Program-made: the position numbers and the translations under genes | Assembly: GCA_001029675.1 (NCBI GenBank) | Contig: CP011210.1 | Location: forward strand, 384,427-448,426 | DNA from: Candidatus Beckwithbacteria bacterium GW2011_GWC1_49_16 | Lineage (GTDB): Bacteria; Patescibacteriota; Microgenomatia; UBA1400; CG1-02-47-37 | Length of the DNA stretch: 64,000 bases | Direction of reading: 5' to 3' | The notes under the pieces: model-generated | Told to the model about the DNA's origin: nothing | The model's database searches: none | What the model saw: only the letters and a program-made list of their open reading frames with translations | Shown here: positions 1 to 64,000 of the stretch, in pieces | Layout: the number at the start of each line of letters is the position of its first letter | How positions within the stretch are numbered: the stretch's first letter is position 1

Positions 1-631
1 CCTCTTTTTGGGGGACGGGATATTTTTTTAAAATATTGTCAACCGTTTTGGTAACCAGGCTGACGGCGTTTTTCCCTCTCCAGGGATAAGCGCCGTGGGC
101 GGTTTTGCCGTGAGCGACAAGATCAACCCTGACTATACCTTTGGATTGGTTGTTGATTCTAAACTCGGTGGGTTCGCCGGCGATAACAAACTCGGCGGTA
201 AGGCCGTTTTTAAGTTGATGTTTGGCTCCGTTGGTGCCGCCGATTTCTTCGTCGGTAACCAGTTGAAGACCTACAGGGTAGTTGAGAGTTTTAGCCAGAG
301 TTTTAAATACCAAAATGAGTGAGGCAGCGCCGCCTTTCATGTCTTGGGCTCCCCTACCGTAAAGTCGGCCGTTTTTGACAGAAGGGTTAAATTGACCAGG
401 TTTTCCGGGAACTACGTCTAAATGGGCATTGAGCAGAAGCTTAAATTTTTTAGGTTGAGTTTTGCCTGGATAAAACAGCAGGCTGGGTGTTTTATCAGAG
501 ATAAATTTTCTGACCCCAAAACCTTTAAGCCGGAGTTGGGCAACTTGGAGCACCCGAGTCAAAGCTTGAGGTTTTTCTGCCGTTGATGGGATTTTGATTA
601 ACTCTTTTGCGAGGGAGACTGCTTGGTTCAT
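1..631 (-). CDS. M20 family metallopeptidase (ArgE/DapE-like), C-terminus beyond window start
   Basis: My own minus-strand translation from the ATG at 631 gives MNQAVSLAKELIKIPS...NAHLDVVP...GRGAQDMKGG..., which are classic M20 motifs. The ORF is open to the window edge, so it is absent from the ORF track. Confidence 0.75.
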   Translation of the reverse strand, partial: MNQAVSLAKELIKIPSTAEKPQALTRVLQVAQLRLKGFGVRKFISDKTPSLLFYPGKTQPKKFKLLLNAHLDVVPGKPGQFNPSVKNGRLYGRGAQDMKGGAASLILVFKTLAKTLNYPVGLQLVTDEEIGGTNGAKHQLKNGLTAEFVIAGEPTEFRINNQSKGIVRVDLVAHGKTAHGAYPWRGKNAVSLVTKTVDNILKKYPVPQKE

Positions 632-668
632 TTTATGATGGTTTTAGCTAGGCTTTTACCTGGCAATT

Positions 669-746
669 TGGTGGACGGTATAGGACTCGAACCTATGACC
701 TCTACAATGTCAATGTAGCGCTCTAACCAGCTGAGCTAACCGTCCC
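669..746 (-). tRNA. tRNA-Val (anticodon GAC), CCA encoded
   Basis: Manual cloverleaf: acceptor GGGACGG/CCGTCCC, anticodon loop TTGACAT, T-loop GGTTCGAGTCC. Confidence 0.9.
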
Positions 747-772
747 TAGAGAATATTTTAACATAAACCTGA

Positions 773-1684
773 CTACCAAGGCGAAAAAGCTTCAATTTGT
801 CTCATGATGGCAGCTCCGTGTTTCTGCCAAGTTTTTGCTACCAAGGATTCAAGAAGCGGGGTTTGTGTCTGGTTATAGTTTAGGGGACGACCAGATAGGG
901 TCAGCACTCCCGGATTTAGACATTTCTCGTGGCTATAGTTGGCGGTTAGATAGTTCATGGTGTGAAGCGATAAATCGACCATAAGCGCTGTCTGAGCCGG
1001 CTCGAGACCAACCATATCTTGGTAAAGATGGGTTTTGGTTTTTTCTATAGAAAAGCCTACGGGGTTGTGCGGCCGGGGCATCGAGGCGGCAACGGTGTCT
1101 GCCAGTTGGGTTAGCAATACCTCGAAGGCCGGCCAGTCGCGCCGCTTAGGAAAGACGGCGGTGAAAGGCGTGTCGTGGTAAAGAGCCGCTGCCAGCCAGG
1201 GTGGGCCGATTTCCGGCTCGTCTTGGGCCAGATCTGCCAACATGAACATACCGATTGGCGGATGGGCCAGATGGCGTGCCTGGTCGTCGGCATGGCGATG
1301 GTCGCCGTTTAGTGACAAGACGGCCCCTGGTTTCGATCTAGAGTTAACGATGGCGACTGCTTCTGGAATGGTGCTGGCAATGCCGACCTTGCCGATGTCG
1401 TGAGTTGCCGTACCAGCTTGAGCCCGTCGGTGCCTGGCTTCAAGCCAGCGGCGTTGCGCAGCGTCAAGACCAGGGATAAGCGCCACTAATTGGTGAAATA
1501 AGTGGTCTCGGGCATCAACCGCTATAGCCGAGTGCATGGCGGTGATTGTGTCGACAACAGCCAGTTCGGTAAAGAGGCGTGCGGTCACCGGAAACTGGCC
1601 GCCTAAAACCGTCTCCATGGAGCGAGGCAACGCGGTAACCGGTTGCTGGTCGTGGTTAACTTTTAGCTCTACAACTGCGGTCAT
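773..1684 (-). CDS. HD/HDIG domain metal-dependent phosphohydrolase
   Basis: 303 aa ORF with an H..HD..H pattern and a THDIGK motif. The gene is GC-richer than its neighbours. Confidence 0.5.
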   Translation of the reverse strand: MTAVVELKVNHDQQPVTALPRSMETVLGGQFPVTARLFTELAVVDTITAMHSAIAVDARDHLFHQLVALIPGLDAAQRRWLEARHRRAQAGTATHDIGKVGIASTIPEAVAIVNSRSKPGAVLSLNGDHRHADDQARHLAHPPIGMFMLADLAQDEPEIGPPWLAAALYHDTPFTAVFPKRRDWPAFEVLLTQLADTVAASMPRPHNPVGFSIEKTKTHLYQDMVGLEPAQTALMVDLSLHTMNYLTANYSHEKCLNPGVLTLSGRPLNYNQTQTPLLESLVAKTWQKHGAAIMRQIEAFSPW

Positions 1685-1690
1685 AAAACC

Positions 1691-1715
1691 ACAAAAAAAC
1701 CTCCCGGCTGGGAGG
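1691..1715 (-). terminator. Intrinsic terminator candidate (hairpin CCTCCC-GGCT-GGGAGG plus a U7 run on the minus-strand RNA)
   Basis: Plus strand reads ACAAAAAAACCTCCCGGCTGGGAGG. On the minus strand this is a stem-loop followed by a poly-U tract. It lies downstream of the 1862..2401 gene. Confidence 0.5.
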
Positions 1716-1861
1716 TTGGTAATTAAGTCTTATTTAAAGCCTTAACAGCAGCAACCTCCCTTGCCGTCACCGACAAAGAGAATGGCAAACTTGATAAGGC
1801 TTTGGCTTGATTTCATGTTGGGGTTATTTTTACAAATCAATAGTTTTTTGTCAAGGGCTAG

Positions 1862-2401
1862 TTACCCAGCTTGGGTGGAGACGGTGCGTTCGCCGGAGAG
1901 CATAAAGCTGGTGCCGGAGCTTTTCACCTGGCCCCAGTAGTAGGCCCTTTGTTGCGAGCGTTGGTTGTGGAGACCCAGCCAGGTTTTGGACTCGGCGATT
2001 TTCTTGCGGGCCAGTTTGATTAAGGAAAGCAGTCTCTCAAAGAAGTTTTGGTGATAAACGCCCGGGTCGACGACTGCTTGAAAGGCGGCTTTTTCGACCT
2101 CGGCGACCAGGCCAACGCTTTCTTGGGCCAATTTTTTGATTTCTGTTTGGAGGGTTTGAATTTCAATTTTGACGCGTTGTTTCTCGCGGGAAAAAACGAT
2201 TTTTTCTTCGCGGCGGAAAGCTTCGAAGCGGGCCTGTTCTTGGTGGCGGATTTGCTTTTCTCTAAGTTTCAAGAATTCTTCAAAGTTAAAGTTTTCTGCC
2301 GGGGCTGCCGGTTGATCGCCGCCGTCTTTTAAAGCCTCAATGAAGTTTTGCGAAGGCTTTTTATTAGTTGTGGGTTTGGTTTTGGTGTTGAAAGGATCCA
2401 T
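1862..2401 (-). CDS. hypothetical protein (charged coiled-coil-like)
   Basis: 179 aa ORF with no recognisable motif. Confidence 0.45.
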   Translation of the reverse strand: MDPFNTKTKPTTNKKPSQNFIEALKDGGDQPAAPAENFNFEEFLKLREKQIRHQEQARFEAFRREEKIVFSREKQRVKIEIQTLQTEIKKLAQESVGLVAEVEKAAFQAVVDPGVYHQNFFERLLSLIKLARKKIAESKTWLGLHNQRSQQRAYYWGQVKSSGTSFMLSGERTVSTQAG

Positions 2402-2415
2402 TTGGGGGTATTTTA

Positions 2416-3312
2416 CTATAAGTTAGTAAGATAGTCAATCGTTTGGCGCTTTTTGATGATTGAAGCCAGATAGGCTCTTTCTTGAGGGGTGTTTAGTTGA
2501 CTCTTTAATTTTTCGTCTCCGGCGGCGGCGATCATTTTGTCCACTTCACCGTCGGAAGCTTTAAAGTTTTTATCTTCAGCGATGGCCTGAAGAATAAGCT
2601 CGAGCTTGAGGGTGTTTTCGGCCGACTGGCGGTATTCTTGCCTTAACCTTTCCACGGTTTTGTTGATGGAGGCGGCGTATTGGTCAATGGTCAGGCCCAA
2701 TTTTTGGACCTGGTCCAGGAGCCTTGACAAGGCGCGGTCTCTTTCGGCCTCGATTAACAAGTCGGGCAGTTCGAGGTTGATGTCTTTGATCAGGGCCTGG
2801 GCGACCAAATCAAATTTTTGGGTTTGGGTTAATTCTTTTTTTTCGTTTTTGGATGAACCTTTGCCAGGAGTCCAGATTTTGTCAGCGGCTAAAGCGCCGC
2901 GGGCAACTTTGGCGTAGTCGCCTACGACTACCTCGGGCAGTTCGCAGGCCGTGGCTTTAAACTGCCACGACTCCCCTTCTTTGGCGGAGACGATGGTGAT
3001 TTTGGGAGCCAAAGCCGGTTTGAGATTGTGTTTTTTAACCGCTTCGGCGTAAGAGCCGGGGAGTAAGTGGTTGACGACCTCGCCGTAAATGGTGCCGCGG
3101 TCGAGAGATTTTTCCACTACCGAGATGGGAGCTTTGCCAACTCTAAAGCCTTTGATTTCGGCGGTTTTTTGAAAATCCTCCAAAACGTGGGTATAGGTAG
3201 CCTTAACTTTGGTCCAAGGGATGGAAAATTCCAGCTCGAAGGTTTTTTTGGGCAGCCAGGTGATTTTGGCGTCGGGAGCTGTTTTGGTCATGGGCGGATT
3301 ATAGCATAACAA
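2416..3312 (-). CDS. tig: trigger factor lacking the PPIase domain (true start probably the Met at 3291)
   Basis: N-terminal ribosome-binding signature GFRVGKAP, then a C-terminal trigger-factor-like helical domain. At about 290 aa there is no FKBP/PPIase segment. Confidence 0.65.
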   Translation of the reverse strand: MLCYNPPMTKTAPDAKITWLPKKTFELEFSIPWTKVKATYTHVLEDFQKTAEIKGFRVGKAPISVVEKSLDRGTIYGEVVNHLLPGSYAEAVKKHNLKPALAPKITIVSAKEGESWQFKATACELPEVVVGDYAKVARGALAADKIWTPGKGSSKNEKKELTQTQKFDLVAQALIKDINLELPDLLIEAERDRALSRLLDQVQKLGLTIDQYAASINKTVERLRQEYRQSAENTLKLELILQAIAEDKNFKASDGEVDKMIAAAGDEKLKSQLNTPQERAYLASIIKKRQTIDYLTNL

Positions 3313-3333
3313 AATTTCTAATTGAGCTGATTT

Positions 3334-3705
3334 TTAAGTGAGAGGTAAATAGTAGAGGTGGGATAAGACATCGGTGAGGACAGTGGAGCGGTAGATTAAA
3401 ATGGATGCGGCCAAAAGCAAGACGCCAAAAACCAAGTGGAGGTAGCGGGTAGCTTCAAGGGGTTTTAAGAGGAGGCTAAAGCCGTAGAAGGAGTCGATAA
3501 ACAGGCCGGTGGAGATGATGATAGCTTTGTTGAAAAGATCAATGTAGATAACTTGGGTGTTTGCGGGGCTGACCAGGGTCTGGATTTTAGGCAGGACAAA
3601 AAGAATATCCCGGAAGGACAAGTAGATTTGGACTAAAGGCGAGACGATCAGGGAAACGGCGATGAGTTTTTTGGCGGCAAATTTAAGCCGGGGGTTAACT
3701 TCCAT
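3334..3705 (-). CDS. hypothetical small membrane protein
   Basis: 123 aa with several hydrophobic segments. Confidence 0.4.
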   Translation of the reverse strand: MEVNPRLKFAAKKLIAVSLIVSPLVQIYLSFRDILFVLPKIQTLVSPANTQVIYIDLFNKAIIISTGLFIDSFYGFSLLLKPLEATRYLHLVFGVLLLAASILIYRSTVLTDVLSHLYYLPLT

Positions 3706-3719
3706 GATTTGATTATAAC

Positions 3720-4927
3720 TTACTCGTAGCGAATGGCTTCAATCGGGGGCAAGTTGGCGGCCCGTTTGGCCGGAAAGACGCCAAAAAAGACGCCGATGGC
3801 GGTGGAGACGGAAAAAGCAATCACGACCGATAAAAGGTTGATGGCGGCCGGGAAGAATTGGCGGATGACCAAGATGATCAGGCTCGCCAAGGCGAGGCCG
3901 ATTAAACCACCCAAGACCGATAAGACGACCGACTCTGATAGAAACTGGGACAAAATGTCCTGGCGGGTGGCGCCGATGGCCCGCCTGATGCCGACCTCCT
4001 TGGTGCGCTCGGTGACGGTGGCGTACATGATGTTCATGATGCCGATGCCGCCGACGAGCAAGGAGATGGAGCCGATGGCTACCAGGATGGCGTTGACGAT
4101 GCCAAAAACTTGGTTGACGGTGGAGAGAATTTCGGTTTGTTCGGTGACGGAAAAGCTGTCTTCGTCGTAGCGTTTTGCCAGAATTTTTTCGGCTTGATTG
4201 ATGACGCTGGCGATGTTAGCCTCGTCGTTGACGCCGAAAAAGATAGTAAAGAATGTTTTATTGGGGTTTAAACGGCCGAAGGTGGTAGTGTAAGGGAGTA
4301 AAACGATGTTGTCCATTTCCCGGTCGCCTTTTTTGGCGTTGACGCCGATTACCTTGAGGCGCTGGTTGCCGGTGATGATGGTTTTGCCGACGGCTTTTTC
4401 CGGGGAGGAAAAAAGCTTTTCGGCGATGGCAAAACCCAAAACAGCCACTTTGGTTTTGCGGTTGACGTCGGTAGCCTCAAATGCCTGGCCGTAAGCTTGG
4501 CTTAAGTTTAAGATTTTGAAGGCGTCGGCGGTAACGCCTTCGACGTAGCCTAGTTGGGACTCGCCATTGGCGGTGACGGGCAGGCTTCGGAAAAATTGGG
4601 GGACGACGTAGTCGGCCTGGGGAATTTTTTTAAGGTTCAAGTAATCTTTTTCGTCAAAAGTAGCGCCGCCGGCAAAACCGGGGCCGAAACCGCCGCCGAG
4701 GCCGCCTTCATCGCTGAAAACGTTTCCTGGAAAGACGATGACCAGGTTTGAACCCAAGCTTTCAAACTGATCGCTCAAATAGTTTTTTAAGCCGACGCCT
4801 AGGCCGATTAATAAAACCACTGACATGACGCCGATGGTAATCCCCAGCGAGGTCAAGACGGTCCTGATTTTGTTTCTTTTAAAGCTGGCGATAGCGGTGG
4901 TGAAGATATCGGATAGGGTGTCTGGCT

Positions 4928-4931
<4 letters not shown>
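3720..4931 (-). CDS. ABC transporter permease, FtsX/MacB family
   Basis: N-terminal TM helix, a large extracytoplasmic domain and a C-terminal FtsX-like four-TM block. Overlaps the upstream ATPase gene by 4 nt. Confidence 0.8.
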
Positions 4932-5610
<679 letters not shown>

Positions 5611-5614
<4 letters not shown>

Positions 5615-6711
5615 TTGGGAGCGACAACTATGGTTTGGCCTGGTTTAAGCCCGGAGGTGATCTCGACCTGCTCGTCTCCTTGAATGCCGACGGTGACCGG
5701 TTGGGTTATAACCTGACCTTTTTCCACGAGCTTGACGCTGGTTTGGTTGTCGTCTTCTATTAGGGAAAGAAAGGGAATAGTTAAAACGTCCTCCTTTTCG
5801 GCGGTGGTAATGACCACCTCGCCGTTTAGCCCTAAGCGAAATTTGGAGTCGGGAGAATTTAACAGGTTTAGTTTGGCTAGATAGACGGTGCTGCCGGACG
5901 AATCAAGCGATGAAGCAAAATCAATGGAGTCGACGGTGAGATAGACAGGTTCGTCGGGAAAGGCGTCGAGCGTCAGAATGGCTTTTTGGTCCTGTTTAAC
6001 TTGGCCGATGTCGGTTTCGTCGATCTCGGCCTCAAAGACGAGGTGGTCGGGGTCGGCGACGGTAAAAACGGCGGTGGCGGGGGTGATGTTGACGCCGGGA
6101 ACGGGCACGTCGATGTGGGTGACGACGCCGGCGATGGGAGATACAATCGTCGACAGCTTGACGGCCAGGTCGGAAATCTCGACATCCAAAACCGCCCGCT
6201 CCAGGTCCCATTGGTTTTTCGCCAAAACCCTTTTGAGGGTGTCGGTAACCAGGGTATCCTGGTAGGTAACTCGACGATCTTCTTCAAAGTCATTTCTTTC
6301 TTTGGAGTAGTCGATTAACTCCTGAGCTAGCTGCTTTTTTAATTGCCTTTGGTCCAAGGAGGCCAGCGCCTGCCATTTTTGCACCCGGTCCCCAACTCTC
6401 ACTCCGACCCAGGCGAGTTGGCCCGAAGTTTGAAACTTTAAGTCAACTTGAGTCTCCGACTTGACCACGCCCGAAGCGGCGACGGTTTGGGTGAGGTTGC
6501 CCCGGTTGACTGTGGCCAAACGATAAAGTTCTTGGGGCGATTTGGGGCGGAGGCGTTGCCAGCTGAAAAAACCTCCCAGACCCAAAAAAACTGCCAGAAA
6601 GAGAGTGAGAAGTTTTCTTTTTTTAAGCCAAACGGTTAGGCTTTTAGCCTTTTTTGACAGGGAGCTAACCAGGTTTATTTTGGTATTGAGGTTTTGTAAA
6701 AATTTAAACAT
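5611..6711 (-). CDS. HlyD-family periplasmic adaptor / membrane-fusion protein (ORF trimmed to the Met at 6711 because upstream codons overlap the tRNA-Leu)
   Basis: Signal-anchor, coiled-coil and beta-barrel layout typical of MacA/HlyD. 4-nt overlap with the ATPase gene, so a three-gene efflux operon. Confidence 0.7.
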
Positions 6712-6742
6712 AAAGGTTATAACCCCGAGTGAAATCGAGGGG

Positions 6743-6826
6743 TGCCAGGGGTGGGAGTCGAACCCACATGCCGCAAGCGGCACACGGTCCTAAGCCGTGC
6801 CTGTCTACCGATTCCAGCACCCTGGC
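6743..6826 (-). tRNA. tRNA-Leu (anticodon TAG), class II long variable arm
   Basis: Manual fold: acceptor GCCAGGG/CCCTGGC, anticodon loop CTTAGGA, T-loop GGTTCGACTCC. Confidence 0.8.
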
Positions 6827-7603
6827 TCAAATATATTTTAGCAGAGGGTGAGCTAATTTTTTAGCCCGGGCTACAGCTTGGCGGTGGGCCTGCCATTCCA
6901 AGCGGTCGTTTAAGGGCTTTAATTTGACTGGTCCGTATTTGTTGGTCAAAGCCAATTTGATCAAGTGGTCGGCAAAGTGAGGGTTTTTGGGCAGCAAGCT
7001 ACCGTGAAGATAGCAGCCAAAGACATTATTAATCCGACAACCTTCGGTGTGGTCTTTCCCGTTATTGCCGTGACCGATGACTACTTTACCCAAAGCCGAT
7101 GATTTATCTTTCAGCCAAGTATTGCCGGAGTGGTTTTCGAAACCAACGAGAAGGTCAGATTTTAGATTGTCGATGGTAGATCGTAGACTGGGATTGAGTT
7201 TGATCACTAAATTGCCGATCTTTCTAACCTTGTCGGCGACCGTATAGGCCGGAAGAAGCCCAACCCCTTTTAATTTCGGCCCGGCAAAGGGCTTAAAAAA
7301 ATCACCGAAGAGCTGGAAACTGCCGCAAATGGTTAGCATTGGTACTCCTGCGTCAGACGCGGCTCGTAAGACCATTTTTTTCTTTTGCAAATCCCTGCTG
7401 GCGGTCACTTGTTGCTGGTCTTGCCCTCCCCCGGCAAATAAAAGTTCAAAGCTGCCGTTTTTAAGAGGCTCACCAACCTCAACCGGTCGAACGGTTAACT
7501 TAATTCCCCTTTTTTCTGCGCGGTATTTTAAGGCGATAATATTGCCGTAGTCACCGTAAATGTTTAAAAGTTTCGGATAAAGATGGACTAAGGTTAGTTT
7601 CAT
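6827..7603 (-). CDS. gatD: lipid II isoglutaminyl synthase glutaminase subunit GatD (CobQ-type glutamine amidotransferase)
   Basis: N-terminus MKLTLVHLYPKLLNIYGDYGNIIAL matches the GatD family. Lies immediately downstream of murT. Confidence 0.8.
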   Translation of the reverse strand: MKLTLVHLYPKLLNIYGDYGNIIALKYRAEKRGIKLTVRPVEVGEPLKNGSFELLFAGGGQDQQQVTASRDLQKKKMVLRAASDAGVPMLTICGSFQLFGDFFKPFAGPKLKGVGLLPAYTVADKVRKIGNLVIKLNPSLRSTIDNLKSDLLVGFENHSGNTWLKDKSSALGKVVIGHGNNGKDHTEGCRINNVFGCYLHGSLLPKNPHFADHLIKLALTNKYGPVKLKPLNDRLEWQAHRQAVARAKKLAHPLLKYI

Positions 7604-7605
7604 TT

Positions 7606-8718
7606 TTAGTTAGCCAGCATCCGGCGTAACTGGCGCATGGCCGTGTATGTTGCCAAAAGATATTTTTTTGCTCCCTTTTGCCGCTTTAAATAATTAAAGG
7701 CGTGGTCGGGATTGGGATTTAGCTTTATAAGTTGCGGTTTCAGTCCGGCATATTTTAAACGCAAAGCCAAGTCGTGGGCTCTTAAGCCAGAAACGATTAT
7801 GGGGATTTTTCGGTTTCGTAAAGCCTCGAAGTCAACGTCCCAGATCCAGGAAACGTCGGTGCCGTCGGCAACTTTATCGTTAAGCTGAATTAATAAAGGC
7901 TGGTTCAGGCGGCCGCGACGGAGCAAATTTTGCCAGTGGGTGTTGAAACTAGCCGGGTTCTTAACCAGATTTAATTGGTAGCTTTTGCCGTTAATTTTAA
8001 AAATCTCTCCCCTGCCAAAAGGCGGAGGCAAGCTTTTTAGCAGAGGTTTGAGCTTTTTGACTTTAAGGTTTAAAGCTTTAAGCAATGCCTGGAGTGCCCG
8101 GAAGCTATCAAGGCGGCGGTCGAGAAAGCGCCCACCGCCAAACCGGGAAAGATTGGACCAGCTTAAGACTGCCAACCTTGGGTCGGCGCCGTTGACGATC
8201 ACCCTGGCTTTTTGGGGCAAGTTTTTGAAACTCTCCTGCCAGCGATCGATCACGGTATCCAGTTCGCCGTAGCGGTCTAGCTGGTCCCGGGATAAATTCA
8301 TAATCAGCAAAATTTCCGGTTTTAACTGTTTGATGGCATCGGGCACGACCGCTTCGTCAACTTCCCAAATCCCTAAATCTGCCGGGAGTCTTCCCCATAA
8401 ATCAGCCTGGTCAATCAGTTTTGATGCCACTCCCCGCATCAGGTTGGAACCGGCACTGTTTCTGATAAAGTCGACTTTAATCTTTTTTAAAACATTGCCC
8501 AAAAGATAGGCAGTGGTGGTCTTGCCGTTGGTGCCGGTGATGATGATTGACCGAAGCCGGTTTTTGACCACCATCTTTTTGACCCAGTTTTTATCAAGAC
8601 TTATGGCGATCAGCCCGGGCAGGGCGGTGCCGCCAAGCGATGGCAGCAGCCGGCAAAAAAATTTAGCCAGCTTGCCGGCAAGTAAAGCCAAAGCCAGTTT
8701 TATATCCGAACTTGACAT
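7606..8718 (-). CDS. murT: lipid II isoglutaminyl synthase subunit MurT (Mur ligase family)
   Basis: Mur ligase P-loop TGTNGKTTT and the C-terminal DUF1727 motif DGTDVSWIWDVDFE. Confidence 0.8.
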   Translation of the reverse strand: MSSSDIKLALALLAGKLAKFFCRLLPSLGGTALPGLIAISLDKNWVKKMVVKNRLRSIIITGTNGKTTTAYLLGNVLKKIKVDFIRNSAGSNLMRGVASKLIDQADLWGRLPADLGIWEVDEAVVPDAIKQLKPEILLIMNLSRDQLDRYGELDTVIDRWQESFKNLPQKARVIVNGADPRLAVLSWSNLSRFGGGRFLDRRLDSFRALQALLKALNLKVKKLKPLLKSLPPPFGRGEIFKINGKSYQLNLVKNPASFNTHWQNLLRRGRLNQPLLIQLNDKVADGTDVSWIWDVDFEALRNRKIPIIVSGLRAHDLALRLKYAGLKPQLIKLNPNPDHAFNYLKRQKGAKKYLLATYTAMRQLRRMLAN

Positions 8719-8810
8719 ACTATAAGTTATATGTTAGTATCTCTTTTAGATCCGTCGGTAGCGCCTCACCGGGCATACTGATGGATTTTTTTATCCCTAT
8801 AATATTCACT

Positions 8811-9395
8811 CTAATTCATTTCGTCTAAGAATTGCTGGACAGCTTTGGACCAGGAACCGTCGGATAAGGGGGTGTAAATGCCTTGGATTTCTTCCGGAGT
8901 AGTCAACCCCTGGCCAAAGTAGTTTTGTGATAAACCTTGGGCGACGGCCTCGATGGCTTCCTGGTAAGAGGCAAAGCGCAAAGTCCCCCGGGAGTGAATT
9001 CCCCAGCCCCAACAGTTAAAAGAGTCGTCGGGGATTTTTTTGCAAAGATTTGATTCCTGCTGGGCGATGGCGACCAAAAGGCGGGGGTCCAGGTTATTAT
9101 TTCTGGCCGTTTCGACCAAAAAGTCGGCTTGGGGGTACAGCGGAGAAGAATATTTTTTCAAATAATTTTTGACGATTTCGGGAATGGCGTCGGCGGGTTT
9201 GACCGAGAAGGTGAAGGCGCCTAAAACTTCGGGCAAGACTGCGTGGGAGCCGACGGGGTCGACCGAGGAGAAGGCAATCCGGGGGCGGAAAGAAACGGTT
9301 TTTAGCTGGGCTAGGTTGAGGTAATAACCCAAAGACAAGAACAAAGTGACCAGGGCCATAGCCAGCCAGCCAAATATTCCCAAGAGTCGTTTCAT
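8811..9395 (-). CDS. hypothetical membrane-anchored exported protein
   Basis: N-terminal TM/signal anchor. Motif LLVAIAQQESNL faintly resembles lytic transglycosylases. Confidence 0.4.
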   Translation of the reverse strand: MKRLLGIFGWLAMALVTLFLSLGYYLNLAQLKTVSFRPRIAFSSVDPVGSHAVLPEVLGAFTFSVKPADAIPEIVKNYLKKYSSPLYPQADFLVETARNNNLDPRLLVAIAQQESNLCKKIPDDSFNCWGWGIHSRGTLRFASYQEAIEAVAQGLSQNYFGQGLTTPEEIQGIYTPLSDGSWSKAVQQFLDEMN

Positions 9396-9416
9396 ATTCT
9401 AGAGTATATCAGATAG

Positions 9417-9490
9417 TGGATCCTGTAGGACTCGAACCTACGACCTTCCGGATGTAAACCGGACGCTCTAACCGGCTGAGCTAAGGATCC
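9417..9490 (-). tRNA. tRNA-Val (anticodon TAC)
   Basis: Manual fold: acceptor GGATCCT/AGGATCC, anticodon loop TTTACAT, T-loop GGTTCGAGTCC. Confidence 0.9.
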
Positions 9491-9492
9491 AG

Positions 9493-9590
9493 TGTGCTCT
9501 ATTTACGAACAACTTCGAACTATTTTTAAACAGCAGGCTCGGTGCTAACGCCCCTCGCCAAGCTCCGGCGCGGCTGACGCCGCGCCTCCG
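9493..9590. repeat. Inverted repeat A, left arm: a 34-bp block (9493-9526) and a 26-bp block (9565-9590) carrying hairpin GGCGCGGC-TGAC-GCCGCGCC
   Basis: Both blocks are exact reverse complements of 10142-10175 and 10102-10127. The spacers between the blocks differ in the two arms (38 nt here, 14 nt in the right arm). Confidence 0.85.
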
Positions 9591-9633
9591 CTATTTTTTT
9601 CGCGCGCGATTTTGTACTCGCTTCGCGAGCATT

Positions 9634-9861
9634 TTACTCTCTGATAATTGGTACCACTGTTGCTTTGGCACCTTTATCAGCAATCGTTTTCCCCGGAGCT
9701 GGCTGTTCAATTATAATTATTTGGTCTCTATTCAAAAGTTCTAACAACGCCGCCTGATCACCATCTAAACCGTTCACCACTAAATTAACTTCATGTTGCC
9801 CCCCCTCTTGCGGTTGCCCCCGCTTAGGAGTTTTTCCTAAATCTTGTTGTTTTTCTGCCAT
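9634..9861 (-). CDS. hypothetical protein (75 aa) inside module A
   Basis: Lone ORF with no recognisable motif. Confidence 0.3.
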   Translation of the reverse strand: MAEKQQDLGKTPKRGQPQEGGQHEVNLVVNGLDGDQAALLELLNRDQIIIIEQPAPGKTIADKGAKATVVPIIRE

Positions 9862-10101
9862 TTAAATATCACCTCCATTTCTTTCTGCGTTATAGCCTAC
9901 TAATTGGTTTGAAGTATACCAAAAATTGACAAATTATGCTAACATAAAACTGTGCTCGATAATTGTGGGGATTTTTAATGCCCTCATTGGACGGATCCTC
10001 ACAGATTCGAGCACAACCAGTGAGGGCATTTAAGTTTTGTTCTTTAAAAATTTTCGCGCTTTTTCTTTTCCGCCTTCGGCGGAATTTCGAGCCGACTTTT
10101 T

Positions 10102-10175
10102 CGGAGGCGCGGCGTCAGCCGCGCCGGATCTTACCTTTTTGAAAATAGTTCGAAGTTGTTCGTAAATAGAGCACA
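10102..10175. repeat. Inverted repeat A, right arm
   Basis: Reverse complement of the left-arm blocks. Abuts repeat B by 5 nt, sharing GCACA. Confidence 0.85.
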
Positions 10176-10260
10176 AAAGGAGATCGGAAGGGTAGGCGCT
10201 GGCCGCGCCCGCCCTCACGGCCAGCGCCGCAGAGGCTTCGGACAGGGAAAATTCGAGCCG
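10171..10260. repeat. Inverted repeat B, left arm (90 bp; internal 11-bp-stem hairpin GGCGCTGGCCG...CGGCCAGCGCC)
   Basis: Exact reverse complement of 11728-11817. Confidence 0.9.
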
Positions 10261-10323
10261 GAAAAGAAAAAGAAGTAAGTGAAAAAGCGCGAAAATTTAA
10301 AACAAAAGAACAAGACAATAAAT

Positions 10324-11904
10324 ATGATCAAATACATCGCTTACTGCCGAAAATCAACTGATGAAAAAGACAAACAAATCATGTCTATTGAACAACAAAT
10401 GGAGGAATTGAAAGCATTTGCTCAAAGAGAGAATTTGGAAATTTCACAATTTCTGACAGAAGCGGAAACCGCGAAAGTTCCCGGACGACCAATTTTCAAT
10501 TCTCTTATTACCTTAATTGAAAAAGGACTTATCAACGGAATTATCAGTTGGCACCCGGACAGACTAGCTAGAAATTCAATTGATGGCGGAAAAATAATTT
10601 ATCTAGTCGATACTGGAAAATTACAAGCCCTAAAATTCCCGTCTTTTTGGTTTGAGAATACCCCGCAAGGAAAATTTATGCTTTCAATTGCTTTTGGTCA
10701 GTCAAAGTATTATGTGGATAATCTTTCCGAAAATGTTAAACGAGGATTGTATTTCAAACTTCGCCGTGGAGATTGGCCGTCTTACGCGCCATTAGGATAC
10801 AAAAACGATAGAAACACAAGGAGCGTGATGATAGAACCGCGCTCTGCGCGGCTAGTAAAAGAGGCATTCAAAAACTTTGCCTCGGGCGAATTTTCTTCAA
10901 TGAAAGATATTCGTGATCTATTTTTCAAAAACGAGATAACTCGTAGAAATGGAAAGCCTTTACATTTTAACCAAATTAGAGAAATGCTTCAGCGGACCTT
11001 TTATTATGGTTTGATGACGTATCGCGGAGAAACCTACGAAGGAAAACACAGGCCACTCATAACCAAAAAACTTTTTGATGAAGTGCAGAAAGTTTTGGAG
11101 AAGAAATATAACAGGAAACCGCAGAAACACGATTTTGCGTTTACTGGCTTTATCAAATGTAAAGAGTGCGACAGTTTCTTCACCGCTGAAAAACACAAAA
11201 AGTTTTATCCCAAAACCAGAGGCGAAGTTTGGTACACCTATTACCGTTGTGTAAAGAAAAAAGGTGTTTGCTCACAACCGTATTTACCAGAATCAGAACT
11301 TGAGAAACAATTACGAGATTTAATTGGCAGTGTTTCTCTCTCCGAAGTATTGGCAAACAAACTTTTGGCGATGGCAGAAAAGGACGGAGAGAAAGAAAAG
11401 CAGTTCGCCGTTGGCGAACTCCAAAAACTCTCATTTTCTCTAACTGAAATTGAAAAGAAACTGGATAAACTTCTCGAAAGCTATTTGGAAGAGATTGTTG
11501 ACACTGAAAGTTATCAAAGGAAAAAAGACGAGTTGCTTCAAATTAAAAAACTTTTGCAAGAGGAAATCGAGGAAATTAAGACCAAAGGTTCGAGTTGGCT
11601 CGAACCACTCAAAGAATTTATAAAAGAGGCCGCTGATGCGGCTAAAATCGCGCGCGCAAAAAATAATTGCAAAGATCTGGCGATCTTTGCAAAAAAAGTC
11701 GGCTCGAACTACTTCTTAAATGACAAGCGGCTCGAATTTTCCCTGTCCGAAGCCTCTGCGGCGCTGGCCGTGAGGGCGGGCGCGGCCAGCGCCTACCCTT
11801 CCGATCTCCTTTTGTGCCGAGGACAGGAGTTGAACCTGCACGGGCAAAGCCCACTACGTCCTCAACGTAGCCTGTCTACCAGTTCCAGCACCTCGGCATG
11901 TTAA
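10324..11904 (+). CDS. large serine recombinase (resolvase catalytic domain + recombinase domain + zinc ribbon + coiled coil)
   Basis: Catalytic motif YCRKSTDEKDKQ..SIEQQ, Cys cluster CKECD...YYRC, and a C-terminal coiled coil. Start is taken at MIKYIAYC, matching the paralog at 13311-14837. The open frame has no stop until 11904, so its tail is encoded by repeat B' and the antisense of tRNA-Leu(GAG) and is probably fortuitous. Confidence 0.8.
   Translation: MIKYIAYCRKSTDEKDKQIMSIEQQMEELKAFAQRENLEISQFLTEAETAKVPGRPIFNSLITLIEKGLINGIISWHPDRLARNSIDGGKIIYLVDTGKLQALKFPSFWFENTPQGKFMLSIAFGQSKYYVDNLSENVKRGLYFKLRRGDWPSYAPLGYKNDRNTRSVMIEPRSARLVKEAFKNFASGEFSSMKDIRDLFFKNEITRRNGKPLHFNQIREMLQRTFYYGLMTYRGETYEGKHRPLITKKLFDEVQKVLEKKYNRKPQKHDFAFTGFIKCKECDSFFTAEKHKKFYPKTRGEVWYTYYRCVKKKGVCSQPYLPESELEKQLRDLIGSVSLSEVLANKLLAMAEKDGEKEKQFAVGELQKLSFSLTEIEKKLDKLLESYLEEIVDTESYQRKKDELLQIKKLLQEEIEEIKTKGSSWLEPLKEFIKEAADAAKIARAKNNCKDLAIFAKKVGSNYFLNDKRLEFSLSEASAALAVRAGAASAYPSDLLLCRGQELNLHGQSPLRPQRSLSTSSSTSAC
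11728..11817. repeat. Inverted repeat B, right arm
   Basis: Reverse complement of 10171-10260. Overlaps the last 3 nt of tRNA-Leu(GAG). Confidence 0.9.
11815..11897 (-). tRNA. tRNA-Leu (anticodon GAG), class II
   Basis: Manual fold: acceptor GCCGAGG/CCTCGGC, anticodon loop TTGAGGA, T-loop GGTTCAACTCC. Confidence 0.75.
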
Positions 11905-11906
11905 AG

Positions 11907-11991
11907 TGCCACGGGTGAGAGTCGAACTCACACGAGCCAAAGGCCCACACGCTCCTGAAGCGTGCCTGTCTGCCAGTTCCAGCACCGTGGC
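11907..11991 (-). tRNA. tRNA-Leu (anticodon CAG), class II
   Basis: Manual fold: acceptor GCCACGG/CCGTGGC, anticodon loop TTCAGGA, T-loop GGTTCGACTCTC. Confidence 0.8.
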
Positions 11992-12042
11992 CCAAACCAA
12001 ACTTAAAGATATTTTAGCACAATCTGGTATACTAGAAGCCGA

Positions 12043-12115
12043 GGCAGGGTAGCCAAGGCGGTCACGGCGGGCGTCTGAAAAACGTCAGATACTGGTTCGA
12101 TTCCAGTCCCTGCCA
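12043..12115 (+). tRNA. tRNA-Phe (anticodon GAA)
   Basis: Manual fold: acceptor GGCAGGG/CCCTGCC, anticodon stem GGCGT/ACGTC with loop CTGAAAA, T-arm ACTGG-TTCGATT-CCAGT. Confidence 0.75.
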
Positions 12116-12123
12116 CAGACGGA

Positions 12124-12912
12124 ATGAGTAAAGACCACCAAACATTGAATGAATTCGTTAACCGTTTCTGGTATGTGCCTTCTGATATAGTGGCTAGACT
12201 AGCTGAGGCCTTGGTTTGGCAGGAACGCAGTTTTAAAAAACCAGTTTTAGACATTGGCTGCGGTGATGGCAGTATTGGTGAGTTGATTTTTAAAGGTAAA
12301 GTAATTGACATGGGGATAGATTTAAATCAGAAAGCCATTGAGACAGCGGCTGACAGCGATGTTTATAAAAAGACGAGAGCGGCCGATGCGACCAAATTGC
12401 CCTTTAAAAACAACAGCTATCAAACAGTGGTCAGCAACAGCACCTTTGAACACATTAACGACGATGTGCAAGCGGTCAAAGAAGCTTATCGAGTCTTAGA
12501 GCCTGGCGGTTATTTGTATTTGACTGTGCCGACGGATAAGTTTGAAGCAGCCGTTGCCAGGTTAGCCAGAACAGAGAAGAATTTAGCCAGAATTAATCAA
12601 AGGCTGGCACATTATCACTATCACAGTTTAAAGGACTGGAGAGTAATTTTAAAAAGGACCGGTTTTCAAACAGTTGAATTTAAGTATTTTTTCCCGGAGA
12701 GAATGGTCAATGTTTGGTATAGATTTTTTCGGCTAGTCACTTTTAAGCCAAATAAAAGGGAGTTGTGGTCTTATTTGAGCGACGATCGTTTTAAAAGGTT
12801 TATGCCAAAGAAATTGATAAAGGTGATTCTGTTTAAATATTTTCAAGGTTTTTATGGTGATTTATTCTCAAAGAAGGGTTGTTTGTTGTTTATCAAAGCG
12901 CTTAAGCGATGA
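12124..12912 (+). CDS. class I SAM-dependent methyltransferase
   Basis: Motif I VLDIGCGDGSIGE, plus the later acidic and LEPGG motifs of Methyltransf_11-type enzymes. Confidence 0.75.
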   Translation: MSKDHQTLNEFVNRFWYVPSDIVARLAEALVWQERSFKKPVLDIGCGDGSIGELIFKGKVIDMGIDLNQKAIETAADSDVYKKTRAADATKLPFKNNSYQTVVSNSTFEHINDDVQAVKEAYRVLEPGGYLYLTVPTDKFEAAVARLARTEKNLARINQRLAHYHYHSLKDWRVILKRTGFQTVEFKYFFPERMVNVWYRFFRLVTFKPNKRELWSYLSDDRFKRFMPKKLIKVILFKYFQGFYGDLFSKKGCLLFIKALKR

Positions 12913-12945
12913 TATAATGCCTAAGCTAATTAGTGAGTTTAAAGT

Positions 12946-13018
12946 GCGGGAGTAGCTCAGCTGGTAGAGCGTCTCGTTGCCAACGAGAAGGTCGCGGGTT
13001 CGAATCCCGTCTCCCGCT
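12946..13018 (+). tRNA. tRNA-Gly (anticodon GCC)
   Basis: Manual fold: acceptor GCGGGAG/CTCCCGC, anticodon loop TTGCCAA, T-loop GGTTCGAATCC. Confidence 0.9.
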
Positions 13019-13049
13019 CAAAACTGATTTCTTGTGGTAAAATTAGCCT

Positions 13050-13241
13050 ATGGTGTTAGGTAAAAGTCCGGAGTCCAGGCCGGGAGGCGACGGGCAGAGC
13101 CCGGAAGCGCCCGAGAAGCAGATTAAAAAGTCTTCGGCGCCGTCACCGTTGTCTTTAAAAGAGATCGCTTGGACTGCTGATAATGAGCTTAAGTTTCAGA
13201 TGGGCAATATGCACGGCGAGGTGCCGGTGAAGAAACCTTAA
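13050..13241 (+). CDS. hypothetical small protein (63 aa) between two tRNAs
   Basis: ORF only. Low complexity (Pro/Ser/Glu-rich). Confidence 0.2.
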   Translation: MVLGKSPESRPGGDGQSPEAPEKQIKKSSAPSPLSLKEIAWTADNELKFQMGNMHGEVPVKKP

Positions 13242-13270
13242 GGTTAAGATTTTGTTATAATTATCCCACT

Positions 13271-13339
13271 GCCGGATGGTGAAATGGCATCACAGAGGCC
13301 TTTGAAGCCTTTATTCTAGGTTCGAATCCTGGTCCGGCA
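13271..13339 (+). tRNA. tRNA-Gln (anticodon TTG), slightly atypical short D-arm
   Basis: Acceptor GCCGGAT/GTCCGGC, anticodon loop CTTTGAA, T-loop GGTTCGAATCC. At 69 nt the fold is a little irregular. Confidence 0.55.
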
Positions 13340-14837
13340 ACAGATTGGAATTTTTTTCAGAATTTTTCGCGTCGGTGGGGCGCGACGCGAATACATTCCA
13401 GCCTGGTGAGACGTAATTTACCAAGAGTTTTTGATTGTCTAAAAACAGGTTCGAGCTGACAGTTTTTGCCATGAATGCTAATTCAGGGCCATTATTTTTT
13501 GCGCGCATTGTTTTCCAGGCGTGAAGCGCCTGGTCTGTCCAATTAGAAAAAGGTTCGAGCCAAGAGTTGCCTGTGATGTTAATCTCCTTGAGTTTTTCTT
13601 GTAAGCCGGCCTTGGCTTGGATTAGTTCGTTTTTCTTGTCCTGGTAGCTTTGGGGATCAATCAGCTGGTCTAAGTAGGCATTGAGCAACCGGTCAAGCTT
13701 GGTTTCGATTGTCTTCAATTCATTATTTAAACCGTTAATTTCCGCCACGCTTTTGAGCTTGGCAGTTTGGCGGTCTTTTTCCAGCCAGGCAAGAAACTTT
13801 TTGTAGGCGGTCGGGGCTAAACTGACTTTTTGGATAATCTGCCTCATTTGAGTTTCCAGCTCTTTTTTAGGAGTATACCGCTGGTTACATTTACCTTTCT
13901 TTTTAGAACAACGGTAATAAGTATAAGTAACGGTATTGTTTGTCCGAGGGTAAAACTTGGTATGGGTTTCAGCGGTGATTGATGAACCGCATTCTCGGCA
14001 TTTAATCAATCCTAAAAAGTCAAACCCGGATTTAATGGAATTTTCCTGCCGTGAATGCTGTTTGACGATTTTTTGACAGCGGTCAAAAAGTTTCTTAGAA
14101 ATTAACGGCAGGTGGTTTCCGGCAAAGAGTTCGCCGCCAAAATTCATCAAGCCATAATAAAAGGGGTTAGATAAAATCCGCCGGGAAATGCTATCCAAAT
14201 GGATCGGTTTTCCCGCCCGGCTGAAAACCTTGTTTTGGCTCAAAAATCGCCGCATATCCACGTAAGTATAGCGGCCGGTAGCAAATAGCCTGAAGGCTTT
14301 GGCTATAAACTTGGCGCGGTTGGGGTCAACCACGATAGTTTTATCCGCTTTGTTGTTTAGGTAGCCAAGTGGGGCTTTGTTAGGCCAGTCGCCGCGCCTA
14401 AGTTTTTGCCGATTCCCCCGCTTAACATTTTCGGAAAGATTATCCACATAATACTTGGCTTCGGAAAAGGCCATGGAGATCATGAATTTGCCCTGCGGTG
14501 TATTGTCAAACCAGAAGGTGGGAAACTTTAGGTCAAGTAACTTGCCGGTATCCAGAAGGTAAATAATCTGGCCGCCGTCAATCGAGTTTCTGGCCAGCCG
14601 ATCGGGATGCCAGGCTAAAATTCCTTGGATCTCCCCCGCTTCAATTAATTGAATTAGTTGGTTAAATTCCACTCTACCAGGAATTTTGGCGGTTTTTGAT
14701 TCGGTGATAAATTTAACAATCTGTAAGTTTTCCCGTTGGGCGAACTCTTTTAATTCTTCAATCTGGCTTTCGATTGATAGCACCTGTTTATCTTTTTCGT
14801 CGGTACTTTTTCGACAGTAGGCGATGTATTTAATCAT
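13311..14837 (-). CDS. large serine recombinase, paralog of 10324-11904
   Basis: N-terminus MIKYIAYCRKSTDEKDKQVLSIESQ, zinc ribbon CRECGS...YYRC, coiled coil. The last ~35 codons lie in repeat C, and the final 8 codons plus the stop overlap the 3' end of tRNA-Gln. Confidence 0.85.
   Translation of the reverse strand: MIKYIAYCRKSTDEKDKQVLSIESQIEELKEFAQRENLQIVKFITESKTAKIPGRVEFNQLIQLIEAGEIQGILAWHPDRLARNSIDGGQIIYLLDTGKLLDLKFPTFWFDNTPQGKFMISMAFSEAKYYVDNLSENVKRGNRQKLRRGDWPNKAPLGYLNNKADKTIVVDPNRAKFIAKAFRLFATGRYTYVDMRRFLSQNKVFSRAGKPIHLDSISRRILSNPFYYGLMNFGGELFAGNHLPLISKKLFDRCQKIVKQHSRQENSIKSGFDFLGLIKCRECGSSITAETHTKFYPRTNNTVTYTYYRCSKKKGKCNQRYTPKKELETQMRQIIQKVSLAPTAYKKFLAWLEKDRQTAKLKSVAEINGLNNELKTIETKLDRLLNAYLDQLIDPQSYQDKKNELIQAKAGLQEKLKEINITGNSWLEPFSNWTDQALHAWKTMRAKNNGPELAFMAKTVSSNLFLDNQKLLVNYVSPGWNVFASRPTDAKNSEKNSNLLPDQDSNLE
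13341..13418. repeat. Inverted repeat C, left arm (78 bp; internal hairpin TCGCGTCG...CGACGCGA)
   Basis: Reverse complement of 15300-15377 with one mismatch. Starts 1 nt after the discriminator base of tRNA-Gln. Confidence 0.9.
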
Positions 14838-15252
14838 TTTTTTTAATCCAACTAGACAATATTATCCCAATTAGAATTGTTAATGATATTGAGATTAAAA
14901 TATTACATATTGGTATCAGATTAAATACCGTCTGTAATGTTTGTAATAAAGTAAAAAATATGGCAATAAAACTTAGTGAAAGTGTGGTTCTTTGTAAACT
15001 AATATTTGTTTTTTCTAGTTTTTGACTTTGTTCATTAAGACTTTTTATTGTTGAGTTTAATCTCCGAAGTTTAATGTCTAGCTTTAACATCAATCCTATA
15101 TTTGTGATAAAACTGAAAACTTGCCAACCCTCTGGTGTGTTACTTTTAAGCCCAGCGTTTGTGCGCACATCTTGGGCAAGTTTGAGAATTTCTTCAAAAG
15201 GAAAGTCTTTGATTTTCTTTAAACGCTCGTCTATCGGAATTTCTTTATTCAT
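14830..15252 (-). CDS. hypothetical protein with a C-terminal TM segment, overlapping the recombinase start by 8 nt
   Basis: 140 aa ORF. N-terminal soluble part, then a hydrophobic tail. Confidence 0.45.
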   Translation of the reverse strand: MNKEIPIDERLKKIKDFPFEEILKLAQDVRTNAGLKSNTPEGWQVFSFITNIGLMLKLDIKLRRLNSTIKSLNEQSQKLEKTNISLQRTTLSLSFIAIFFTLLQTLQTVFNLIPICNILISISLTILIGIILSSWIKKND

Positions 15253-15299
15253 AGTTTTTTAAAATATTGCGTTTTCTTTTCCTGTTTTTATTTCCTTTT

Positions 15300-15377
15300 A
15301 ATTACGTTTCACCAGGCTGGAATGTATTCGCGTCGCGCCCCACCGACGCGAAAAATTCTGAAAAAAATTCCAATCTG
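15300..15377. repeat. Inverted repeat C, right arm
   Basis: Reverse complement of 13341-13418. Directly contiguous with repeat D. Confidence 0.9.
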
Positions 15378-15481
15378 TTGACAGTTTACCGAAAAGTTCG
15401 AACTTCTTTCCAGCAAATTGTTAAATGATTGGCTCGGCCGCTGCGTGGCCTCGCCTTTTTGGCACTCGCTTCGCTCGTGCC
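15378..15481. repeat. Inverted repeat D, left arm (104 bp, hairpin-rich)
   Basis: Exact reverse complement of 16711-16814. Confidence 0.9.
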
Positions 15482-15586
15482 TTGAAAACTGTCAGCTCGA
15501 AGCAGATTACTATCTGCTAAAAGAAAACGCAAAATTTTTAAAGAGCTAGATCAATTTGAATACATTAAGTAGTATAATAGATTGAT

Positions 15587-16324
15587 ATGTGGGTAACAAT
15601 ACTTGTAATTGCCATTATCCTTTATTACTTCTATTACAAATTAGAAAAAAGGGTTAATTTTCTTGAAAAAAGCAAAGGCCCAGGATATTCTGTTCGTTTT
15701 CGAATAGATGCTCATAATGCGGTTATAAAACACAAAATGCTTGGCAAGCTTACAAATATTCAAAGCGCAATAAAAGGAAAAGATTACAGTAGCTGGACTG
15801 AAACTGAAAAAAGTAAGTTAAGAAAAATTTACAAAAAATCACTTGATAAAAGTATCGTTGATATTACCTATTTAGCTTCAGAAAACGCTTATTTTATAAA
15901 TGATGGGCATAAAACTAATATTGTGTTAAGAGATGAAATAAGTACGTTAATATACTCTTCATTTGTAATTGGAGACGAAAATACAATTGAATCACCTGTC
16001 ATTGAATTTTCAGTTTATGAAAGATTAGTGAAAGAGGGTAAAAATAACTATAAATGGGTATTAGCTCCATGTCTTGAATATCGTGAAAATATGCTTGATT
16101 TAGAAAAGAAAAATGACCAAATTGACATACTGTTTGAATTTCCACTTTATGAAAACCATGATGAACAAAAAATGAAACAGTTGGGATTTAAAGTTACTAC
16201 CAATAAAGATTACCCGGAAGGATGTAAAGATATTTTCGGGAAAGAGTTTGCGTTTACTCAAAGTATCTATGAAAAAAATGGAGTTGAATTAAAATATTTT
16301 ACAATGTATACAAGCTTGAATTAA
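15587..16324 (+). CDS. hypothetical protein with an N-terminal TM helix (AT-rich)
   Basis: 245 aa ORF with no recognisable motif. Confidence 0.45.
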   Translation: MWVTILVIAIILYYFYYKLEKRVNFLEKSKGPGYSVRFRIDAHNAVIKHKMLGKLTNIQSAIKGKDYSSWTETEKSKLRKIYKKSLDKSIVDITYLASENAYFINDGHKTNIVLRDEISTLIYSSFVIGDENTIESPVIEFSVYERLVKEGKNNYKWVLAPCLEYRENMLDLEKKNDQIDILFEFPLYENHDEQKMKQLGFKVTTNKDYPEGCKDIFGKEFAFTQSIYEKNGVELKYFTMYTSLN

Positions 16325-16336
16325 TTATAAACTTTT

Positions 16337-16600
16337 ATGACAAAGGATTTTACAAATTATTGTGATGATTCTGGACAAAAAATTTATGTTGGAGATCTAG
16401 TTACATTAGCATCTCCCCTCAAAAATGAAATTGATAAAATAAACATTTTTAAAGTTGTAAAAGGTAAAAACGATTACGAAATTGTATTTTACAAAGGATC
16501 AATGAGTAGTACAGATAGAAATTACCGACAAAAATTATCCGGAGCATATAAAGTAATTGGCAATATTAAAACAGGGATTGATGAGAGTTTGTTAGAGTAG
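16337..16600 (+). CDS. hypothetical small protein (87 aa)
   Basis: ORF 13 nt downstream of the previous gene. Confidence 0.4.
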   Translation: MTKDFTNYCDDSGQKIYVGDLVTLASPLKNEIDKINIFKVVKGKNDYEIVFYKGSMSSTDRNYRQKLSGAYKVIGNIKTGIDESLLE

Positions 16601-16710
16601 ATCTTGGTTATAGGCATTAGATTTGAATGTTATAATAACTTTATTAGTAATAAAGCGATCAGAAAACTCGCCCGTAAGGGCGAGCAATGCGCGCAAAAAA
16701 TAATGTAAAG

Positions 16711-16814
16711 GCACGAGCGAAGCGAGTGCCAAAAAGGCGAGGCCACGCAGCGGCCGAGCCAATCATTTAACAATTTGCTGGAAAGAAGTTCGAACTTTTC
16801 GGTAAACTGTCAAC
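16711..16814. repeat. Inverted repeat D, right arm
   Basis: Reverse complement of 15378-15481. Followed by two tight GC hairpins (CCCCGG-AGTGA-CCGGGG and AAGCCC-GAAA-GGGCTT). Confidence 0.9.
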
Positions 16815-16943
16815 CAACACGTGCACCCCGGAGTGACCGGGGTTCCTAAAAAGCCCGAAAGGGCTTGCTAAAACCCCAATTGTTTCTCCGAGATTCGAAC
16901 AATAAGAATACTTAATCTAGACGCAATATGTAAAAAACCAAAC

Positions 16944-17816
16944 ATGACAGATTTTTCAAACAAACTAACTACTAATGATATCCTCGAGAATGATCAATTA
17001 AGGTCTCAATACATACATAGAATAATTCGGAGAGGTAATAGAAATGTTCCTAAAAGTGATGCACCGGTTATTCCTTACTTATTAGTTCAATATTGGAATG
17101 ATTCATCCGCAATTCCTTCCGATGTTCAAAAATGTATTGATAGCTGGAAGCTTTTAGAAAAATTTGGTTTTAGACATCTTCTGTTTGATGACAAGAGCGC
17201 ACAAAAGTTTATCGAAGAGAATCTTAGCATACACTATTTAAAGGCATTTAGAAGGTGTAATCATCCCGCGATGAGATCTGATTATTTTCGCTTATGCTTC
17301 ATATTGGTTAATGGAGGTTTTTATTCCGATGCCGATGATGTTTATAAAGGTAGTGATTTCAAGTCATATTTTTACGATGAAAGACTAAAGCTTCAACCAC
17401 TCTGTTACAATCTGTTGACTAATTCGATGATTAAAATTTCTGATTCCGTATTGGCTCCCTGCGATTCAAAAGAACTAATATTTTACGTTAACAATAATCC
17501 CATTATTGCGCCACCTAACAACCCAGTTATTTATATGGCTCTTGAAAGAGCTACTCAAACGTTACTAAATCAATTTAAGGGAGATAAACAAGATGTGCAG
17601 TCAACGACTGGACCTGGAAATTTGACCATTAGTCTAGCTCGACACGAAATTGAAACAGATCAAGATAATATGGACTTAGACTTTATGTTCCTTGCTGACT
17701 GGGATGAAATTGCACTTAGCCAGTGGCCACTAGAATATAGATTTGATAAAAGAAACTGGAGGTTATGGGATGGACTTGAAAAAGAAATTAATAAAAGAAA
17801 GGCGGACGTTAAATAA
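16944..17816 (+). CDS. glycosyltransferase, GT32-like (DXD sugar-binding region)
   Basis: Motif RSDYFRLCFILVNGGFYSDADDV, typical of the Gly_transf_sug / OCH1-type DXD region. Confidence 0.55.
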   Translation: MTDFSNKLTTNDILENDQLRSQYIHRIIRRGNRNVPKSDAPVIPYLLVQYWNDSSAIPSDVQKCIDSWKLLEKFGFRHLLFDDKSAQKFIEENLSIHYLKAFRRCNHPAMRSDYFRLCFILVNGGFYSDADDVYKGSDFKSYFYDERLKLQPLCYNLLTNSMIKISDSVLAPCDSKELIFYVNNNPIIAPPNNPVIYMALERATQTLLNQFKGDKQDVQSTTGPGNLTISLARHEIETDQDNMDLDFMFLADWDEIALSQWPLEYRFDKRNWRLWDGLEKEINKRKADVK

Positions 17817-17818
17817 AC

Positions 17819-19939
17819 ATGAATACGAGATCATTTTCCGATCTTTACACTCGTTTACAACATAAACTATTGTTTTACACGAGAGTTCTAGAGATAAATA
17901 CAAAATCTAACTCCTTTGCGACACAAAACCCAAGTAATTCAATTCAACGAATTTATGTCATAAATCTTGATAGAAAACCGGACAGATGGAAGCAGATCAG
18001 TCGTGAGCTGAAACGGATTCGGAGTTGGTCAGGAGAGGCATTGTTTTCGATCACTAGAAGATTTTCAGCCATTGATGCTCGGTATCTTACCAAAGAATCC
18101 TACAATGATGTTTTAAAACCAGAGTATTCACTCGCAGATCAATTGCAAGTTGAACCAAACCCACGCGTAGATATAGATGCCAAATCCCAGGTGCATCGTA
18201 TATCCATGTCGCCCCAAGAAATTGCAATTGCCCTTTCTCATATCCAGATTTGGAAATTAATAGCTTCTAGTAAGGTTCCATATACCTTGGTATTAGAAGA
18301 TGACGTATATTTCCGGAGAAATTTCTCTAGGAGTATTGATAAATTATGGAGTCAAGTTGTTGGTCAATCCCCAAAAGAAATGGTTTTTGATTTGCTTTTT
18401 TTGTCCTTTCAAGAAGTTGGCGTTTCATCTTCACCCAATAGAGTACCAGCTAAATCAGCGCATAAACCAGATTGGGGAATATGGCAAGCATCGGGTTATG
18501 TTCTTTCTCAGCGTGGAGCAGAGAAACTCATTAAATTATTGCCAGCTTATGGGCCAATTGATCTATGGCTAAATTTACAATTTGAGAAACTAGATGTTCT
18601 TATTGCTCATCAATCGATCATTGAACAACAAGTCGATGTTCCTTCAACTAATTACTATTCTGTGATGCCCGTATTATCTCAGATTGGGATATATACTGCG
18701 GAGAAACCGTTTGTTCCCCAATCGAAGAAACTTGTTGGTCCTGTGTTTGCGTTTGGAAATCCAGGAACAGGCTTAACCGCTCTAGCTAAAGCTCTTTCAA
18801 TGTTGGGTTATACATGTTGTAGCGATATAGTACAGTTACCGTCTAGTGAACAAAATAAACTACTCAATGGAAAACGAACCACTACTTTCAATGCATATGT
18901 AAACGTAGGATCGCTTAATCTTGACCTGCTTACCAAATTAGCAAAAACTTACCCTAAAGCACGATTTATCTTTACAACATATCCCAAGCATCAAGTTTCA
19001 TCCGTCTTCCAGAATAGAGAGATTCATTTGCCAAATGATTATAAGGATAAATGGGAAATCCTAAGCAAGTTTCTTAATTGTGAGTATCCCTCATTTTCGT
19101 ATCCCGTTTGTGATGATATAGGTCAACGTGGCATAGAGTTTTCCCGCAATCCAATTAAAAACAGTTTACCTTTTAGGAATCTAAAGTTTGACTCATCTCC
19201 TTGGATTGCGCCATCAAAAGATTGGCAAGGCATTTTTATTAACGAGACACAGCAAAATAATCACTTTGATAAAAAAGTAATTGTGGGTATTGATAATCAC
19301 AGGATTAATGACAAGTATTGGAAGTTACGCGATGATACGTTTCCAAGCAACTTAGCGCTTTTCTCTCCAAACAATCTAAATATAGATAACTCTGGAATAT
19401 TAAATCTCACTTTGCGAAATCAAGGTTCTCCAGTTAGAGCTTTTAGTTCAGGAGCAATAGTTACCCGCCAAACTTATCTATACGGAAAGTTTTCTGTAAA
19501 AATCCGTCCATCCAATATCGCTGGGTTGGTTACTGGGGTTTTTCTTCATAGAAACAGTCCCCATCAAGAGATCGATATTGAATTTCTAGGTAAAGACACA
19601 ACAAGGATGCTTATAAATGTATTCTATAATCCTGGGATCAACGGTACAAAACTTGAATATGGATATCGGGGAACCCCCACTTTAATAGAACTTGGATTCG
19701 ATGCAGCTAAAGACTTTCATACATACGAGATTGAATGGAAAGCGAATATGCTCTCTTGGCTTGTGGATGGACAAATTATTCACCAAAGAACACTTTGGAA
19801 TCCAACTCCAATTCCAGATTTACCAATGGAGTTTAATGTTACTTTATGGTACCCGCGCTCAAAAGAGTTAGCGGGTAACTTAGATCCCTCTAGGATTCCA
19901 AGCACTACCAAAATTAAGTCAATTTGCGTTATACAGTAG
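17819..19939 (+). CDS. multidomain surface-glycan enzyme: N-terminal GT25-like glycosyltransferase, central region of unknown function, C-terminal GH16-type glycoside hydrolase
   Basis: N-terminus RIYVINLDRKPDRWKQI (GT25 signature). C-terminus EIDIEFLG (GH16 catalytic ExDxxE). 706 aa in total. Confidence 0.55.
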   Translation: MNTRSFSDLYTRLQHKLLFYTRVLEINTKSNSFATQNPSNSIQRIYVINLDRKPDRWKQISRELKRIRSWSGEALFSITRRFSAIDARYLTKESYNDVLKPEYSLADQLQVEPNPRVDIDAKSQVHRISMSPQEIAIALSHIQIWKLIASSKVPYTLVLEDDVYFRRNFSRSIDKLWSQVVGQSPKEMVFDLLFLSFQEVGVSSSPNRVPAKSAHKPDWGIWQASGYVLSQRGAEKLIKLLPAYGPIDLWLNLQFEKLDVLIAHQSIIEQQVDVPSTNYYSVMPVLSQIGIYTAEKPFVPQSKKLVGPVFAFGNPGTGLTALAKALSMLGYTCCSDIVQLPSSEQNKLLNGKRTTTFNAYVNVGSLNLDLLTKLAKTYPKARFIFTTYPKHQVSSVFQNREIHLPNDYKDKWEILSKFLNCEYPSFSYPVCDDIGQRGIEFSRNPIKNSLPFRNLKFDSSPWIAPSKDWQGIFINETQQNNHFDKKVIVGIDNHRINDKYWKLRDDTFPSNLALFSPNNLNIDNSGILNLTLRNQGSPVRAFSSGAIVTRQTYLYGKFSVKIRPSNIAGLVTGVFLHRNSPHQEIDIEFLGKDTTRMLINVFYNPGINGTKLEYGYRGTPTLIELGFDAAKDFHTYEIEWKANMLSWLVDGQIIHQRTLWNPTPIPDLPMEFNVTLWYPRSKELAGNLDPSRIPSTTKIKSICVIQ

Positions 19940-20054
19940 AACTAAGACAGATATCCCACTTCTTTTTTTATACTGTCTCATTTGTCTCTTTTAACCTCGT
20001 GGTGAGACATCGGTTATAATGACAGAAAGGGCCTAGACCGGCCTGTTCAACCCT

Positions 20055-20930
20055 ATGAATAAGAAACATATTTATATCTGCTCGCCATCTGCTCCTTACG
20101 ACCCTAAGGATTTTCCGGCAACTATTAAAAGTAACATTAGAAATCTCAAAAAGTTGGGCTTTGAAGTGACTGTTTCTAAACACGCCCTTGATTATCATGG
20201 GAATACCTCGGCTAATATAACAGATAGAGTTAGCGATCTACACGAGGGGTTTAAGAATTCTAAGTATGACGTGGTCATGGCTTTATGCGGCGGCTGGAAT
20301 TCAAATGAAATTTTGCCCTTCTTAGACTATAAATTAGTAAAAGATAATCCCAAGCTGTTTGTTGGTTTTTCTGACATGACTACCCTTGGAGTTAATCTTT
20401 GGCAGAAAGCAAATATTCAAACGATTTACGGTCACACTTTAACTAAATTTGACCTTAATGAAACTGAAAACTATGCTCAATTTGTAAATGTTATTAATGA
20501 CATAAACGGGTTTAATGGTTTTACTAGAAAGAAAATTAATAAAAAGCAAGTCTATCGGCCAGGGGTGATGGAGGGAAGATTGGTTGGTGGTTGCTTAGCG
20601 GTTTTATGTTGGTTACTGGGGACACCCTATCAACTTAGAGTCCCGGAAAAAGAAATTCTTTTTTTAGAAGACGACGAAGAAACTAATGGTTATTACTGGC
20701 AAATGTATTTAGCCCATCTTAAACAGGCTGAATATTTTGAAAATATTAGCGGACTTGTTTTGGGCAAAGTTTCTAAGAAAACCAAATTTAACAGGGGTGC
20801 CAAATTCAAAGATATTCTAAAAATTATTTTTAAGGACTACAAGTTTCCCATTTTGATTAATGCTGACATTGGCCATATCGAGAATCCTATTTGTATTCCA
20901 TACGGTTTAAAATATAGATTAAGTTTGTGA
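20055..20930 (+). CDS. LD-carboxypeptidase (peptidase S66, LdcA/MccF family)
   Basis: N-terminus IYICSPSAP and the nucleophile motif GFSDMTTL, plus the GG..E..P and His-containing C-terminal blocks. Confidence 0.7.
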   Translation: MNKKHIYICSPSAPYDPKDFPATIKSNIRNLKKLGFEVTVSKHALDYHGNTSANITDRVSDLHEGFKNSKYDVVMALCGGWNSNEILPFLDYKLVKDNPKLFVGFSDMTTLGVNLWQKANIQTIYGHTLTKFDLNETENYAQFVNVINDINGFNGFTRKKINKKQVYRPGVMEGRLVGGCLAVLCWLLGTPYQLRVPEKEILFLEDDEETNGYYWQMYLAHLKQAEYFENISGLVLGKVSKKTKFNRGAKFKDILKIIFKDYKFPILINADIGHIENPICIPYGLKYRLSL

Positions 20931-20994
20931 AACAGGCGTATTCCATTTGGTTTGTGCCGCGGGAGGGGGTGAAGAAGCCCTTGAAGGAAATAAA

Positions 20995-21699
20995 ATGAAT
21001 ATAAAACGGGTTGGAGAATACGGGCAAAGATATAAAGATGAATTTTTGATCAGCGACTTGGGAGTAAAAGCTCAACTTCTTGGTGATTGGCATGAGGGTT
21101 TGAACTTCTTTTTCAGAAAATCATTTTACCGTGGGCGTAAGGACGAAATATCTGATGTTTTCAGAGAAAGAGCGTTAGAGGTGATTCAAGAATTTGATTT
21201 AAGAAATAATATTCGTAAATTTAAGCCTTCAGAGTTTAACAAACTTCTTAAACAGAATAGAGTAAATAACCGGGTGGATAGGCGGATGATTTGTCAGTCT
21301 ATTGAGCTAATAAAGGGAAAAGGTGGTTTGAATATTGTTTCTTACTCCGTTGAACAGATTAAAAAAGACGAGGTTGCAGGTGTTTATGATGAGTTGTGTA
21401 AAATTTACGGAGTGGCTGACAAAATAGCGACTTTTTTCTTGAGAGATTTGGCAATTGTTTTCGGTCTTGAAGGCAAAATTGACGAGCAAGATTATATTTA
21501 CTTCCAGCCAATTGATACATGGGTACGCCAAGTTGCTGAAAGATTGAAAATTATTGACGAGAGAGAAAATAACGCAGACACCATTAAGGAAAAGATAATC
21601 TCAGCAACCTTGAGTGAAGGAGTTTCTCCGCTGTTGTTTAACGCTGGCGCATGGTATATAGGAAAACATTCTTTTGATCTACTTTTTAACAATGAATGA
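20995..21699 (+). CDS. hypothetical protein, possible HhH-type fold (start at MNIKRV)
   Basis: Segment GVADKIATFFLRDLAIVFG weakly resembles a helix-hairpin-helix. No firm assignment. Confidence 0.35.
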   Translation: MNIKRVGEYGQRYKDEFLISDLGVKAQLLGDWHEGLNFFFRKSFYRGRKDEISDVFRERALEVIQEFDLRNNIRKFKPSEFNKLLKQNRVNNRVDRRMICQSIELIKGKGGLNIVSYSVEQIKKDEVAGVYDELCKIYGVADKIATFFLRDLAIVFGLEGKIDEQDYIYFQPIDTWVRQVAERLKIIDERENNADTIKEKIISATLSEGVSPLLFNAGAWYIGKHSFDLLFNNE

Positions 21700-21784
21700 T
21701 GGCATTAACTATATTACTCATTAAATATTTATTTATTTTTCAGTGAATTTACATTAGTAAAGTGTCAAAATGTTTATATAACTT

Positions 21785-21815
21785 TTGTAAGCTGGCAACA
21801 ATGGTTTGGTATAAT
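21785..21815 (+). promoter_or_regulatory. sigma70-like promoter candidate (TTGTAA, 19-nt spacer, extended -10 TGgTATAAT)
   Basis: Sits in the AT-rich spacer about 200 nt upstream of the 22033 gene. Confidence 0.3.
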
Positions 21816-22032
21816 AAGAGGAAGGGCGGTGATGAAAGATGAGGGAGAATTTAACCGGTGTGGCTTCGGAAGAGCCTCCTAAAAAGCCTCCTACTGCTAG
21901 AGAGTTGCTTTCTAGGGTTTTGCCAATTTTTGGCCGTTCTGGTGGGAGTTTAAAATTTGAGCCTAAGGCTACGGATTTGAGTCGGGTGAGGCCAAAACGC
22001 AGCCAGCCAGTAGAAGAAAAACCGGCAGAGAA

Positions 22033-22539
22033 ATGAGTCAACTTTATTCCGTCTGGATCGTGCCGCGGGAATTAAGCCGGCCGCTGAAGGCGACAATCGA
22101 CCGGTTGGCCGAGGAGTATAAGAGTCCCAAGTTTGAGCCGCACCTGACGCTTTTGTCCCAGGTTGAGGGAGAAAAAGAGGAGATGATAGACAAGGCTAAA
22201 AAGCTGGCGGCGGAATTGAGCCCGTTTGACCTGTCTTTGGGGGAGGTGGCCATGAGCACTACTTATTACCAATGCGTTTTTGTCCGGGTGAGGCCGACGG
22301 CGAAACTGATTGAAGCTAACCTTAAGGCCAAGGAAATTTTCAAACTAGAAAATGACGTGTTTATGCCCCACATCAGCCTGGCGTATGGTGATTTTGCGCC
22401 CCAAACCCGCGAAGAGATGATGGGCAAGGTGATTTTGCCCCAAGAGAGAGATTTTCGGGCGGAAGTTTTGACCATGGTGCCGGTTACAGAGGATCCGGCC
22501 GGCTGGGAGCATTTGATCGAAGCGCCGCTAATTGGGTGA
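22033..22539 (+). CDS. 2H phosphoesterase superfamily protein (LigT / 2'-5' RNA ligase-like)
   Basis: Two H-x-T/S-x motifs (HLTL and HISL) at the expected spacing. Confidence 0.65.
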   Translation: MSQLYSVWIVPRELSRPLKATIDRLAEEYKSPKFEPHLTLLSQVEGEKEEMIDKAKKLAAELSPFDLSLGEVAMSTTYYQCVFVRVRPTAKLIEANLKAKEIFKLENDVFMPHISLAYGDFAPQTREEMMGKVILPQERDFRAEVLTMVPVTEDPAGWEHLIEAPLIG

Positions 22540-23863
22540 CTTTGGGGTAGTTTTTGCTATAATCCTGGCCATGCCGCGAGAATTTGGGGAAATTTCAATT
22601 GGCGAACATACTCTTAGTCGAGAGACTCTGCCGAATGGCTTAAGGGTGGTAGTATTGGATCGGCCCGAGACCTACAGGGCATCCTTGAATCTAGTAGTGG
22701 CGGCCGGAAACAGATATACCGACGGTGCTCCGGCGGGAACGGCCCAATTCTTAGAGCACCTTTTTTACCACGAGGAAGAGAAAAGGGTGCCTCGGAATCA
22801 AAGTGAAGACGACTCGGAAACCAACGCGGATTATGTGTCGTTTACGGCCACGTTTCCTGCCGACAGAATTGAAGCAGAGATGGAGCGGATGGAAAGACTG
22901 GTTTTTGGCGGCATTGAAAACCTAGACGGTAACAGGTCTATTCAGCAAGGGATAGTCAGAGTGGAGCGGGGGGTCAACCACGACAAGCCATGGCTTATGA
23001 ATATGAGCCTGGTAAGAAGCATGGCTTGGCGGGATCACGCTTTGGGGAAAAGCATGCATGGCACCCCGGAGTCGATCTATCGAATTACCCCGGAGAATTT
23101 ATCAGATTTTTACCAAAGTCATTTTAGGCCCGACCGGTCTATTTTAACCGTTGCCGGGCCGGTTAATGTTAGTCATGTTACGGCTTTGGCGTCAAAGGTG
23201 TTTGGGAAGGGCCAAGCCGGAGAAGCTGGTTTGTTCCCCGGTACAGAGCCGCCTCAATTCAATCCGGCCTTGAGAGTGAGGGTGGAAGAGACGGGTACGA
23301 ATTTGAGCTATATTACCCTAGCTTTTTCTACCGGAGCATACGGAGAGTCCAGTCCAGAGCACGCGGGGATTGAGGTTTTGAGTAATGTTTTAAACGAGAG
23401 GGTGTATAAAAGTTTAGTGCTGGAGAACGGTTGGTCCTATCAACCGAGTGCTTACGCTTGGTTGGTGGCCGACGGCGGTTTTTTGATATTGCAGGCCGAA
23501 ACTTTGCCGGTCAATACCGAACAAACCATGGCCTATTTGGTCAGCGAAGCGGTCAGGGCCCCGGTGAGCCAAAAGGAGGCAGGTGATGCCATTTCCAAGG
23601 AGTTAAGATATTTAGAGGATAAACTGCGAAGGAGTGAAACGGCTGTCAGGTATTTAGGCGAAGAGGAGTTGTACCGGGGCGTGACCCGGATTGATGCCGT
23701 ATTTGCCCGAGTGACGGCGGTTGATACCGGCAAGCTTAATGGTCTTAAGGAATGGGTGGTGGCGGGGGAAAACAGCCTGGCAGTTGTTTCCGGGCCGGTG
23801 CATCGAGGCTTGGTGTCTAGGTTGAACCAGGCGCTGAATCAAAACTTGGATTTTCAAGGGTAA
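22532..23863 (+). CDS. M16 family peptidase-like protein, probably inactive (QFLEH in place of HxxEH)
   Basis: M16 N-terminal domain pattern NGLRVVV...GTAQFLEHLFY. The first zinc-ligand His is replaced by Gln. Overlaps the upstream gene by 8 nt. Confidence 0.55.
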   Translation: MGDFGVVFAIILAMPREFGEISIGEHTLSRETLPNGLRVVVLDRPETYRASLNLVVAAGNRYTDGAPAGTAQFLEHLFYHEEEKRVPRNQSEDDSETNADYVSFTATFPADRIEAEMERMERLVFGGIENLDGNRSIQQGIVRVERGVNHDKPWLMNMSLVRSMAWRDHALGKSMHGTPESIYRITPENLSDFYQSHFRPDRSILTVAGPVNVSHVTALASKVFGKGQAGEAGLFPGTEPPQFNPALRVRVEETGTNLSYITLAFSTGAYGESSPEHAGIEVLSNVLNERVYKSLVLENGWSYQPSAYAWLVADGGFLILQAETLPVNTEQTMAYLVSEAVRAPVSQKEAGDAISKELRYLEDKLRRSETAVRYLGEEELYRGVTRIDAVFARVTAVDTGKLNGLKEWVVAGENSLAVVSGPVHRGLVSRLNQALNQNLDFQG

Positions 23864-24326
23864 TAAAGGAGAAATGGTAGTCCCCTTCCTGGCTTTTGGT
23901 TTGTGAGGTTAGCTTAAAACGGGAATAGTCGGGGAAGAAAGTGTCGCAGCCAAAGTCGCCTTCGATTTTGGTGACGTAGAGGCGGTCGGCCTGATCTATC
24001 GTCTGGCGGTAGAGCTCTCCCCCGCCGATGACAAACAATTCCCGATCGTCGTGGCTTTGGGCTAGATTAATAGCCTCGTCTAGCGAATGGGTTATCAGGC
24101 AGCCCGGGGCGGAATAGTTTGAGTCGCGGGTGACAACAATATTGGTTCTTCCGGGCAAGGGCTGGCCGATGGTTTGGTGGGTTTTGCGGCCCATGATGAT
24201 GGGGTAACCGTAGGTGATTTTTTTGAAGTGTTTTAAGTCGGCGCTGATATGCCAGGGAATAAGGCCGTTTTTGGCGATACCAAGCTTGTCATCGTGGGCG
24301 ACAATGAGGGAAAGTTCGGCGGACAT
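23817..24326 (-). CDS. folA: dihydrofolate reductase (trimmed to the Met at 24326; the longer ORF is a 5' readthrough into thyA)
   Basis: LSLIVAHDDKLGIAKNGLIPW...IMGRKT...VIGGGELY. Confidence 0.8.
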   Translation of the reverse strand: MSAELSLIVAHDDKLGIAKNGLIPWHISADLKHFKKITYGYPIIMGRKTHQTIGQPLPGRTNIVVTRDSNYSAPGCLITHSLDEAINLAQSHDDRELFVIGGGELYRQTIDQADRLYVTKIEGDFGCDTFFPDYSRFKLTSQTKSQEGDYHFSFITLENPSFDSAPGST

Positions 24327-24327
24327 G

Positions 24328-25278
24328 TTAAAAACCGCCGACGACGGTGATTTTTCCCTTAATCGGCGGGTGGGGGTGGTAGCCTGCGACTTCAAAGTCC
24401 TCAAATTTAAAGTCGTCGATGGATTTGACTTTAGGATTAATTTTAATTTTCGGGAAAGGCCGGGGTTTTCTTTTGAGCTGTAACTTGACCTGGTCAAAGT
24501 GGTTTTGGTAAATGTGGGCATCGCCAAAAGTATGGACGAACTCGCCGGGCTTGTAGCCGGTGACTTGGGCTAAAATCAGGGTCAGAAGCGAGTAGGAGGC
24601 GATATTGAAAGGCACGCCCAAGAACATGTCGGCCGAGCGCTGGTAGAGTTGTAAAGAAAGCTTACCGGCGGTGATGTTTACATGATAAAGGGTGTGGCAG
24701 GGAGCGATGGCCATGGAGTCTTCTCTAGTCTTGGCCATCTCGTAGATGTTGGCCGGGTTCCAGGCGGAAACCAGGTAATGTTTTTTTTGAGGGAATTTCT
24801 TGATCTTGTCGATGACCCAGGCCAATTGATCGATGGTGCGGCCACTTTCTGTCGGCCAGCGGCGCCACTGGACGCCGTAGACCGGGCCGATGTCGCACCA
24901 GCGGGCCATAAACTTTTTGTCTTTTTTGGCTTGGTCGATGAACTGGATAAGATTCATTTTTTTAACCTTGCCCTGATCCATGAGTTTTTTATAAGGTTTG
25001 TAGGCCCAGTCGTCCCAGATGTGGACGTCGTTTTCGACCAAGTAGCGGATGTTTGATTCTCCCGATAAAAACCAGATCAGCTCGTGGATGATGCCGCGCA
25101 AGAAAACTTTTTTGGTGGTGAGTAAGGGAAAGCCTTGAGACAGGTCAAAGTGCATCTGGCGGCCAAAGACGGATTTTAACTTGACGCCGGTGGAGTGGCT
25201 TATTTTCCAAGTGCCGTGATCAAGGATGTCTTTTAATAAATTGAGGTATTGGTATTCGGGGTGGACTTTGGCGGGCAT
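24328..25278 (-). CDS. thyA: thymidylate synthase (start placed at MPAKVHPEYQYL)
   Basis: Motifs HELIWFL, the YQRS...LGVPFNIASY block, and C-terminal DAHIYQNH. Its stop is adjacent to or overlaps the folA start. Confidence 0.85.
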   Translation of the reverse strand: MPAKVHPEYQYLNLLKDILDHGTWKISHSTGVKLKSVFGRQMHFDLSQGFPLLTTKKVFLRGIIHELIWFLSGESNIRYLVENDVHIWDDWAYKPYKKLMDQGKVKKMNLIQFIDQAKKDKKFMARWCDIGPVYGVQWRRWPTESGRTIDQLAWVIDKIKKFPQKKHYLVSAWNPANIYEMAKTREDSMAIAPCHTLYHVNITAGKLSLQLYQRSADMFLGVPFNIASYSLLTLILAQVTGYKPGEFVHTFGDAHIYQNHFDQVKLQLKRKPRPFPKIKINPKVKSIDDFKFEDFEVAGYHPHPPIKGKITVVGGF

Positions 25279-25338
25279 AGTCAACATTTTAGGGGAAGTG
25301 GCGGGCGGCCGCAAGAGTTTGGTAGAATATAAGGGTAA

Positions 25339-25423
25339 GCCGTGGTGGCGGAACCGGTAGACGCTCGAGACTTAAAATCTCGTGGGAGTATATCCCGTGT
25401 GGGTTCGAGTCCCACCCTCGGCA
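25339..25423 (+). tRNA. tRNA-Leu (anticodon TAA), class II (one T:T mismatch in the acceptor stem)
   Basis: Resembles canonical tRNA-Leu. Anticodon loop CTTAAAA, T-loop GGTTCGAGTCC. Confidence 0.75.
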
Positions 25424-25440
25424 CCCCTCCGCTAAAGCTA

Positions 25441-25513
25441 CGGGGTGTAGCGCAGTTGGCAGCGCGCCTCGTTTGGGACGAGGAGGTCCTCGGTTCGAAT
25501 CCGAGCACCCCGA
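25441..25513 (+). tRNA. tRNA-Pro (anticodon TGG)
   Basis: Acceptor CGGGGTG/CACCCCG, anticodon loop TTTGGGA. Confidence 0.9.
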
Positions 25514-25549
25514 CCGCGTAAAGCTCGCGATGCTCGCCACGCGGCAAGC
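25514..25549 (+). ncRNA. conserved post-tRNA hairpin motif, copy 1 (CCGCGTAAAG...CACGCGGCAAGC)
   Basis: Starts at the encoded CC that follows the tRNA-Pro discriminator base. The same architecture follows tRNA-Arg(TCT) and tRNA-Arg(TCG). Confidence 0.4.
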
Positions 25550-25593
25550 CGTAAGCTTGCGACGTGATTTGAGCTAAGCGAAAATTTTACGTT

Positions 25594-25664
25594 GCGGGAT
25601 TAGTTGATCGGCTCAACGTCACCCTTCCAAGGTGAAGAAAGGGGTTCGACTCCCCTATCCCGCT
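25594..25664 (+). tRNA. tRNA-Gly (anticodon TCC)
   Basis: Acceptor GCGGGAT/ATCCCGC, anticodon loop CTTCCAA, T-loop GGTTCGACTCC. Confidence 0.85.
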
Positions 25665-27181
25665 CAATAACGCTCGATGATTCTTTTGACTGCCAAGTAG
25701 TAGAAGGCGTCTGCCAGTGAGTTAACCGTACCTTTTTTGATCAGTTGGCGCATTTGTTTATAGGTGGTTCTTATTGACCACTCGATCATCGTCTGGGAGT
25801 CTTTTTGGTTGACGCTGGTGCGGGCGACGTTGGCGGCCCACTCGATTAAAGAGCCGGCGACGCCGCCGGAATTGGCAAACGAACCGGTCAAATGGTCGAT
25901 ACCCATTTTGGGCAAGATTTCTTCGGCCAAAGGAGTGACCGGGCCGTTGGCGCCGTCGACGATAAGAAGATTCCGGGGCAAAAATTTGACGTTGTGGCGA
26001 TTTACCACCCGCTCTTGGGAAGAAACGAACAAAACATTCATGCCCGACTGGCTCCACAATTTTTCCTTGCCGGCTAAGACCTTGACTTTACCCTTTTGAG
26101 TTTTGGCCCAGTCTGATAGCGAGCCTCTTTTGGCTTTGGTTTGGCCGATTTGGGCCAAATCCTTAACGGTTAAGCCGTCTGGTTTTAAGATGACCGAGCG
26201 GCTATCGGTGAGGCCTAAAACCTGGATGCCTTGACTAACTAGCAGGCTGGCGGCAGGCAGGGCGGCATTGCCGGCGCCGTCGAAGACTACTTTTAGTTCG
26301 GACGGTTTGATTTTTTTGTCTTCCATCCAGGCTTTTAAAGCTACGGCGGTGCCGAAGCCGGTAGCCGCTGCGCGAGCTTTATTGCCTAAGTATTTTCTGT
26401 CAGGGGTTTTGCCGGTGATGACGCCGACGACCAGGTTCCGGGGCATTTTCAATTTCAGATCTTTAACCGCTCTAGCGTAGCCGTCGACAAAGCCGTCCAT
26501 GACAGAATGACCGGCGACCTTGCCGGTGGTGGCGATGTCTCCGGCGGGGACGTCGCGGTCCCAGCCGACGACGCCTTTTAGGCCCAGTTGATAACCAAAC
26601 TCTGCCAAAACCTTCCAGACAAACTGATTGTGATCGGGTAAGTAACTTGATCTGGGGCCGATAAGCACGCCTTTGGAGCCGCCGCGGACGGCCAAGCCTT
26701 TGGCGCGGGGATGTTTTTTGGTAAAGCCGGAGTGTTTTAGAACCTTAGAAAAGTTGACGCCGGAGTTTTTGACCAGCATTTCCAGGCCCAGGGCAAAGAC
26801 GTCGTCGAGCGCCAGTTGGCGGGCGGCGTCGATGTCTTTGATGGTTTTGACTTTGTCGCCCAGCCCCTCGACGCCAAGGTAACGGATGCCGCCTTTGACG
26901 ATTTGGCCGGGCTTAAATGGTTTGGCGTCGTCAAACCAGGAGCGCAAACCCATGATCATGTAAGTGACACCTTTGAAAGTAACCGGAAAACTAAGTTCGG
27001 CGGTGAAGGAGGGGTAGAGAATGCGGGAAGTGACGGCCTGGTTAAGTTTAATCTTTTTGTCGTCCCGGGCGATTTGGGTGAGGGCTTTTAAAACCCTAAA
27101 TTGGGCTCCGGCCAAAAAAGACTGCTCGGCTTGTTTTTTCAAATCGGTCAGCGTTTTTGCCAACATTTTTTTATTATACAC
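25664..27181 (-). CDS. Glu/Leu/Phe/Val dehydrogenase family protein (glutamate dehydrogenase-like) with an N-terminal extension
   Basis: Motif KGGIRY, NAD-binding loop VVFDGAGNAA, C-terminal IVDGANGPVT. Confidence 0.6.
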   Translation of the reverse strand: MYNKKMLAKTLTDLKKQAEQSFLAGAQFRVLKALTQIARDDKKIKLNQAVTSRILYPSFTAELSFPVTFKGVTYMIMGLRSWFDDAKPFKPGQIVKGGIRYLGVEGLGDKVKTIKDIDAARQLALDDVFALGLEMLVKNSGVNFSKVLKHSGFTKKHPRAKGLAVRGGSKGVLIGPRSSYLPDHNQFVWKVLAEFGYQLGLKGVVGWDRDVPAGDIATTGKVAGHSVMDGFVDGYARAVKDLKLKMPRNLVVGVITGKTPDRKYLGNKARAAATGFGTAVALKAWMEDKKIKPSELKVVFDGAGNAALPAASLLVSQGIQVLGLTDSRSVILKPDGLTVKDLAQIGQTKAKRGSLSDWAKTQKGKVKVLAGKEKLWSQSGMNVLFVSSQERVVNRHNVKFLPRNLLIVDGANGPVTPLAEEILPKMGIDHLTGSFANSGGVAGSLIEWAANVARTSVNQKDSQTMIEWSIRTTYKQMRQLIKKGTVNSLADAFYYLAVKRIIERY

Positions 27182-27249
27182 TCTTTTTAAAAGTAAGCCA
27201 TGGGGTTGCCTTTGGTGTGATATACTTTGATAGGCTTGAGGAAATTTGA

Positions 27250-27322
27250 GCGCCTGTAGCTCAGGGGATAGAGCAACTGTCTTCTAAACAGTAGGCCACA
27301 GGTTCGAATCCTGTCAGGCGCA
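27250..27322 (+). tRNA. tRNA-Arg (anticodon TCT)
   Basis: Acceptor GCGCCTG/CAGGCGC, anticodon loop CTTCTAA. Confidence 0.9.
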
Positions 27323-27390
27323 CCGCGTAAAGTCCCGCTTAGCGGGACCACGCGGCAAGCACGCGTAAAAATAGTACACGCCGCAAGCAC
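27323..27390 (+). ncRNA. conserved post-tRNA hairpin motif, copy 2, plus a degenerate second half-copy (27361-27390)
   Basis: CCGCGTAAAG-TCCCGCTTAGCGGGA-CCACGCGGCAAGC, followed by ACGCGTAAAA...CACGCCGCAAGC. Confidence 0.4.
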
Positions 27391-27391
27391 T

Positions 27392-27658
27392 ATGTATTTT
27401 GTTTACCTGCTGCAAAGCTTAAAATTCTCCAGATTATATATTGGTTTCACTCCAGACGACGTTAATAGACGTTTAGCCAAACACAATTCAGGATTAGTTC
27501 TTTCCACTAAAACATATAAACCATGGAAACTTATTTATTTTGAAGCTTATTTGAATCGAAAAGACGCTTTGGGCAGAGAAAGATATTTGAAGAGCGGTTC
27601 AGGGAGGAAGTTTTTGAATAAACAACTTAGAAATTATTTTACAGATAAGGTAAAATAG
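27392..27658 (+). CDS. GIY-YIG nuclease family protein (small, stand-alone)
   Basis: VYLLQS...LYIGFT...RLAKHN. About 90 aa is typical of this family. Confidence 0.7.
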   Translation: MYFVYLLQSLKFSRLYIGFTPDDVNRRLAKHNSGLVLSTKTYKPWKLIYFEAYLNRKDALGRERYLKSGSGRKFLNKQLRNYFTDKVK

Positions 27659-27710
27659 CCTTGTTCACTAACTTTGGTTTACCAAGTGGTGAGCGAAGCG
27701 AACTTTACTT

Positions 27711-27783
27711 GGTGACCGTAGCTCAATGGTAGAGCGCCTGCCTGTGGAGCAGGAGGTCGCGGGTTCGACTCCCGTCGGTCACC
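27711..27783 (+). tRNA. tRNA-His (anticodon GTG) with the extra 5' G-1
   Basis: Acceptor G-GTGACCG/CGGTCAC-C, anticodon loop CTGTGGA. Confidence 0.85.
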
Positions 27784-27861
27784 CATCGTTTTTTCTCAAG
27801 AGATTTTCTAATCCATTAGGTCGGCTCGAACCTGTTGCTCAAGGAATGGTAGAATTGCTTT

Positions 27862-28272
27862 ATGAAGATTTATTTTGCTGGATCGATTCGTGGCGGTGAG
27901 GGAAATAAAGCTTTGTTTAAGCAAATTATTGATCAATTAAGAAAATATGGAGAAGTTGTTGGTGGCGAACATGCTGATGAAGTAATTCTTTCTAACTTAA
28001 AAGGGGGTCTAGGGGATGAGCATATATATAATCGTGATAGTAAGCGCCTTGATGGAGCAGACGTTTTAGTAGCAGAAGTTACCACTCCTAGCTTAGGTGT
28101 TGGTTATGAAATTGGCATTGCAACGCAACAAAACAAGAAAATTTTGACTCTATTTAAAGAGGATAAAGATAAAAAACTTTCAGCCATGATCAGCGGCTCG
28201 CCAAAATTAACTAACAAAACCTACAATACTTTTGAAGATATTAAAAAAATTCTTGAAGATTTCCTCTCATAA
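27862..28272 (+). CDS. 2'-deoxynucleoside 5'-phosphate N-hydrolase-like protein (DNPH1/Rcl, nucleoside 2-deoxyribosyltransferase family)
   Basis: MKIYFAGSIRGG...ADVLVAEVTTPSLGVGYEIG, matching the Rcl family signature. Confidence 0.6.
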   Translation: MKIYFAGSIRGGEGNKALFKQIIDQLRKYGEVVGGEHADEVILSNLKGGLGDEHIYNRDSKRLDGADVLVAEVTTPSLGVGYEIGIATQQNKKILTLFKEDKDKKLSAMISGSPKLTNKTYNTFEDIKKILEDFLS

Positions 28273-28619
28273 ACTTTCGGAATAGGTTCCAATGTCCCTT
28301 CAGACCTGCCTGCCAGCAAATGCTAGAGCATTAGCTCTTGCAGGTTGGATAGCTTTTGCAGGCGGGTCACCCAGCGGTTTTTTATTCAACTTCTAGTATT
28401 TTGTAGGTGATGGTACCGTTGGGAGTATTGATTTTGAAGTGATGTGAGAGTCAAAGCCGGCCTGCCCATTTTTTTTGACTGAAGGTATTTTTCTTTGGTA
28501 AGCTGGGTTGGTTTTAGCGGAGTAAATTTGGCCAGAGTTGACGAGTTTACTGGGAAATTTTACTTAAGAAAATTGTAAAGGTTATTGTAAAGTTAATGGT
28601 AAAGGTCAGAAGTGGGAAT

Positions 28620-29768
28620 CTACGGGACCAAGGAGATGGCGACGCCTTTTTTGTCGGCCCGGGCGGTGCGGCCGATGCGGTGGATATAATCATCTTCTGT
28701 TTCGGGCAAGTCAAAATTAATCACGTGGGTAACGCCCTCAATATCTAAACCCCTTTGGGCGACGTCGGTGGCCAAAAGCACCTTGACGCCACCGGTTTTA
28801 AATTGGGCTAAAGCCCGTTGGCGCTGATTTTGGCTTTTATTGCCGTGGATGGCGGTGGCTTTAAGGCCTTTTTGGATTAAGGCTTGCGCCAGTTTTTCCA
28901 TGCCCCACTTAGTGCGGCCAAAGACCAGCACCCGGTCAAAACCCGGTTTGGTTAACAGCTCGCAAAGCACGTCGATTTTGTTTCTGCCGCTAACTTTGAC
29001 AACTTCTTGGTCAACGTTGTCGGCGATATCCCCTCTTTTAACCGAAATGATCACCGGGTTTCTTAAAAAGCCGGCCATGAGCTGCCTGACTTTGCCTTCG
29101 ACGGTGGCGGAAAAAAACAGAGACTGTCTCACTTTGGGCAAAAGCGAAATTAGCTGCTTGACGTCGTTTATAAAGCCCATGTCCAGCATCCGGTCCACCT
29201 CGTCAAGGACGATGGTGGTAAAACCGGTTAAATCTAAAATCCGTCTTTTTACCAAATCTTTTAACCGGCCGGGAGTGCCGATGACAAAAGGCGGTTTTTG
29301 ACGCAAGCGGCTGATTTGGCGGTTTATCCCGGCGCCGCCGATACAAAGCGCCGAATAAAGGTTAAGGCTGGCGGCAAGTTCAATAAATTCCGCCTCGATT
29401 TGTGCCGCCAGTTCCCTGGTGGGGGTGATGACCAAGACTTTCTCGCGGCGATTTTTGGCGGCTTTGTCGATTAGAGGAATTAAAAAAGCTGCGGTTTTGC
29501 CCGTGCCGGTGTTGGCAACACCGACCACGTCTTTACCGGAAGAAACCAGTGGGATCACTTGGTCCTGGATCGGCGTGGGGATTAAATACCCTTTGGCCTT
29601 AGCGTTTGCTTTAACCTGATTTGAAACCGGAAAGTCGGCGAAATCATTTTTAATGGCCACGACGTCCAGCTTTGATTGGCTCTTGGTTTTTTGAATGAAC
29701 CAGGACGGATTAAATGATCGGGGTTGCCTTCTTACCCGGAAGGAGCGGTGGTGGGGACGACGGAACAT
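28620..29768 (-). CDS. DEAD-box ATP-dependent RNA helicase
   Basis: Q-motif PTPIQ, Walker A ANTGTGKT, DEVD, SAT, HRIGRTAR. Confidence 0.9.
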   Translation of the reverse strand: MFRRPHHRSFRVRRQPRSFNPSWFIQKTKSQSKLDVVAIKNDFADFPVSNQVKANAKAKGYLIPTPIQDQVIPLVSSGKDVVGVANTGTGKTAAFLIPLIDKAAKNRREKVLVITPTRELAAQIEAEFIELAASLNLYSALCIGGAGINRQISRLRQKPPFVIGTPGRLKDLVKRRILDLTGFTTIVLDEVDRMLDMGFINDVKQLISLLPKVRQSLFFSATVEGKVRQLMAGFLRNPVIISVKRGDIADNVDQEVVKVSGRNKIDVLCELLTKPGFDRVLVFGRTKWGMEKLAQALIQKGLKATAIHGNKSQNQRQRALAQFKTGGVKVLLATDVAQRGLDIEGVTHVINFDLPETEDDYIHRIGRTARADKKGVAISLVP

Positions 29769-29772
29769 AGGA

Positions 29773-30270
29773 TTAGGAGTTGGTTTTTAGGCTGGCTTTT
29801 AGACCCGACAGAAGCTGTAATTTGGCTCGTTCCGGTGAAGTGCGGTTAACGGCGGCGATTTCCTCCGCGGTCTGAAGCAGGACCCGCTGGAAAATGTTTG
29901 ACTTGCCTGTCGCCAGGGTATCTGACCTTTCTTGCTTTTCCAGCCAGAGGGTTTTTAACACCCAGAGAGCGTCGGTGAGCCGGTTACGGTTTAAGGCTGT
30001 ATCGGAGTCGAAAGCGGGGCAGCGGTCTTTGGCGATGGATTTTTTGATGATTAAATTAAGCAAATCTTTGAGTTTGGTTTTAGAGACCAGGCGGCGGACG
30101 TGGCCCTGGCTAACGCTTTTTTGTTTTAGGGTAAAAGTGAGGCCGTGGCTGGATTGGGAATTGAAAAATGGGCGGAGGCTGACAGCGTCTTTTTTAATTT
30201 GAAAGACTTTTAAGACTTTGCCATAGCGGACAACTAAGTCGCCGACTGTTAAATTTAATTTACTTATCAT
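29773..30270 (-). CDS. CarD/CdnL-family transcriptional regulator-like protein
   Basis: N-terminus LTVGDLVVRYGKVLKV resembles the CarD_CdnL_TRCF RNA-polymerase-interacting domain. About 160 aa. Confidence 0.5.
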   Translation of the reverse strand: MISKLNLTVGDLVVRYGKVLKVFQIKKDAVSLRPFFNSQSSHGLTFTLKQKSVSQGHVRRLVSKTKLKDLLNLIIKKSIAKDRCPAFDSDTALNRNRLTDALWVLKTLWLEKQERSDTLATGKSNIFQRVLLQTAEEIAAVNRTSPERAKLQLLSGLKASLKTNS

Positions 30271-30324
30271 ACCCTATCCTTTGACCGTCCTCATTGAGAA
30301 GAAGATAGTTAATTATAGCACAAC

Positions 30325-31197
30325 TTAAGGCTTGCGGGTGGTTTTGCCGGGCCAGTGACCGCCAGTGGCAAAATAAACTACATTGCAGTAGAGTTTTCTT
30401 AACGAGTGGTAGACAATGCCGTCTTGATGAATAATTCTTCTGTTTGAGGTGATGACGCTGGCGTCGACTCTTTTATCTTGGCCATTGTTGAGGATACGTT
30501 TCATTAAGTCGATATCTTCTCCGGTGTGAAGAGTGGTGTTATAGCCGTTTTCTTTTAGGGCAACTGACTTGATAAATCCGGAGTTGCCACCACCGATACC
30601 AATTTTTAATTCTTCGGGTTTGGTTTTTTGCACCTGGAAGGCGGCCCGTTTGTAGATTTCATATAGAAACCATTTAACTAAGTCATCTTTAAAGTCGCAT
30701 TCATATGAAATTGGGCCGTGGGTGAAAACAGTCTGGTTGGCGGTATCGGCGAGTTCTTTAAGGTGGGGGGAAAGCCAGTTTTCAGAAACGACAGTATCGG
30801 CGTCTGTGGTGAGGATGAACCGGGTTGACGGTTCCACAGCGTATAGACCGGCTTGGCGGGCCCAGGCGACGCCTTTTTTTGGTTGTGAAACTACTTTGGT
30901 TCCGAATGCATGGGCGATCTCCGGAGTAGCATCGGCGGAAGCGTTGTCGACGACAATAACTGATAATGAAGTTTGAGAGAAAGTAAGAGCTTGGTTGATA
31001 GCGGCTAAAGCCCGAGGTAAAAGGATCGACTCGTTGTGCGCCGGAATGATGATGGCCGCCTCTGGGTTGGGGGCGTGGTTGACGGTTTTGATGTTTTGGC
31101 TGTTTTGATTATAAAAATCTACCTTGGCTTCGGAATCGGGAGCAGGGTTTTTTTGGTGAAGTTGTTGATAATTTTGCCACAAAGCTTTTTCTCTCAT
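30325..31197 (-). CDS. family 2 glycosyltransferase
   Basis: IIIPAHNE...VIVVDNASAD...TTDADT, the GT-A DXD pattern. Confidence 0.7.
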   Translation of the reverse strand: MREKALWQNYQQLHQKNPAPDSEAKVDFYNQNSQNIKTVNHAPNPEAAIIIPAHNESILLPRALAAINQALTFSQTSLSVIVVDNASADATPEIAHAFGTKVVSQPKKGVAWARQAGLYAVEPSTRFILTTDADTVVSENWLSPHLKELADTANQTVFTHGPISYECDFKDDLVKWFLYEIYKRAAFQVQKTKPEELKIGIGGGNSGFIKSVALKENGYNTTLHTGEDIDLMKRILNNGQDKRVDASVITSNRRIIHQDGIVYHSLRKLYCNVVYFATGGHWPGKTTRKP

Positions 31198-31241
31198 AAG
31201 ACTATATTATAAGATATGAAGGCAAGTTTGGGGTTACTAGG

Positions 31242-31607
31242 TTAAGCCACAACTTTTTCGACTTCGTCGGGGATTTGGGGTTTGGCGTCTTCGGTCCAGG
31301 TGAGCCATAATAAAAGGCTGTCTCTTAGTTCTCTTAGGCGATTAATTTCTTTGAGCATTTTTTCGGCGGCGGGCAAGGATTTTTCCTGGGCAGCGAGCTC
31401 ATAAAAAACTTTAACCAGTTGGTCGAGGCGGTTGGACAAGGCCTGATAAACCGCTAAAATCCGGCCCTGGCGGGATCTTTTTCGGTAAGTTGCGTGTTGG
31501 GAAAGAGTGGTCCACTCGCCGGCGGCGATTTCTTGGTTTAAGTCCGATTGATCTTGAGGCGACTCCTGGCTGGTTTGGCTTTCCTGGGTTGACTCCGGCT
31601 GGTCCAT
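31242..31607 (-). CDS. hypothetical protein (acidic N-terminus)
   Basis: 121 aa ORF. Confidence 0.4.
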   Translation of the reverse strand: MDQPESTQESQTSQESPQDQSDLNQEIAAGEWTTLSQHATYRKRSRQGRILAVYQALSNRLDQLVKVFYELAAQEKSLPAAEKMLKEINRLRELRDSLLLWLTWTEDAKPQIPDEVEKVVA

Positions 31608-31652
31608 TAATTGATCCTACAAGTATTTCAGTATTTGGAGTTAGCTTAACGG

Positions 31653-32402
31653 TTATACATTAGTTGGTACTAGAGTCCTGGCGTCAAAAACATAGCCTTC
31701 AATTACTAGGCCGGCGCCTGGTTTGTCTTTTAAATTAACTTGTCTGCAAATGGCCCAACCGAAAGTGCAGTCAGTTTCTTTACCCCCGATATAGGCGACT
31801 TCTTTTTCTAGATTTACTTTGTCATCCAGCCAATTGTCGTATCTAGTTAAGACGGGAATTCCAATAACTTTTTCTCCAGGCTTAATATAACGGTCGTTGC
31901 CGAAGTTGTCTAAGGTGTGTCTAGATTTTGTGTTGGGAGCCTCCCAGGCTCCAACGCCTGAAAGTCCTTCAAGGGGGGTTATCTCGAAAGCCCGAGGATA
32001 AAGAATTTCACCAAATTGTCTGTTAAGCTTAGTGTTTTCATCGGTGTTAAGGCGAGTCGGTCGGTCGAGAAGCAAATCGACAACCGCTGGCGCTCGATTT
32101 TTGTTACTGCGAGCATAAAGACGCCAAAGGCGTCTTTTATGCTCAGGGACATTATCTGGGACAAGATCGTTATATTGAATTATGAATTGACCATTTTCTA
32201 ACATTAAAGTAGTACCGTCTTCCAGCGGGAGAATGTGGGTTTCTTTTTCTGTTTCACCGGTTTTATCTTTTGAAGCGAGGGCGTGAATAGCGGCCTTTCC
32301 CAATACGGCAGCTCCTCCTATGGCTGCGACCAACTTCAGGACGTTGAGAAAATCTTTTCTGTCTACGGTTGTATTTTCAGGAGAAACAACGCCAGTTCCC
32401 AT
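31653..32402 (-). CDS. hypothetical exported protein (signal/Tat-like N-terminus)
   Basis: DRKDFLNVLKLVAAIGGAAVLG, then a soluble domain. Confidence 0.45.
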   Translation of the reverse strand: MGTGVVSPENTTVDRKDFLNVLKLVAAIGGAAVLGKAAIHALASKDKTGETEKETHILPLEDGTTLMLENGQFIIQYNDLVPDNVPEHKRRLWRLYARSNKNRAPAVVDLLLDRPTRLNTDENTKLNRQFGEILYPRAFEITPLEGLSGVGAWEAPNTKSRHTLDNFGNDRYIKPGEKVIGIPVLTRYDNWLDDKVNLEKEVAYIGGKETDCTFGWAICRQVNLKDKPGAGLVIEGYVFDARTLVPTNV

Positions 32403-32457
32403 AGACTAATTATGCCATTGTTATAGGTAAAAAATCAAATTTGCTATACTGCGTAAG

Positions 32458-33567
32458 ATGAAACAGTATTTTAAATACCAGGGAGGTAAGCTACCCTTGC
32501 CGGTGTTTTTTCCGGACGCGACCCGGGCGGTGGTGCGGACGGTGGACAGCCAGGATATCAAAGCGACCGGTACTCCCGGAGTTTTGGTCAACACCTATCA
32601 CCTTTACCTAGATCTGGGCAGAAAAATTTTGGAGCGCTTCGGGGGCATCAGGGAATTTATGGGTTGGAAGGGGGCGGTGATTTCTGACTCGGGCGGGTTT
32701 CAGGTAATGAGTTTAGCCAAACGGGCCGGCAAGCGGGGCGGGGTGACCGACAAGGGAGTCAAGTTTAAGTTGTCGGGAAAAAAGACGCTGGAATTGACGC
32801 CGGAGACTTCGATCGAGTTTCAGATGGCCTTAAAGCCTGACATGGCGGTTGTTTTGGATGATTTTACCTTGCCTAATTCTACTCGCAGTCAGGCGGAAGA
32901 GTCGGTGGAAAGAACTATCCTTTGGGCCGAAAGAAGCAAAAAGAAATTTGAGGAAATTTGCGACCAGCAAGGGCTGACCGAGGGTAAAAGGCCTTACCTT
33001 TTAGCTGTAGTCCAAGGGGGTGAAAATTTGAAGTTGAGGCGCCTCTGCGCCGAACGCTTAGCGGAAATTGGTTTTGACGGTTACGGCTACGGCGGCTGGC
33101 CGATTTTGGACAACGGCGAGTTTAACTATGACGTCGCCCGCACCATTGCCCGATTTACTCCCAAGGAGAGTTTTCTTTACGGTTTGGGAATTGGTAAGCC
33201 GGAAGAGGTTGTCAATCTGGTGGACATGGGCTTTCAGATTTTTGATTGTGTCTTGCCCACCCGCGACGCCAGGCACAAGAGGCTTTATGTTTTTGATTCC
33301 GCTTCAATTAATCAAATTGACGTTAGAGCAGATAATTTTTATGAATTCTTTTCGCCGCAAAAGCAGATTCATTACGTTGACGACTCCCCTATCAGTTTGG
33401 CTTGTGATTGTCTTTTGTGTAAAAACTACTCCCGGGCATATCTTAACCATCTTTTTCGCATCGAGGAGCTGACGGCGTTGCGGCTGGCCACAATTCACAA
33501 CTTGAGGTTTTACTCGATACTGATGGAGAAATTGCGACCTACAGGATCTGATCCCGTAGGTGTTTGA
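32458..33567 (+). CDS. tgt: queuine tRNA-ribosyltransferase
   Basis: NTYHL, FMGW.G.ISDSGGFQV, LGIGKPEE, and the zinc site CDCLLC...H. Confidence 0.85.
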   Translation: MKQYFKYQGGKLPLPVFFPDATRAVVRTVDSQDIKATGTPGVLVNTYHLYLDLGRKILERFGGIREFMGWKGAVISDSGGFQVMSLAKRAGKRGGVTDKGVKFKLSGKKTLELTPETSIEFQMALKPDMAVVLDDFTLPNSTRSQAEESVERTILWAERSKKKFEEICDQQGLTEGKRPYLLAVVQGGENLKLRRLCAERLAEIGFDGYGYGGWPILDNGEFNYDVARTIARFTPKESFLYGLGIGKPEEVVNLVDMGFQIFDCVLPTRDARHKRLYVFDSASINQIDVRADNFYEFFSPQKQIHYVDDSPISLACDCLLCKNYSRAYLNHLFRIEELTALRLATIHNLRFYSILMEKLRPTGSDPVGV

Positions 33568-34849
33568 GGCGGAGGTGGTGGTGGAGGCGGCGGGCGAAGC
33601 GGTGGGACTCGTTTCTTAAGTGCTGGATTAATTTTAAGGCTTGGTTGGCGCGGCCTATTTCGGCTTGGTGGAAGGTGGCATGATCTCGTGAGGGAATGAG
33701 TAAGCGGTCGGGGTGTTTGACGATGGCGATGACCGGGGTCGACCAAGGGACAACTTTGAGGGCGGATTTGAGTTGGGTTTTGCCGCCGTCGATGACGATT
33801 AAGTCAGGGGCGGGCCAGTCAGAATGTTTGGCACGGCGCGAGAGGATTTCTTTTAACATTTGCGGATCGTTGGGGGTAGCCAGAGTTTTAATTTTGAAGT
33901 GGCGGTAGAGGTTCGGTTGGGGCAGACCCTTGACAAACACCACCATGGAGCCGGTGGCGTCTTTTCCCGAGATATTGCTGATGTCGTAGGCCTCGATGCG
34001 GTTTAACGGGTAGGTGGAGGGTAGGTTTTGGTAGCGGCGCAAGATACGGCGAAGCTCAAGAAGTTTTTCTTTGGTGGTGTCTTCGATTAATCGCGGCAGT
34101 TCGAGCTCGGGGCGGGCGGGGAGACGACGGAGGTTTTCGAGAAGTTCAATCTGGTCGCGAACCTTGGCGGCGGCTTCGAATTTTTCTGAAGCGGAAAGAA
34201 GCCGCATGCGTTTTTTGAGCCGGGTGATAACTCTTGCCTTTTTCCCCCGTAAAAAAAGTTTTAAGTTAACCAGGTTTTTTTGGTAGTCGTTTGGGGAGAT
34301 CTTACCGCAGCAGGCGCCGGGACAAAGACCTAAGTGAAAGTAAAAGCAAGCATGCTTATTTTTGGCGGGAGGTTGGGCTTGGTTGCAGAAGGGAAAGATG
34401 CGGCGGACAAACCTTAATACTTGTCCGGCCTTGTAGCCAGAAGGATAAGGACCATAACAATTTCTAATTTCTAATTTCGAATTTCTAATTTGGTTTTTGC
34501 GGGCGGTCAAGACCGCCGGATAGACGTCTTTGGTGATGACAATATATAAGGGAGATTTGTCGTCTTTTAAAAGGACGTTGAAGCGGGGCTGGTGGAGTTT
34601 TACCAGTTCGGCCTCAACAAGCAAGGCTTCAAACTCGGAGTCGGCGGCTTGCCACTTAACCGTTTGGGCGGCGGCGAGCATTTGCCGGGTTTTGGCGTCA
34701 GCGGCAGTCAGGTGCCGGTAGCTAGATAATCTAGCTTTCAAGTTTTTGGCCTTGCCGACGTAGAGGACTTGGCCCGAGCGGTCGGTAAACCAATAGACGC
34801 CGGGGGCTTTGGGAGTGGCTTTGAGGGAAGCGGTTATTTTTGAGTTCAT
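33539..34849 (-). CDS. uvrC: excinuclease ABC subunit C (short form, without a C-terminal HhH domain)
   Basis: GIY-YIG GVYWFTDRSGQVLYVGKAKNLKARL, Cys-rich region, and the C-terminal endonuclease motif RIEAYDISN. Confidence 0.8.
   Translation of the reverse strand: MNSKITASLKATPKAPGVYWFTDRSGQVLYVGKAKNLKARLSSYRHLTAADAKTRQMLAAAQTVKWQAADSEFEALLVEAELVKLHQPRFNVLLKDDKSPLYIVITKDVYPAVLTARKNQIRNSKLEIRNCYGPYPSGYKAGQVLRFVRRIFPFCNQAQPPAKNKHACFYFHLGLCPGACCGKISPNDYQKNLVNLKLFLRGKKARVITRLKKRMRLLSASEKFEAAAKVRDQIELLENLRRLPARPELELPRLIEDTTKEKLLELRRILRRYQNLPSTYPLNRIEAYDISNISGKDATGSMVVFVKGLPQPNLYRHFKIKTLATPNDPQMLKEILSRRAKHSDWPAPDLIVIDGGKTQLKSALKVVPWSTPVIAIVKHPDRLLIPSRDHATFHQAEIGRANQALKLIQHLRNESHRFARRLHHHLRLKHLRDQIL
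34459..34491. repeat. heptanucleotide tandem repeat (AATTTCT)x4.7 inside the uvrC coding sequence
   Basis: aatttct aatttct aatttcg aatttct aattt. Encodes EIRNSKLEIRN in frame. Confidence 0.8.
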
Positions 34850-37770
34850 AGAATCTTTTTTAAAAAGTGGCCGGTGTAGGAGGTGGTGATTTTGGCTAGC
34901 TGTTGCGGGGTGCCGGTGGCGACCACCTGGCCGCCCGCCTCTCCCCCTTCGGGGCCAAGGTCAATCACCCAGTCGGCGTTTTTAACCACATCCAGATTAT
35001 GCTCGATGACCACCACGGTGTTGTTTTGATTAACCAGTTGTTTTAAAACAAAAAGCAGTTTCTTTAAATCTTCAAAGTGGAGGCCGGTGGTAGGCTCATC
35101 CAGAAGATAAAGCGTATGCCCCTGGCTTTTGACGGACAGTTCTTTGGCCAGTTTGACCCTTTGGGCTTCGCCGCCGGAAAGCGTCGGAGCCGGTTGCCCC
35201 AACTCGATGTAGCCCAGGCCGACGTCTTTGAGAGTTTTTAATTTGAGATGTAAAGCCTGGTGACTGGGGAAAAATTCCAAGGCTTCGTCGACGGTCAAGT
35301 GAAGAATTTGAGAGATGTCTTGGTCGTGGTATTTTACCGCCAGCGTCTGCTGGTTGTAGCGGGCGCCGTGGCAGACTTCGCAGGTGATGTAGACGTCGGG
35401 CATGAACTGCATTTCGATTTTGACTTGGCCTTCGCCCTGGCAGGACTCGCAGCGGCCGCCCTTGACGTTAAAAGAAAACCGTCCCGGTTTGAAACCGGCC
35501 ACTTTGGCGTCGCGAGTCAGGCTAAAAAGGGTTCTGATATGATCAAAGGCTTTGGTGTAGGTAGCGGGATTGCTTCTGGGGGTGCGGCCGATAGGACTTT
35601 GATCAATTAAAGACACTCGGGTAAGGTGTTCGAGGCCGGAAAGATGGTGGTAGTTTTGCGGAGTGGGGCTGTGAGGTGATTTGAGGTTGTCTTTAACTGC
35701 CGGGTAGAGAGTGTCGTGGATTAAGCTCGACTTACCCGAACCGGAGACGCCGGTAATGACGATAAACTGGCTCAGAGGGAAATCGATTTTAATATTTTTA
35801 AGGTTGTTTTGGGTACAGCCGGCAAGGGTGAGCATTTTCTGGTTTTTTTCCAGGGGAAGCGAAGCGGGCAGAGACAGGGAAACTTTCTTTTTGCCGTTTA
35901 AGTATTTTCCGGTTAAAGACTTGGGGTTGGCGGCGACTTGTTTAGGAGTGCCGGCGGCGACCACTTCTCCGCCATGTTTACCGGCAAGCGGTCCAAAGTC
36001 GATCAGATAGTCGGCCGACTCAATGATCTCCCGGTCGTGTTCGACGACGATAACGCTGTTATCGAGGTCGCGCAGATTTTTGAGGGTAGTGATTAACCGC
36101 CGGTTATCTCGCTGGTGGAGGCCGATCGAGGGTTCGTCGAGGATGTATAAAACGCCGGTTAAACCGGTGCCGATTTGCGAGGCGAGCCTAATCCTTTGAG
36201 CCTCGCCGCCGGCAAGAGTGCCGGCTGCGCGCGACAAGGTGAGGTAGTCGAGGCCAACCGAGAGGAGGAATTTTAACCTGGTAGCTAGCTCTTTTAAAAT
36301 GAGCTGACCGATTTGGCGTTCTTTGTCCGACAAAGGGCTGCCTTTTTGGGTAAGATTGGCAATAAAGCTAAAGGTGTCTTTAATGGATAGTTTGGTCAAA
36401 TCGGCGATGTTTAAGTTGTCGATGCTGACCGATAAGGACTCGGGTTTGAGTCTGTCGCCATTACAGTCGGGGCAAGTTTCGAGACTCATAAACTTTTGCA
36501 TTTCGTTTCTGATAAAGTCGGACTGGGTTTCTTGGAAACGGCGCTCTAAGGCGGGGATGGCGCCTTCAAAGTCGGTATGGATAGTGGTGATTCTGCCAAA
36601 ACGGTTGGTGCCGGTGACCTCAAAAATCTCTTTGGTGCCATAAAGCAAGATGTGTTGGAGATCATCAGACAGGTTGTCCCAACGGGTTTGCGTATTCGCC
36701 CGGTGGGCGTGGACCACCTCTTTGACGGTGCGGGCTAACCAGGAATCGGCAGATAATTGTTTGGCAAAGGGAATGATCGCTCCTTCGGCAAGAGTGAGAC
36801 TTGGGGCGATGATTTTGTCGGGGTCGATTTTTTGTAAATGGCCTAAACCGCTACAGGTAGGGCAGGCACCGTGGGGTGAGTTGAAGGAGAAGATTCTCGG
36901 TTCGATTTCGGGTAGACTTAAGTTACAGTGGTGGCAGGCAAAGTGTTCGGAAAAAAGATGGTCGGTCAGCTTCTGGGGGTGGTCGGGAAAGTTTAACGAA
37001 GCGTCTTTAATCTCAACGGCCAAAGCCAACCCGTCGGACAATTTAAGGGCAGCTTCTAAGCTTTCCGAGAGGCGTTTTTTAAGTTTGTCCACCTCGCTAG
37101 CGTCTTTAGCTTGTTTTTTGGTGAAGCTTAAGCGCTCGACTACAGCGTCGATGGTGTGGCGGTTGGTTTTGATTAAAGCCGGCGGGCTGTCCAAGTCAAA
37201 AAACTTACCATCAATTCTCACTCTGACAAAACCCTTTTTGGCGAGATTATTGAAAAGCTGGCTAAATTCGCCTTTTTTGTCGCGGACCACTGGAGACAGG
37301 ATGATAAATCGAGAGGGTTTGGTGGCGGTGAGGCTAGTTAGAATCAAGTCTTTGACCAGGCCGGCGATTTGGTCGAGCGACTGCTTGGCAATCTCTCGGC
37401 CGCAGTTGGCGCAGTGGGGGTGGCCGATACGGGCGTAAAGTAGTCTTAAGTAATCATAGACTTCGGTGATGGTACCGACGGTTGATCGGGGGTTACTTGA
37501 GGTGGTTTTCTGATCGATGGCAATAGCCGGTGATAAGCCGTCGATCTGGTCGACGTCGGGCTTGGTCATCAGCCCTAAAAACTGCCGGGCATATGACGAT
37601 AATGATTCGACGTAGCGGCGTTGACCTTCGGCGTAGATGGTGTCAAAGGCCAAAGATGATTTACCCGACCCGGACAGCCCGGAGAAGACCACGAGCTTTC
37701 CTTTGGGAATTTTAACCGCGATGTTTTTGAGGTTGTGTTGGCGAGCGCCTTGGATAGCGATGTGGTTCAT
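34846..37770 (-). CDS. uvrA: excinuclease ABC subunit A
   Basis: Two ABC modules ([10 protein letters not shown] and [10 protein letters not shown]) and zinc fingers. 974 aa. Confidence 0.95.
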
Positions 37771-39836
37771 GTTAGTTTCTTGATGGCGTCTCTTAAAATG
37801 GCAGCTTGTTCAAAGTCCAAGACCGCTGCCGCCTGGTTCATCTGCCGGGTTAAACCGCGGAGATATCTTTTTTTGTCTTCTGGGGTTAAGCTGTCGGGAT
37901 TTAAAGTTTTTAAGTTGAGGATCTCTTTACTCCCGATTTGAATTATTGTCGGGGTGATGGTCAGCGGTTGAGGCCGGTCGATGAGTTTTTTTCTCACCGG
38001 TTTGGTGACCGACCGGGGGGTAATCCGGTGGCGGCGGTTGTAGTCAAGCTGAATTTTCCGGCGGCGGCCGACTTCTTTGAGGGCGGCGCGCATCGAATCG
38101 GTTTTGGCATCGGCGTACATGACCACTTCGCCGGCAACGTGGCGGGCGGCCCGGCCCATGGTTTGAATCAGAGACGTTTTGCTTCTTAAGAAACCTTCTT
38201 TGTCGGCGTCCAAAATGGCCACCAAGCTGACTTCGGGTAAATCGAGGCCCTCGCGGAGGAGGTTGATGCCGACGACGACGTCGTACTCGCCGGAGCGGAG
38301 TGAGTCCAGAATGTCGGAGCGGTCCAGCGTGGCGACGTCGGCGTGAAGGTATTGGACTCGGAGTCTTTCACTCCCGGAGTGTGCCGCAGGCGCAACACCA
38401 CTCCGGGAGTGTTCGTTTAAGTACTCGGTTAAGGCTTCGGCCATTTTTTTGGTGAGAGTGGTAACTAAGACTCTTTGGCCCAGTTTTTTTCTTTGGTTGA
38501 CTCTTTGAGTCAAGTCTTTGACCTGGCCAGCGGTGGGAAGAATGGTAACTATCGGGTCGGTGAGTCCTGTAGGGCGGATTAACTGCTCAACGGTTTCCCC
38601 GCTAACCGAAATTTCCCAGTCTGAAGGAGTAGCCGAGGTATAGATGGTTTGCGGTACTCGGTTTAAAAACTCGGGGAAGCGTAAGGGGCGGTTGTCCAGA
38701 GCCGAAGGGAGCCTGAAGCCGTAGTCGATGAGAGTCTTTTTCCGGGCTTGGTCGCCTCGGAACATGCCGCGGATTTGGGGAATGGTCATGTGGGACTCGT
38801 CGATGACGGTCAAAAACCGGCGGCCGAATTTTTGGGAGTTTAAGTGAAAGTAGTCGATCAGGGTATAGGGAGGTTGGCCGGGGTCGCGGCCGTCGAAGTA
38901 TCTGGAGTAGTTCTCGATGCCGTTGACGTAGCCGACCTCGTTAATCATCTCCAAGTCGTGTTCGACTTTTTGTTTTAGGCGGTAGGCTTCGACGATTTTA
39001 CCGGCGACTTTAAATTGTTCCAGGCGGGTTTTCAGATCCAATTTAATTAATTGAATCGCTGCTTTTTGGGTGATTGGATTGGTAAGGTAGTGTTTAGCCG
39101 GATAAATGACGTCGCGGGGAGCACCCTGGTTGGGCCGGGGCAAGGGCGCGGCGGTAACCGGATTAATCCGGGCAAGGGTTTCTATCTGGTTATCAAGCAT
39201 GACCAGGCGCACCAAGTAGTCGGCGTAGCTAGGCCAGATGGTGATTTGCTCCCCCCTAACTTGGAAGTTGCCTCGTGAAGGCGCCAGGTCATTTCTTTGG
39301 TATTGCAGGTCGGTGAGTCTGTCAATGATGGTGTCGCGGTCGACCAGCTGCCCTTGGATTAGCTCCAGGGTGTAGCGGCCGTATTCTACGGGCGAGCCCA
39401 GGTTGTAGATGGCCGAGACAGAGGCGACGACGATGACGTCGGGGCGGGTGAGTAAATTGGTGGTGGCCGACAGCCGGAGTTTGTCGATCTCCTCGTTGAT
39501 GTCGGTTTCTTTTTCGATGTAGGTGTCGGTGGCGGGTAAGTACGCTTCGGGCTGGTAGTAGTCGTAGTAGGAGACAAAGTAAGACACTGCCGCATCGGGG
39601 AAAAAATCTCTAAACTCCTGATAGAGTTGGGCGGCGAGAGTCTTGTTGTGGGAAATGACCAGCGTGGGCGCTTGGGTTTTGGCAACAACGTTGGCGATGG
39701 TGAAGGTTTTGCCGCTGCCGGTGACCCCGAGCAAAGTTTGCTGGGGTTGGCCTTTTTTGAGACCGGCCACCAGCTTGTCTATTGCCTGGGGCTGGTCGCC
39801 GGTCGGTTTAAAGTCGGCTTTGAGTCTAAATGGCAT
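37767..39836 (-). CDS. uvrB: excinuclease ABC subunit B
   Basis: Helicase motifs [12 protein letters not shown], and a C-terminal UVR domain. 4-nt overlap with uvrA. Confidence 0.95.
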
Positions 39837-39893
39837 AAACCTTTAATTATACCCCACTCCCCCTTCGTGTTGGTAGTCTATAATGAAGGGACG

Positions 39894-40508
39894 ATGAAGC
39901 AGGCGATAATATTTTTAAACGGCGATTTGGCTGATGCATCTGGAGTGAAGCAGGAGATAAAAAAAACTGATTTGGTGATTGCGGCCGACGGCGGCAGCAA
40001 GCTGGCCCAAAAGCTTGGCATCACGCCCGACCTTGTTGTCGGCGACTTGGATTCTTATACAGGCAGCAAAAAAATTAAAACGATCCCCTACCCTAAAGAC
40101 AAGGATTTTACCGACTCGGAGTTGGCCATAGACTATGCTTTAAAACAAAAAGTCAAAAGGTTGGTAATCGTCGGCCTTTTGGGCCGCAGATTCGATCATC
40201 TGGCATCAAACTTGATGTTGGCCGCGACCTTGGCCGCCAAAGGTATAAAGGTCGAGGCGGTCGAAGGCAAGCAAAGGCTCTACTTTTTATCTTCAAGGAT
40301 AAACCTTGAAGGCAATCCCGGAGATATAGTTTCGCTTACTCCCCTTAAAAGCAATGTAAAAGTGACTACTAGAGGATTAAAATGGAAACTTCAAGGATCA
40401 ACCTTGAAGTTTGGCTATGGCCGGGGGGTGAGCAATGTGATGACCGCGAAAAAGGTTTCTCTTTCCGTCCGCCGCGGTATCCTCCTGGTGGTTCATTCCA
40501 GGCAGTGA
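39894..40508 (+). CDS. thiamine pyrophosphokinase (start at MKQAIIFLNG)
   Basis: IIFLNGDL...AADGG...GDLDS pattern of the TPK catalytic domain. Confidence 0.7.
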   Translation: MKQAIIFLNGDLADASGVKQEIKKTDLVIAADGGSKLAQKLGITPDLVVGDLDSYTGSKKIKTIPYPKDKDFTDSELAIDYALKQKVKRLVIVGLLGRRFDHLASNLMLAATLAAKGIKVEAVEGKQRLYFLSSRINLEGNPGDIVSLTPLKSNVKVTTRGLKWKLQGSTLKFGYGRGVSNVMTAKKVSLSVRRGILLVVHSRQ

Positions 40509-40540
40509 TTTGTTATAATTATTCTCAAGCGCCTGTAGCT

Positions 40541-40561
40541 CATAGGACTTGAAATTTATTT
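40541..40561 (+). other. tRNA 5'-end-like fragment (GCGCCTGTAGCTCATAGGACT)
   Basis: 17 of 20 nt identical to the 5' acceptor/D-arm of tRNA-Arg(TCT) at 27250. No matching 3' half. Confidence 0.35.
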
Positions 40562-40583
40562 TGATTTCGAATACGCTGATTGA

Positions 40584-41000
40584 GTGAAAGTTTGTTCCAA
40601 GTGTAAACTGGAGAAGCCAGAAGAAGAATTTAATTATAAGTATAAAGATAGAGGTATTAGACAATATCATTGTCGCTCTTGCAGTAAGAAACTGATAAGA
40701 CGCCATTATGTGGCAAACAGGTCGTATTACTTACAAAAAGCTAGGAAACGTAACGATTGGTTGAGGCAAATAACGAAAGAGTACGTCAGGAATTACTTGT
40801 CGAGTCATCCTTGTGTTGATTGCGGAGAATCTGATCCAGTTGTTCTCGAGTTCGACCATTTATCAGATAAGATAGCTCCTGTTTCCAGCTTAAGACGTAA
40901 TGGTACCCTTGAAAAGGTTAAGCTTGAAATAGCTAAATGCGAGGTGAGATGCGCTAACTGTCATAGACGTAAAACTGCAGAGCGGGCAAGCCTGATATAA
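40584..41000 (+). CDS. HNH endonuclease (zinc-ribbon plus HNH, stand-alone)
   Basis: CSKC...HCRSC at the N-terminus. C-terminus LEFDHL...CANCHRRKT. Confidence 0.7.
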   Translation: MKVCSKCKLEKPEEEFNYKYKDRGIRQYHCRSCSKKLIRRHYVANRSYYLQKARKRNDWLRQITKEYVRNYLSSHPCVDCGESDPVVLEFDHLSDKIAPVSSLRRNGTLEKVKLEIAKCEVRCANCHRRKTAERASLI

Positions 41001-41018
41001 TATGCTGAAGATATTGAT

Positions 41019-41093
41019 GCCCCTGTAGTTTAATGGATAAAACGCGTCGCTTCGGACGATGTGATGGGGGTTCGATTCCCTCCAGGGGCACCA
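41019..41093 (+). tRNA. tRNA-Arg (anticodon TCG), CCA encoded
   Basis: Acceptor GCCCCTG/CAGGGGC, anticodon loop CTTCGGA. Confidence 0.85.
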
Positions 41094-41118
41094 CGTAAAG
41101 CTTCGCTACGTGGCAAGC
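41091..41118 (+). ncRNA. conserved post-tRNA hairpin motif, copy 3 (CCACGTAAAG...ACGTGGCAAGC)
   Basis: Same architecture as copies 1 and 2, with an A:T pair replacing G:C in the stem. Confidence 0.4.
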
Positions 41119-41967
41119 TCACATTTTGTTTACTTCAGTCCAGTCTTTTTGAGCCATTTTCTTTTTCATTGCCAGGCAATATTTTTGTAAAGTTTTATCG
41201 AGCAGTGGGGTTTTTAGTTGGCCGGCCATTTGTTTGGCGTAAGTTAGATCTTTAGTAATCCATTCCACCGAAAAGTTTATAGGCTTGGGAGTTTTTTGGT
41301 AGTCACGCCATGCCTTAGCCGTAATCGCTCCTCCGGGCCGTTCTTGGGAAAAAGAATTACCGACAGTTTTTAAATTAAGTTTCATTTTTTTAGCCAGCTT
41401 CATGGCTTCACCAAATGCTTGAAGGTGTAATGCTTGAATAGAGTTTAGAATTAATTTAAATTTCATACCCGAACCGGCCGGGCCGAAATAAGTGAATCTT
41501 GTTGCAATAGCTTTGAGTGTTGCTTTTAGTTGGTTCAACTTTTGCTTACTGCCGCCTACCAGCAACGACAAATTGCCGGTTTCTGCCCCGATGCGGCCGC
41601 CGGTCATGGGCATGTCGAAAAAAGTTAACCCCTTTTTGGCGCAGATTTTAGCCAGCCTATCAGTCCAGGCAACCGAGAGAGTGGCGCAGGTGATGAGGGC
41701 TTTCGTTTTATCGGCTCCGGCCAGAATTCCCTTTTGCCCCAACCATACCGTTCGAGACGACTGGTCGTTGGCGGTGACTTCAAAAACAATGTCGGCTTGG
41801 GAGGCGGCGTCTTGAGGAGTTTTGGCAATTTGAGCGCCTTTTTTCTTAAGGGTTTGGAGTTTCGTGGCGCTCCGGTTCCAAACTATAACCGGGTATTTGT
41901 GTTTTAAAAAGTTTTGGGCTATGCCGTGGCCCATAATGCCGGTGCCGACAACCGCGATTTTTTTCAT
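41119..41967 (-). CDS. NAD(P)-dependent oxidoreductase, 3-hydroxyisobutyrate / 6-phosphogluconate dehydrogenase-like family
   Basis: N-terminal Rossmann MKKIAVVGTGIMG, catalytic Lys region, C-terminal 6PGD-like helical domain. Confidence 0.65.
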   Translation of the reverse strand: MKKIAVVGTGIMGHGIAQNFLKHKYPVIVWNRSATKLQTLKKKGAQIAKTPQDAASQADIVFEVTANDQSSRTVWLGQKGILAGADKTKALITCATLSVAWTDRLAKICAKKGLTFFDMPMTGGRIGAETGNLSLLVGGSKQKLNQLKATLKAIATRFTYFGPAGSGMKFKLILNSIQALHLQAFGEAMKLAKKMKLNLKTVGNSFSQERPGGAITAKAWRDYQKTPKPINFSVEWITKDLTYAKQMAGQLKTPLLDKTLQKYCLAMKKKMAQKDWTEVNKM

Positions 41968-42005
41968 AAGCCGACTATAACAGACTTTGTTATAATATTA
42001 AAACA

Positions 42006-42077
42006 TGGGCCCGTAGCTCAGCGGTAGAGCAACCGACTCTTAATCGGTTGGCCGAAGGTTCGAATCCTTCCGGGCTC
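42006..42077 (+). tRNA. tRNA-Lys (anticodon CTT)
   Basis: Acceptor GGGCCCG/CGGGCTC (one G-U pair), anticodon loop CTCTTAA. Confidence 0.85.
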
Positions 42078-42083
42078 ACAATT

Positions 42084-42332
42084 ATGGAGAAAGTTGGTGG
42101 CGACAAGAAAAAAGTTACTCCCTACTGGGGGGCGGGACATTTGAAGCCTCCGGGTAGAAAGCCTCCGGAAGAGGTCTTAGAAGAGTTGGCTAGTTTCATT
42201 GAGAGCGAATTCACTGACAGCGAAGCGCGGGCACGTGACTTGGAGCTTTCTGGTATGCCGAAAGAGTTGGTAGAGGCTGCAGTTGAGCATGTCAAAGGCG
42301 GACAAAAAGGCCAAGGCAGGCAGTCGGGTTAG
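42084..42332 (+). CDS. hypothetical small protein (start trimmed to avoid the tRNA-Lys overlap)
   Basis: 82 aa, Lys/Glu-rich. Confidence 0.35.
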   Translation: MEKVGGDKKKVTPYWGAGHLKPPGRKPPEEVLEELASFIESEFTDSEARARDLELSGMPKELVEAAVEHVKGGQKGQGRQSG

Positions 42333-43666
42333 CGGCGGGAGATAGTATAAGTCGTCGGGTGCATTAAGAAAATGGCGGGAGAGTCTTCGACTAAGAAGCG
42401 TTGGAAGTCCTGGTAGATGTCGCGGCGCTGGGGTTGACTCAAAATGGTGCGGCCGTCTTCTAAGAGTTTGTCCACCTGGAGGCTGGAGTAGCGGGAGATG
42501 TTAGTCGGTTGAGTCGAGTGCCACAGGGCGTGTTGATCCGGATCCAGGGGGATTTCTTGGGTGATGAGTAAGGCTTGGAAGTCATCGGAGAGAGTGTTGA
42601 CGATTCTGACGTCGATTTCGACGCCCAGAGTTTCTTCCCAGGATTGGGCGATGGCATCGGCTAATTTTAAAAACGATTGGCTGGTGCCTAAGGTGAGTTC
42701 GAGCTTGCCGGAAAAAGTCGCCTCCTGAGCAAAGGAATCGAAAAGCTCCTGGGCTTGAGCCGAGTTGTAATTGTAAGGTTTAACTTGGGAGTTGTAGGCC
42801 CAGGACAGAGGGCTTAGCGGCGATAAAGCTCGCTGGCCCTCCGGGTTTTTGTTTTCGATGGCGTAGGCCAGGGCTTGGCGCAAGGGTTTGGCGGAAAGGT
42901 ATTGGTCATTAAGGTTGAAAACGATGGCGACGTATTGCTGGAAGTTGGTGATTTGGTCTACGGCGACGTGTTTGGTCCAAGTATCGCTTAAGGGATTGAC
43001 CAGGAGGTTTTCTAATCTATCGACTTCACCTAAGCGAAAGCCGGTCCAGGCGGCCTGATTTGATTGGTAGAAGCGGTAAGTCACGTCCTGGCTTCCGACC
43101 AGGTCCAGAGTTTTAATAAAGGAGCCTTGCCAGTCGATGTTTTTGACGATAAAGGAGCGGGCGCCGATTTGGCCCTTTTTAAACAAGGGTCGGGACAGGG
43201 TAACTAAAAAGGGAGCAAAAGGTTCTTGGAGCTCAAATTTTAGGGTTAGAGGGTCGGGAGTGGTAACGGTAACGTCGGGTATGTCCAGGTTGATGTCGGA
43301 GGCGACCAGGGGGGTGCCGTCGCTCCAGCGCTGCCCCGGTTTGAGTTTGACTAAATAAACGGTGCCGTCATCGCTAGTCTCCCAGCTTTCGGCCAGATCC
43401 GGGGCAGCTTGACCTTGGTCGTCGACTTGGGTTAAACCGCGGGAGATGGAAGCGGCCAGCTGCCTGGGTAAAGTGGCCAAGGCGTACTGGCCGACGATGC
43501 CGACTTTTACCTTGGGTTTGGGTTGGGGTAAAAAAGGCAGCAGATTTTTGGTGAAAAGAAAAATCACGATGCCGACGGCAGTAGCGACTAAGATCAGACG
43601 TTGGTGTTTTTTAATGAACGAGAATAAAATCCAGACCGGCTTTCGAAAGGGCCGAGTGATGATCAT
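42329..43666 (-). CDS. ABC transporter substrate-binding protein, family 5 (oligopeptide/dipeptide-type), membrane-anchored
   Basis: N-terminal TM anchor, then the SBP_bac_5 pattern (...LAESWETSDDGTVYLVKLKPGQRWSDG...). Confidence 0.6.
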   Translation of the reverse strand: MIITRPFRKPVWILFSFIKKHQRLILVATAVGIVIFLFTKNLLPFLPQPKPKVKVGIVGQYALATLPRQLAASISRGLTQVDDQGQAAPDLAESWETSDDGTVYLVKLKPGQRWSDGTPLVASDINLDIPDVTVTTPDPLTLKFELQEPFAPFLVTLSRPLFKKGQIGARSFIVKNIDWQGSFIKTLDLVGSQDVTYRFYQSNQAAWTGFRLGEVDRLENLLVNPLSDTWTKHVAVDQITNFQQYVAIVFNLNDQYLSAKPLRQALAYAIENKNPEGQRALSPLSPLSWAYNSQVKPYNYNSAQAQELFDSFAQEATFSGKLELTLGTSQSFLKLADAIAQSWEETLGVEIDVRIVNTLSDDFQALLITQEIPLDPDQHALWHSTQPTNISRYSSLQVDKLLEDGRTILSQPQRRDIYQDFQRFLVEDSPAIFLMHPTTYTISRR

Positions 43667-43872
43667 AGTTTGAGGTTAACTAGAGACAGGAGGACGAAGA
43701 TAACGGCCAAGATAATGGTAAGGTAGAAGACGATTTTTTCGACGCCCCTTTTGGAGTGGTACATTTGCCCGCTGCCGCCGAAAGCAGAACCCAGGCCGGT
43801 GCCTTTGGCTTGAAGCAGGATGACGGCGATGAGAAAAACGGACACGAGGATTTGGATAAGTTTTAAAATCAT
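43663..43872 (-). CDS. secG: preprotein translocase subunit SecG
   Basis: 69 aa. LLQ.KG.GLG.AFGG motif between two TM helices. Confidence 0.7.
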   Translation of the reverse strand: MILKLIQILVSVFLIAVILLQAKGTGLGSAFGGSGQMYHSKRGVEKIVFYLTIILAVIFVLLSLVNLKL

Positions 43873-44273
43873 TTAGTCAGTAGCCAATTTAATAGGGTGA
43901 AGACAAAGCTTAATAAAAACGAGCTGATGATAAGAGAGGCAGGGAAACCCATGGCGATTTGGGGAACGACGAAGCCTTGGTAAGCCAGCGACGGGATGAC
44001 GGCAGGAACGACGCTGACGGTGGAGAGCAAGCGGGTGAGAGTCAGGAGAATAAGGACGTTTGACAGCCAGCGGAAAAGACCCAAGGTGACCAGGTTGATG
44101 GGCAGAAGTAAGAGCTTGACGATGGGTTTGACCAGGTAGTTTATCAGGGTAAAAACGGCGCCGGCGTAGACGATGCCGGTGAGCAGTGGGGTGACGATTA
44201 AGCCGGGATAAAAGGCGGAAACGACAAAGAGGCTGATGCTGTTTAGTAAAGCCAAGCGCAGAAATCTTCTCAT
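43869..44273 (-). CDS. 4-TM membrane protein, DUF360 / phage-holin-IV-like family
   Basis: Four hydrophobic helices. Pattern resembles the YvlD/DUF360 family. Confidence 0.45.
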   Translation of the reverse strand: MRRFLRLALLNSISLFVVSAFYPGLIVTPLLTGIVYAGAVFTLINYLVKPIVKLLLLPINLVTLGLFRWLSNVLILLTLTRLLSTVSVVPAVIPSLAYQGFVVPQIAMGFPASLIISSFLLSFVFTLLNWLLTK

Positions 44274-44277
44274 AAGC

Positions 44278-46110
44278 TCATTTTAACACAAAGCGCTTGA
44301 GGCCGATGAGGGCCAAGATAGCGCTAAAGAGGCCGGCCAGGCCAAAAAGAAATTTTGGGTTACGAAAAATAAAGCTGAAAGCCGGGACTAAATCGATCTG
44401 GTGAGTTTGGGAAGTGCCGTCTACTTTGACGCTCACCTGGTCAGAAAAACTTTGGGCAAAGCCGGTGGCGGGGAGGCTGATGGGAATGGTGATTTTGGCA
44501 AACGGGGGGAGGCTGGCTACCAGCCATTGATTTTTTTCCGGAGTAAAATGCTGGGAGGTTAAGGTGACCACCTGGTCGTAGAGGGCGGCGTTGCCGACAT
44601 TGGCAACCACGATGGAGCCGGTCAAATCGACGCCGGCGATGGCCTGCTGGGGCAGCTTGATATCCAGAAATAGTTTTGGTTGGGGTTTTAATGGCCGGCC
44701 GAAGTCTACGGCAATACTTTTTTCCTGGCTGGCGGCGGTTTTGTAGGCTCCGGCAGGGACAGGGTAGGTGGAGTCTTGGCCGAGGATGGCAAAAGCAAAG
44801 TGGTTTAGATCGAGCTGGTTGAAGTAGTCGACTCCCCCGGTAGTATTGCCCCAGGTGGGGTCGACCGGCACCCAGAGGCTGCGGGAGGAGTCGTAGTACT
44901 CGGGCCAGGCGTGGAGGACGTCTTGTTTGAGGCTTAGAGGTTTTAGGGCGGGGTTGGTGGTGTAGGCAAAGCCGTTGATGGCCCGGGCAGGGATGCCGGC
45001 GGCACGAGCCAGGGCGATAAACAGGTCGGTGAATTCCATACAGATGGCCGAGTCGGGTTTGTCCAGGGCGTTGGCGGCGCCGAATCTGGTGGTGGAGTTT
45101 GATAGCCGACCGTAATCGTAGATGAGGTTATCGACGACGTATTGATAGATGGCTTGGGGGGTTTTCAAGTCGAGGGCCAGCTTGTTGAGATTGGGGTTGT
45201 CGGTTTCCCAGTATTTTTGGGCGGTTAAGTAGGCGCCGGGATTTTCTAAGGGAGTTTGGGGAAAATCAGAGCGGGGTTTTAAAAAGAGACTGGCCGAGCC
45301 GGTGGCGGTGACGATGAGATTTTGACGGGGAGAAAGGTTATAGCTGGCCAGCCAGTTGCCGTCGGCATCAGTGCTAACGCTATCGGGAGCGGGGTCGAGT
45401 TTTTGGTAAAGGATTTGTTGCCAGGCAGTGTCGGGAGGAAGGGCGATTTCGGTTTTAACCGGGTAGACGCGGCTATTTGCCAGCTCGTAGGTGAGGGAAA
45501 AGTCGAAGTGCTGGCTTTCGCCGAAGGTGGCGCTGATGCCGCTTATCTCTAGGTCGGCTGGGTCAAAGCGGTAGACGGTGTTAGTTCCTTGGGCGGTTTG
45601 GCTGATGGGCTTGGGGGTGATCGAAGCGGGGCGGCCGAAAGCTTGAGGGATAGACAGGGTCAGCTGGTAGCTGGATAGGTCTTCTGACCGGGCGAGTTTA
45701 GGGATGGAGATTTCCCAGACGCTGCCCAGCTTATTGGCAAAATCCAGGCTGTCAAACTCGATGGTAAAAATTTGGGACTTGTCTTTGCCCAGAACTTTGT
45801 CGGGAAAGGTAAGATTGAGGTTGGTGGTTTTTTCCCCGCTGGCGACCTTGAGGGGCAGGCTGCCGGAAGAGTTTTTGGCGCTGATGTTTTCTAGTTTGGT
45901 GGAGCCGATCGACAAGGAAAACTCGGTGGCGTAGATGTTGGAAAGTTTGTTGGTTAAGGTGATGTCAAATTTGGTGTGGGTGGTGCCGCTGTCGGAAACG
46001 GTGTAAGCGACGGTGTAGCTGGTGGCAAACTCCTGTTGGGCGAGAGTCGATGGGGGCAAGGCTAAGAGGAATAGGAAGCTAAAAAGTAGAGACAGAAATT
46101 TTTTAATCAT
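44278..46110 (-). CDS. transglutaminase-like cysteine protease domain protein, secreted with a C-terminal TM anchor
   Basis: Signal peptide, core SAICMEFTDLFIALARAAGIPAR (Cys-His-Asp transglutaminase fold), C-terminal hydrophobic helix. Confidence 0.65.
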   Translation of the reverse strand: MIKKFLSLLFSFLFLLALPPSTLAQQEFATSYTVAYTVSDSGTTHTKFDITLTNKLSNIYATEFSLSIGSTKLENISAKNSSGSLPLKVASGEKTTNLNLTFPDKVLGKDKSQIFTIEFDSLDFANKLGSVWEISIPKLARSEDLSSYQLTLSIPQAFGRPASITPKPISQTAQGTNTVYRFDPADLEISGISATFGESQHFDFSLTYELANSRVYPVKTEIALPPDTAWQQILYQKLDPAPDSVSTDADGNWLASYNLSPRQNLIVTATGSASLFLKPRSDFPQTPLENPGAYLTAQKYWETDNPNLNKLALDLKTPQAIYQYVVDNLIYDYGRLSNSTTRFGAANALDKPDSAICMEFTDLFIALARAAGIPARAINGFAYTTNPALKPLSLKQDVLHAWPEYYDSSRSLWVPVDPTWGNTTGGVDYFNQLDLNHFAFAILGQDSTYPVPAGAYKTAASQEKSIAVDFGRPLKPQPKLFLDIKLPQQAIAGVDLTGSIVVANVGNAALYDQVVTLTSQHFTPEKNQWLVASLPPFAKITIPISLPATGFAQSFSDQVSVKVDGTSQTHQIDLVPAFSFIFRNPKFLFGLAGLFSAILALIGLKRFVLK

Positions 46111-46182
46111 GAGTGATTATAGAAACTATTTTGTGGCGGATAAACTTGTTGATAAGGGCATTTTACGATAAAATTCAGCCAA

Positions 46183-46908
46183 ATGGGACAGAATATGGAA
46201 TTTGGCCCAATTGGAGCCATAGAACAAGCAAGGGTGGCTGAGAACGAGTTGGGGAGAAAAGTGCAGAAGTTACTGGCTGATTCGGAGATTTCTGTTGGCG
46301 GTTTATTTTTCGGTGTCAGTCGGGTAGAGCCGCTAACTACTGGAAAATTAATCTTAGCCCCTTCGACTCCAACCTATGCGGTAGAAGGTTTAAATCAATT
46401 CCGTGAATATTTATTAGAAAGTGTTTTCCCGGAGAATTATGAAGAAGATGTCCATGATGAGGATCGGCAAGCTTATATAACAGCTGGTGATGGCGCGCTG
46501 ATTCTTCCAAGAATTTTTCACTATGAACAAATCGGAATTGAAGAACATATAACCGTGAGCATGGCAAAAATTAACGACGATTTTGATTTAGAATTAATGA
46601 GAGCAGCAGGAAAGGATGATACCGGGAGAAGATTTTTTGATAAAAACCGCTATGACGAAAAAGCCATTATTAGATTTACTAGTGTAATTATTTTTCCCGA
46701 TTCAAAGGTGGCGCACCTTGCTTCTAGGCTTCACCATTTATCAGCTTCTGGAGTTGATTTGTCCTCCGAGCTTGGCTTTAAAAGACTAAATTTCTACTTT
46801 AACGACGGAAAAATCATGCCAGATAAACTCCACCTAATGGAGAATGGAGTTTATCCTTATGAAGATCTATTTTCTCGGCTTGATGGTTTTTCTACACTCC
46901 GGGAGTGA
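46183..46908 (+). CDS. hypothetical protein
   Basis: 241 aa ORF with no motif. Confidence 0.4.
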   Translation: MGQNMEFGPIGAIEQARVAENELGRKVQKLLADSEISVGGLFFGVSRVEPLTTGKLILAPSTPTYAVEGLNQFREYLLESVFPENYEEDVHDEDRQAYITAGDGALILPRIFHYEQIGIEEHITVSMAKINDDFDLELMRAAGKDDTGRRFFDKNRYDEKAIIRFTSVIIFPDSKVAHLASRLHHLSASGVDLSSELGFKRLNFYFNDGKIMPDKLHLMENGVYPYEDLFSRLDGFSTLRE

Positions 46909-46974
46909 ATTGGCCCTTGACATTCGGTTTTTGGTCGGGCTAAGATGAGACAAAGATAATACTAATAAAACCCT

Positions 46975-47592
46975 ATGCCGGTAACACTTTACAGACGTCA
47001 AAAACAGATAGTCGATTTTATTTCCCAGTATATTCAGAGGAATGGTAACTCGCCAACGCTCCAAGAGATTGCCGACGCCATGGGGCTATCCAGTCTGGCG
47101 ACGGTTCACGAACACATCGCCACCTTGGTGAGAAAAGGGGTTTTGAAAAAATACGAAGGGTCGGTTCGGGGCCTGGAGATAGCCGATGACCGATATGTTT
47201 CCGGCAGCGACGGTTTGGAGCTGCCGATTTTGGGTTACATTGCCGCGGGCAAACCGATCGAACCCTATACCGATCCTGATGCGGCGTTTACCATCTCCCC
47301 GACTTTAGTTTCCGGCAAAAAACGGTCGTTTGTCTTACAGGTCAAAGGCGACTCGATGGTGGAAGAAGGCATTCTTGACGGCGACTACGTAGTGATTGAA
47401 GAGCAGGACGAAGTGACTAACGGCGATATCGTGGTGGCACTGCTTGAAAACGGTCTGGCGACTTTGAAGCGGTTTTTCAAGGAAGCAACCCGGGTGAGGC
47501 TGGAGCCGGCAAATTCTCAAATGAGTCCGATTTACGCCACCAACGTCAAGATCCAAGGCCGGGTGGTGGGAGTGATCAGGCGGTTTGTTTGA
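46975..47592 (+). CDS. lexA: LexA repressor
   Basis: N-terminal wHTH LQEIADAMGLSSLATVHEHI. C-terminal S24 peptidase with GDSM (Ser) and the Lys dyad. Confidence 0.9.
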   Translation: MPVTLYRRQKQIVDFISQYIQRNGNSPTLQEIADAMGLSSLATVHEHIATLVRKGVLKKYEGSVRGLEIADDRYVSGSDGLELPILGYIAAGKPIEPYTDPDAAFTISPTLVSGKKRSFVLQVKGDSMVEEGILDGDYVVIEEQDEVTNGDIVVALLENGLATLKRFFKEATRVRLEPANSQMSPIYATNVKIQGRVVGVIRRFV

Positions 47593-47595
47593 ATT

Positions 47596-48819
47596 TTAGC
47601 TCGGGGAAACGAGGCTGCCGATGGCAGCCGCTAGCATAACCAGGACGGTGAGCCAACCCAAGAATTTTTGTTTCTTGCCGATGACGTGGCGGTTCATGAT
47701 CACTTCCTTGCTGGCCAGTTTCAAAATTAGTGCCAAAATAAACGGAGTGATGACGCCGTTGACCACCTGACTGTAGAAAAGGATTTTGATCGGGTTGACT
47801 TTCATCAGGGCGATCGCCAGGCCGACAAAAAAGCTCAAAGTGAGAACGGCGTAAAAACCCTTGGCTTGATTGACTTTTCTGTTTAAACCCGAACGCCAAT
47901 TGAATGTTTCGGCAACGGTATAAGCCGTGGTGGAAGTTAAAACCGGAATGGCTAAAATACCTGAGCCGATGAGACCGATGGCAAAAAGAAGAGCGGCTAG
48001 GTTGCCGGCCAAAGGTTGAAGGACTAAGGCGGCGTCTGCGGCCGACTGAACTTTAACGCCGTATTTAAACAGGGTCAGGGCGCTGGTAATGATGATAAAA
48101 GTTGAGGTCAAGTTGGAAAAAATTAACCCCCAGGAAACTTGACCGATTTCGGTTTTGACGTCGCGGACCGAAGGGTGATCCTCAACTTCTTCGGTTACCT
48201 GCCAGTAAAAAAGAAACGGAGTGATGGTGGTACCGAGCATGGCGACGGCCACCAACCAGAAGTTGGGGGTGAACTCAATTTGGGGCAGAAAGACGTTTTT
48301 GGCCAGCTCAAGCCAGTCGGGGCGAACGAGGACGGCCGTGGCGATGTAAGAGAGAAAGATTATTCCCATCCCGGCCAAGACCCGAGCCAGGACGGGATAA
48401 GTCTTAAAGACGATGATGTACCATAATAGTCCGGCCAAAAGCGGCAAAAAAACCCAGATGTTAATTCCAGGGAAAATTAGGTGCAAGGCGGCGGCGACGC
48501 CGGCAAAATCGGCGCCTAAGGTAAAAATGTTGGCGACGGCAACCAGGACAGTGACGCTTACGGCCAGCGGCAGGCCATAGTAGAGCCTAATGACCGAAGC
48601 CAAACCCTTTTTGGTGACGTCGCCGATACGGGCACAGATAGCTTGAGAGTTAATCAAAAGCGGGGTGGAGAGAATGTGGAATAAAACCAAGGAAAAGCCG
48701 GTTTGGGCGCCGGTGATGGTATAGGTAGAAACGCCGGCCGGGTCGTTGTCGGCGTTGCCGATAATAAAACCGTTTAAGAGGCGTTTTAGTTTACCGGGTT
48801 TTTTCTTGGTAGCGGGCAT
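47596..48819 (-). CDS. mntH: NRAMP family divalent metal transporter
   Basis: About 11 TM helices. DPAG...and GADFAGV...consensus regions of Nramp/MntH. Confidence 0.7.
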   Translation of the reverse strand: MPATKKKPGKLKRLLNGFIIGNADNDPAGVSTYTITGAQTGFSLVLFHILSTPLLINSQAICARIGDVTKKGLASVIRLYYGLPLAVSVTVLVAVANIFTLGADFAGVAAALHLIFPGINIWVFLPLLAGLLWYIIVFKTYPVLARVLAGMGIIFLSYIATAVLVRPDWLELAKNVFLPQIEFTPNFWLVAVAMLGTTITPFLFYWQVTEEVEDHPSVRDVKTEIGQVSWGLIFSNLTSTFIIITSALTLFKYGVKVQSAADAALVLQPLAGNLAALLFAIGLIGSGILAIPVLTSTTAYTVAETFNWRSGLNRKVNQAKGFYAVLTLSFFVGLAIALMKVNPIKILFYSQVVNGVITPFILALILKLASKEVIMNRHVIGKKQKFLGWLTVLVMLAAAIGSLVSPS

Positions 48820-49438
48820 GCTTTTTCAATTTATGATAGACGTAGCCAGCGGCGGCGACAAGGCCAAAAATAACGATAACAAGATCAAATTTGTGGAAAT
48901 ACCCGCCCAAACTATCCCAGTTGTCACCTAAGGTTTTGCCTAAGTAGGCCAAGGGCAGCGACCAGACGAAGGTGCCGATAAAAGCAAACAGGGCAAATTT
49001 CTTGACGTCCATTCTGGAGATGCCGGCCGGCAGAGAAATAAAGGTGCGGATGACCGGGAGCAGCCGGGAGGTAAAGGTAACCAGCTGGCCGTGGCGGGCA
49101 AACCAGTGTTCGGCCTCGTCCAGTTCATACTCAAAGACTAAAACATACTTGCCGTATTTCTTGATCAGGTTTCTGACCACTTTTTCGCCGCCGTAGTAGC
49201 CTAAGGCGTAGGAGGCAAGCGACCCCAAAGTGCCGCCGATGGAGCCCGCCAGAGTCACCCCCAAAAGAGTAAACCGGCCCTGGGAGACTAAAAAGCCGGA
49301 AAAAGGCATGATGATTTCGCTAGGCAACGGAATGTTAGCCGACTCGATGGCCATGGCCAGAGCGACGCCGGTGTAACCCAAGGAGCTGATTAGATTGATA
49401 GCGATATTACCAAGGAATTCGATTAAAGCCTGGATCAT
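48791..49438 (-). CDS. DedA / SNARE-associated family membrane protein
   Basis: DedA signature region FIGTFVWSLPLAYLGKTLGDNW. Confidence 0.7.
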   Translation of the reverse strand: MIQALIEFLGNIAINLISSLGYTGVALAMAIESANIPLPSEIIMPFSGFLVSQGRFTLLGVTLAGSIGGTLGSLASYALGYYGGEKVVRNLIKKYGKYVLVFEYELDEAEHWFARHGQLVTFTSRLLPVIRTFISLPAGISRMDVKKFALFAFIGTFVWSLPLAYLGKTLGDNWDSLGGYFHKFDLVIVIFGLVAAAGYVYHKLKKHARYQEKTR

Positions 49439-49442
49439 GGGT

Positions 49443-50309
49443 TTAGATAAACTCTTTTAAAGCGGGGCCGATATTAATGGAGTCGATGGTTTGGGAAACC
49501 AGTGGGGTGTCTTTCAGGCTGATGACCTGCTGGTGGTAGGCCGGTTTAGTTTCCTCAAAAAAGATGCCCACCGGGAGCCTGTCGGTTTCCAGGGTTTTCT
49601 GAAGCGCTAGTTTCCGGTCGTTGGTTTGGTAACCTGCTTCTTGATCCAGGTAGTAGATGTGGTCGCGGTACCAAGCATAAGAGCGGTCTTTTTTGTAAGT
49701 GGGGCAAGGCTGGAGGATGTCAAGTAGTGAAAAGCCGCTGTGGGAAATGGCGGCGATCAAAAGTTTGGTCAAGTGGGGAATGTCGCCGGCAAAGCCGCGG
49801 GCGACGAAAGTGGCCTGGTTTAAGATGGCTACCCCCAGGGGGTTGAAAGCTTCGTCGATGGTGCCGTCGGGAGTCGAGGGGGTGACGGTGCCCTTGGGGG
49901 TAAGGGGAGATTTTTGGCCGGTGGTAAGGCTGTATAAATAGTTGTCGTGGGTCAAAACGGTAATATCGTGGTTGCCGCGTGACAAGCCGATAAAGTGGTC
50001 GACGCCTTCGCCAAAGCAGCCGCCGTCGCCGATTACCGAGATTACCGGTAAGTGGTGGTTGGCGAGCTTAATGCCGGCGGCGGAAGACAGGGCCCGGCCG
50101 TGTAAGCTGTGGAAGCCGTAGGCGTAGACAAAGTCGGCCATGTTGCCGGAACAACCGACGTCGTAGACAAAGACGGCCTGATCCGGGGTGACTGTAAGCT
50201 GGTCGAGGGCCGCCTTGATTGAGCCTAAAATGCCGAAGTTGCCGCAGCCGGGGCACCAGGTGGGCGGCAAAGCCGTGACTCGCTTGGGACTGTGTAGGTT
50301 TGTCGTCAT
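49443..50309 (-). CDS. korB: 2-oxoacid:ferredoxin oxidoreductase beta subunit (TPP-binding; start at MTTNLHSP)
   Basis: CPGCGNFG and the TPP motif GDGGCFGEG. ATGA overlap with korA. Confidence 0.85.
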   Translation of the reverse strand: MTTNLHSPKRVTALPPTWCPGCGNFGILGSIKAALDQLTVTPDQAVFVYDVGCSGNMADFVYAYGFHSLHGRALSSAAGIKLANHHLPVISVIGDGGCFGEGVDHFIGLSRGNHDITVLTHDNYLYSLTTGQKSPLTPKGTVTPSTPDGTIDEAFNPLGVAILNQATFVARGFAGDIPHLTKLLIAAISHSGFSLLDILQPCPTYKKDRSYAWYRDHIYYLDQEAGYQTNDRKLALQKTLETDRLPVGIFFEETKPAYHQQVISLKDTPLVSQTIDSINIGPALKEFI

Positions 50310-52018
50310 AATTTTTCGACGATTTCTTCTGGGTAGAAGGGGCGGCCGTCGTATTTTAAAAGTTTTCTGTCTATGGTGATGCCGGTTTGCTCTCTGATCA
50401 AGCGGTTTAGCTGGCCGGTAGAGTTGCACTCGAGAGTGACTAATTTTTTGGCCGAAGCAAGTAACTTGGCCAGGGTTTTTTCGGGGAAAGGCCAGACTAG
50501 GGGCAAATGGATGAAGTTGACGTCAGGGAGCAAGTTTAGGGCTTGGCGAATTACTCCTTTGTTAGAACCCCAGGAGACGATGGTGGTGGCAGCGTTTTGG
50601 GGACCGAAAAGCACCGGCTGGGGCAAGCTTTCTTCTTGGCTCATGGAGGCAAATTTCCGGTTCCTTTTGTCGACTTGGGCGGTTCTGACTTTTGACTCCT
50701 CGGTGGCGTAGCCTAACTCGTCGTGTTCGTAGCTGTTGGTTAGATGCACGCCGCCGGGGGTACCGGGCAGCGGCCGGGGGGAGATGCCGTTATCGGTAAG
50801 CTGGTAGCGGGGAAAGGGCTGGTCGTTTGGCAAAGCTTTGCTGTCGGCCAGAGAGTGGCGCTGGTTTAGATGTTGGTCGGCAAAGCGGTCAACGGTAAAG
50901 TAGGACTCGGAAAGGTATTTGTCGGTTAAAACCAGGGCCGGGGTTTGGTATTTTTCGGAGAGATTTTGAGCCAAGCGCGCCGCCTCAAAGGCCTCGGCCG
51001 GATCGCCGGGGGTAAAAACCAAGCGGGGAAATTCATCCTGGGAGGCGTTGATGGCAAAAAGAAGATCACCTTGGCTGCTCCAAGTGGGCATGCCCGAGGC
51101 CGGGCCCGGCCGCATGCCTAAAACCACCACCAGCGGGGTTTCGGTGACGCCTGATAGCCCCAAGCCCTCTGTCATTAGAGAAAAGCCGCCGCCGGAGGTA
51201 GCCACCATGGAGCGCACCCCGGCAAAAGCGGCGCCGATAGCCGAGTTTACTACGCCGATTTCGTTTTCGCCGTGGCGGACGACCAGGCCAAACTGGTCGG
51301 CGTGTGCCGCCAGGTAGTGGAGGATGGCGGTGGTTGGGGTCATGGGGTAAGCGGTGTAGAACTTCAGGCCGCCGGCCACCGCCCCCAAGGCAATGGCTTC
51401 GTTGCCGGTAAGAAAGATTTTGTCGGCCGGGGGCTTGCCGGGGTAGGCAAAGTTTAATTTTTTGTCCGGGAAGTTGGTTTTGACATAATCGTAGCCGAGG
51501 CTGGCTGCTTGGTGGTTTAGTTTGACCACCTCCTCGCCTTTGCGGGCAAAAGTCTCGGTTAAAATCTGGTTTAAAGACTCAAGGGGTAGATTTAAAAGAT
51601 AACCACTGGCTCCTAAGGCGACGGTGTTTTTGACCAACAGTCCCCCGCCCGAGTCCCGGGCAATTTTAGCTAGGGGGATGTCGATGATCTGATTTTGCCG
51701 CTTAAAGCCGGTCAGGTCATTTTTGATCAGATTGAGGTCGGCGACGATGGCCGTTTGATCGGTAAATTCTTCCTGGTGGTTTAAGACGGCATTGGCGTTT
51801 AGGGCCACCATGACGTCGAGGGCCACTTTGGGGGCGTGGGCCTTTTCAATCGAGGCCGCGACCTGAAAAGTATTGTGGCCGCCGCGGATGAGCGAGGGAT
51901 ATTCGGTGTAACCGTGGATGTTGACGCCTTGGCGAAAGAGGGCCTTACTAAGGATCAGGCCGGAGACTTTGATGCCTTCGCCGGCGGCGCCGGCAATTTT
52001 CCAGTTTAATGCGGGCAT
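50306..52018 (-). CDS. korA: 2-oxoacid:ferredoxin oxidoreductase alpha subunit (fused gamma-alpha)
   Basis: N-terminal gamma-like GAAGEGIKVSG. Central pyruvate-flavodoxin-oxidoreductase domain. 570 aa. Confidence 0.85.
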   Translation of the reverse strand: MPALNWKIAGAAGEGIKVSGLILSKALFRQGVNIHGYTEYPSLIRGGHNTFQVAASIEKAHAPKVALDVMVALNANAVLNHQEEFTDQTAIVADLNLIKNDLTGFKRQNQIIDIPLAKIARDSGGGLLVKNTVALGASGYLLNLPLESLNQILTETFARKGEEVVKLNHQAASLGYDYVKTNFPDKKLNFAYPGKPPADKIFLTGNEAIALGAVAGGLKFYTAYPMTPTTAILHYLAAHADQFGLVVRHGENEIGVVNSAIGAAFAGVRSMVATSGGGFSLMTEGLGLSGVTETPLVVVLGMRPGPASGMPTWSSQGDLLFAINASQDEFPRLVFTPGDPAEAFEAARLAQNLSEKYQTPALVLTDKYLSESYFTVDRFADQHLNQRHSLADSKALPNDQPFPRYQLTDNGISPRPLPGTPGGVHLTNSYEHDELGYATEESKVRTAQVDKRNRKFASMSQEESLPQPVLFGPQNAATTIVSWGSNKGVIRQALNLLPDVNFIHLPLVWPFPEKTLAKLLASAKKLVTLECNSTGQLNRLIREQTGITIDRKLLKYDGRPFYPEEIVEKL

Positions 52019-52036
52019 GTTACAATCTTAAATTAT

Positions 52037-52720
52037 ATGGGCAGGCTTTACCTAGTGTCAACGCCGATTGGCAACCTGAAGGATATAAGTTTGCGTGCGA
52101 TTGAAGTTTTGGGGCAGGTAGACGTAATTTTATGCGAGGACACCAGAAAGACGGGTCAGATGCTTAAAAGCCTATCAGAAAACGGGACGATCGTCTCAAA
52201 CTCTGATAGGTTTAATTTGGTTAGTTTCTACGAACAAAACGAAGAGGCAAGAATTCCCCAGGTGATCGGTTGGCTTAAGGAGGGAAAAGATGTGGCTTTG
52301 GTGAGTAGTGCCGGCACGCCCTTGATTTCCGACCCCGGGTTTAAACTGGTGCGGCAGTGCGTCAGGGAAGGAATTCCCGTCTCCCCTATTCCCGGGGCGT
52401 CGGCTACTTTAGCGGCCTTAGTGGTTTCAGGACTACCGACCGACAAGTTTATGTTTTTGGGCTTTTTGCCCAAAAAGAGCGGTAAAAGAAAAAAACTTTT
52501 GGAAAGCGCTTTAAAAGCGGTTGAGTTGGTGCCGCAGACGGTGATTTTTTATGAGTCGCCTTTCCGGCTTAATAAATCTTTGGCGGTTTTGGCGGAGCTG
52601 GCTCCGGAGGCAAAGGTGGTTATCGCCCGGGAACTGACCAAGAAGTTTGAGGAGGTGATCCGCGGCAGCGCTAAAAAGTTGGCGGAAGAATTTGCCGGCA
52701 AAAAAGTCAAGGGCGAGGTG

Positions 52721-52741
<21 letters not shown>
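52037..52741 (+). CDS. rsmI: 16S rRNA (cytidine1402-2'-O)-methyltransferase
   Basis: MGRLYLVSTPIGNLKDISLRA...tetrapyrrole-methylase fold motifs. Confidence 0.85.
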
Positions 52742-54415
<1,674 letters not shown>

Positions 54416-54424
54416 AAGGTTTTA

Positions 54425-56056
54425 TTATAACAAACTTTTGCCGGTCATGGCCGACGGCACCGGCAGGTTGAGAATTTTTAAGATGGTGGGGGCGACGTCG
54501 GCCAGGATGCCGGGAGGCATGGATCGGTTTTGGCCCTCAAAAACCCGGCTGGCGGCGATAAAAGGAACCGGGTTGACCGAATGCTCGGTGTCGACCTCGC
54601 CGGAGCTTAGGTTAATCATTTCTTCGGTGTTGCCGTGGTCGGCGGTAATCAAAGCGGTGCCGTTTAAGTTTAAGACGGTGGGGACGATTTGGGCTAAAGC
54701 TTGATCGGCAGCCTGGCAAGCTTTGACGGCGGCATCGATATTGCCGGTGTGGCCGACCATGTCGGGGCAGGCAAAGTTGACGATGACAAAGTGATAGATG
54801 TTTTGCTTGAGTTTATCTATCAAGGTTTGGGTAAGCTCGGGCGTCGACATTTCCGGTTTTAAGTCGTAGGTGGCAACTTTAGGTGAAGGGATAATCGTCC
54901 AGTCTTCTCCGGGAAATGGCTGTTCTCTTAAGCCGTTAAAGTAGTAAGTAACGAAACGCTCTTTTTCGGTTTCGGCCATGTGGAGTTGACGAAGATTGTG
55001 TTCGGAGAGTATCAGGGACAAGGGGTATTTGACCGAAAGCGGGGGGATAACTACTTTGACCGGCAGGCTCTTTTGGTACTCGGTCATGGTGACAAAAAAG
55101 AGATTATGGAGAATTTTGTTGCGTTTGAATGGGGGGTTGACGGGAATTTTTTCTACCAAGTGGCTATGGAGATATTTGTCCGAATGGGGGTCGTAGGCAG
55201 GCCGGTTGCCGCTGGTCTCAAAATCGGGCAGGACAAAGGCGCGGGTTAACTGGCGGGGCCGGTCGACTCTGAAGTTGTAGAAGATGACGGCGTCGTTGTC
55301 GCCGATCAAGCTGACGGGGGTGCCGTTGGCGTCGACGATGTTAGTCGGCTCGATGAACTCGTCGGTTTTACCGTCAGCGTAAGATTGGCGGATGGCGGTT
55401 TGGGGGCTTTCGGCTTTTAAGCCTTGGTTTTGGGTTAAGCACTGGTAGGCTTTTTGGGTCCGGTCCCATCTGAAATCACGGTCCATACCAAAGTAACGGC
55501 CCATGACGGTGGCGATTTGGCCGATGCCGGCGTCGGCCAGATGTTTTTCGATTTGGGAGACATAAGTTTGCGAGGTGGTGGGTGGGGAATCCCGGCCGTC
55601 GGTGATTAAATGGAGAGAGAGGTTGGGGACGCCCTGCTGTTGGGCGAGTTTAATCAGGGCAAAAAGGTGTTCGTTGTTGGCGTGGACGCCGCCGGAGCCG
55701 ACTAAGCCTAAAAGGTGGAGGGTAGAGCGGTTTTTTTTGACGAAGTCAAGAGCCTCGAGCAAAGTGGGATTTTTGAAAAAGTTGCCGTCAGCGATGGCGG
55801 TGTTTATCCTGGGTAAGTCGGCAAAAACGATTTGGCCGGCGCCGATGTTGATGTGGCCGACTTCGGTGTTGCCGTCTTCGCCGTGGGGCAAGCCGACGGC
55901 CTCGCCCGAAGCCACGAGCCGGGTGTTGGGATAAGCGGCGGTCAATTGGTCGATGAAAGGGGTGTGGGCCAGTTTAATGGCGTTGCCCGGGCCGGAAGGG
56001 GCGATACCCCAACCGTCCAAAATAATCAAAACTACCGGGCTTATTTGTTGGTTCAT
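54425..56056 (-). CDS. gpmI: 2,3-bisphosphoglycerate-independent phosphoglycerate mutase
   Basis: VLIILDGWG...and the ADHGN/metalloenzyme motifs. 543 aa. Confidence 0.9.
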   Translation of the reverse strand: MNQQISPVVLIILDGWGIAPSGPGNAIKLAHTPFIDQLTAAYPNTRLVASGEAVGLPHGEDGNTEVGHINIGAGQIVFADLPRINTAIADGNFFKNPTLLEALDFVKKNRSTLHLLGLVGSGGVHANNEHLFALIKLAQQQGVPNLSLHLITDGRDSPPTTSQTYVSQIEKHLADAGIGQIATVMGRYFGMDRDFRWDRTQKAYQCLTQNQGLKAESPQTAIRQSYADGKTDEFIEPTNIVDANGTPVSLIGDNDAVIFYNFRVDRPRQLTRAFVLPDFETSGNRPAYDPHSDKYLHSHLVEKIPVNPPFKRNKILHNLFFVTMTEYQKSLPVKVVIPPLSVKYPLSLILSEHNLRQLHMAETEKERFVTYYFNGLREQPFPGEDWTIIPSPKVATYDLKPEMSTPELTQTLIDKLKQNIYHFVIVNFACPDMVGHTGNIDAAVKACQAADQALAQIVPTVLNLNGTALITADHGNTEEMINLSSGEVDTEHSVNPVPFIAASRVFEGQNRSMPPGILADVAPTILKILNLPVPSAMTGKSLL

Positions 56057-57315
56057 TTAATTAAATTAATTTCTGATTCTATGGCTAAAAGGCGGTTGTA
56101 TTTGGCGACTCTTTCGCCGCGGGCGGGGGCGCCAAACTTGGTGTAGTCGGCGCCGATGCCAACGGCAAAATCGGCGATAAAAGTGTCGTTGGTTTCGCCT
56201 GATCGGTGGGAAGCGATGATTTTCCAGCCGGCGGTCTTGGCCAATTTGATAACGCTGATAGTTTCGGAAACGGTGCCTGCCTGGTTGGGTTTGACTAGGA
56301 TGGCGTTGCAGGCATGAGTTTCAATCGCTTTTTTGACTCGGTGAGCGTTGGTGGAGAGTAAATCGTCGCCGACGATGAGGGTGTCTTCGGCCAGGTCGTT
56401 TGTCAGTTTGGCCCAGCCGTCCCAGTCGTCGGGCGCCAGCGCGTCTTCTAAAGAAAACAAGCGATATTGGCGGTTTAATTGGCTGTAGTAGTCGATCAGT
56501 TCGCCGCCGGAAAAAGGTTGAGCCCGGTCTTTGATTTGGTAGTGTCCGTTTTGATAAAAAAAGGTGGCGGCGACATCGAGGCCCAAAAAAACGTCTTGGG
56601 CAAACTTATAAGCGGTCGAGTCGATCGCCTCCATCATCACTTCTAAGGCGTCCATGTTAGTAAACAGGTTGGGAGCAAAGCCCCCTTCGTCGCCGACGGA
56701 GTGGATGGCGTCGCGGTTTTTAAGGGTGTGTTTTAAGGCTTGGTAGATTTCTTCACCGATTTGAAGAGCGGTGTGGTAAGGAAATCTAACCGAAGGGATA
56801 ATGTGGAATTCCTGGAAGTCGAGGTTGCCGGCGCCGTGGGCGCCGCCGTTTATAATATTAAAAGTGGGGCTGGGAAGTTTGGCCAATTTTGGAGTCAAGC
56901 GGTATTTTTGGAAAATGTAGCGGTAGAGGGGGAGATTAAAAAAACTGGCGGCGGCTTTGAGGCCGGCCAATGACACCGACAAGATGGCGTTGCCGCCAAG
57001 TAGAGCTTTGTTGGCAGTGCCGTCAAGATCGATCAACCTTTGGTCTAGTTTGGTTTGGCTGGTAACGTCGAGGTTTTTTACTGCCGGAGCAATTTTTTGG
57101 TTGACGTTTGCTACGGCGGTTAATACCCCGTAGCCGTTAAAGCGACCCAAGTCATGGTCGCGAATTTCGACGGCTTCGTATTTGCCGCTGGCGGCGCTGG
57201 AAGGAACAGAGGCGGTGCCGTGGTGGCCGGTTGACAGGACGACGGTGGTTTCGACGGTGGGGTAGCCCCGAGAGTCAAGGATTTCGCGGGAAAAAACATT
57301 GGCAATTTTGCTCAT
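56053..57315 (-). CDS. eno: enolase (start at MSKIANVF, 4-nt overlap with ppsA)
   Basis: REILDSRGYPTVE, SHRSGETED-like catalytic block, 421 aa. Confidence 0.9.
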   Translation of the reverse strand: MSKIANVFSREILDSRGYPTVETTVVLSTGHHGTASVPSSAASGKYEAVEIRDHDLGRFNGYGVLTAVANVNQKIAPAVKNLDVTSQTKLDQRLIDLDGTANKALLGGNAILSVSLAGLKAAASFFNLPLYRYIFQKYRLTPKLAKLPSPTFNIINGGAHGAGNLDFQEFHIIPSVRFPYHTALQIGEEIYQALKHTLKNRDAIHSVGDEGGFAPNLFTNMDALEVMMEAIDSTAYKFAQDVFLGLDVAATFFYQNGHYQIKDRAQPFSGGELIDYYSQLNRQYRLFSLEDALAPDDWDGWAKLTNDLAEDTLIVGDDLLSTNAHRVKKAIETHACNAILVKPNQAGTVSETISVIKLAKTAGWKIIASHRSGETNDTFIADFAVGIGADYTKFGAPARGERVAKYNRLLAIESEINLIK

Positions 57316-59636
57316 CTGACGGCCCTTGACTCGGCTTGATAAATTATTTGGCGAGTGGTTTCGATGGCGTCCGGGGATACCGAGACGCTGGTGACGCCCC
57401 ACGAGACCAGCTTTTCGGTTAGATCAGGATAAGTCGACGGCGCTTGGCCGCAGACGGACGAGGTCAGGTGGTGTTTTTGACAAGTTACAATGGTTTTTTT
57501 CAGGGCCCACAAAACAGCCGGATTTGTTTCGTCGTAAAGCGAAGCGACTTCGGCGTTGTCGCGGTCGACGCCGAGCATGAGCATGGTCAAGTCGTTGGTG
57601 CCGATAGAAACACCGTCCAGCCCCACTTTGATAAAGTCCTCGAGTAAAATGACGTTTAGAGGAATTTCGACCATCATCCAGAGTTTAAACGAGGGCGAGC
57701 GGATTAAGTTTTGGGAGACGATTAAACGTTTGACTCGGGTCAGTTCGGCAACGCTCCTGACAAAGGGAATCATCAGCCAAAGGTTGGTTAAGCCTAATTT
57801 ATTCCTGACTCTTTTTATGGCTTCGAGTTCCAAGTCAAAAACTGCCTCGTCCGCCAAATAGCGGAAGGCGCCGCGGTAGCCGAGCATGGGGTTTTCTTCC
57901 TCGGGTTCAAAAGCTTGGCCGCCGGTCAGGTGGGCGTATTCGTTGGTTTTAAAATCGGTAGCCCGGTAGACTACCGGCCGGGGGTAAAAAGCTTGGGTGA
58001 ATTTTTTTAAGCCTTCGACCAGATTAACAATGAACTGTTCTTGTTTTTGGTCTTGGATCAATTTTTTAGGATGGACGCCTCCTTGGGCGATCATGAATTC
58101 GGCCCGGAGCAGGCCGACGCCGTCGACGTTTTTTTGAGCCACCGATTCGGCCAGATCCGGTTCGGCCAGGTTGACGTAGATTTTGGTAGCGGTCTGGGTG
58201 AGGTCGGCGGCAAAAAGTTTTTGATAGGCTTTCTTTCGGCCGGAGGCCGACTGGTTTTTGGCCATGACCGGGGCAGTTTTAGGCGGGGCGAGGGTTTTGG
58301 TTTTGGAGATTTTGCCGCCGGCGAAAATTTTACCGCTAGTGCCGTCGACGGTAACCACGGTGCCGGTTTTTAGAGTCTTGGTGGCGGTGGCGGTGCCGAC
58401 GACACAGGGAATTCCCAGTTCACGCGAGACGATGGCGGCGTGAGAGGTTTGACCGCCCTGGTTGGTGACGATGGCGGCGGCTTTTTTCATGGCCGGGACA
58501 AAATCGGGCGTGGTCATGTCGCTTACCAGAATTTCCCCCTGGGAGAGTCGGTCGATTTGTTTGGCATTCTTAAGTTTTTTGACGTAGCCGGTGGCCAGGC
58601 CGGGGCTGGCCGGGTCGCCGGTAAGGATGAGTTTGAGATCGCCGGGGGGAAGCTTTTTTTTGTTTTTATCCGGAGGCTTGAAGGTAGTGACGGCTCGGGA
58701 TTGGACAATGTAGATTTTGCCGCCCGATATGGCCCACTCGATGTCTTGAGGGAAAAAGTAGTGGCGTTGGATCTGGTGGCCAAGTTTGGCCAATTTAACG
58801 ATTTGGTCGTCGGTGAGTTTAGCCTGTTTTTGCAAGTTAACCTTGACTTTGACTTCCCGGTTTTGACCGCGGCTTAGAACCAGCTGACGCTTTTGGGGGT
58901 TTACCTGTTTTTGGAGGATTTTCCAGGTTTGTTTTTGAATCAGGTAGTGGTCGGGGGTATAGGCGCCCTGGACGATTTTTTCTCCCAAGCCCCAAATGGC
59001 TTCGATGACTACTTGGTTTTTGTCGTTGGTCACCGGATTGACGGTAAACATGATGCCGGAAACTTGTGCTTGAATCATGGTTTGCACCGGGACGGCGATG
59101 CCGACGCTAAAGTGGTCAAAGCCCTTTTGTTCGCGATAGAAGATGGCCCGGGGCTCAAAGAGTGAAGCCCAGCAAGCTCTGACCTTTTGCACCACGTTGG
59201 CTTCTCCGGAAACGTTTAAGAAGGTTTCCTGTTGGCCGGCAAAAGAGGCGTCGGGCAGGTCTTCGGCCGTGGCCGAGGAACGCACCGCCACCAGGGTGTG
59301 TTTGATTCCCCGACCCAGCTTCAAGTAGGCCTTGATGATGGTTAAGGCCAGGTCGTCGGGGATTTTGGCGGTGAGGATTAGCTGTTTGACTCTGACGGAA
59401 GCTGAATTGAGGCTTTTTGGGTTATCGACGTCGACGTCACTTAGAATCGCCTTGATTTTGTCTTTGAGGTTGTTTTGGTCGATGACCTCAAAGTAAGCCG
59501 GAGCGGTGACGATAAAGCCGGGAGGGACGGGCAGGCCGGCTTTGGCCATTTCACCCAAATTGGCGCCCTTGCCGCCGACTAAGGCGACGGATTCCTTGTC
59601 AACGTTTTTAAAGTCAATGACGAATTTTTCTGGCAT
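57312..59636 (-). CDS. ppsA: phosphoenolpyruvate synthase / pyruvate, water dikinase
   Basis: N-terminal ATP-grasp, phospho-His domain GGQTSHAAIVSRELGIPCVVG, C-terminal PEP-utilising TIM barrel. 774 aa. Confidence 0.85.
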   Translation of the reverse strand: MPEKFVIDFKNVDKESVALVGGKGANLGEMAKAGLPVPPGFIVTAPAYFEVIDQNNLKDKIKAILSDVDVDNPKSLNSASVRVKQLILTAKIPDDLALTIIKAYLKLGRGIKHTLVAVRSSATAEDLPDASFAGQQETFLNVSGEANVVQKVRACWASLFEPRAIFYREQKGFDHFSVGIAVPVQTMIQAQVSGIMFTVNPVTNDKNQVVIEAIWGLGEKIVQGAYTPDHYLIQKQTWKILQKQVNPQKRQLVLSRGQNREVKVKVNLQKQAKLTDDQIVKLAKLGHQIQRHYFFPQDIEWAISGGKIYIVQSRAVTTFKPPDKNKKKLPPGDLKLILTGDPASPGLATGYVKKLKNAKQIDRLSQGEILVSDMTTPDFVPAMKKAAAIVTNQGGQTSHAAIVSRELGIPCVVGTATATKTLKTGTVVTVDGTSGKIFAGGKISKTKTLAPPKTAPVMAKNQSASGRKKAYQKLFAADLTQTATKIYVNLAEPDLAESVAQKNVDGVGLLRAEFMIAQGGVHPKKLIQDQKQEQFIVNLVEGLKKFTQAFYPRPVVYRATDFKTNEYAHLTGGQAFEPEEENPMLGYRGAFRYLADEAVFDLELEAIKRVRNKLGLTNLWLMIPFVRSVAELTRVKRLIVSQNLIRSPSFKLWMMVEIPLNVILLEDFIKVGLDGVSIGTNDLTMLMLGVDRDNAEVASLYDETNPAVLWALKKTIVTCQKHHLTSSVCGQAPSTYPDLTEKLVSWGVTSVSVSPDAIETTRQIIYQAESRAVR

Positions 59637-59686
59637 AGGCAGGTTAAGTTAAGGATAACAAATTAAGCCTAGTTTCGCCACACCTA

Positions 59687-59707
59687 CAAGGTTTATCCTT
59701 GAAGGTT
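59687..59707. repeat. REP-like palindromic element (CAAGGTTTATCCTTGAAGGTT) upstream of the RAYT gene
   Basis: Reverse-complement partner of the copies at 60188-60212 and 60391-60417. Confidence 0.7.
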
Positions 59708-59732
59708 CTTAAAGGTTGGTATAATTGAGATA

Positions 59733-60392
59733 ATGCCCGGGAAGAATGTTATTAAGGAATATAAAGAGAAAGCTTACTACCACATTTATAATCGCGGAGT
59801 AGCCAAACAAGAAATTTTTTTAGACGATCAGGACTACAGGGTATTCTTGTCTTATCTTAAAAGTTATCTTTCTCCAGTTGAAGCTTTAGATGAGAAGAAA
59901 ATCGTGATATCCCCTTCAAGGCGCTTGAAAAATTATTCAGATAGTGTTGATCTTCTTTGTTATTGTCTAATGCCAAATCATTTTCATCTAGTGATTTACC
60001 AAAAAGACGCCTCGTCAATAAACTTTTTTATGAGATCGTTGGCGACGAGATATTCGATGTTTTTTAACAGGAAATATAAAAGGGTGGGGCCGTTGTTTCA
60101 AGGAACTTATAAGGCGGTAGAAGTAGTTTCGGAAGACCAGTTTATATATCTAACGAAGTATGTTCATCGAAATCCCCTGAAAATTTTACCTTCAGGGATA
60201 AACCTTGAAGGTTATAAGTACTCTAGTTATCCGAACTATTTGAGAATTTACAATCAGATATGGGTTCAGCCAGGGGTAATTTTGGATTACTTTTCTAAAT
60301 CTAACCCTGAAAAGTCGTATTCGGAGTTTGTCGAAGAAATAGAAAGTCAAGGTGAAAGATTTATTAAAAGTCTAGTTCTTGAAGAAACGTAA
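59733..60392 (+). CDS. tnpA: REP-associated tyrosine transposase (IS200/IS605-like Y1 transposase)
   Basis: YHIYNRG...LLCYCLMPNHFHLV...RYS..FN.KY...G.LFQG.YK. Confidence 0.8.
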   Translation: MPGKNVIKEYKEKAYYHIYNRGVAKQEIFLDDQDYRVFLSYLKSYLSPVEALDEKKIVISPSRRLKNYSDSVDLLCYCLMPNHFHLVIYQKDASSINFFMRSLATRYSMFFNRKYKRVGPLFQGTYKAVEVVSEDQFIYLTKYVHRNPLKILPSGINLEGYKYSSYPNYLRIYNQIWVQPGVILDYFSKSNPEKSYSEFVEEIESQGERFIKSLVLEET

Positions 60393-60417
60393 CCTTCAAG
60401 GATAAACCCTGAAGGTT
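60391..60417. repeat. REP-like element (AACCTTCAAGGATAAACCCTGAAGGTT) immediately after the RAYT stop
   Basis: Inverted with respect to the 59687 copy. A third copy (60188-60212) lies inside the RAYT ORF. Confidence 0.7.
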
Positions 60418-60436
60418 CGGGATCAGATCCTGTAGG

Positions 60437-61498
60437 TTAGCCGAGGTTTTTTTTGAAGTAGTCGACCCAAGGGATGGGGGCGGGGTCGAGGCCGTTTAAA
60501 ACGGTCAAGTAGTAGTTGACCAAGGCGCCAAACTGGATGACTTCAAAGACTTGGGCCAGACGGGTTGGGGCGGTGGCGAGATACTCGAAGGCGTTGAGGC
60601 CGTTGCGGTTAACCACGTCTAAGGTCAAGACCGCTCTGGTTTGGATTCTGGTAAGATAAAGACCGGAATTGATTAACCAGAAAACGACGTCTTTTTTGTT
60701 GGTGGCGGGAAACTTTAAGCCTTCCATTAAATGGTGGTTTAACTCGGGAAGGTCGTGGCGGTGGGATAGCTGTTTGGCGTTTTCGTTCATCTGATTTTTG
60801 ACGACGTGGAGAGCGCCGGTCAAGTGGTCGGCGGCGACCATAATTACTTGCTTGTCGTGGAGAGAAAGGGCCAGTTTCTTGGCAGGGTTTTTTACTTGGG
60901 GGATTTGGCGGCCGTTTGCTGCCAGGACTTGGGCCATGGTTTTTGTGGCGTCAGAGAATTCTTCGGAGGTAAAATTAAGCAGGCCGGCTTTTTTAACTAA
61001 AACTAATTGGCCGACCAGAGAGTAGCCGATGGCCATTCGGGGTTCGCCTGAAGGGTTTTGGACCGGGTCGATAAGGTAGAGGGGCAGCCGGTGTTTTAAG
61101 GCGAGTTTTTTCAGCTCGCCCCCAGTGGTTATGACCAGCGTGGGGCATTTTTTGGCGATGGCTTGTTTTAGAGTGGAGACGGTTTCTTCGGTGGTGCCGG
61201 AGTAGGATGAACAAATGACTAGAGTTTGTTTGCCGGCCCAGGAGGGCAAGTGATAGTGGTGAATCCGGGTTAAGGGGACGGATAGGTTTTCGAAAAATGC
61301 CGATTCGATCACCCGGGCGGCCAGTCCCGAGCCGCCCATACCGGACAGAATTAAGTTTTTGACCGGATTTTTTGGCAGCTTGACCCGACCGGCTTGGTCA
61401 AGAGCGTCTTTTGTTTGTTTAGCCAGGCTTTCGATCGAGCCGTAGACGTTTGAGCGGTCGAGCGTTTTTTGTTTGGCGATGTCGTCAAGTCGGGTCAT
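60437..61498 (-). CDS. bifunctional phosphoglucose/phosphomannose isomerase family protein (double SIS domain; start at MTRLDD)
   Basis: SIS motif SGMGGSGLAARV. About 350 aa. ATGA overlap with the upstream phosphomannomutase. Confidence 0.6.
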   Translation of the reverse strand: MTRLDDIAKQKTLDRSNVYGSIESLAKQTKDALDQAGRVKLPKNPVKNLILSGMGGSGLAARVIESAFFENLSVPLTRIHHYHLPSWAGKQTLVICSSYSGTTEETVSTLKQAIAKKCPTLVITTGGELKKLALKHRLPLYLIDPVQNPSGEPRMAIGYSLVGQLVLVKKAGLLNFTSEEFSDATKTMAQVLAANGRQIPQVKNPAKKLALSLHDKQVIMVAADHLTGALHVVKNQMNENAKQLSHRHDLPELNHHLMEGLKFPATNKKDVVFWLINSGLYLTRIQTRAVLTLDVVNRNGLNAFEYLATAPTRLAQVFEVIQFGALVNYYLTVLNGLDPAPIPWVDYFKKNLG

Positions 61499-62847
61499 TT
61501 TTTGATGTCGGCGATAAAAAGCGCCGTTTTTTCCTCGAGTATTTTTTGGTCGTCGGCTTCGAGGTTTAGCCGCAGCAAACTTTCGGTGTTTGAAGGCCTG
61601 ATGTTTGCCCACCAATCAGGATACCAGATCGATACCCCGTCAAGCCAGTCGATTTTTTGGGCGCTGTCTTGGTGTTTTTTTGCCAGGGCTTTTAAAACTC
61701 TGTCTTTGTCGGGGACGGTGAAGTTTATTTCTCCCGACGAGGGGTAACGGTCGTAAGCCTTGACTAATTGGGAGAGCTTGAGGTTTTTTTGGGACATTAA
61801 TTCCAAAACCAGTAAGGCGGCGATGATGGCCGAATCGGCGTAAAAGTTGTCGCGAAAATAGTAGTGGCCGGAGTGCTCGCCGCAGAAAAGGCCGTTTTCC
61901 CGCCTCATGGCTTCTTTGATTAAGGTGTGGCCGACTCTTACCCTGACGGCTTTGCCGCCCAGTTTTTTGACCACTTGAGGGACGACGCGGCCGACGACGG
62001 CGTTGTAAAGAATCTTGTCGTTGGGGTGACTTGTAAGCAGGTTTTCGGCGATGATGGCGGTCATGATGGTGCCGGAAACAATCCGGCCGGTTTCGTCGAT
62101 CAAAAAGACCCGGTCGCCGTCGCCGTCAAAAGCCAGGCCGGCGGCGAATTTGCCTGTCTTAACCTTATCGATAATCACCTTGAGGTTTTCCGGTTTGATC
62201 GGGTTGGGGGTATGGTTGGGGAAGCGGCCGTCGAGTTTATAATAGAGCCTGTCGACCTTAAAGGGGAGAATTTTCTCGAAGGCGGGCATAAAGTAACCGG
62301 CCATGCCGTTGCCGGCGTCGACCACCAGCTTAAACGGCTTTAAGTTTTTGAGTTTGATAAAGCCCAGGACGTGGTTGACCCAGGCGGCAACGAGGTTTCT
62401 TTTTGTCAATTTACCCTTCCGGCCGGGCGCGGGGCGAAGATCCTTTTTAGAAACGGCCAGGTCGCGTAAATCATAGATGCCGGAGTCGCCGCTGACGGCG
62501 ACGGCTCCCCTTTTGACGATTTTGGCGCCATTGTATTCCGGCGGGTTGTGGGAAGCGCTGATGGTGACGCATAAATCTTCCCGGTAGGCTCCGGCCGAGT
62601 AGTAGAGCATGTCGGTGGCGATTAGCCCCAAGTCGACGACGTTTACGCCGGCGTCAAGAAGCGTGTTGATAAAAGCCTTTGAGAGTTGGGGTGAAGTCAG
62701 CCTCATGTCGCGGCCGACGGCAACTGATTTAGGTTTGAAGTGGTAAACCAGGGCCAGGGCTAAGCGTTTTATCCCCTCCTCGTCAAGCTCAATCGGGACA
62801 ACCGCCCTGATGTCGTAGTCTCTGAAGACGTTCGGGTTGAGTGTCAT
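61495..62847 (-). CDS. phosphomannomutase / phosphoglucomutase
   Basis: Active-site TISASHNPPEYNG plus the metal-binding DGDGDR loop. Confidence 0.85.
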   Translation of the reverse strand: MTLNPNVFRDYDIRAVVPIELDEEGIKRLALALVYHFKPKSVAVGRDMRLTSPQLSKAFINTLLDAGVNVVDLGLIATDMLYYSAGAYREDLCVTISASHNPPEYNGAKIVKRGAVAVSGDSGIYDLRDLAVSKKDLRPAPGRKGKLTKRNLVAAWVNHVLGFIKLKNLKPFKLVVDAGNGMAGYFMPAFEKILPFKVDRLYYKLDGRFPNHTPNPIKPENLKVIIDKVKTGKFAAGLAFDGDGDRVFLIDETGRIVSGTIMTAIIAENLLTSHPNDKILYNAVVGRVVPQVVKKLGGKAVRVRVGHTLIKEAMRRENGLFCGEHSGHYYFRDNFYADSAIIAALLVLELMSQKNLKLSQLVKAYDRYPSSGEINFTVPDKDRVLKALAKKHQDSAQKIDWLDGVSIWYPDWWANIRPSNTESLLRLNLEADDQKILEEKTALFIADIKK

Positions 62848-63518
62848 AGCAGGTTAACCAGCATCAGCTCAAGCCTTAATTTTAGGGGGAGTAAACTGGA
62901 GCCGGTTTTGGTGCCGATGTCGAGAGCCAGCAGACCGCGGTGGAAGGCAAATAGAGTAGCAAGGTCAAAGGCTTTGGCTTGGGTGACGAGGTTGGCTTTT
63001 TGCCAGGGGGCGCCAGAAACCGACGCGGGGTCGTCTTTGGCGGCGATCAGGTTTGCCAGGCGCCGGGTCAGCAGATAAAAGACCTGTTCGGGGGCAGAAG
63101 CCTTGAGGCTATCATGGAAGAGGTTGAGGCTAAGCCGCAAGTTTTTGGGTTTTAAAGAATCTAAAAACTTGAAGATGACCGGTGGCAGCTTGGACTCGAC
63201 CAGGCGGGCTTTTTGCCCGGAGAGTTTTTTGGCAACAGCCGGGGTTAAGGGTTTTTTCTCCCAGAGAAAAACCGGTGAATCCGGGTGGGACAAGAGAATG
63301 TCGATGAGTTTTGACTTGTTTTGGGATTGGGGCAGGGAGAAAAGATTGTCGATGAAAATAATTTGCTTGGTTTCAAAAAGGAGTGATGATTCCAGGGCTT
63401 GGGTCAAGTCTTCAGGCGAAAGGCGGGCGGCGTTGAGCTTGATCACGGTGCCGGTTAGTTCCTGGTTTAGGTTGAGGCGGCTTTTAACTTGGTCGGTGCC
63501 GTGAAAAACGGTGATCAT
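62844..63518 (-). CDS. hypothetical protein, possibly DNA polymerase III delta subunit-like
   Basis: Weak resemblance of the N-terminus (..VFHGTD..) to HolA. Operonic overlaps on both sides. Confidence 0.3.
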   Translation of the reverse strand: MITVFHGTDQVKSRLNLNQELTGTVIKLNAARLSPEDLTQALESSLLFETKQIIFIDNLFSLPQSQNKSKLIDILLSHPDSPVFLWEKKPLTPAVAKKLSGQKARLVESKLPPVIFKFLDSLKPKNLRLSLNLFHDSLKASAPEQVFYLLTRRLANLIAAKDDPASVSGAPWQKANLVTQAKAFDLATLFAFHRGLLALDIGTKTGSSLLPLKLRLELMLVNLL

Positions 63519-63886
63519 GATTTAAACAACTTAAACAAGTTTTCGACCGAGCGGTGGTCCAGGCTAAAGCCGCGGCGGCGGTGGGGCAATAACGCGCCGG
63601 AAAAGTTTTTAGGGATGTGCAAAAGTTCGTGGATTAAAACCCGGGTTTGGTCGTCGGCGGATAGGTGGTCGAATTTTTCCGCCAAAACTTCGATGACGTA
63701 GTGGGGCGGTTTGCCTAAAGCCAATTGCCAGATTTTGGGAAAACCCCAAATCCGGGCGCGGGCACGGGAGCGGGAGTGAAAGCTTCTAAAACAAACGATG
63801 CGGTCGGGGTTGACGTGGGGCAGATCCAGTTTATGATGAATCTTTTTTAACCTTTTTTTAATGTCGGGGGCGAGCTGCAAATCCAT
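63515..63886 (-). CDS. HExxH zinc-metallopeptidase-like protein (SprT/YgjP-like)
   Basis: HELLH motif near the C-terminal third. 123 aa. Confidence 0.45.
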   Translation of the reverse strand: MDLQLAPDIKKRLKKIHHKLDLPHVNPDRIVCFRSFHSRSRARARIWGFPKIWQLALGKPPHYVIEVLAEKFDHLSADDQTRVLIHELLHIPKNFSGALLPHRRRGFSLDHRSVENLFKLFKS

Positions 63887-64000
63887 AAGTTAAACTTTCC
63901 GCACCTACGGCGGATAACTTGATATACTTTCGGCGTCTTAGGTCGTGAGGAAAACTTTGGCTCCCGGTTTGACTTTTTGATCGACCTTGAGTCCGATAGA

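Follow-up and report, generated by a model that had tools for sequence, protein, structure and literature searches.

Two probable tRNA-targeting serine-integrase elements with an inverted internal attP copy in a patescibacterial genome

Four abutting segments (A to D), each bounded by its own inverted repeat, lie in the 64-kb stretch of DNA analysed here (the window). They very probably constitute two integrative elements, A+B and C+D, each targeting a tRNA gene, moved by a large serine recombinase (LSR, or serine integrase) and holding an inverted internal copy of its attP. Elements of this type are compact, mobile and common across the CPR/Patescibacteria, which are ultra-small bacteria, and they are apparently undescribed so far; no description of a family of tRNA-end LSR elements with mirrored arms was found in the searchable literature. 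The best explanation overall, blending this identity with an operator or insulator role for the internal copy, is in our view reasonably probable.

Inverted repeats and element layout

A repeat search recovered the four long, near-perfect inverted-repeat pairs that an earlier note had placed around segments A to D, with identities of 95–100% (Table 1). Perfect repeats of 80–107 nt are not due to chance. The rest of the 64-kb window contains a single weak inverted repeat (33 nt, 76%, 29172/33202), and no dispersed copies of the arm sequences were found elsewhere in the window. Neighbouring arms were confirmed to be contiguous, those of A and B having GCACA (10171–10175, a'/b of element 1) in common and those of C and D overlapping by GTTG (15377–15380, b/a' of element 2). 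The GC-rich hairpin noted earlier was found in every arm, and the sequences of arms a and b are unrelated.

Repeat search and sequence inspection revealed one layout in both elements, x·core·a[cargo]a'·core'·b[LSR]b'·core·tRNA, with a variable cargo compartment and an LSR compartment. Element 1 (A+B) lies at tRNA-Leu(gag); element 2 (C+D), reversed in the window, lies at tRNA-Gln(ttg). This layout makes the middle junction equal to the predicted attP of the circle (b'·core·a) in reverse complement. Pairing of either half of the internal attP copy (a'·core'·b) with the matching element end accounts for every long inverted repeat; hence there are exactly two inverted-repeat pairs per element, which abut and have a 2–6-nt inverted core in common.

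Assemblers can make perfect inverted duplications, and contigs do break at the arms, but the suspicion that the repeats are assembly fold-backs was refuted. The window is collinear with ENA, JGI, NCBI and Logan contigs of the same population, and these different assemblers and projects (ENA k141, JGI, NCBI MAGs, Logan) agree at 99.7–100% identity. Its sequence was recovered again in >13 independent assemblies, and the module architecture recurs across dozens of other genomes, with other arm sequences in 49 of 56 homologous loci. The probability of an artefact is thus negligible.

Table 1. Features of the two elements (positions in the window).
Feature	Position	Strand	Remarks
tRNA-Val(tac)	9416..9490	-	ARAGORN; Rfam 73.7 bits; host flank x at left (cargo-side) end of element 1
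Arm a, element 1	9493..9590		outer 5 nt TGTGC = core, then ~25-nt P'-type half-site with TTCGAAC at +17, then GC hairpin; pairs with 10102–10175 (module A repeat: 9493–9533/10135–10175, 41 nt, 95%; 9560–9590/10102–10132, 31 nt, 97%)
T-run/GCGCGCG motif	9591..9613	+	reverse complement of LSR 3' 'RAKNN' motif; recurs at other loci
Cargo ORF, element 1	9634..9861	-	75 aa, no family match
Promoter-proximal pseudoknotted RNA	9939..10036	+	LSR strand; covariance model, 73.3 bits
Motif M (AAAATTTTCGCGCTTTTTCTTT), small hairpin and TTCGAGCCGAC	10044..10100	+	conserved; precede arm a', element 1
Arm a', element 1	10102..10175		a'·core'·b = inverted internal copy of predicted attP
Arm b, element 1	10171..10260		10171–10175 GCACA = inverted core common to a'; pairs with b' (module B repeat, 90 nt, 100%)
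LSR B	10324..11904	+	conserved protein stops near 11727; frame then through arm b' into tRNA-Leu
RAKNN-coding motif and 10-bp hairpin 'h'	11644..11692	-	antisense: hairpin and T-run, intrinsic-terminator-like, faces tRNA gene
Arm b', element 1	11728..11817		last nt TGTGC = core; provides 3'-terminal nt of tRNA-Leu
tRNA-Leu(gag)	11815..11897	-	ARAGORN and Rfam; attB-side half-site of element 1; convergent with LSR B
tRNA-Gln(ttg)	13270..13340	+	ARAGORN and Rfam; attB-side half-site of element 2; convergent with LSR C
LSR C	13311..14837	-	conserved protein stops near 13419; frame then through arm into tRNA-Gln
Arm b', element 2	13338..13418		core CAAC; pairs with b (module C repeat, 81 nt, 99%)
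140-aa ORF	14830..15252	-	second cargo slot, leader-to-LSR gap; missing in close relative L001
Arm b, element 2	15300..15380		
Arm a', element 2	15377..15483		15377–15380 GTTG = inverted core common to arm b; pairs with a (module D repeat, 107 nt, 100%)
KTVSSN-like motif (15485–15508) and motif M (15519–15542)	15485..15545		inner flank of arm a', element 2
Cargo ORFs, element 2	15587..16600	+	245 aa and 87 aa, no significant family match
RAKNN-type motif	16685..16705		inner flank of arm a, element 2; exact 21-nt reverse complement of 13490–13510 (LSR C)
Arm a, element 2	16708..16814		core CAAC at 16811–16814; P'-type half-site with TTCGAAC at +17

Recombinases, tRNA genes and attachment sites

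The large serine recombinases previously recognised in B and C contain Resolvase, Recombinase and Zn_ribbon_recom domains, with an R-x-S motif and Cys residues that are invariant, and their best PHROG match is the integrase phrog_95. Their best NCBIfam matches are CcrA/B/C and XisF, at ~100 bits against cut-offs of 375–900; scores so far under the curated cut-offs rule out membership of these equivalogs. Each LSR gene meets a convergently oriented tRNA gene, 3' end to 3' end, and both LSR reading frames continue across the distal arm into that tRNA gene.

The overlap of the two repeat pairs is mostly 4–5 nt but falls to 2 nt in L033 and L047, which matches the 2-bp crossover of a serine recombinase. 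The motif TTCGAAC is found at position +16/17 of arm a and position +12 of the tRNA T-loop side, with an offset of +4/+5 in 23 loci. For serine integrases, a 5-bp displacement of the ZD motif in attP relative to attB has been published (PMC3783163), and the offset here matches it. TTCGAAC is absent near the core in b', and the tRNA-distal flank x is arbitrary; each att site thus has a recognisable motif in one of its two half-sites only, which is unusual for serine integrases.

From these sites, we infer that the integrase recombines the tRNA gene, at its 3' end, with attP (b'·core·a) of the excised circle. The crossover would fall within the last few tRNA nucleotides, which arm b' would put back. 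The T-loop TTCGAAC would then act as the B'-type zinc-ribbon-domain motif and the TTCGAAC of arm a, 4–5 bp farther from the crossover, as the P'-type motif. Rather than transposons with target duplications, these are site-specific integrants located at the 3' ends of tRNA genes. The excised circle, empty site and second orientation of the window elements were not seen in metagenome scans or same-species contigs.

Homologous loci, cargo and mobility

Homologous loci in other genomes were surveyed using 56 LSR loci with adequate flanks and 70 with downstream sequence. An LSR-flanking repeat is present in 49 of the 56, complete genomes included, with arm sequences that differ between loci; an abutting cargo repeat is found in 36 and a tRNA at the LSR 3' end in 48, convergent every time. 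Where downstream sequence was available, a convergent tRNA was called at the LSR 3' end in 59/70 loci, and the junction is without a tRNA in a few loci (L028, L037). The order cargo, LSR, tRNA is fixed. The tRNA target varies, LSRs of 86–94% identity being found at Leu, Arg, Tyr and Lys tRNAs, and the repeat boundaries extend 10–35 nt beyond the core in some loci. A simple relative (L080, 12883–14512) consists of the same leader RNA, LSR and abutting tRNA; inverted repeats are absent from it.

Within an element the arms have a median identity of 0.986–0.990, compared with 0.89–0.91 to the nearest other element. Such a difference (~99% versus ~90%) indicates gene conversion, by which arm identity is presumably maintained. 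Arms of ~99% identity also occur in different CPR lineages (window b arm and L040 arm).

As described earlier, C also holds a small ORF, and small ORFs are all that A and D contain. The ORF in C encodes 140 aa; those of A and D had no family matches. The cargo interior of element 2 is unrelated to that of L001, and in close relatives the interior is swapped out while the arms remain ~88–94% identical. A family survey assigned 69 Pfam families across 84 cargo ORFs, among which there was no recurrent gene, no RDF or other conserved partner gene, and no replication, phage or conjugation gene. A reverse transcriptase was encoded by one of the 84. The elements measure 2–9 kb, with phage and conjugation genes absent.

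The earlier note had suggested a new family of inverted-repeat-bounded LSR mobile elements, with A and D as non-autonomous relatives. The family itself stands: it is large, and no literature description of it was found. The unit does not, as A and D are the cargo halves of A+B and C+D. For four independent transposon-like modules with terminal inverted repeats, of which B and C would be autonomous and A and D mobilised in trans, one may cite the distinct repeat pair of each module and the short motifs resembling LSR 3' ends next to the arms of A and D. However, tblastn detected no LSR remnants in any of 41 cargo modules, target-site duplications are absent and the arms are not dispersed in the window. 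All complete M-a' units that had not yet been matched to an LSR downstream were looked at; in the loci examined, cargo modules always adjoin an LSR module or its deletion scar and are never solitary (in the checked case, L076, a b/b' deletion scar comes next). Furthermore, the junction cores at the module ends are truly inverted, often without a palindromic dinucleotide (TCAC, CAAC, CC), so that a lone module could be neither excised nor inserted by a serine recombinase. Contradicted by order, cores and the lack of solitary cargo, four independent modules are highly improbable.

The element family is nearly missing from viral contigs and its cargo lacks conjugation and phage genes, which would suit transfer through a single-stranded stage. 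In a single-stranded copy, perhaps DNA imported by the competence machinery, b'·core·a could pair with a'·core'·b to give a duplex attP or a priming or expression structure. CTX phage, with attP1 and attP2, is the model for such a folded single-strand attP. Over ~200 nt, the internal site matches the circle junction exactly in reverse complement, and near-identical arms occur across different CPR lineages, both of which would favour such folding. On the other hand, cutting the stem against a duplex attB would be expected to break the chromosome and leave hairpin-capped ends, requiring extra recovery steps; the arm mismatches have no wobble-compatible strand bias, and there was no evidence of single-stranded forms. 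We regard single-strand folding as very unlikely.

The internal attP copy and comparison with known systems

Upstream of the LSR, on its strand, lie a conserved sigma-70-like promoter and a pseudoknotted RNA whose structure is backed by covariation and which has no counterpart in Rfam. The internal attP copy is located downstream of both, in the integrase 5' leader. Tentatively, it may be an operator or insulator to which the integrase binds, and through which it would regulate its own expression. This role does not by itself explain the duplication of ~100 nt per arm, as against ~25 nt. In short-leader variants, no promoter was evident on sequence inspection from arm b to the ATG. The copy might also keep in reserve an attachment site that is stable and cannot be deleted, and arm-to-arm recombination might now and then flip a compartment. 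In element 1, the T-run/GCGCGCG motif (22 nt, 95% complementary to 11644–11665) forms an inward-facing terminator-like site with the arm a hairpin. Inward-facing terminator-like hairpins at both ends may shield the element from tRNA and flank transcription.

Inversion of the two compartments through their arms, by the LSR or RecA, would make the element a recombination switch. A cargo flip would redirect the conserved promoter/RNA and the cargo genes, and an LSR flip would put the LSR under tRNA-promoter read-through, giving a two-bit control of mobility and cargo expression. Each segment is indeed bracketed by long perfect inverted repeats, and as the cores are truly inverted, their recombination by a serine recombinase would lead to inversion and not to excision. 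In L028, the cargo interior is exactly inverted between its arms, with the RAKNN motif before a' and the RNA distal on the other strand. L028 is nevertheless the exception among 41 elements, the other 40 having the same cargo orientation, and LSR orientation is identical at 59/59 loci with a tRNA called at the LSR 3' end. All of >13 same-species contigs have the window's orientation, and a low-power search of metagenome contigs did not find the flipped-D isomer. Contigs of the window's population frequently stop inside arms, but assembler mechanics alone predict breaks at repeats. Moreover, canonical serine integrases are reported not to join attP with attL or attR (PMC3783163). A switch therefore appears unlikely, and we favour integrative elements with an internal attP copy.

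These elements resemble the serine-integrase modules of prophages and ICEs (phiC31, Bxb1, A118/LI) in the domain set of the LSR, the 2-bp-scale crossover core, the ZD motif offset of ~5 bp between attP- and attB-type half-sites and the terminal position of the integrase gene within the integrated element. They differ in targeting generic tRNA features, the 3' end and T-loop, which many tRNAs offer, in having one recognisable half-site per att site and no RDF found, in their small size without phage or conjugation genes, and in holding an inverted internal attP of ~100 nt per arm. We know of no inverted internal attP in serine-integrase prophages or ICEs, and literature searches found none in serine-integrase systems.

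Tn4451 (TnpX), Tn5397 (TndX) and SCCmec (CcrAB) are small to medium elements moved by LSRs via a circular intermediate with no known RDF. The window elements are likewise LSR-moved without a known RDF, but the targets differ, and to our knowledge these systems have neither long inverted repeats nor an internal att copy. Two further parallels are analogies only. The yeast 2-micron plasmid (FLP/FRT) has two unique segments, one encoding the recombinase, separated by inverted repeats that hold the recombinase target; it is a replicating plasmid with a tyrosine recombinase and both isomers abundant, whereas the window elements have a serine recombinase, no replication gene and a single orientation. 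In DIRS1-type retroelements, an internal complementary region is the inverted complement of the joined termini (the circle junction), but these are eukaryotic and combine a tyrosine recombinase with a reverse transcriptase, found here in 1/84 cargo ORFs.

For the tycheposons of Prochlorococcus, one example of genomic islands that target tRNA genes and vary in cargo, we know of no report of inverted-repeat compartments, an internal att copy or a leader RNA, as far as the accessible part of their description extends. That part (bioRxiv 10.1101/2020.12.28.424599) presents them, like the window elements, as compact integrative elements at tRNA genes of streamlined genomes, carrying diverse accessory and defence cargo and in some cases serine recombinases.

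Repeat pairs, tRNA genes and the two-module unit

The four inverted-repeat pairs proposed for this region were all recovered by a repeat search of the 64-kb window, as pair A (41 nt at 95% plus 31 nt at 97%), pair B (90 nt, 100%), pair C (81 nt, 99%) and pair D (107 nt, 100%), and no comparable inverted repeats were found elsewhere in the window. The abutment of neighbouring arms was likewise confirmed, adjoining arms overlapping by GCACA between modules A and B and by GTTG between C and D. Modules B and C encode, as the earlier note had held, large serine recombinases (LSRs), which are proteins of 508–526 aa with Resolvase, Recombinase and Zn_ribbon_recom domains. The inverted duplications might have been assembly artefacts; this was excluded because contigs of the same population from independent assemblies (ENA, JGI, NCBI and Logan) are collinear at 99.7–100% identity, and the four-repeat region is real sequence. 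Contigs of this population from other assemblies often stop in or at the arms (see table), which confusion of the assembler by the repeats would explain, and orientation heterogeneity could hide there. For annotation, the arms explain frequent contig breaks beside tRNA genes, and spuriously lengthened recombinase ORFs, in CPR genomes.

ARAGORN and Rfam placed the 3′ end of tRNA-Leu(gag) (50.6 bits) over the last 3 nt of the distal arm of module B, the 3′ end of tRNA-Gln(ttg) (62.7 bits) over the first 3 nt of the distal arm of module C, and the 5′ end of tRNA-Val(tac) 2 nt from the outer arm of module A. The last 3 nt of the Leu and Gln tRNAs are supplied within the arm, and both window elements show the arrangement of integration at a tRNA 3′ end with element-borne sequence keeping the tRNA intact. 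The reading frames of LSR B and LSR C leave the conserved protein, cross the arm and enter the tRNA gene antisense.

Each module pair has the same core of 4–5 nt at three junctions, the middle copy lying inverted to the two outer, direct ones. From this order, each pair reads as x·core·a[cargo]a′·core′·b[LSR]b′·core·tRNA, where x is host flank, a/a′ and b/b′ are the arms of the two repeat pairs, and modules A and D are cargo compartments; the short direct core at both outer junctions was found likewise in 41 elements. The outer junctions resemble attL (x·a) and attR (b′·tRNA), as expected if a single element had integrated, and at the middle junction stands the exact reverse complement of attP = b′·core·a, the junction predicted for its excised circle. 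Predicted empty sites would read GGATCCAG-TGTGC-CGAGGACAGG for element A+B and GGTCCGG-CAAC-CAACACGTG for element C+D. The suggestion that each module is an independent IS- or MITE-like element was not borne out, as no direct duplication flanks single modules and the cores are inverted. Dispersed or non-autonomous module copies were not found either, the arms being unique to each element and solitary modules absent. Modules A and D were also considered as decayed LSR modules, an idea rejected because tblastn found no LSR remnants in cargo modules. Movement of single modules in either orientation through a palindromic central dinucleotide is impossible for TCAC, CAAC and CC cores and possible for GC-containing cores.

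We infer with good confidence that the LSR integrates the element at tRNA 3′ ends via attP, and the element belongs to a known kind, the tRNA-targeting integrative element. The internal inverted attP, lying in the leader of the integrase gene itself, might be bound there by the LSR as an operator or insulator; its inverted orientation would also make it a reserve copy immune to direct-repeat deletion. Neither tandem integration nor inversion nor fold-back yielded a stepwise origin for this internal copy.

A SAM-dependent methyltransferase gene and tRNA genes for Phe, Gly and Gln lie between the two elements, and the whole 9.4–16.8 kb stretch is a tRNA cluster occupied from both sides. The same cluster (Leu-cag, Leu-gag, Val-tac, Phe) was seen again in the homologous locus L046, where Leu-gag and Val-tac are separated by a remnant of ∼196 nt (LSR 3′ end, b′ and core), which marks the site as a recurrent target.

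Positions of the features discussed, in the window and in fetched homologous loci
Feature	Locus	Position	Strand	Remark
Core, element A+B, outer junctions	Window	9493 and 11813		TGTGC, direct
Core, element A+B, middle junction	Window	10171–10175		GCACA, inverted
Core, element C+D, outer junctions	Window	13338 and 16811		CAAC, direct
Core, element C+D, middle junction	Window	15377–15380		GTTG, inverted
Region between the elements	Window	12043–13341		Methyltransferase and tRNA genes
Methyltransferase gene	Window	12124–12912		
Contig ends in or at arms	Window	9530, 9627, 10213, 10247, 11814, 16708		Contigs L092, L081, L082, L089, L087, L097
Leader RNA	Window	9939–10036	+	Element A+B
Leader RNA	L004	1620–1724		
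Leader RNA	L015	7022–7124		Leader RNA also at 45 further loci
Second cargo slot	Window	14830–15252		
Second cargo slot	L011	7403–8000		
Second cargo slot	L015	7377–7979		
LSR 3′-end hairpins and A-run	Window	11644–11692		Also L024, L032, L061, L069
tRNA cluster with remnant	L046	14834–15190		
Cargo-side unit lacking nearby LSR	L076	5726–6068		
Distal arm lacking adjacent tRNA	L028	9500		
Distal arm lacking adjacent tRNA	L037	9495		
Repeat-less LSR element	L080	9502–14480		At tRNA-Glu; relative also given as 12883–14512

The recombinase family and its target sites

The window LSRs match the resolvase catalytic domain PF00239 at E values of 1e-18 to 1e-22, with PF07508 and PF13408 above their cut-offs. 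Across 18 homologues the Arg-x-Ser nucleophile motif (Y7 C8 R9 K10 S11) and the zinc-ribbon cysteines C280, C283, C310 and C317 are invariant, and the zinc ribbon is followed by a heptad-like stretch rich in Lys, Glu and Leu (approximately residues 340–430). A coiled-coil insertion in the zinc-ribbon domain of serine integrases controls directionality. Against curated NCBIfam LSR equivalogs (XisF, CcrA/B/C, IS607 transposase) the best scores were 94–102 bits, with cut-offs of 375–900. The enzyme thus falls within the large-serine-recombinase superfamily as an unremarkable member, outside the curated equivalog families. No candidate for a recombination directionality factor (RDF) emerged as a recurrent small gene in 41 cargo modules, an absence that is no proof since RDFs are diverse; a conserved small ORF upstream of a′ was also considered and none was found, the seeming conservation being at the DNA level. 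Neither conjugation nor phage genes were detected in the elements (84 cargo ORFs; IMG/VR), and a phage origin was rejected, IMG/VR giving only 2 weak matches.

LSR homologues number more than 7,800 at E<1e-20, the named ones being nearly all from CPR/Patescibacteria, and the family is very abundant, with several copies per genome common. These lineages account for much of bacterial diversity, and to our knowledge their mobile elements are almost uncharacterised. From species-representative genomes we retrieved 80 loci for scripted analysis. Among the 56 LSR genes with adequate flanks, the LSR-flanking repeat (arms of 76–130 nt) was present in 49, a second, abutting repeat 5′ of the LSR and enclosing 0.7–7 kb in 36, and a convergent tRNA at the LSR 3′ end in 48; for genes with downstream sequence the last figure was 59/70, and in both sets the tRNA was never in the other orientation. 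Targets comprise fifteen standard tRNA identities. The two repeat pairs overlap mostly by 4–5 nt and by 2 nt at two loci (L033 and L047), a minimum predicted by the crossover dinucleotide of serine recombinases.

Loci with no distal arm, or with one more than 8 kb off, still have the a′ unit 5′ of the LSR. Locus L076 retains a full cargo-side unit with no LSR nearby, the LSR having been deleted between b and b′ to leave cargo, RNA, a′, core, a b/b′ scar and an intact tRNA-Gln. Other loci show decay to remnants or accretion in tandem (L046, L080 and L030). At two loci (L028 and L037) the distal arm has no tRNA next to it and a CGAAC-like motif stands in the following sequence instead; these may be pseudo-site integrations or later rearrangements. 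A second cargo slot was observed, separating the LSR start codon from the leader (motif M′); the slot in the window is occupied by a 140-aa ORF that the close relative L001 lacks.

The core-proximal part of arm a is conserved as TTCGAAC-N-TTTTCGTAAA-core, read toward the core. When both are counted in a common register, the TCGAAC of arm a begins at +16/17 and that of the tRNA, which forms the T-loop, at +12; the offset was +4/+5 in 23 loci, the remaining values being regex mis-hits. For the LI integrase, the zinc-ribbon-domain (ZD) motif lies 5 bp nearer the centre in attB than in attP (Rutherford et al.; PMC3783163). With the matching offset, arm a therefore behaves like the P′-type and the tRNA T-arm like the B′-type half-site for one motif. 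This attP/attB shift was found for one half-site only; the others showed no common motif, flank x being arbitrary and b′ carrying only a loose GATTTC..GGTG pattern. Homology of arms a and b, as in a palindromic ancestral attP, was rejected, local alignment scores being barely above those of shuffled controls.

Closely related LSRs were found at different tRNAs: a pair 94.5% identical at Leu-cag and Arg-tcg, one 92% identical at Tyr-gta and Arg-tcg, and one 86% identical at Lys-ctt and Arg-gcg, all of these tRNAs having ..G(C/A)ACCA 3′ ends. Near-identical LSRs would occupy different tRNAs because generic tRNA features are targeted, and the choice of tRNA is unusually relaxed for a serine integrase. 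The right junctions of six loci (L042, L047, L039, L079, L060 and L076), with LSRs 82–94% identical at tRNA-Leu, -Arg, -Tyr and -Lys, have targets sharing only the T-loop and the ..G(C/A)ACCA 3′ end. The attachment logic of the family rests on the universal tRNA T-loop. The family also offers compact integrases whose target requirements are simple and portable, and these could serve genome engineering.

The leader RNA and flanking terminator-like sites

Upstream of a′, a sigma-70-like promoter (TTGTTT-N17-TATATT) precedes an element of ∼100 nt with two long-range helices in pseudoknot topology. In an alignment of 27 sequences, 98.5% of cells pair, compared with 30–42% in slid controls, and covariation is extensive, with compensatory, double-sided changes at 17 of the 22 pairs. 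One U·G pair is kept in 25/27 sequences, indicating that the RNA is on the LSR strand. A covariance model found 48 copies in 1.03 Mb, 45 of them on the LSR strand and 300–480 nt upstream of the start codon. An Rfam search of the arms and conserved block returned tRNAs only, so the leader RNA matches no family there. A role as guide RNA was rejected, as variable positions are compensatory within stems and variants of stem B do not track the tRNA target.

Element A+B has the leader RNA; element C+D has lost it and retains motif M. In locus L080 a copy lies directly 5′ of a second LSR that is only 22% identical to LSR C, adjoins tRNA-Glu and has no inverted repeats; the linkage of the conserved pseudoknotted RNA to so distant an integrase argues that the RNA–LSR pairing is older than the repeat architecture. 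This repeat-less element may represent a simpler ancestral layout; by tandem accretion it has pushed an older one that bears repeats 5 kb away. Members of the repeat-bearing family have the internal site between RNA and LSR, flanked by an imperfect repeat of its own, M/M′. In short-leader variants, inspection of the stretch from arm b to the ATG revealed no obvious promoter; if these leaders are promoter-free, transcription of the LSR probably runs through a′·core′·b.

The LSR 3′ end contains a conserved hairpin, h, and A-rich RAKNN codons, which on the antisense strand form a hairpin and T-run facing the tRNA gene. At the opposite end of the element, the GC hairpins of arm a are followed by this same T-run/GCGCGCG motif, and both ends therefore carry inward-facing terminator-like sites, which would end transcription and insulate the element. 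Two conserved hairpins and an A-run were observed within the LSR coding 3′ end in several loci (see table), where nucleotide conservation exceeds what the protein sequence requires.

Arm evolution, orientation and relation to known systems

The arms evolve in concert. Median identity between the cargo-repeat arms of one element was 0.986, against 0.908 to the nearest other element, and for the LSR repeat 0.990 against 0.887; within-element identity was the higher in 34/41 and 35/41 cases, respectively. In several loci the cargo repeat reaches 10–35 nt past the core into b, a boundary creep expected from gene conversion. A search for strand-biased G·T (wobble) mismatches between arms, which selection for single-strand pairing would leave, found none, and because the mismatches lack this bias we attribute arm identity to a DNA-level process. 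The conservation gradient of the arms away from the core is confounded by indels. Between the window and a Shapirobacteria element at tRNA-Leu(caa), the b arms are 98.9% and the LSRs 90% identical, indicating recent horizontal spread.

Cargo turns over: L001 shares with the window an LSR 86% identical in nucleotides and arms of ∼88–94% identity, yet its cargo interior is unrelated. The 84 cargo ORFs yielded 69 Pfam families and no gene recurs. Across lineages the elements carry defence, transport and metabolic genes, among them an Alw26I-type restriction-modification system, Shedu, AbiEii-like ATPases, a reverse transcriptase, EamA transporters and a deformylase.

The earlier note had offered, as one reading, a battery of invertible segments. 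Inverted repeats do bracket segments with a recombinase nearby, but the two orientations this predicts were largely absent. The LSR segment was not inverted at any of the 59 loci with a tRNA called at the 3′ end, and since the cargo compartment is always 5′ of the LSR, the LSR compartment is never flipped relative to the tRNA. A conserved non-coding block that marks cargo orientation is LSR-proximal and on the LSR strand in 40/41 elements. The single exception among the 41, L028, has its entire cargo interior inverted exactly between the arms, so that cargo inversion occurs but is rare or selected against. JGI metagenome contigs gave 0 matches to a flipped isomer of module D, a search of low power given the few contigs of this population there. 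An empty site (tRNA-Val, 0–30 nt, tRNA-Leu) likewise gave 0 matches, and same-species contigs showed no variants, all being collinear and carrying the elements. Near-identical LSRs at different tRNAs, and decayed remnants at the same tRNA cluster in L046, support presence/absence polymorphism or excision indirectly.

It seems to us unlikely that the mirrored arms constitute a built-in recombination switch for mobility and cargo expression, with the leader RNA as a second regulatory layer. Under such a switch, a flip of the LSR compartment between b and b′ would remove the integrase from its leader (promoter and pseudoknot RNA) and place it downstream of the strong tRNA promoter, turning a dormant element mobile, and a cargo flip would re-aim the conserved promoter and cargo genes. 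If true, this would be a new form of self-control of mobility for an RDF-less serine-integrase element, and the conserved leader RNA a second, new regulatory layer.

A full-text literature search returned no description of this two-compartment architecture, nor any precedent in serine-integrase systems for two repeat-bounded compartments, an internal inverted attP, the T-loop as ZD motif or a linked pseudoknot RNA; we know of none ourselves for these four features. An internal inverted attP giving two repeat-bounded compartments, with no described counterpart found among serine-integrase elements, is relevant to mobile-element and CPR specialists. Structurally, the window elements come closest to the 2-micron plasmid and to DIRS1 with its internal complementary region, although in both the mechanism differs.

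What the first reader, a model, noticed from the sequence alone, without database searches (positions are those of the whole stretch)
11728..13418. Both recombinase modules end exactly at a tRNA 3' end, and both recombinase reading frames run through the repeat into the tRNA
Repeat B' ends at 11817, overlapping the last 3 nt of tRNA-Leu(GAG), whose 3' end is at 11815 on the minus strand. Repeat C begins at 13341, which is 2 nt after the discriminator base of tRNA-Gln (13339).

Recombinase 2 takes its last ~35 codons from repeat C and its final 8 codons plus stop from the tRNA-Gln 3' end. Recombinase 1 has no stop codon until 11904, so the frame reads antisense through the whole of tRNA-Leu(GAG).

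This is the geometry expected for integrase-type elements that target tRNA genes. Here it is combined with perfect long inverted repeats rather than short att half-sites, which is unusual. It also means the inverted copy of each repeat on the far side of the module carries an antisense copy of the recombinase C-terminal coding sequence.

Six tRNA genes (Val, Leu, Leu, Phe, Gly, Gln) sit within 4 kb, interleaved with the modules. The locus looks like an integration hotspot.
Basis: partly seen in the sequence, partly recalled or inferred. Interest (0 to 1): 0.6.

Follow-up and report, generated by a model that had tools for sequence, protein, structure and literature searches.

The report
tRNA-targeting serine-integrase elements, split integrase gene
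The window holds two small mobile elements, each inserted at the 3' end of a tRNA gene by a large serine recombinase whose recombination site lies inside its own gene, so insertion replaces the enzyme's last ~15 codons with antisense tRNA sequence while an inverted spare copy of that gene end is kept upstream; the same design recurs in well over 100 genomes and metagenome contigs of Patescibacteria (CPR bacteria).

Summary
Both 500-aa recombinases are large serine recombinases (LSRs). Each is flanked by an 81-90 nt, 99-100% identical inverted repeat whose outer arm ends on the last 2-3 nt of a tRNA gene, and each ORF runs through that arm into the tRNA.

Each "recombinase module" is only half of an element. 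The full layout is tRNA|core|H-LSR-H'|core'|K-cargo-K'|core|flank. The outer cores are direct repeats (attL and attR). The internal junction is an exact inverted copy of the inferred attP (K'-core-H). An empty Leu(gag)|Val(tac) site in a related contig confirms the limits of element 1.

About 95 of 161 related Patescibacteria loci show this architecture. Three results explain the ORF:
- The LSR frame stays open up to the tRNA in 116 of 119 cases.
- The tRNA-derived codons are not conserved.
- Continuing from H across the core into K gives a conserved peptide (Y-x-K-[IV]-R-T-x-F) with codon-wobble variation and a nearby stop.

So attP lies inside the LSR gene, and the repeats are an inverted duplicate of the gene's 3' end. 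Why the duplicate is kept is inferred, not shown. I found no description of this in the searched literature.

The parts
9416..9490 (-). tRNA-Val(tac). Host flank (B' side) of element 1; originally lay 2-4 nt downstream of tRNA-Leu(gag).
   Evidence: The empty Leu(gag)|Val(tac) junction in L101 matches the window sequence once 9498-11817 is removed.
9493..9497 (.). Element 1 attR core TGTGC, a direct repeat of 11813-11817.
9498..9590 (+). Element 1 K arm, attR-side copy. Read in the LSR1 frame after the core it encodes SIYEQLRTIFKQQARC with stop TAA at 9546-9548, followed by a GC hairpin (9567-9586) and a T-run.
   Evidence: It is 98% identical to both K arms of L101.
9634..9861 (-). Element 1 cargo ORF (75 aa, no family match), transcribed away from LSR1.
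10102..10170 (+). Element 1 K' arm, internal attI-side copy. Carries the T-loop mimic GTTCGAA and lacks 24 nt that are present in the attR-side copy.
10171..10175 (.). Element 1 internal core GCACA, inverted relative to the two outer cores. It is shared by both inverted-repeat pairs.
10176..10260 (+). Element 1 H' arm: an inverted, non-coding copy of the LSR1 codons that precede the core.
   Evidence: 90 nt, 100% including the core.
10324..11904 (+). LSR1, a large serine recombinase. ATG at 10324; the ORF caller starts at GTG 10279. The last 29 codons are antisense tRNA-Leu(gag).
11728..11812 (+). Element 1 H arm: coding 3' part of LSR1, with a 13-bp GC hairpin.
11813..11817 (.). Element 1 attL core TGTGC, covering tRNA-Leu(gag) positions 71-73 plus 2 nt.
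11815..11897 (-). tRNA-Leu(gag), the target (B arm) of element 1. It remains intact through the discriminator.
13270..13340 (+). tRNA-Gln(ttg), the target (B arm) of element 2. Intact.
13338..13341 (.). Element 2 attL core CAAC.
13342..13418 (-). Element 2 H arm: coding 3' part of LSR2, with a hairpin.
13311..14837 (-). LSR2, a large serine recombinase (508 aa). The last 8 codons and the stop are antisense tRNA-Gln.
14830..15252 (-). orf140 inside the LSR module of element 2, overlapping the LSR2 start. No family match. Absent from the 88%-identical relative L082.
15300..15376 (+). Element 2 H' arm, the inverted copy of H.
15377..15380 (.). Element 2 internal core GTTG, inverted.
15381..15483 (+). 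Element 2 K arm, internal copy. With H' it encodes the native tail ...NSNLL-TVYRKVRTSFQQIVK with stop TGA at 15426-15428, followed by a terminator-like hairpin and T-run (15436-15460).
   Evidence: (ORF 15267..15428). Protein P0058 and locus L167 carry this tail on a real LSR.
15587..16600 (+). Element 2 cargo: orf245 and orf87 (weak YopX-like match), transcribed away from LSR2.
16708..16810 (+). Element 2 K' arm, attR-side copy.
   Evidence: 107 nt, 100% including the core.
16811..16814 (.). Element 2 attR core CAAC, a direct repeat of 13338-13341. Host flank follows.

Best explanation
SHOWN

The window carries two site-specific integrative elements: element 1 at 9493-11817 (2.3 kb) and element 2 at 13338-16814 (3.5 kb). 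They belong to one very large Patescibacteria family.

Each element was inserted by its own large serine recombinase (LSR). The crossover lies within a 4-5 nt core at tRNA positions 71-74, so the tRNA stays intact. In tRNA-sense order each element reads:
- tRNA
- core, then H arm
- LSR gene, convergent with the tRNA
- H' arm, then inverted core
- K arm, cargo, K' arm
- core, then host flank

The two outer cores are direct repeats, so the outer junctions are attL and attR. The internal junction is an exact inverted copy of the site that excision would create, K'-core-H, which is attP.

INFERRED, STRONGLY

The attP core lies inside the LSR ORF, about 13-17 codons before the native stop. H encodes roughly 30 real codons. 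K encodes a conserved C-terminal helix motif ([VIL]-[YF]-x-[KEQ]-[IV]-R-T-x-F), then the stop, then often a hairpin.

This explains why the ORF has no stop of its own in the integrated state. Integration swaps the native tail for antisense tRNA sequence of no conserved frame.

The 'perfect long inverted repeats' are therefore one inverted duplication of the last ~190 bp of the LSR gene (attP included), placed upstream of the gene. When one copy is used for integration it splits into H at attL and K' at attR. That produces two abutting repeat pairs.

The K' arm is the P-type half-site. It carries a T-loop mimic, GTTCGAA, 4-5 bp further from the crossover than the real T-loop in the tRNA (the B-type half-site). 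This is the spacing rule established for serine-integrase attP versus attB sites.

INFERRED, WEAKER (about 0.35)

Loss of the native tail changes or disables the LSR after integration, which locks the element in place. The spare inverted attP and 3' end may then serve three roles:
1. It leaves a recombination-competent attP in the chromosome, which can react with a second tRNA.
2. It lets inversion of the LSR module rebuild the intact ORF, either at the cores or by homologous recombination between the 80-130 bp H arms.
3. That inversion would also place the LSR downstream of the tRNA promoter, re-arming excision.

The integrated, tail-swapped orientation would be the absorbing state. That would explain why it is the only orientation assembled next to tRNAs.
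For: LSR identity:
- Resolvase, Recombinase and Zn_ribbon_recom domains in both proteins.
- The two are 56% identical up to the point where the repeats start.
- 7741 homologs, mostly Patescibacteria.

Insertion and its limits:
- Three-junction logic holds in the window and in 25-28 other elements, with cores of 1-11 nt at the tRNA end.
- An empty Leu(gag)|Val(tac) site in L101 matches the window after deleting element 1.

Recurrence:
- 95 loci show the canonical layout, across at least 15 tRNA types.
- The internal K' motif is present even where the far K arm was not found.
- Complete or long-read genomes are included: L005 (OZ246414.1) and L012 (CP055307.1).

attP inside the ORF:
- A stop occurs before the discriminator in 3 of 119 in the LSR frame, against 51 and 72 in the other two frames.
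- The frame relative to the tRNA is not conserved, and the stop falls inside the tRNA in 79 cases and beyond it in 36.
- Reading H-core-K gives a conserved peptide in one frame (61:7:1), with a stop at a median of 44 nt.
- Codon-position entropy shows third-position wobble: Thr 0.24/0.59/1.67 and Phe 0.66/0.45/1.47. Arg is encoded by CGA, CGG, CGC or AGA.
- AlphaFold places a helix at residues 494-514 of a native-tail protein, pLDDT about 73-79.
- Real proteins and contigs carry the native tail and the order LSR-H-core-K-cargo: P0055, P0056, P0058, P0077, P0106; L167-L171.
- L171 has both attP copies intact and distinguishable at 92% identity.

Half-site rule:
- The GTTCGAA motif is shifted by 4 bp (13 elements) or 5 bp (11 elements) in 24 of 25 elements.
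- The published rule is a 5-bp shift of the zinc-ribbon-domain motif (PMC3783163).

Internal attP competence:
- In L040 the LSR module is flanked by two inverted tRNA-Glu genes.
- L081 shows tandem accretion at a K arm.
Against: - No flipped LSR module (a tRNA co-oriented upstream of the LSR) was seen in about 95 loci. Inversion, if it occurs, is rare or transient, and the reset model is untested.
- Canonical serine integrases do not recombine attL with attP, so a site-specific flip would need non-canonical behaviour.
- Contigs with native tails are short (2-4 kb). Apart from L171, some could be assembler paths through repeats, or tandem arrays as in L169.
- Nothing shows that the tail-swapped LSR is inactive.
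- No recombination directionality factor was identified.
- Terminator-like hairpins with a T-run occur in only 12 of 87 K arms.
- The role of the H arm as a P' half-site is not established. Only a GAnAT motif at +7 to +11 is conserved.
- No read-level data were available for the window's own population.
Confidence: 0.8

Rival explanations
1. Phase-variation switch. Each repeat-flanked segment is an invertible DNA switch, as in Hin, Gin or shufflons. The recombinase sits inside the invertible segment and the repeats are the inversion sites. The position next to tRNAs is incidental or supplies a promoter.
For: - Perfect inverted repeats flank a serine recombinase gene.
- The cores at attL and at the internal site are inverted, which is the geometry that gives inversion.
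- Homologous cargo genes occur in both orientations among distant elements.
Against: - 95 loci show one orientation and none shows the other.
- The enzymes are large serine recombinases with asymmetric P-type and B-type half-sites, not small invertases.
- The outer cores are direct repeats, and an empty site exists.
- Cargo genes are 3:1 biased to one strand, 103 against 35.
Confidence: 0.08
2. Two independent units. The LSR module is a resident platform and the cargo module is a separate cassette, integron-like. Each would have its own perfectly palindromic att site (H'-x-H and K'-x-K) and each would be inserted separately.
For: - Cargo turns over much faster than the LSR. L082 has an 88%-identical LSR with unrelated cargo.
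- There are 118 protein clusters among 138 cargo ORFs.
- The same K' arms occur with different H arms and different tRNA targets, as in L009, L013 and L025.
- The layout of recombinase, site and cassette resembles intI-attI-cassette.
Against: - The core at the internal junction is the reverse complement of both outer cores in every element. In element 2, CAAC and GTTG share no dinucleotide. Separate insertion by a 2-bp staggered exchange would leave direct repeats, not inverted ones.
- No K-less element was found. The K' motif is always next to H'.
Confidence: 0.08
3. The tRNA-derived extension is a functional part of the recombinase. On this reading the enzyme evolved to use antisense tRNA codons as its C-terminus, and the far copy of the repeat is a by-product.
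For: - The ORF reads into the tRNA in 116 of 119 cases.
- Many homologs end in ..DSN.. peptides.
Against: - The frame relative to the T-loop is 56/40/23.
- Extension lengths range from 1 to more than 700 codons.
- Tails differ with each tRNA.
- The alternative K-encoded tail is conserved at the protein level, with a fixed frame and a stop.
Confidence: 0.03
4. Assembly artefact. The inverted duplications would have been created by a metagenome assembler.
For: - Many related contigs break exactly at the repeat arms.
Against: - The same architecture appears in more than 100 independent assemblies from different pipelines, including a complete genome and a chromosome-level assembly.
- The arm sequences differ between elements while the logic is conserved.
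- Imperfect arms such as L171 at 92% could not be collapsed by an assembler.
Confidence: 0.01

Closest known systems
Serine integrases of temperate phages and integrative elements (Bxb1, phiC31, A118/LI, SPbeta SprA)
   Same: - Same domain set: resolvase, recombinase and zinc-ribbon domains with a long coiled coil.
- The closest solved structure is SPbeta integrase.
- Short att sites.
- A P-type half-site whose outer motif lies 4-5 bp further from the crossover than in the B-type half-site (compared with PMC3783163).
   Different: - Targets are tRNA 3' ends rather than protein-coding genes.
- The inferred zinc-ribbon motif is the universal T-loop.
- attP lies inside the integrase ORF.
- A second, inverted attP is carried upstream of the gene.
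- The elements are tiny (2-9 kb), have no phage genes, and are almost absent from IMG/VR.
- No directionality factor was identified.
SSV1-type archaeal integrases, where attP lies inside the int gene and int is partitioned on integration into a tRNA gene
   Same: - The recombination site lies within the integrase ORF.
- The target is a tRNA gene.
- The integrated copy encodes an altered integrase.
   Different: - SSV1 integrase is a tyrosine recombinase, and its gene is split into two large parts.
- Here a serine recombinase loses only its last ~13-17 codons.
- A spare inverted copy of the lost end is kept next to the gene.
- (The SSV1 features are from my own knowledge; the review PMC8371274 appeared but I did not read it.)
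Integration-dependent regulation in mycobacteriophages such as BPs and Brujita, where attP lies inside the repressor gene and the C-terminal tag is removed on integration
   Same: - Integration changes the C-terminus of a phage-encoded regulator because attP sits in its ORF.
- The state of the DNA determines the protein isoform.
   Different: - There the affected gene is the repressor and the integrase is a tyrosine recombinase.
- No inverted spare copy exists.
- (From my own knowledge; not checked in the library.)
Yeast 2-micron plasmid (Flp/FRT within 599-bp inverted repeats)
   Same: - The inferred free form has two inverted copies of the recombination target.
- These copies divide the molecule into two unique segments (L171).
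   Different: - Flp is a tyrosine recombinase.
- The 2-micron plasmid is a replicon and uses inversion for copy-number amplification.
- No replication genes were found here.
- One copy of the site is consumed by integration.
Tycheposons and classical tRNA-associated genomic islands
   Same: - Small cargo-carrying elements integrated at tRNA genes.
- Tandem accretion and tRNA 3' remnants occur (bioRxiv 10.1101/2020.12.28.424599).
   Different: - 474 of 501 tycheposons use tyrosine recombinases and duplicate about 40 nt of the tRNA.
- Here the enzyme is an LSR, only 4-5 nt are duplicated, the integrase gene converges on the tRNA, and internal inverted repeats are present.
Serine DNA invertases (Hin, Gin, Cin, PinQ)
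   Same: - A serine recombinase gene lies inside or next to a segment bounded by inverted repeats.
   Different: - Those enzymes are small, with a C-terminal helix-turn-helix, 26-bp sites and a Fis enhancer.
- Both orientations are seen in their populations.
- None of these features is met here.

Membership tests
Large serine recombinase / serine integrase | N-terminal resolvase catalytic domain with the conserved Arg-x-Ser nucleophile motif | tested here: met
   PF00239 matches at E=2e-18 and 1e-22. The motif YCRKSTDE is nearly invariant in 36 homologs.
Large serine recombinase / serine integrase | Recombinase domain plus zinc-ribbon domain with an inserted coiled coil | tested here: met
   PF07508 and PF13408 match in both proteins. 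The AlphaFold model has long helices at 341-444 between the zinc-ribbon strands. The best PDB relative is SPbeta integrase.
Large serine recombinase / serine integrase | attP and attB half-sites share an outer motif that lies about 5 bp closer to the centre in attB | tested here: met
   GTTCGAA in K' lies 4 or 5 bp further from the discriminator than the T-loop in the tRNA, in 24 of 25 elements. The rule is read from PMC3783163. Only the tRNA/K' side was tested; the H and flank side is unresolved.
Large serine recombinase / serine integrase | Crossover at a 2-bp central dinucleotide; direction of the reaction set by a directionality factor | not testable with these tools
   The core is narrowed only to 1-11 nt of shared identity. 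No directionality factor was recognised; orf140 in element 2 has no family match.
tRNA-gene integrative element (genomic island sense) | Insertion at a tRNA gene, flanked by a direct repeat of the tRNA end, leaving a functional tRNA | tested here: met
   Cores TGTGC (9493-9497 and 11813-11817) and CAAC (13338-13341 and 16811-16814). The tRNAs are complete by Rfam.
tRNA-gene integrative element (genomic island sense) | An unoccupied site exists in related genomes | tested here: met
   L101 has Leu(gag)-CACA-Val(tac), matching the window once element 1 is deleted. No empty site was found for element 2.
Serine DNA invertase switch (Hin/Gin type) | Small recombinase (about 190 aa) with a C-terminal helix-turn-helix, and both orientations present | tested here: not met
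   The proteins are about 500 aa with LSR domains. None of about 95 loci is in the opposite orientation.
SSV1-type integrase arrangement | attP inside the integrase ORF, so that integration disrupts the gene | tested here: met
   The open frame through H, the conserved K-encoded tail with wobble, and a real LSR-H-core-K contig. The conclusion is inferred from sequence, not from experiment.
SSV1-type integrase arrangement | Tyrosine recombinase catalytic domain | tested here: not met
   Only serine-recombinase domains were found.
Transposon or IS with terminal inverted repeats | The two ends of the element are inverted repeats of each other, and insertion makes a target-site duplication at variable sites | tested here: not met
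   The element ends are K and H, which are unrelated sequences. Each repeat pair is internal. Insertion is site-specific at tRNA ends.
2-micron-like inverted-repeat recombination plasmid | An autonomous replicon with two inverted recombination targets | tested here: inconclusive
   Two inverted targets are present in L171. No replication gene was found among 138 cargo ORFs, of which only 8 were scanned. Circularity was not shown, as there is no terminal overlap.

The most novel reading that the evidence does not exclude
The family is a self-locking and self-resetting integration device with three features.
1. The recombinase isoform is dictated by the state of the DNA. The free form makes full-length LSR with its conserved C-terminal helix, which is competent for integration. 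The integrated form makes a tail-swapped LSR, which is locked or changed in direction.
2. No separate directionality factor is needed.
3. The inverted spare attP and 3' end upstream of the gene is the reset. A rare inversion of the LSR module rebuilds the intact gene and puts it behind the tRNA promoter, triggering excision.

The same spare attP also makes these elements engines of chromosomal inversion between isoacceptor tRNA genes in streamlined CPR genomes.
Probability: 0.3. Interest if true: 0.85.

Novelty: new variant of a known kind. Interest (0 to 1): 0.7.

Why it matters
- **Directionality control.** Serine integrases are important genome-engineering tools, and how their direction is controlled remains an active question. 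A very large natural family in which attP sits inside the integrase ORF, so that the integration state rewrites the enzyme's C-terminus, and which always carries a second inverted attP, would be a new regulatory design. It can be tested directly with purified protein and short DNA sites.
- **A universal target motif.** The inferred recognition of the T-loop, with specificity tuned by the acceptor end, implies a ready-made panel of orthogonal integrases. At least 15 tRNA targets were seen.
- **CPR biology.** Patescibacteria have few recognised mobile elements. These 2-9 kb cassettes carry methylases, transporters, toxins and a reverse transcriptase. They appear to be a major vehicle of accessory genes, a cause of rearrangements in tRNA clusters, and a cause of contig breaks in MAGs.

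Tried and rejected
1. **Flipped isomers.** I classified all 161 loci for a tRNA co-oriented upstream of H' and found none. I looked up P0108, P0025 and P0065, whose tails looked K-like. They turned out to be a tandem array (L081) and insertions at non-tRNA pseudo-sites that carry a TTCGAAC or TTAGAAC motif (L162, L163).
2. **Cargo orientation as evidence for inversion.** Shared cargo is too sparse and too diverged to decide.
3. **The window's own LSR2 in other assemblies.** There is no exact record.
4. **Empty site for element 2 and synteny of the right flank.** Nothing turned up in the fetched loci.
5. **Outward promoter in the K' arm.** The consensus scan does not support it, so I dropped it.
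6. **K-arm terminators.** Only 12 of 87 qualify by a strict hairpin plus T-run rule, against 2 of 87 in the reverse direction. I kept this as a weak point.
7. **H arm as a B-type mimic of the tRNA T-arm.** Motif positions do not fit cleanly, so this is left open.
8. **T-loop-like TGGTTCGAAAA (FWFEN codons) as the target for insertions inside LSR genes.** The motif lies about 30 nt away on the wrong side (L038), so I rejected it.
9. **Phage origin.** Only 3 weak hits among 2.9 million viral contigs.
10. **Known RNA families in the arms.** Rfam finds only the tRNAs.
11. **Literature.** Five full-text searches found no description of this architecture. Tycheposons and a survey of programmed inversions (PMC9881135) do not cover it.

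Full report
**1. Checking the observation**

ARAGORN and Rfam agree on six tRNA genes between 9416 and 13341. Among them are tRNA-Leu(gag) at 11815-11897(-) and tRNA-Gln(ttg) at 13270-13340(+).

Two ORFs of 541 and 508 aa carry the Resolvase, Recombinase and Zn_ribbon_recom domains of large serine recombinases (LSRs). These are 10279..11904(+) and 13311..14837(-). They are 56% identical, and the similarity ends where the repeats begin.

The repeat finder gives two inverted-repeat pairs: 10171-10260 / 11728-11817 (90 nt, 100%) and 13338-13418 / 15300-15380 (81 nt, 99%). The outer arm of each pair ends on tRNA positions 71-73. Both ORFs run through that arm into the tRNA, in antisense.
- LSR1 crosses the whole of tRNA-Leu(gag) and stops at 11902-11904.
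- LSR2 stops 8 codons into tRNA-Gln.

- Repeat C starts at 13338, not 13341.
- It supplies 27 codons, not about 35.
- The tRNA-Gln discriminator is 13340.

**2.

Two more inverted-repeat pairs abut the first two with 4-5 nt overlaps:
- 9493-9533 plus 9560-9590, paired with 10102-10175.
- 15377-15483 paired with 16708-16814 (107 nt, 100%).

Reading the junctions base by base gives the same order for both elements, in tRNA-sense direction: tRNA | core | H ... LSR (antisense) ... H' | core' | K ... cargo ... K' | core | host flank.

The outer cores are direct repeats: TGTGC for element 1 and CAAC for element 2. The internal core is their reverse complement. The outer junctions therefore behave as attL (tRNA-core-H) and attR (K'-core-flank). 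The internal junction, read on the other strand, is K'-core-H, which is exactly the attP that excision would create.

Removing 9498-11817 rebuilds ...CCTCGGCACA-CT-GGATCC.... This puts tRNA-Leu(gag) directly upstream of tRNA-Val(tac). A related metagenome contig, L101, has that unoccupied arrangement (...CGCGCACA-CAT-GGTCGC...). L101 also carries an 83%-identical element at tRNA-Leu(tag) instead. The limits of element 1 are thereby confirmed.

**3. Recurrence**

The LSR has 7741 detectable homologs, mostly from Patescibacteria/CPR. I fetched 80 genome loci and 80 metagenome loci.

In 95 of them an inverted-repeat arm inside the LSR's 3' end abuts a convergent tRNA gene. Of these, 55 also have the abutting K repeat pair. 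Another 25 have at least the K' motif beside H'.

Other features of the family:
- Targets span at least 15 tRNA identities.
- H arms are mostly 76-147 nt and K arms 46-274 nt, usually 97-100% identical.
- Cargo ranges from 0.5 to 7.2 kb, median 1.8 kb. There are 138 ORFs in 118 clusters, 75% of them transcribed away from the LSR.
- Examples of cargo are N6 and C5 DNA methylases, ABC and MFS transporters, an HTH regulator, a Gp49 toxin, a reverse transcriptase and an aldo-keto reductase.

The architecture occurs in a complete genome and in a chromosome-level assembly (L012, L005), so it is not an assembly artefact. The family is nearly absent from IMG/VR, with 3 weak hits.

**4. Why the ORFs cross the repeat**

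Among 119 LSR/tRNA pairs, the LSR frame contains a stop between the end of the conserved domain and the tRNA discriminator in only 3. The other two frames contain one in 51 and 72. H is therefore translated sequence.

Beyond the core nothing is conserved:
- The frame relative to the T-loop is 56/40/23.
- The stop falls inside the tRNA in 79 cases and beyond it in 36.

I then continued the ORF from H across the core into K, as it would read on an excised circle. This is the reverse complement of the internal junction. Nearly all of 107 elements then give the same short peptide in one frame, followed by a stop at a median of 44 nt. Examples:
- SLYEKIRTIFQR*
- LVFGKIRTHFKENC*
- AVYKKCRTSFC*
- Window element 2: TVYRKVRTSFQQIVK*
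- Window element 1: SIYEQLRTIFKQQARC*

In 52 non-redundant arms the conserved residues show third-position wobble. Entropy by codon position is 0.24/0.59/1.67 for Thr and 0.66/0.45/1.47 for Phe. Arg is written CGA, CGG, CGC or AGA. That points to selection on the protein, not only on a DNA motif.

AlphaFold models this tail as a helix (residues 494-514, pLDDT about 73-79) in a natural protein that carries it.

Such natural proteins exist: 6 clear cases among the 120 best homologs. Their contigs show the order LSR-H-core-K-cargo (L167-L171). P0058, in L167, is a 75%-identical relative of LSR2 ending in ...AVYRKIRTSFQQIVK, which is the tail predicted from the window's internal junction.

L171 is the clearest case. 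Both attP copies are intact and inverted around the LSR gene. They are only 92% identical, so an assembler could not have confused them.

The conclusion is that the attP core lies inside the LSR gene, about 13-17 codons before its native stop. Integration swaps that tail for antisense tRNA. The 'long perfect inverted repeats' are one inverted duplication of the gene's last ~190 bp, split in two by integration.

**5. Site grammar**

The K' arm carries GTTCGAA, followed by a T-rich stretch, a short variable stretch and the core. In 24 of 25 elements this motif lies 4 bp (13 elements) or 5 bp (11 elements) further from the discriminator than the genuine T-loop GGTTCGA in the target tRNA.

Rutherford et al. 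2013 showed that the zinc-ribbon-domain motif of serine integrases lies 5 bp closer to the centre in attB than in attP (PMC3783163). This fits K' as the P arm and the tRNA as the B arm, with the T-loop as the outer motif.

The H arm has a conserved GAnAT at +7 to +11 and a GC hairpin. Its role as a half-site is unresolved.

**6. What the spare inverted attP is for (inferred)**

Four facts bear on this:
- It is universal in the family.
- The arms are far longer than a half-site, and they stay nearly identical although only one copy is coding. This implies ongoing homogenisation.
- The LSR is always found convergent with the tRNA, 95 loci to 0.
- In L040 an LSR module is flanked by two inverted tRNA-Glu genes, each joined to an H arm, with no K' present. 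This is what recombination of the internal attP with a second tRNA would produce.

My preferred model has these steps:
1. The free form makes full-length LSR and integrates.
2. If its own 3' attP is used, the gene loses its native tail and the element is locked.
3. The spare copy allows rare inversion of the LSR module, either at the cores or by homologous recombination between the H arms.
4. That inversion restores the ORF and places it behind the tRNA promoter.
5. The locked orientation is the absorbing state, which is why it is the one assembled.

This part is untested. I give it about 0.3-0.35.

Three rivals fit worse, for the reasons listed under rival explanations: a Hin-like switch, two independent palindromic-att units, and functional tRNA-derived codons.

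**7. Comparison with what is known**

The enzymes are members of the large serine recombinase family. The elements behave like tRNA-targeting integrative islands.

Two features were not found in five full-text searches:
- attP inside a serine-integrase ORF.
- An obligatory second, inverted attP.

The nearest analogies each match in one respect only:
- SSV1-type integrases (attP within int; tyrosine recombinase).
- Integration-dependent C-terminal changes in mycobacteriophage repressors.
- The 2-micron plasmid's paired inverted targets.

Tycheposons are tRNA-targeting cargo elements, but 474 of 501 use tyrosine recombinases.

**8. Verdict**

The finding is best filed as a new variant of a known kind. 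It has high practical interest for serine-integrase biology and for CPR genomics.

Noticed in passing
L038 869-4565; L151 around 3093: A complete K+H element is inserted inside another LSR gene, at the same point in both loci: between codons ..KFMLS and (I/L)AFGQSKYYVDN... This explains the 865-883 aa 'fusion' recombinases in the protein database (P0005, P0007, P0010, P0011, P0014, P0020).
   Followed up: partly
L081 5064-11715; L169: These loci hold chains of the form K1-H1(LSR)-K2-H2(LSR)-tRNA. One element has integrated at the outer K arm (attR) of a resident element, so its LSR reads into a foreign K arm. This is tandem accretion, using the K arm as a stand-in for a tRNA.
   Followed up: yes
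L040 7802-9588: An LSR module is flanked by two inverted tRNA-Glu genes (ttc and ctc). Each is joined to an H arm at ..AGTCAC|ACATTGGGAAT.., and there is no K' arm. This is consistent with the internal attP having recombined with a second tRNA, which would produce a chromosomal inversion.
   Followed up: partly
L171 577-2398: In this 2.4-kb metagenome contig both attP copies are intact and inverted around the LSR gene. They are 92% identical, and the mismatches cluster in the first ~25 nt of H next to the core CAAC. It is probably the free form. Circularity was not demonstrated.
   Followed up: partly
L162 9505-9578; L163 6848-6890: These elements are integrated at non-tRNA pseudo-sites that overlap the 3' ends of protein-coding genes. 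Each site contains a T-loop-like ATTCGAAC or TTTAGAAC motif at about the usual distance from the core.
   Followed up: partly
L156 3709-3899; L155 1752-1868; L008 9494-; L147 8498-: Truncated or tandemly duplicated tRNA 3' fragments lie between the H arm and the intact tRNA, or stand in place of it. They are probably footprints of earlier elements.
   Followed up: no
window 10282-10302, 15257-15280(-), 15519-15542; L169 3-20 and 1650-1667: A motif GAAAACGCAAAA(T)TTTT recurs just upstream of LSR start codons and just inside the cargo next to K arms, facing outward on both sides of the internal att site. It could be a shared operator or promoter element.
   Followed up: no
window 10102-10175 versus 9493-9590: The internal K' copy of element 1 lacks 24 nt that are present in the attR-side copy and in both copies of the related element in L101. 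The spare copy of element 1 is therefore slightly degenerate, and its virtual tail runs on for 62 aa.
   Followed up: yes
window 14830-15252: orf140 is a predicted coiled-coil or membrane-like protein with no family match. It sits inside the LSR module of element 2 and overlaps the LSR2 start codon. The 88%-identical relative L082 lacks it. It is a candidate accessory or directionality factor.
   Followed up: partly
window 9416-13341 compared with L004, L005, L101: The tRNA cluster (Leu-Leu-Val-Phe-Gly-Gln) is rearranged or inverted differently in each related genome, always with these elements at its edges. In the window, Phe-Gly-Gln are on the opposite strand to Leu-Leu-Val, and a methyltransferase gene lies between Phe and Gly.
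   Followed up: no
L024 9658-9733: ARAGORN calls a tRNA with anticodon CTA ('tRNA-Pyl') next to the tRNA-Arg and tRNA-Lys genes in a Patescibacteria MAG.
   Followed up: no
L005, L006, L013, L016 and other record titles: Many 'binchicken' MAG records that carry these typical CPR loci are titled 'uncultured Gammaproteobacteria' or 'Pseudomonadales'. These are probably taxonomic mislabels.
   Followed up: no

Follow-up and report, generated by a model that had tools for sequence, protein, structure and literature searches.

The hairpin motif that follows three tRNA genes in the window (the whole analysed stretch of 64,000 nucleotides from Candidatus Beckwithbacteria bacterium GW2011_GWC1_49_16) is quite probably a DNA-level repeat that forms part of a small, Ssn-like cassette with a stand-alone GIY-YIG nuclease gene at its centre. 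In its full form, at 27322-27713, the cassette comprises a hairpin, its degenerate tandem copy, the gene for an 88-amino acid GIY-YIG protein and an inverted hairpin. It is wedged between tRNA-Arg(TCT) and tRNA-His, and the ACC-side end of each terminal hairpin faces a tRNA. The inverted pair at 25513-25595 and the solo hairpin at 41091-41118 are gene-less derivatives of this cassette.

The hairpins were scored with a covariance model that had been trained on copies from other genomes, and the three strong copies in the window, which are about 28-39 nt long, reached E values of 1e-10 to 1e-12. Copy A (25513-25549, plus strand; 45.9 bits, E 1.2e-11) starts at the ACC end of tRNA-Pro(TGG) and reads as an outer stem CCGCGT/ACGCGG with the tail CAAGC. 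Copy B1 (27322-27360, plus strand; 47.8 bits, E 3.3e-12), which forms the left end of the cassette, starts at the ACC end of tRNA-Arg(TCT); its inner hairpin is 7 bp long. The solo minimal hairpin C (41090-41118, plus strand; 41.0 bits) was matched together with the discriminator A of tRNA-Arg(TCG) at 41090, and the inserted unit itself is the 28 nt of 41091-41118, CCACGTAAAGCTTCGCTACGTGGCAAGC. The three post-tRNA copies described in an earlier note on this DNA were thus recovered at their positions with 41.0-47.8 bits, as was the degenerate half-copy that it had placed after the second one (B2, 27361-27388, plus strand; 14.7 bits, E 0.027). Beyond that note, we found the GIY-YIG ORF and two degenerate copies on the minus strand. 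One of them, A' (25555-25595; 15.1 bits, E 0.02; also matched by a loose sequence pattern), adjoins the 5' end of tRNA-Gly(TCC) with its ACC-side end, and A and A' form an inverted pair occupying the entire tRNA-Pro/tRNA-Gly spacer (25513-25595). The other, B' (27677-27713; 17.4 bits, E 0.004), is the right terminal hairpin of the cassette and adjoins the 5' end of tRNA-His with a 2-nt overlap. The loose pattern, CGTAAA-N(4-30)-GCAAGC, had six matches in the window against 0.40 expected, and none of 100 shuffles reached six; the gene-less copies in the window are above chance, with strong ones at 25513 and 41090. Upstream of the tRNA-Arg(TCG) promoter, a doubtful relic resembling the motif (40968-40991, plus strand) was found with the loose pattern only (covariance model, 7.1 bits, E 5; no fold, z +0.9), and its TTTACGTCTATGAC part is also present in L204, one of three syntenic relatives (L204-L206).

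Folded as single-stranded DNA, B1 adopted the canonical structure at -14.2 kcal/mol (z -4.45), and C gave a z of -3.17. The value for B' was -1.45, the inner part of copy A folded poorly (z -0.5), and A' had no significant fold in this test. The stable folding of B1 and C is consistent with a putative recognition of the hairpin as single-stranded DNA.

The compensatory change between CCGCG/CGCGG and CCACG/CGTGG, from which a conserved structure had been proposed, is present in the window and is general in other genomes. When species-representative genomes were scanned, 124 matches were obtained, and their free stem position was Watson-Crick paired in 101 copies (C:G 61, G:C 20, A:T 19, T:A 1) and non-Watson-Crick in 23. 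In the inner helix, which the search pattern leaves unconstrained, both sides change in four of the five pairs, and 96% of the cells were paired against 35-50% with the partner slid, as counted in 40 aligned copies picked by hand as canonical. Wobble pairs were rare (6/182, 3%). The consensus is (C/G/T)C(G/A)CG-TAAA-R-[hairpin]-C-ACG(C/T)GG, with the motif head (A)CCNCGTAAA, a 6-bp outer stem and an AAA/C internal loop; the CAAGC tail occurs in one hairpin subfamily. The hairpins that flank cassettes have conserved features: the arm was CCGCG in 73 of 125 and CCACG in 12 of 125, CG preceded TAAA in 118 of 125, and the bulged base was C in 98 of 125. Distant phyla share a minimal form of 28 nt that is nearly identical among them, and the solo copies across phyla retain the conserved unpaired bases and compensatory stems. 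A search of Rfam gave no family for the motif at the gathering threshold and none of relevance with permissive thresholds; it found tRNA, tmRNA, rRNA and a group I intron only.

The gene at 27392-27658 (plus strand) has the tRNA-Arg(TCT) hairpin on one side and the inverted copy at tRNA-His on the other. Its product is a single GIY-YIG domain (Pfam PF01541, E 1.2e-14, residues 1-72) in which Pfam found no other domain, and it agrees with the Ssn criterion of a single-domain protein below 150 amino acids. In a profile comparison with solved structures, the best match was BH0048 (E 6e-19), followed by SLX1, and the AlphaFold2 model (pLDDT 93) matched Slx1 with a TM score of 0.63. No model of NCBIfam or PHROG matched the protein, and its similarity to a group I intron endonuclease model was far under the cut-off of that model. 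By sequence and modelled fold, the protein is a minimal GIY-YIG nuclease of the Slx1/UPF0213-like type, and it is a candidate single-stranded-DNA nuclease of the Ssn family; UPF0213 proteins, perhaps a sister clade, are its best solved relatives, together with SLX1. A Candidatus Beckwithbacteria protein was identical to it (100%), and the identical protein was found in 24 contigs, always in the same context. There was no sign of recent mobility of the cassette among these contigs.

The coupling of the hairpin with the nuclease gene extends to other genomes. In a reciprocal test, 80 metagenomic loci (215 kb) were picked solely by protein similarity, and they contained 118 covariance-model matches at E<=1; an independent descriptor found 220 hairpins, compared with 58 when the sequences were reversed as a control. 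Of the hairpins up to 150 nt upstream of the GIY-YIG ORFs, 75 shared the strand of the gene and 14 were on the opposite one, and within 150 nt downstream, 50 were inverted and 16 direct. The hairpins lay 30-150 nt from the ORF start and stop, and an upstream copy and an inverted downstream copy were both present in 31 of the 56 loci that have enough flank. For example, a Verrucomicrobiae locus (L055) has copies at 3992-4019 (plus strand) and 4426-4451 (minus strand) on either side of an ORF at 4042-4287, which is the same architecture as that of the window cassette in another phylum. In the species-representative genomes, this hairpin turned up in many phyla, and almost none of the copies was at a tRNA. 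The motif is tied statistically to the GIY-YIG nuclease gene and not to tRNAs as such. Note that only 7 of 119 motif-selected 8-kb loci contained a GIY-YIG ORF; because most copies have no adjacent nuclease gene, the link of the solo copies to the nuclease rests on the sequence family and not on adjacency.

The association with tRNA ends, which the earlier note had proposed to check, is real as a location preference, and the hairpins are enriched at tRNA and tmRNA CCA ends; among the 124 copies from other genomes, a single one was scored as lying at a tRNA 3' end. Hairpin C separates the discriminator base of tRNA-Arg(TCG) from the stop codon of a convergent dehydrogenase gene, whose C-terminus is conserved as far as the stop codon, and it provides the encoded CCA of the tRNA. 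The relatives L204-L206 retain the order SBP-tRNALys-dehydrogenase-tRNAArg(TCG)-TPK-UvrB with an almost identical tRNA-Arg(TCG), without hairpin C and without an encoded CCA. Copy C is therefore a clean 28-nt insertion. The hairpin-at-CCA junction was also found at the tmRNA in three other loci (L022, L074 and L106), and several metagenomic loci have it at tRNAs or tmRNA. The preference for tRNA ends looks like that of an insertion or retention site, and not like an RNA function.

We also considered whether the hairpin functions as RNA within the 3' trailers of tRNA precursors (as a processing signal, terminator or stabiliser), the encoded CC opening its stem. The three strong copies begin exactly at the CC(A) of the tRNAs, the tmRNAs and metagenomic loci show the same junction, the helix covaries, and co-transcription of the hairpins with the tRNAs is, we infer, almost certain. 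However, the motif is at the 3' end of only three of the 15 tRNAs in the window, the other 12 having no hairpin, and the empty orthologous site at tRNA-Arg(TCG) weakens this reading. Inverted copies occur at tRNA 5' ends, namely at tRNA-Gly and tRNA-His in the window and at one tRNA in another locus (L027), where a transcript would therefore bear the complement of the motif. In addition, the near-absence of tRNA 3' ends among the copies in other genomes, where a same-strand gene precedes only about two-thirds of the intergenic copies, does not fit a trailer. Finally, no T-run follows the hairpins, a terminator scan was blank at every copy, wobble pairs are scarce, and the motif matches no Rfam family. 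We regard a trailer function as quite unlikely. Among the candidate functions that had been listed, a protein-recognition site is closest to the evidence, whereas a 3'-trailer processing or termination RNA is opposed by the empty site, the inverted copies and the missing T-run, and a co-transcribed small RNA by the same evidence.

Two other readings were considered. The hairpin might be a REP- or MITE-like repeat moved by another enzyme, such as a RAYT/IS200-type HUH transposase, its proximity to GIY-YIG genes reflecting shared 'junk-tolerant' sites such as tRNA flanks. The occurrence of solo, tandem and inverted copies, spacer-less arrays in four loci (L053, L075, L092 and L018), an inverted pair between 12-13 bp direct repeats of a tRNA 5' end in L027, and the scarcity of GIY-YIG genes near the motif-selected copies would all suit such a repeat. 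The position and orientation of the hairpins around GIY-YIG ORFs are, however, highly specific (direct upstream and inverted downstream, within 150 nt) even in the loci picked by protein, and co-location by itself would not be expected to give this geometry. Next to the copies in the window we saw no transposase, and the canonical 5' GTAG head of REPs is missing. This explanation appears unlikely. We consider it very improbable that the hairpins are mainly cis-regulatory for the GIY-YIG gene, as operators or translational controls, with the dispersed copies being inactive decayed remnants. Their distance from the ORF ends would suit regulation, and Chenal et al. (PMC11893778) weighed transcriptional regulation when first seeking linked genes, but the solo copies, unlike decayed remnants, keep their unpaired bases and compensatory stems, and the 28-nt minimal form is nearly identical in distant phyla.

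On the preferred reading of a cassette repeat, the hairpins would mark DNA for the GIY-YIG nuclease. By analogy with Ssn, the nuclease may recognise its cognate hairpin only in single-stranded DNA, as exposed during replication, heavy transcription or DNA uptake, and it would read the structure plus the conserved unpaired bases, that is, the AAA bulge, the single bulged C and the CGT/ACG arm. The nick would then fall a few nucleotides away from the hairpin, on its 5' side. The hairpin-gene-hairpin unit and the solo hairpins may spread and persist like a selfish IS/REP-like element. In this scheme, the binding and cleavage of single-stranded DNA, the biological role and the way in which copies arise are inferred.

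Several known systems share parts of this architecture. Like REP/BIME repeats with RAYT (IS200/IS605-like Y1 HUH enzymes), the hairpins are short imperfect palindromes that occur solo, paired or clustered and are tied to one small nuclease gene, itself flanked by repeats, and folded single-stranded DNA would putatively be recognised; in contrast, the linked enzyme is GIY-YIG and not HUH Y1, there is no GTAG head, and the hairpin sequence is conserved across phyla whereas REPs are species-specific. The Slx1-like/UPF0213 proteins (BH0048, 1zg2; EF2693, 1ywl) have the same single minimal GIY-YIG domain and gave the best sequence and fold matches. These minimal proteins have been treated as vertically inherited putative repair enzymes, with no cognate repeats described (Dunin-Horkawicz et al. 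2006, PMC1564403). A GC-rich hairpin directly after a tRNA gene recalls tRNA 3' trailers and intrinsic terminators, but the present one has no U-tract, is not conserved at orthologous sites, and also occurs in inverted form at tRNA 5' ends and at a distance from any tRNA. Free-standing GIY-YIG homing endonucleases (Seg proteins, I-TevI) are also encoded by small selfish-looking units; they differ from the cassette in having DNA-binding domains, in cutting double-stranded DNA and in lacking flanking hairpin repeats.

The closest parallel is with the Ssn proteins, single-stranded-DNA nucleases with NTS/SRM hairpin repeats such as SsnA of Neisseria meningitidis, for which the architecture NTS-ssnA-NTS was published together with biochemistry (Chenal et al., Nat Commun 2025, PMC11893778). 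As in Ssn systems, the protein is a single GIY-YIG domain of about 90 amino acids, the gene is flanked on both sides by hairpin-forming inverted repeats of 20-50 nt (here 27322-27360, plus strand, and 27677-27713, minus strand), gene-less repeat copies are numerous, and the distribution extends across bacterial phyla. In both systems, a conserved flank of the CGT type lies 5' of a GC-rich hairpin with a freely varying loop; the NTS, CGTCA-TTCCCGCG...GCGGGAA-TCYRG, parallels CGTAAAG-TCCCGC-TTA-GCGGGA-CCACG of B1. Unlike the Ssn repeats, however, the window-type hairpin has the additional 6-bp outer stem, the AAA/C internal loop and, in one subfamily, the CAAGC tail, and it fails the SRM search string HGTCWYN(0-2)YYVSBRHN(0-5)WNVSBRGN(0-2)RNCYNB, which requires GTCWY. 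This string had no match in the window, none of the six copies matching on either strand, and in the 215 kb of GIY-selected loci it had one match against one in the control; it is a search tool derived from 29 genomes, and its authors expect other pairs (PMC11893778). The hosts of the present hairpins are CPR/Patescibacteria, WOR-3, Omnitrophota and Verrucomicrobiota, whereas Ssn is mainly found in Pseudomonadota. The fusion of hairpins to tRNA and tmRNA CCA ends also differs from Ssn as published, the report (PMC11893778) being silent on tRNA and on the tRNA/tmRNA CCA junction. By this comparison, the cassette would be a system of the Ssn kind, with a putative cleavage activity and a new type of hairpin that is lodged exactly at the ends of tRNA genes.

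The window contains 15 tRNA genes detected by ARAGORN and Rfam, most of which do not encode CCA, and the genes around them include UvrABC, TGT, ThyA, glutamate dehydrogenase and a DEAD-box helicase. The earlier note had described a conserved structured motif immediately 3' of three of these tRNA genes, and our reading of the sites and covariance-model scores of 41-48 bits agreed with this description. The copies after tRNA-Pro (25513-25549) and tRNA-Arg(TCT) (27322-27360, copy B1) read ACC-GCGTAAAG-...-CCACGCGG-CAAGC, and the copy after tRNA-Arg(TCG) (41090-41118, copy 3) reads ACC-ACGTAAAG-CTTCGCT-ACGTGG-CAAGC. The covariance model, based on copies found in other genomes and run unfiltered over the whole window, also matched an inverted copy abutting tRNA-Gly (25555-25595, - strand), an inverted diverged copy abutting the 5' end of tRNA-His (27677-27713, - strand; 17.4 bits, E = 0.004) and a tandem copy on the + strand (27361-27388), the last confirming the degenerate second half-copy that had been noticed behind copy B1. 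The loose pattern CGTAAA-N(4-30)-GCAAGC matched the window six times against 0.40 expected, every match adjoining a tRNA gene or another copy. In ssDNA folding, copy B1 (z = -4.45) and copy 3 (z = -3.17) both adopted the canonical hairpin; the folding of the tRNA-Pro copy and of the degenerate copies was unconvincing. The hairpin resembles the 16S rRNA segment GCAAGCG...GGGCGTAAAG in permuted order, which we take to be a coincidence.

We surveyed other genomes, one for each species of bacteria and archaea, with the pattern CCNCGTAAAG-N(4-24)-ACGNGGCAAGC, leaving both partners of the covarying stem position unconstrained so that they served as an internal control. At least 119 loci were returned, with about 90 chance hits expected for the whole collection by a back-of-envelope estimate. 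Among the 124 matches listed, the free position was Watson-Crick in 101 (C:G 61, G:C 20, A:T 19 and T:A 1), compared with about 25% by chance, and the rest were G:T (3) or mismatched (20); the compensatory change in the helix claimed from the window alone was thus upheld. The structure recurring in RNAfold predictions has a 6-bp outer stem, CCNCGU/ACGNGG, with a 5' AAA bulge, and an inner stem of 2-8 bp that opens with G-C; on the 3' side, one C or A is bulged out ahead of the CAAGC tail. The inner helix was also left unconstrained by the search pattern, and in 40 hand-picked canonical copies 96% of its cells pair, against 35-50% when the partner is slid, with two-sided changes in four of the five pairs. 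The hosts among the matches listed belong to many classes of Patescibacteria, to WOR-3, Omnitrophota, Verrucomicrobiota, Gemmatimonadota and Planctomycetota, and to some Gammaproteobacteria, several genomes having multiple copies. By a crude ORF call on the matches listed, 61 of 101 copies are intergenic and their orientation to neighbouring genes is only mildly biased. No Rfam family corresponded to the motif in either gathering or permissive scans, RAGATH-36 (20.9 bits) and Twister-sister (15.9 bits) both falling far under the cut-off, and a literature search with the hairpin sequence string found primer coincidences only.

Copies also occur in spacer-less tandem arrays (L053, L075, L092 and L018; L-numbers denote loci from other genomes or metagenomes) and as an inverted pair (L027). 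Two Omnitrophota arrays of three or four copies without spacers (L053 6197-6290 and L075 173-271, both - strand) lie just upstream of genes, guaA in the case of L053, and because adjacent units overlap by one C, an alternative ACGGGG-CAAG-CCCCGT hairpin is possible there. In two genomes of Peregrinibacteria/Peribacteria, the hairpin lies within a 23S rRNA group I intron (L016 993-1027 and L076 994-1028, both - strand), and, lying between the exon end ...CCUUGUCGGGU (...GUCGGGU) and GCCCGA, a potential internal guide, it falls within the P1 loop. Between the two species, the inner stem differs in a compensatory manner. Because of this position, a tetraloop-receptor-like or other RNA tertiary module was considered for the motif and dropped once the link to a GIY-YIG gene emerged.

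This link came from the segment between tRNA-Arg(TCT) and tRNA-His (27322-27713), which holds a single ORF (27392-27658) encoding an 88-aa stand-alone GIY-YIG domain (Pfam E = 1.2e-14). Since an inverted copy was found at 27677-27713, the segment is bounded by inverted copies, whose ACC-side ends both point toward the tRNAs. At tmRNA-linked loci, an ORF of the same kind lies about 100 nt downstream of the motif, and in a locus from Verrucomicrobiae (L055) it lies between a + copy and a - copy. As the gene was found in only seven of the 119 motif-selected loci listed, we asked the reverse question and chose metagenomic loci by protein similarity alone; the first 600 candidate stretches yielded at least 544 relatives, of which the best 80 were used. 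In the 215 kb of these loci, the covariance model gave 118 matches at E <= 1, and an independent descriptor (a 5-nt arm, TAAA, 3-45 nt, A and the complementary arm) gave 220 hairpins against 58 in the reversed sequence. In the 150 nt upstream of the ORF, 75 hairpins shared the strand of the gene and 14 did not; in the 150 nt downstream, 50 were inverted and 16 direct. Of the 56 loci with sufficient flank, 31 had a copy upstream together with an inverted one downstream. Position and orientation in this reciprocal set indicate that a cassette around the nuclease gene has the hairpin as its terminal inverted repeat. Of 125 cassette-flanking hairpins, 73 have a CCGCG arm and 12 a CCACG arm, CG precedes TAAA in 118 and the bulged base is C in 98; the CAAGC tail is found in only three of the 125 and hence marks a subfamily. 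Derivatives of the cassette that lack the gene lie at 25513-25595 and 41090-41118. The closest solved proteins by profile and fold are the UPF0213 proteins BH0048 and EF2693, followed by SLX1, and such relatives constitute the 'minimal Slx1-like' clade (Dunin-Horkawicz et al. 2006, PMC1564403). The best explanation of our results, which we consider probable, is a GIY-YIG nuclease cassette of the Ssn-like kind with the motif as its cognate hairpin repeat.

A different origin had been among the candidates of the earlier note, namely a 3'-trailer RNA for tRNA processing or termination, and the locus of copy 3 speaks against it. Relatives whose dehydrogenase is 70-74% identical share the gene order SBP, tRNA-Lys, dehydrogenase, tRNA-Arg(TCG), TPK and UvrB. 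In two of them (L205 and L206), no nucleotide separates the stop codon of the dehydrogenase, whose C-terminus is conserved up to that codon, from the tRNA discriminator base (...ttttag|tgcccctgg...), and both the hairpin and an encoded CCA are absent from the tRNA-Arg(TCG) gene; a third (L204) has 26 unrelated nucleotides at the same position. This empty orthologous site shows that the window has a clean 28-nt insertion, CCACGT...GGCAAGC, and it contradicts a conserved trailer function. The insertion has no target duplication, and the 'CCA' of the tRNA-Arg(TCG) gene belongs to it. Furthermore, no terminator-like site was called at any hairpin copy, and where inverted copies stand at tRNA 5' ends, the RNA would be the complement of the motif. 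Wobble pairs make up six of 182, and only one of the 124 matches listed in other genomes was scored at a tRNA 3' end. These results do not support the trailer or terminator proposal. Using GDH homologues, we looked for empty sites at the other two loci, and the relatives were not syntenic. We also considered copy 3 as the relic of a full cassette, since the 11-mer ATTTTGTTTAC occurs both at the start of the GIY-YIG ORF (27396) and at 41123, at a similar offset after GCAAGC (27383 and 41113). This was rejected, the identity being coincidental, because ATTTTGTTTAC at 41123, read on the opposite strand, codes for DWTEVNKM*, the conserved C-terminus of the dehydrogenase. Nearby, a segment that separates the TPK gene from the promoter of tRNA-Arg(TCG) by about 480 nt (40509-40991) is shared with L204 and absent from L205 and L206, where TPK directly follows the tRNA; it contains an ORF of 138 aa (40584-41000) without a Pfam match and ends at a motif-like sequence (40968-40991).

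The association with tRNA genes is nevertheless a real location preference. Of 28 tRNA or tmRNA genes in the 215 kb of the protein-selected loci, 18 are no more than 300 nt away from the ORF, spread over 13 of the 80 loci, which is an enrichment beside the cassettes. The 5' arm of the hairpin begins at or just past CCA in L124 (a tmRNA), L140, L157, L158, L169, L190 and L201, and among the motif-selected loci the motif start coincides with the CCA end of tmRNA in L022, L074 and L106. Under a strict descriptor, three junctions at tRNA 3' ends and one at a 5' end were found in the window against 0.02 expected, and three in the protein-selected loci against 0.16. The preference might come from a nuclease favouring single-stranded, heavily transcribed DNA, from a tolerance of such sites for insertions or from a benefit of the donated CC(A). 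In L047 (2442-2760, - strand), about 190 nt of tRNA-like and hairpin repeats downstream of tRNA-Leu end in a second ...ggcaCCA 3' end, unrecognised as a tRNA by ARAGORN and Rfam, and the motif follows directly (CCTCGTAAAG...).

A stronger version of the cassette reading would be a site-specific selfish element, whose GIY-YIG ssDNA nuclease directs the cassette and the 28-nt solo hairpin to the discriminator/CCA ends of tRNA and tmRNA genes, donating CC(A) to CCA-less genes. If this were true, the solo hairpin would be the minimal mobile unit, and targeting of tRNAs would explain why the first bases of the hairpin are always ACC. Such an element would use a nuclease class that is not known to drive transposition, and its module could apparently settle in the P1 loop of a 23S rRNA group I intron as well. 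We regard this reading as rather unlikely. Recent transposition was rejected: the identical GIY-YIG protein was found in one and the same context in all 24 contigs read, which gives no hint of recent mobility in this species. Two assemblies with the identical cassette (L216 1-1278 and L218 1-337) lose synteny with window positions 25330-25665 precisely at the tRNA-Gly(TCC) 3' end, and unrelated sequence replaces the tRNA-Leu/Pro/hairpin/Gly cluster and ThyA, which could be a strain rearrangement or a misassembly; an apparent loss of tRNA-Arg in L218 is an artefact of a scaffold gap (NN). In L027 (3235-3521, - strand), an inverted hairpin pair of 95 bp lies between direct repeats of 12-13 bp, GTCAGAGTAGCT(C), identical to the 5' start of the adjacent tRNA gene, and L013 (2852-3074) has a similar duplicated tRNA 5' fragment, GCCGAGGTAGCT, before a motif copy; these duplications could be target duplications or tRNA fragments carried over. 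A phage origin was also rejected, as megablast of 24000-29000 against phages gave no match and the window is part of a small bacterial chromosome of Candidatus Beckwithbacteria (Microgenomates/CPR); its sequence is identical to metagenome-assembled genomes at NCBI, and two of its proteins bear that source name. The region 14000-22000 has a GC content of 0.34-0.38, compared with about 0.50 elsewhere, and may be an island gained by horizontal transfer. Over the whole window GC skew is strongly positive, cumulative skew climbing monotonically, and all three strong copies are on the + strand; if the repeats were generally biased towards one replication strand, beyond this single window, that would suit a nuclease acting on ssDNA.

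The known system closest to this cassette is the Ssn family of single-domain GIY-YIG proteins (Chenal et al. 2025, PMC11893778), represented by the 94-aa SsnA of N. meningitidis (CDD cd10448), whose genes are flanked by hairpin-forming repeats of 20-50 nt. The enzyme binds its hairpin as ssDNA only, its cut lying a few nucleotides upstream, and in Neisseria the system modulates natural transformation (PMC11893778). Solo repeat copies number hundreds, and the authors likened NTS-ssnA-NTS to an insertion sequence and compared it with REP/RAYT (PMC11893778). By analogy with this family, the cassette nuclease would cleave ssDNA. The hairpin-gene-hairpin architecture is the same, and copy B1, CGTAAAG-TCCCGC-TTA-GCGGGA-CCACG, closely parallels the Neisseria repeat NTS, CGTCATTCCCGCGMAVGCGGGAATCYRG (PMC11893778). 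However, the degenerate SRM search string HGTCWYN(0-2)YYVSBRHN(0-5)WNVSBRGN(0-2)RNCYNB (PMC11893778) matches no copy in the window and essentially nothing in the GIY-selected loci, and tblastn on plasmids, as a bridge to the published family, gave no match at 1e-5. Because the string cannot find this hairpin consensus, which lies outside the published search definition, surveys based on it probably undercount the system. The published account mentions neither tRNA nor Patescibacteria, whereas the window hairpins stand at tRNA ends; the preference for tRNA/tmRNA CCA ends is undescribed for the Ssn family. This preference comprises fusion of the hairpin to the CCA end, with an inverted copy abutting tRNA 5' ends, and in one clean empty-site comparison the CCA arrives with the 28-nt insertion. 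If the nuclease is site-specific for the hairpin, it would add another ssDNA-cutting specificity to the toolbox proposed for Ssn enzymes and help to study how selfish repeats beside essential RNA genes are tolerated in ultra-small CPR genomes. The finding, at first sight a possible new structured RNA, is reclassified as a DNA hairpin repeat whose probable protein partner is encoded 30 nt away, and the Ssn-type pairing of nuclease and hairpin is extended to CPR/Patescibacteria and several poorly studied phyla.
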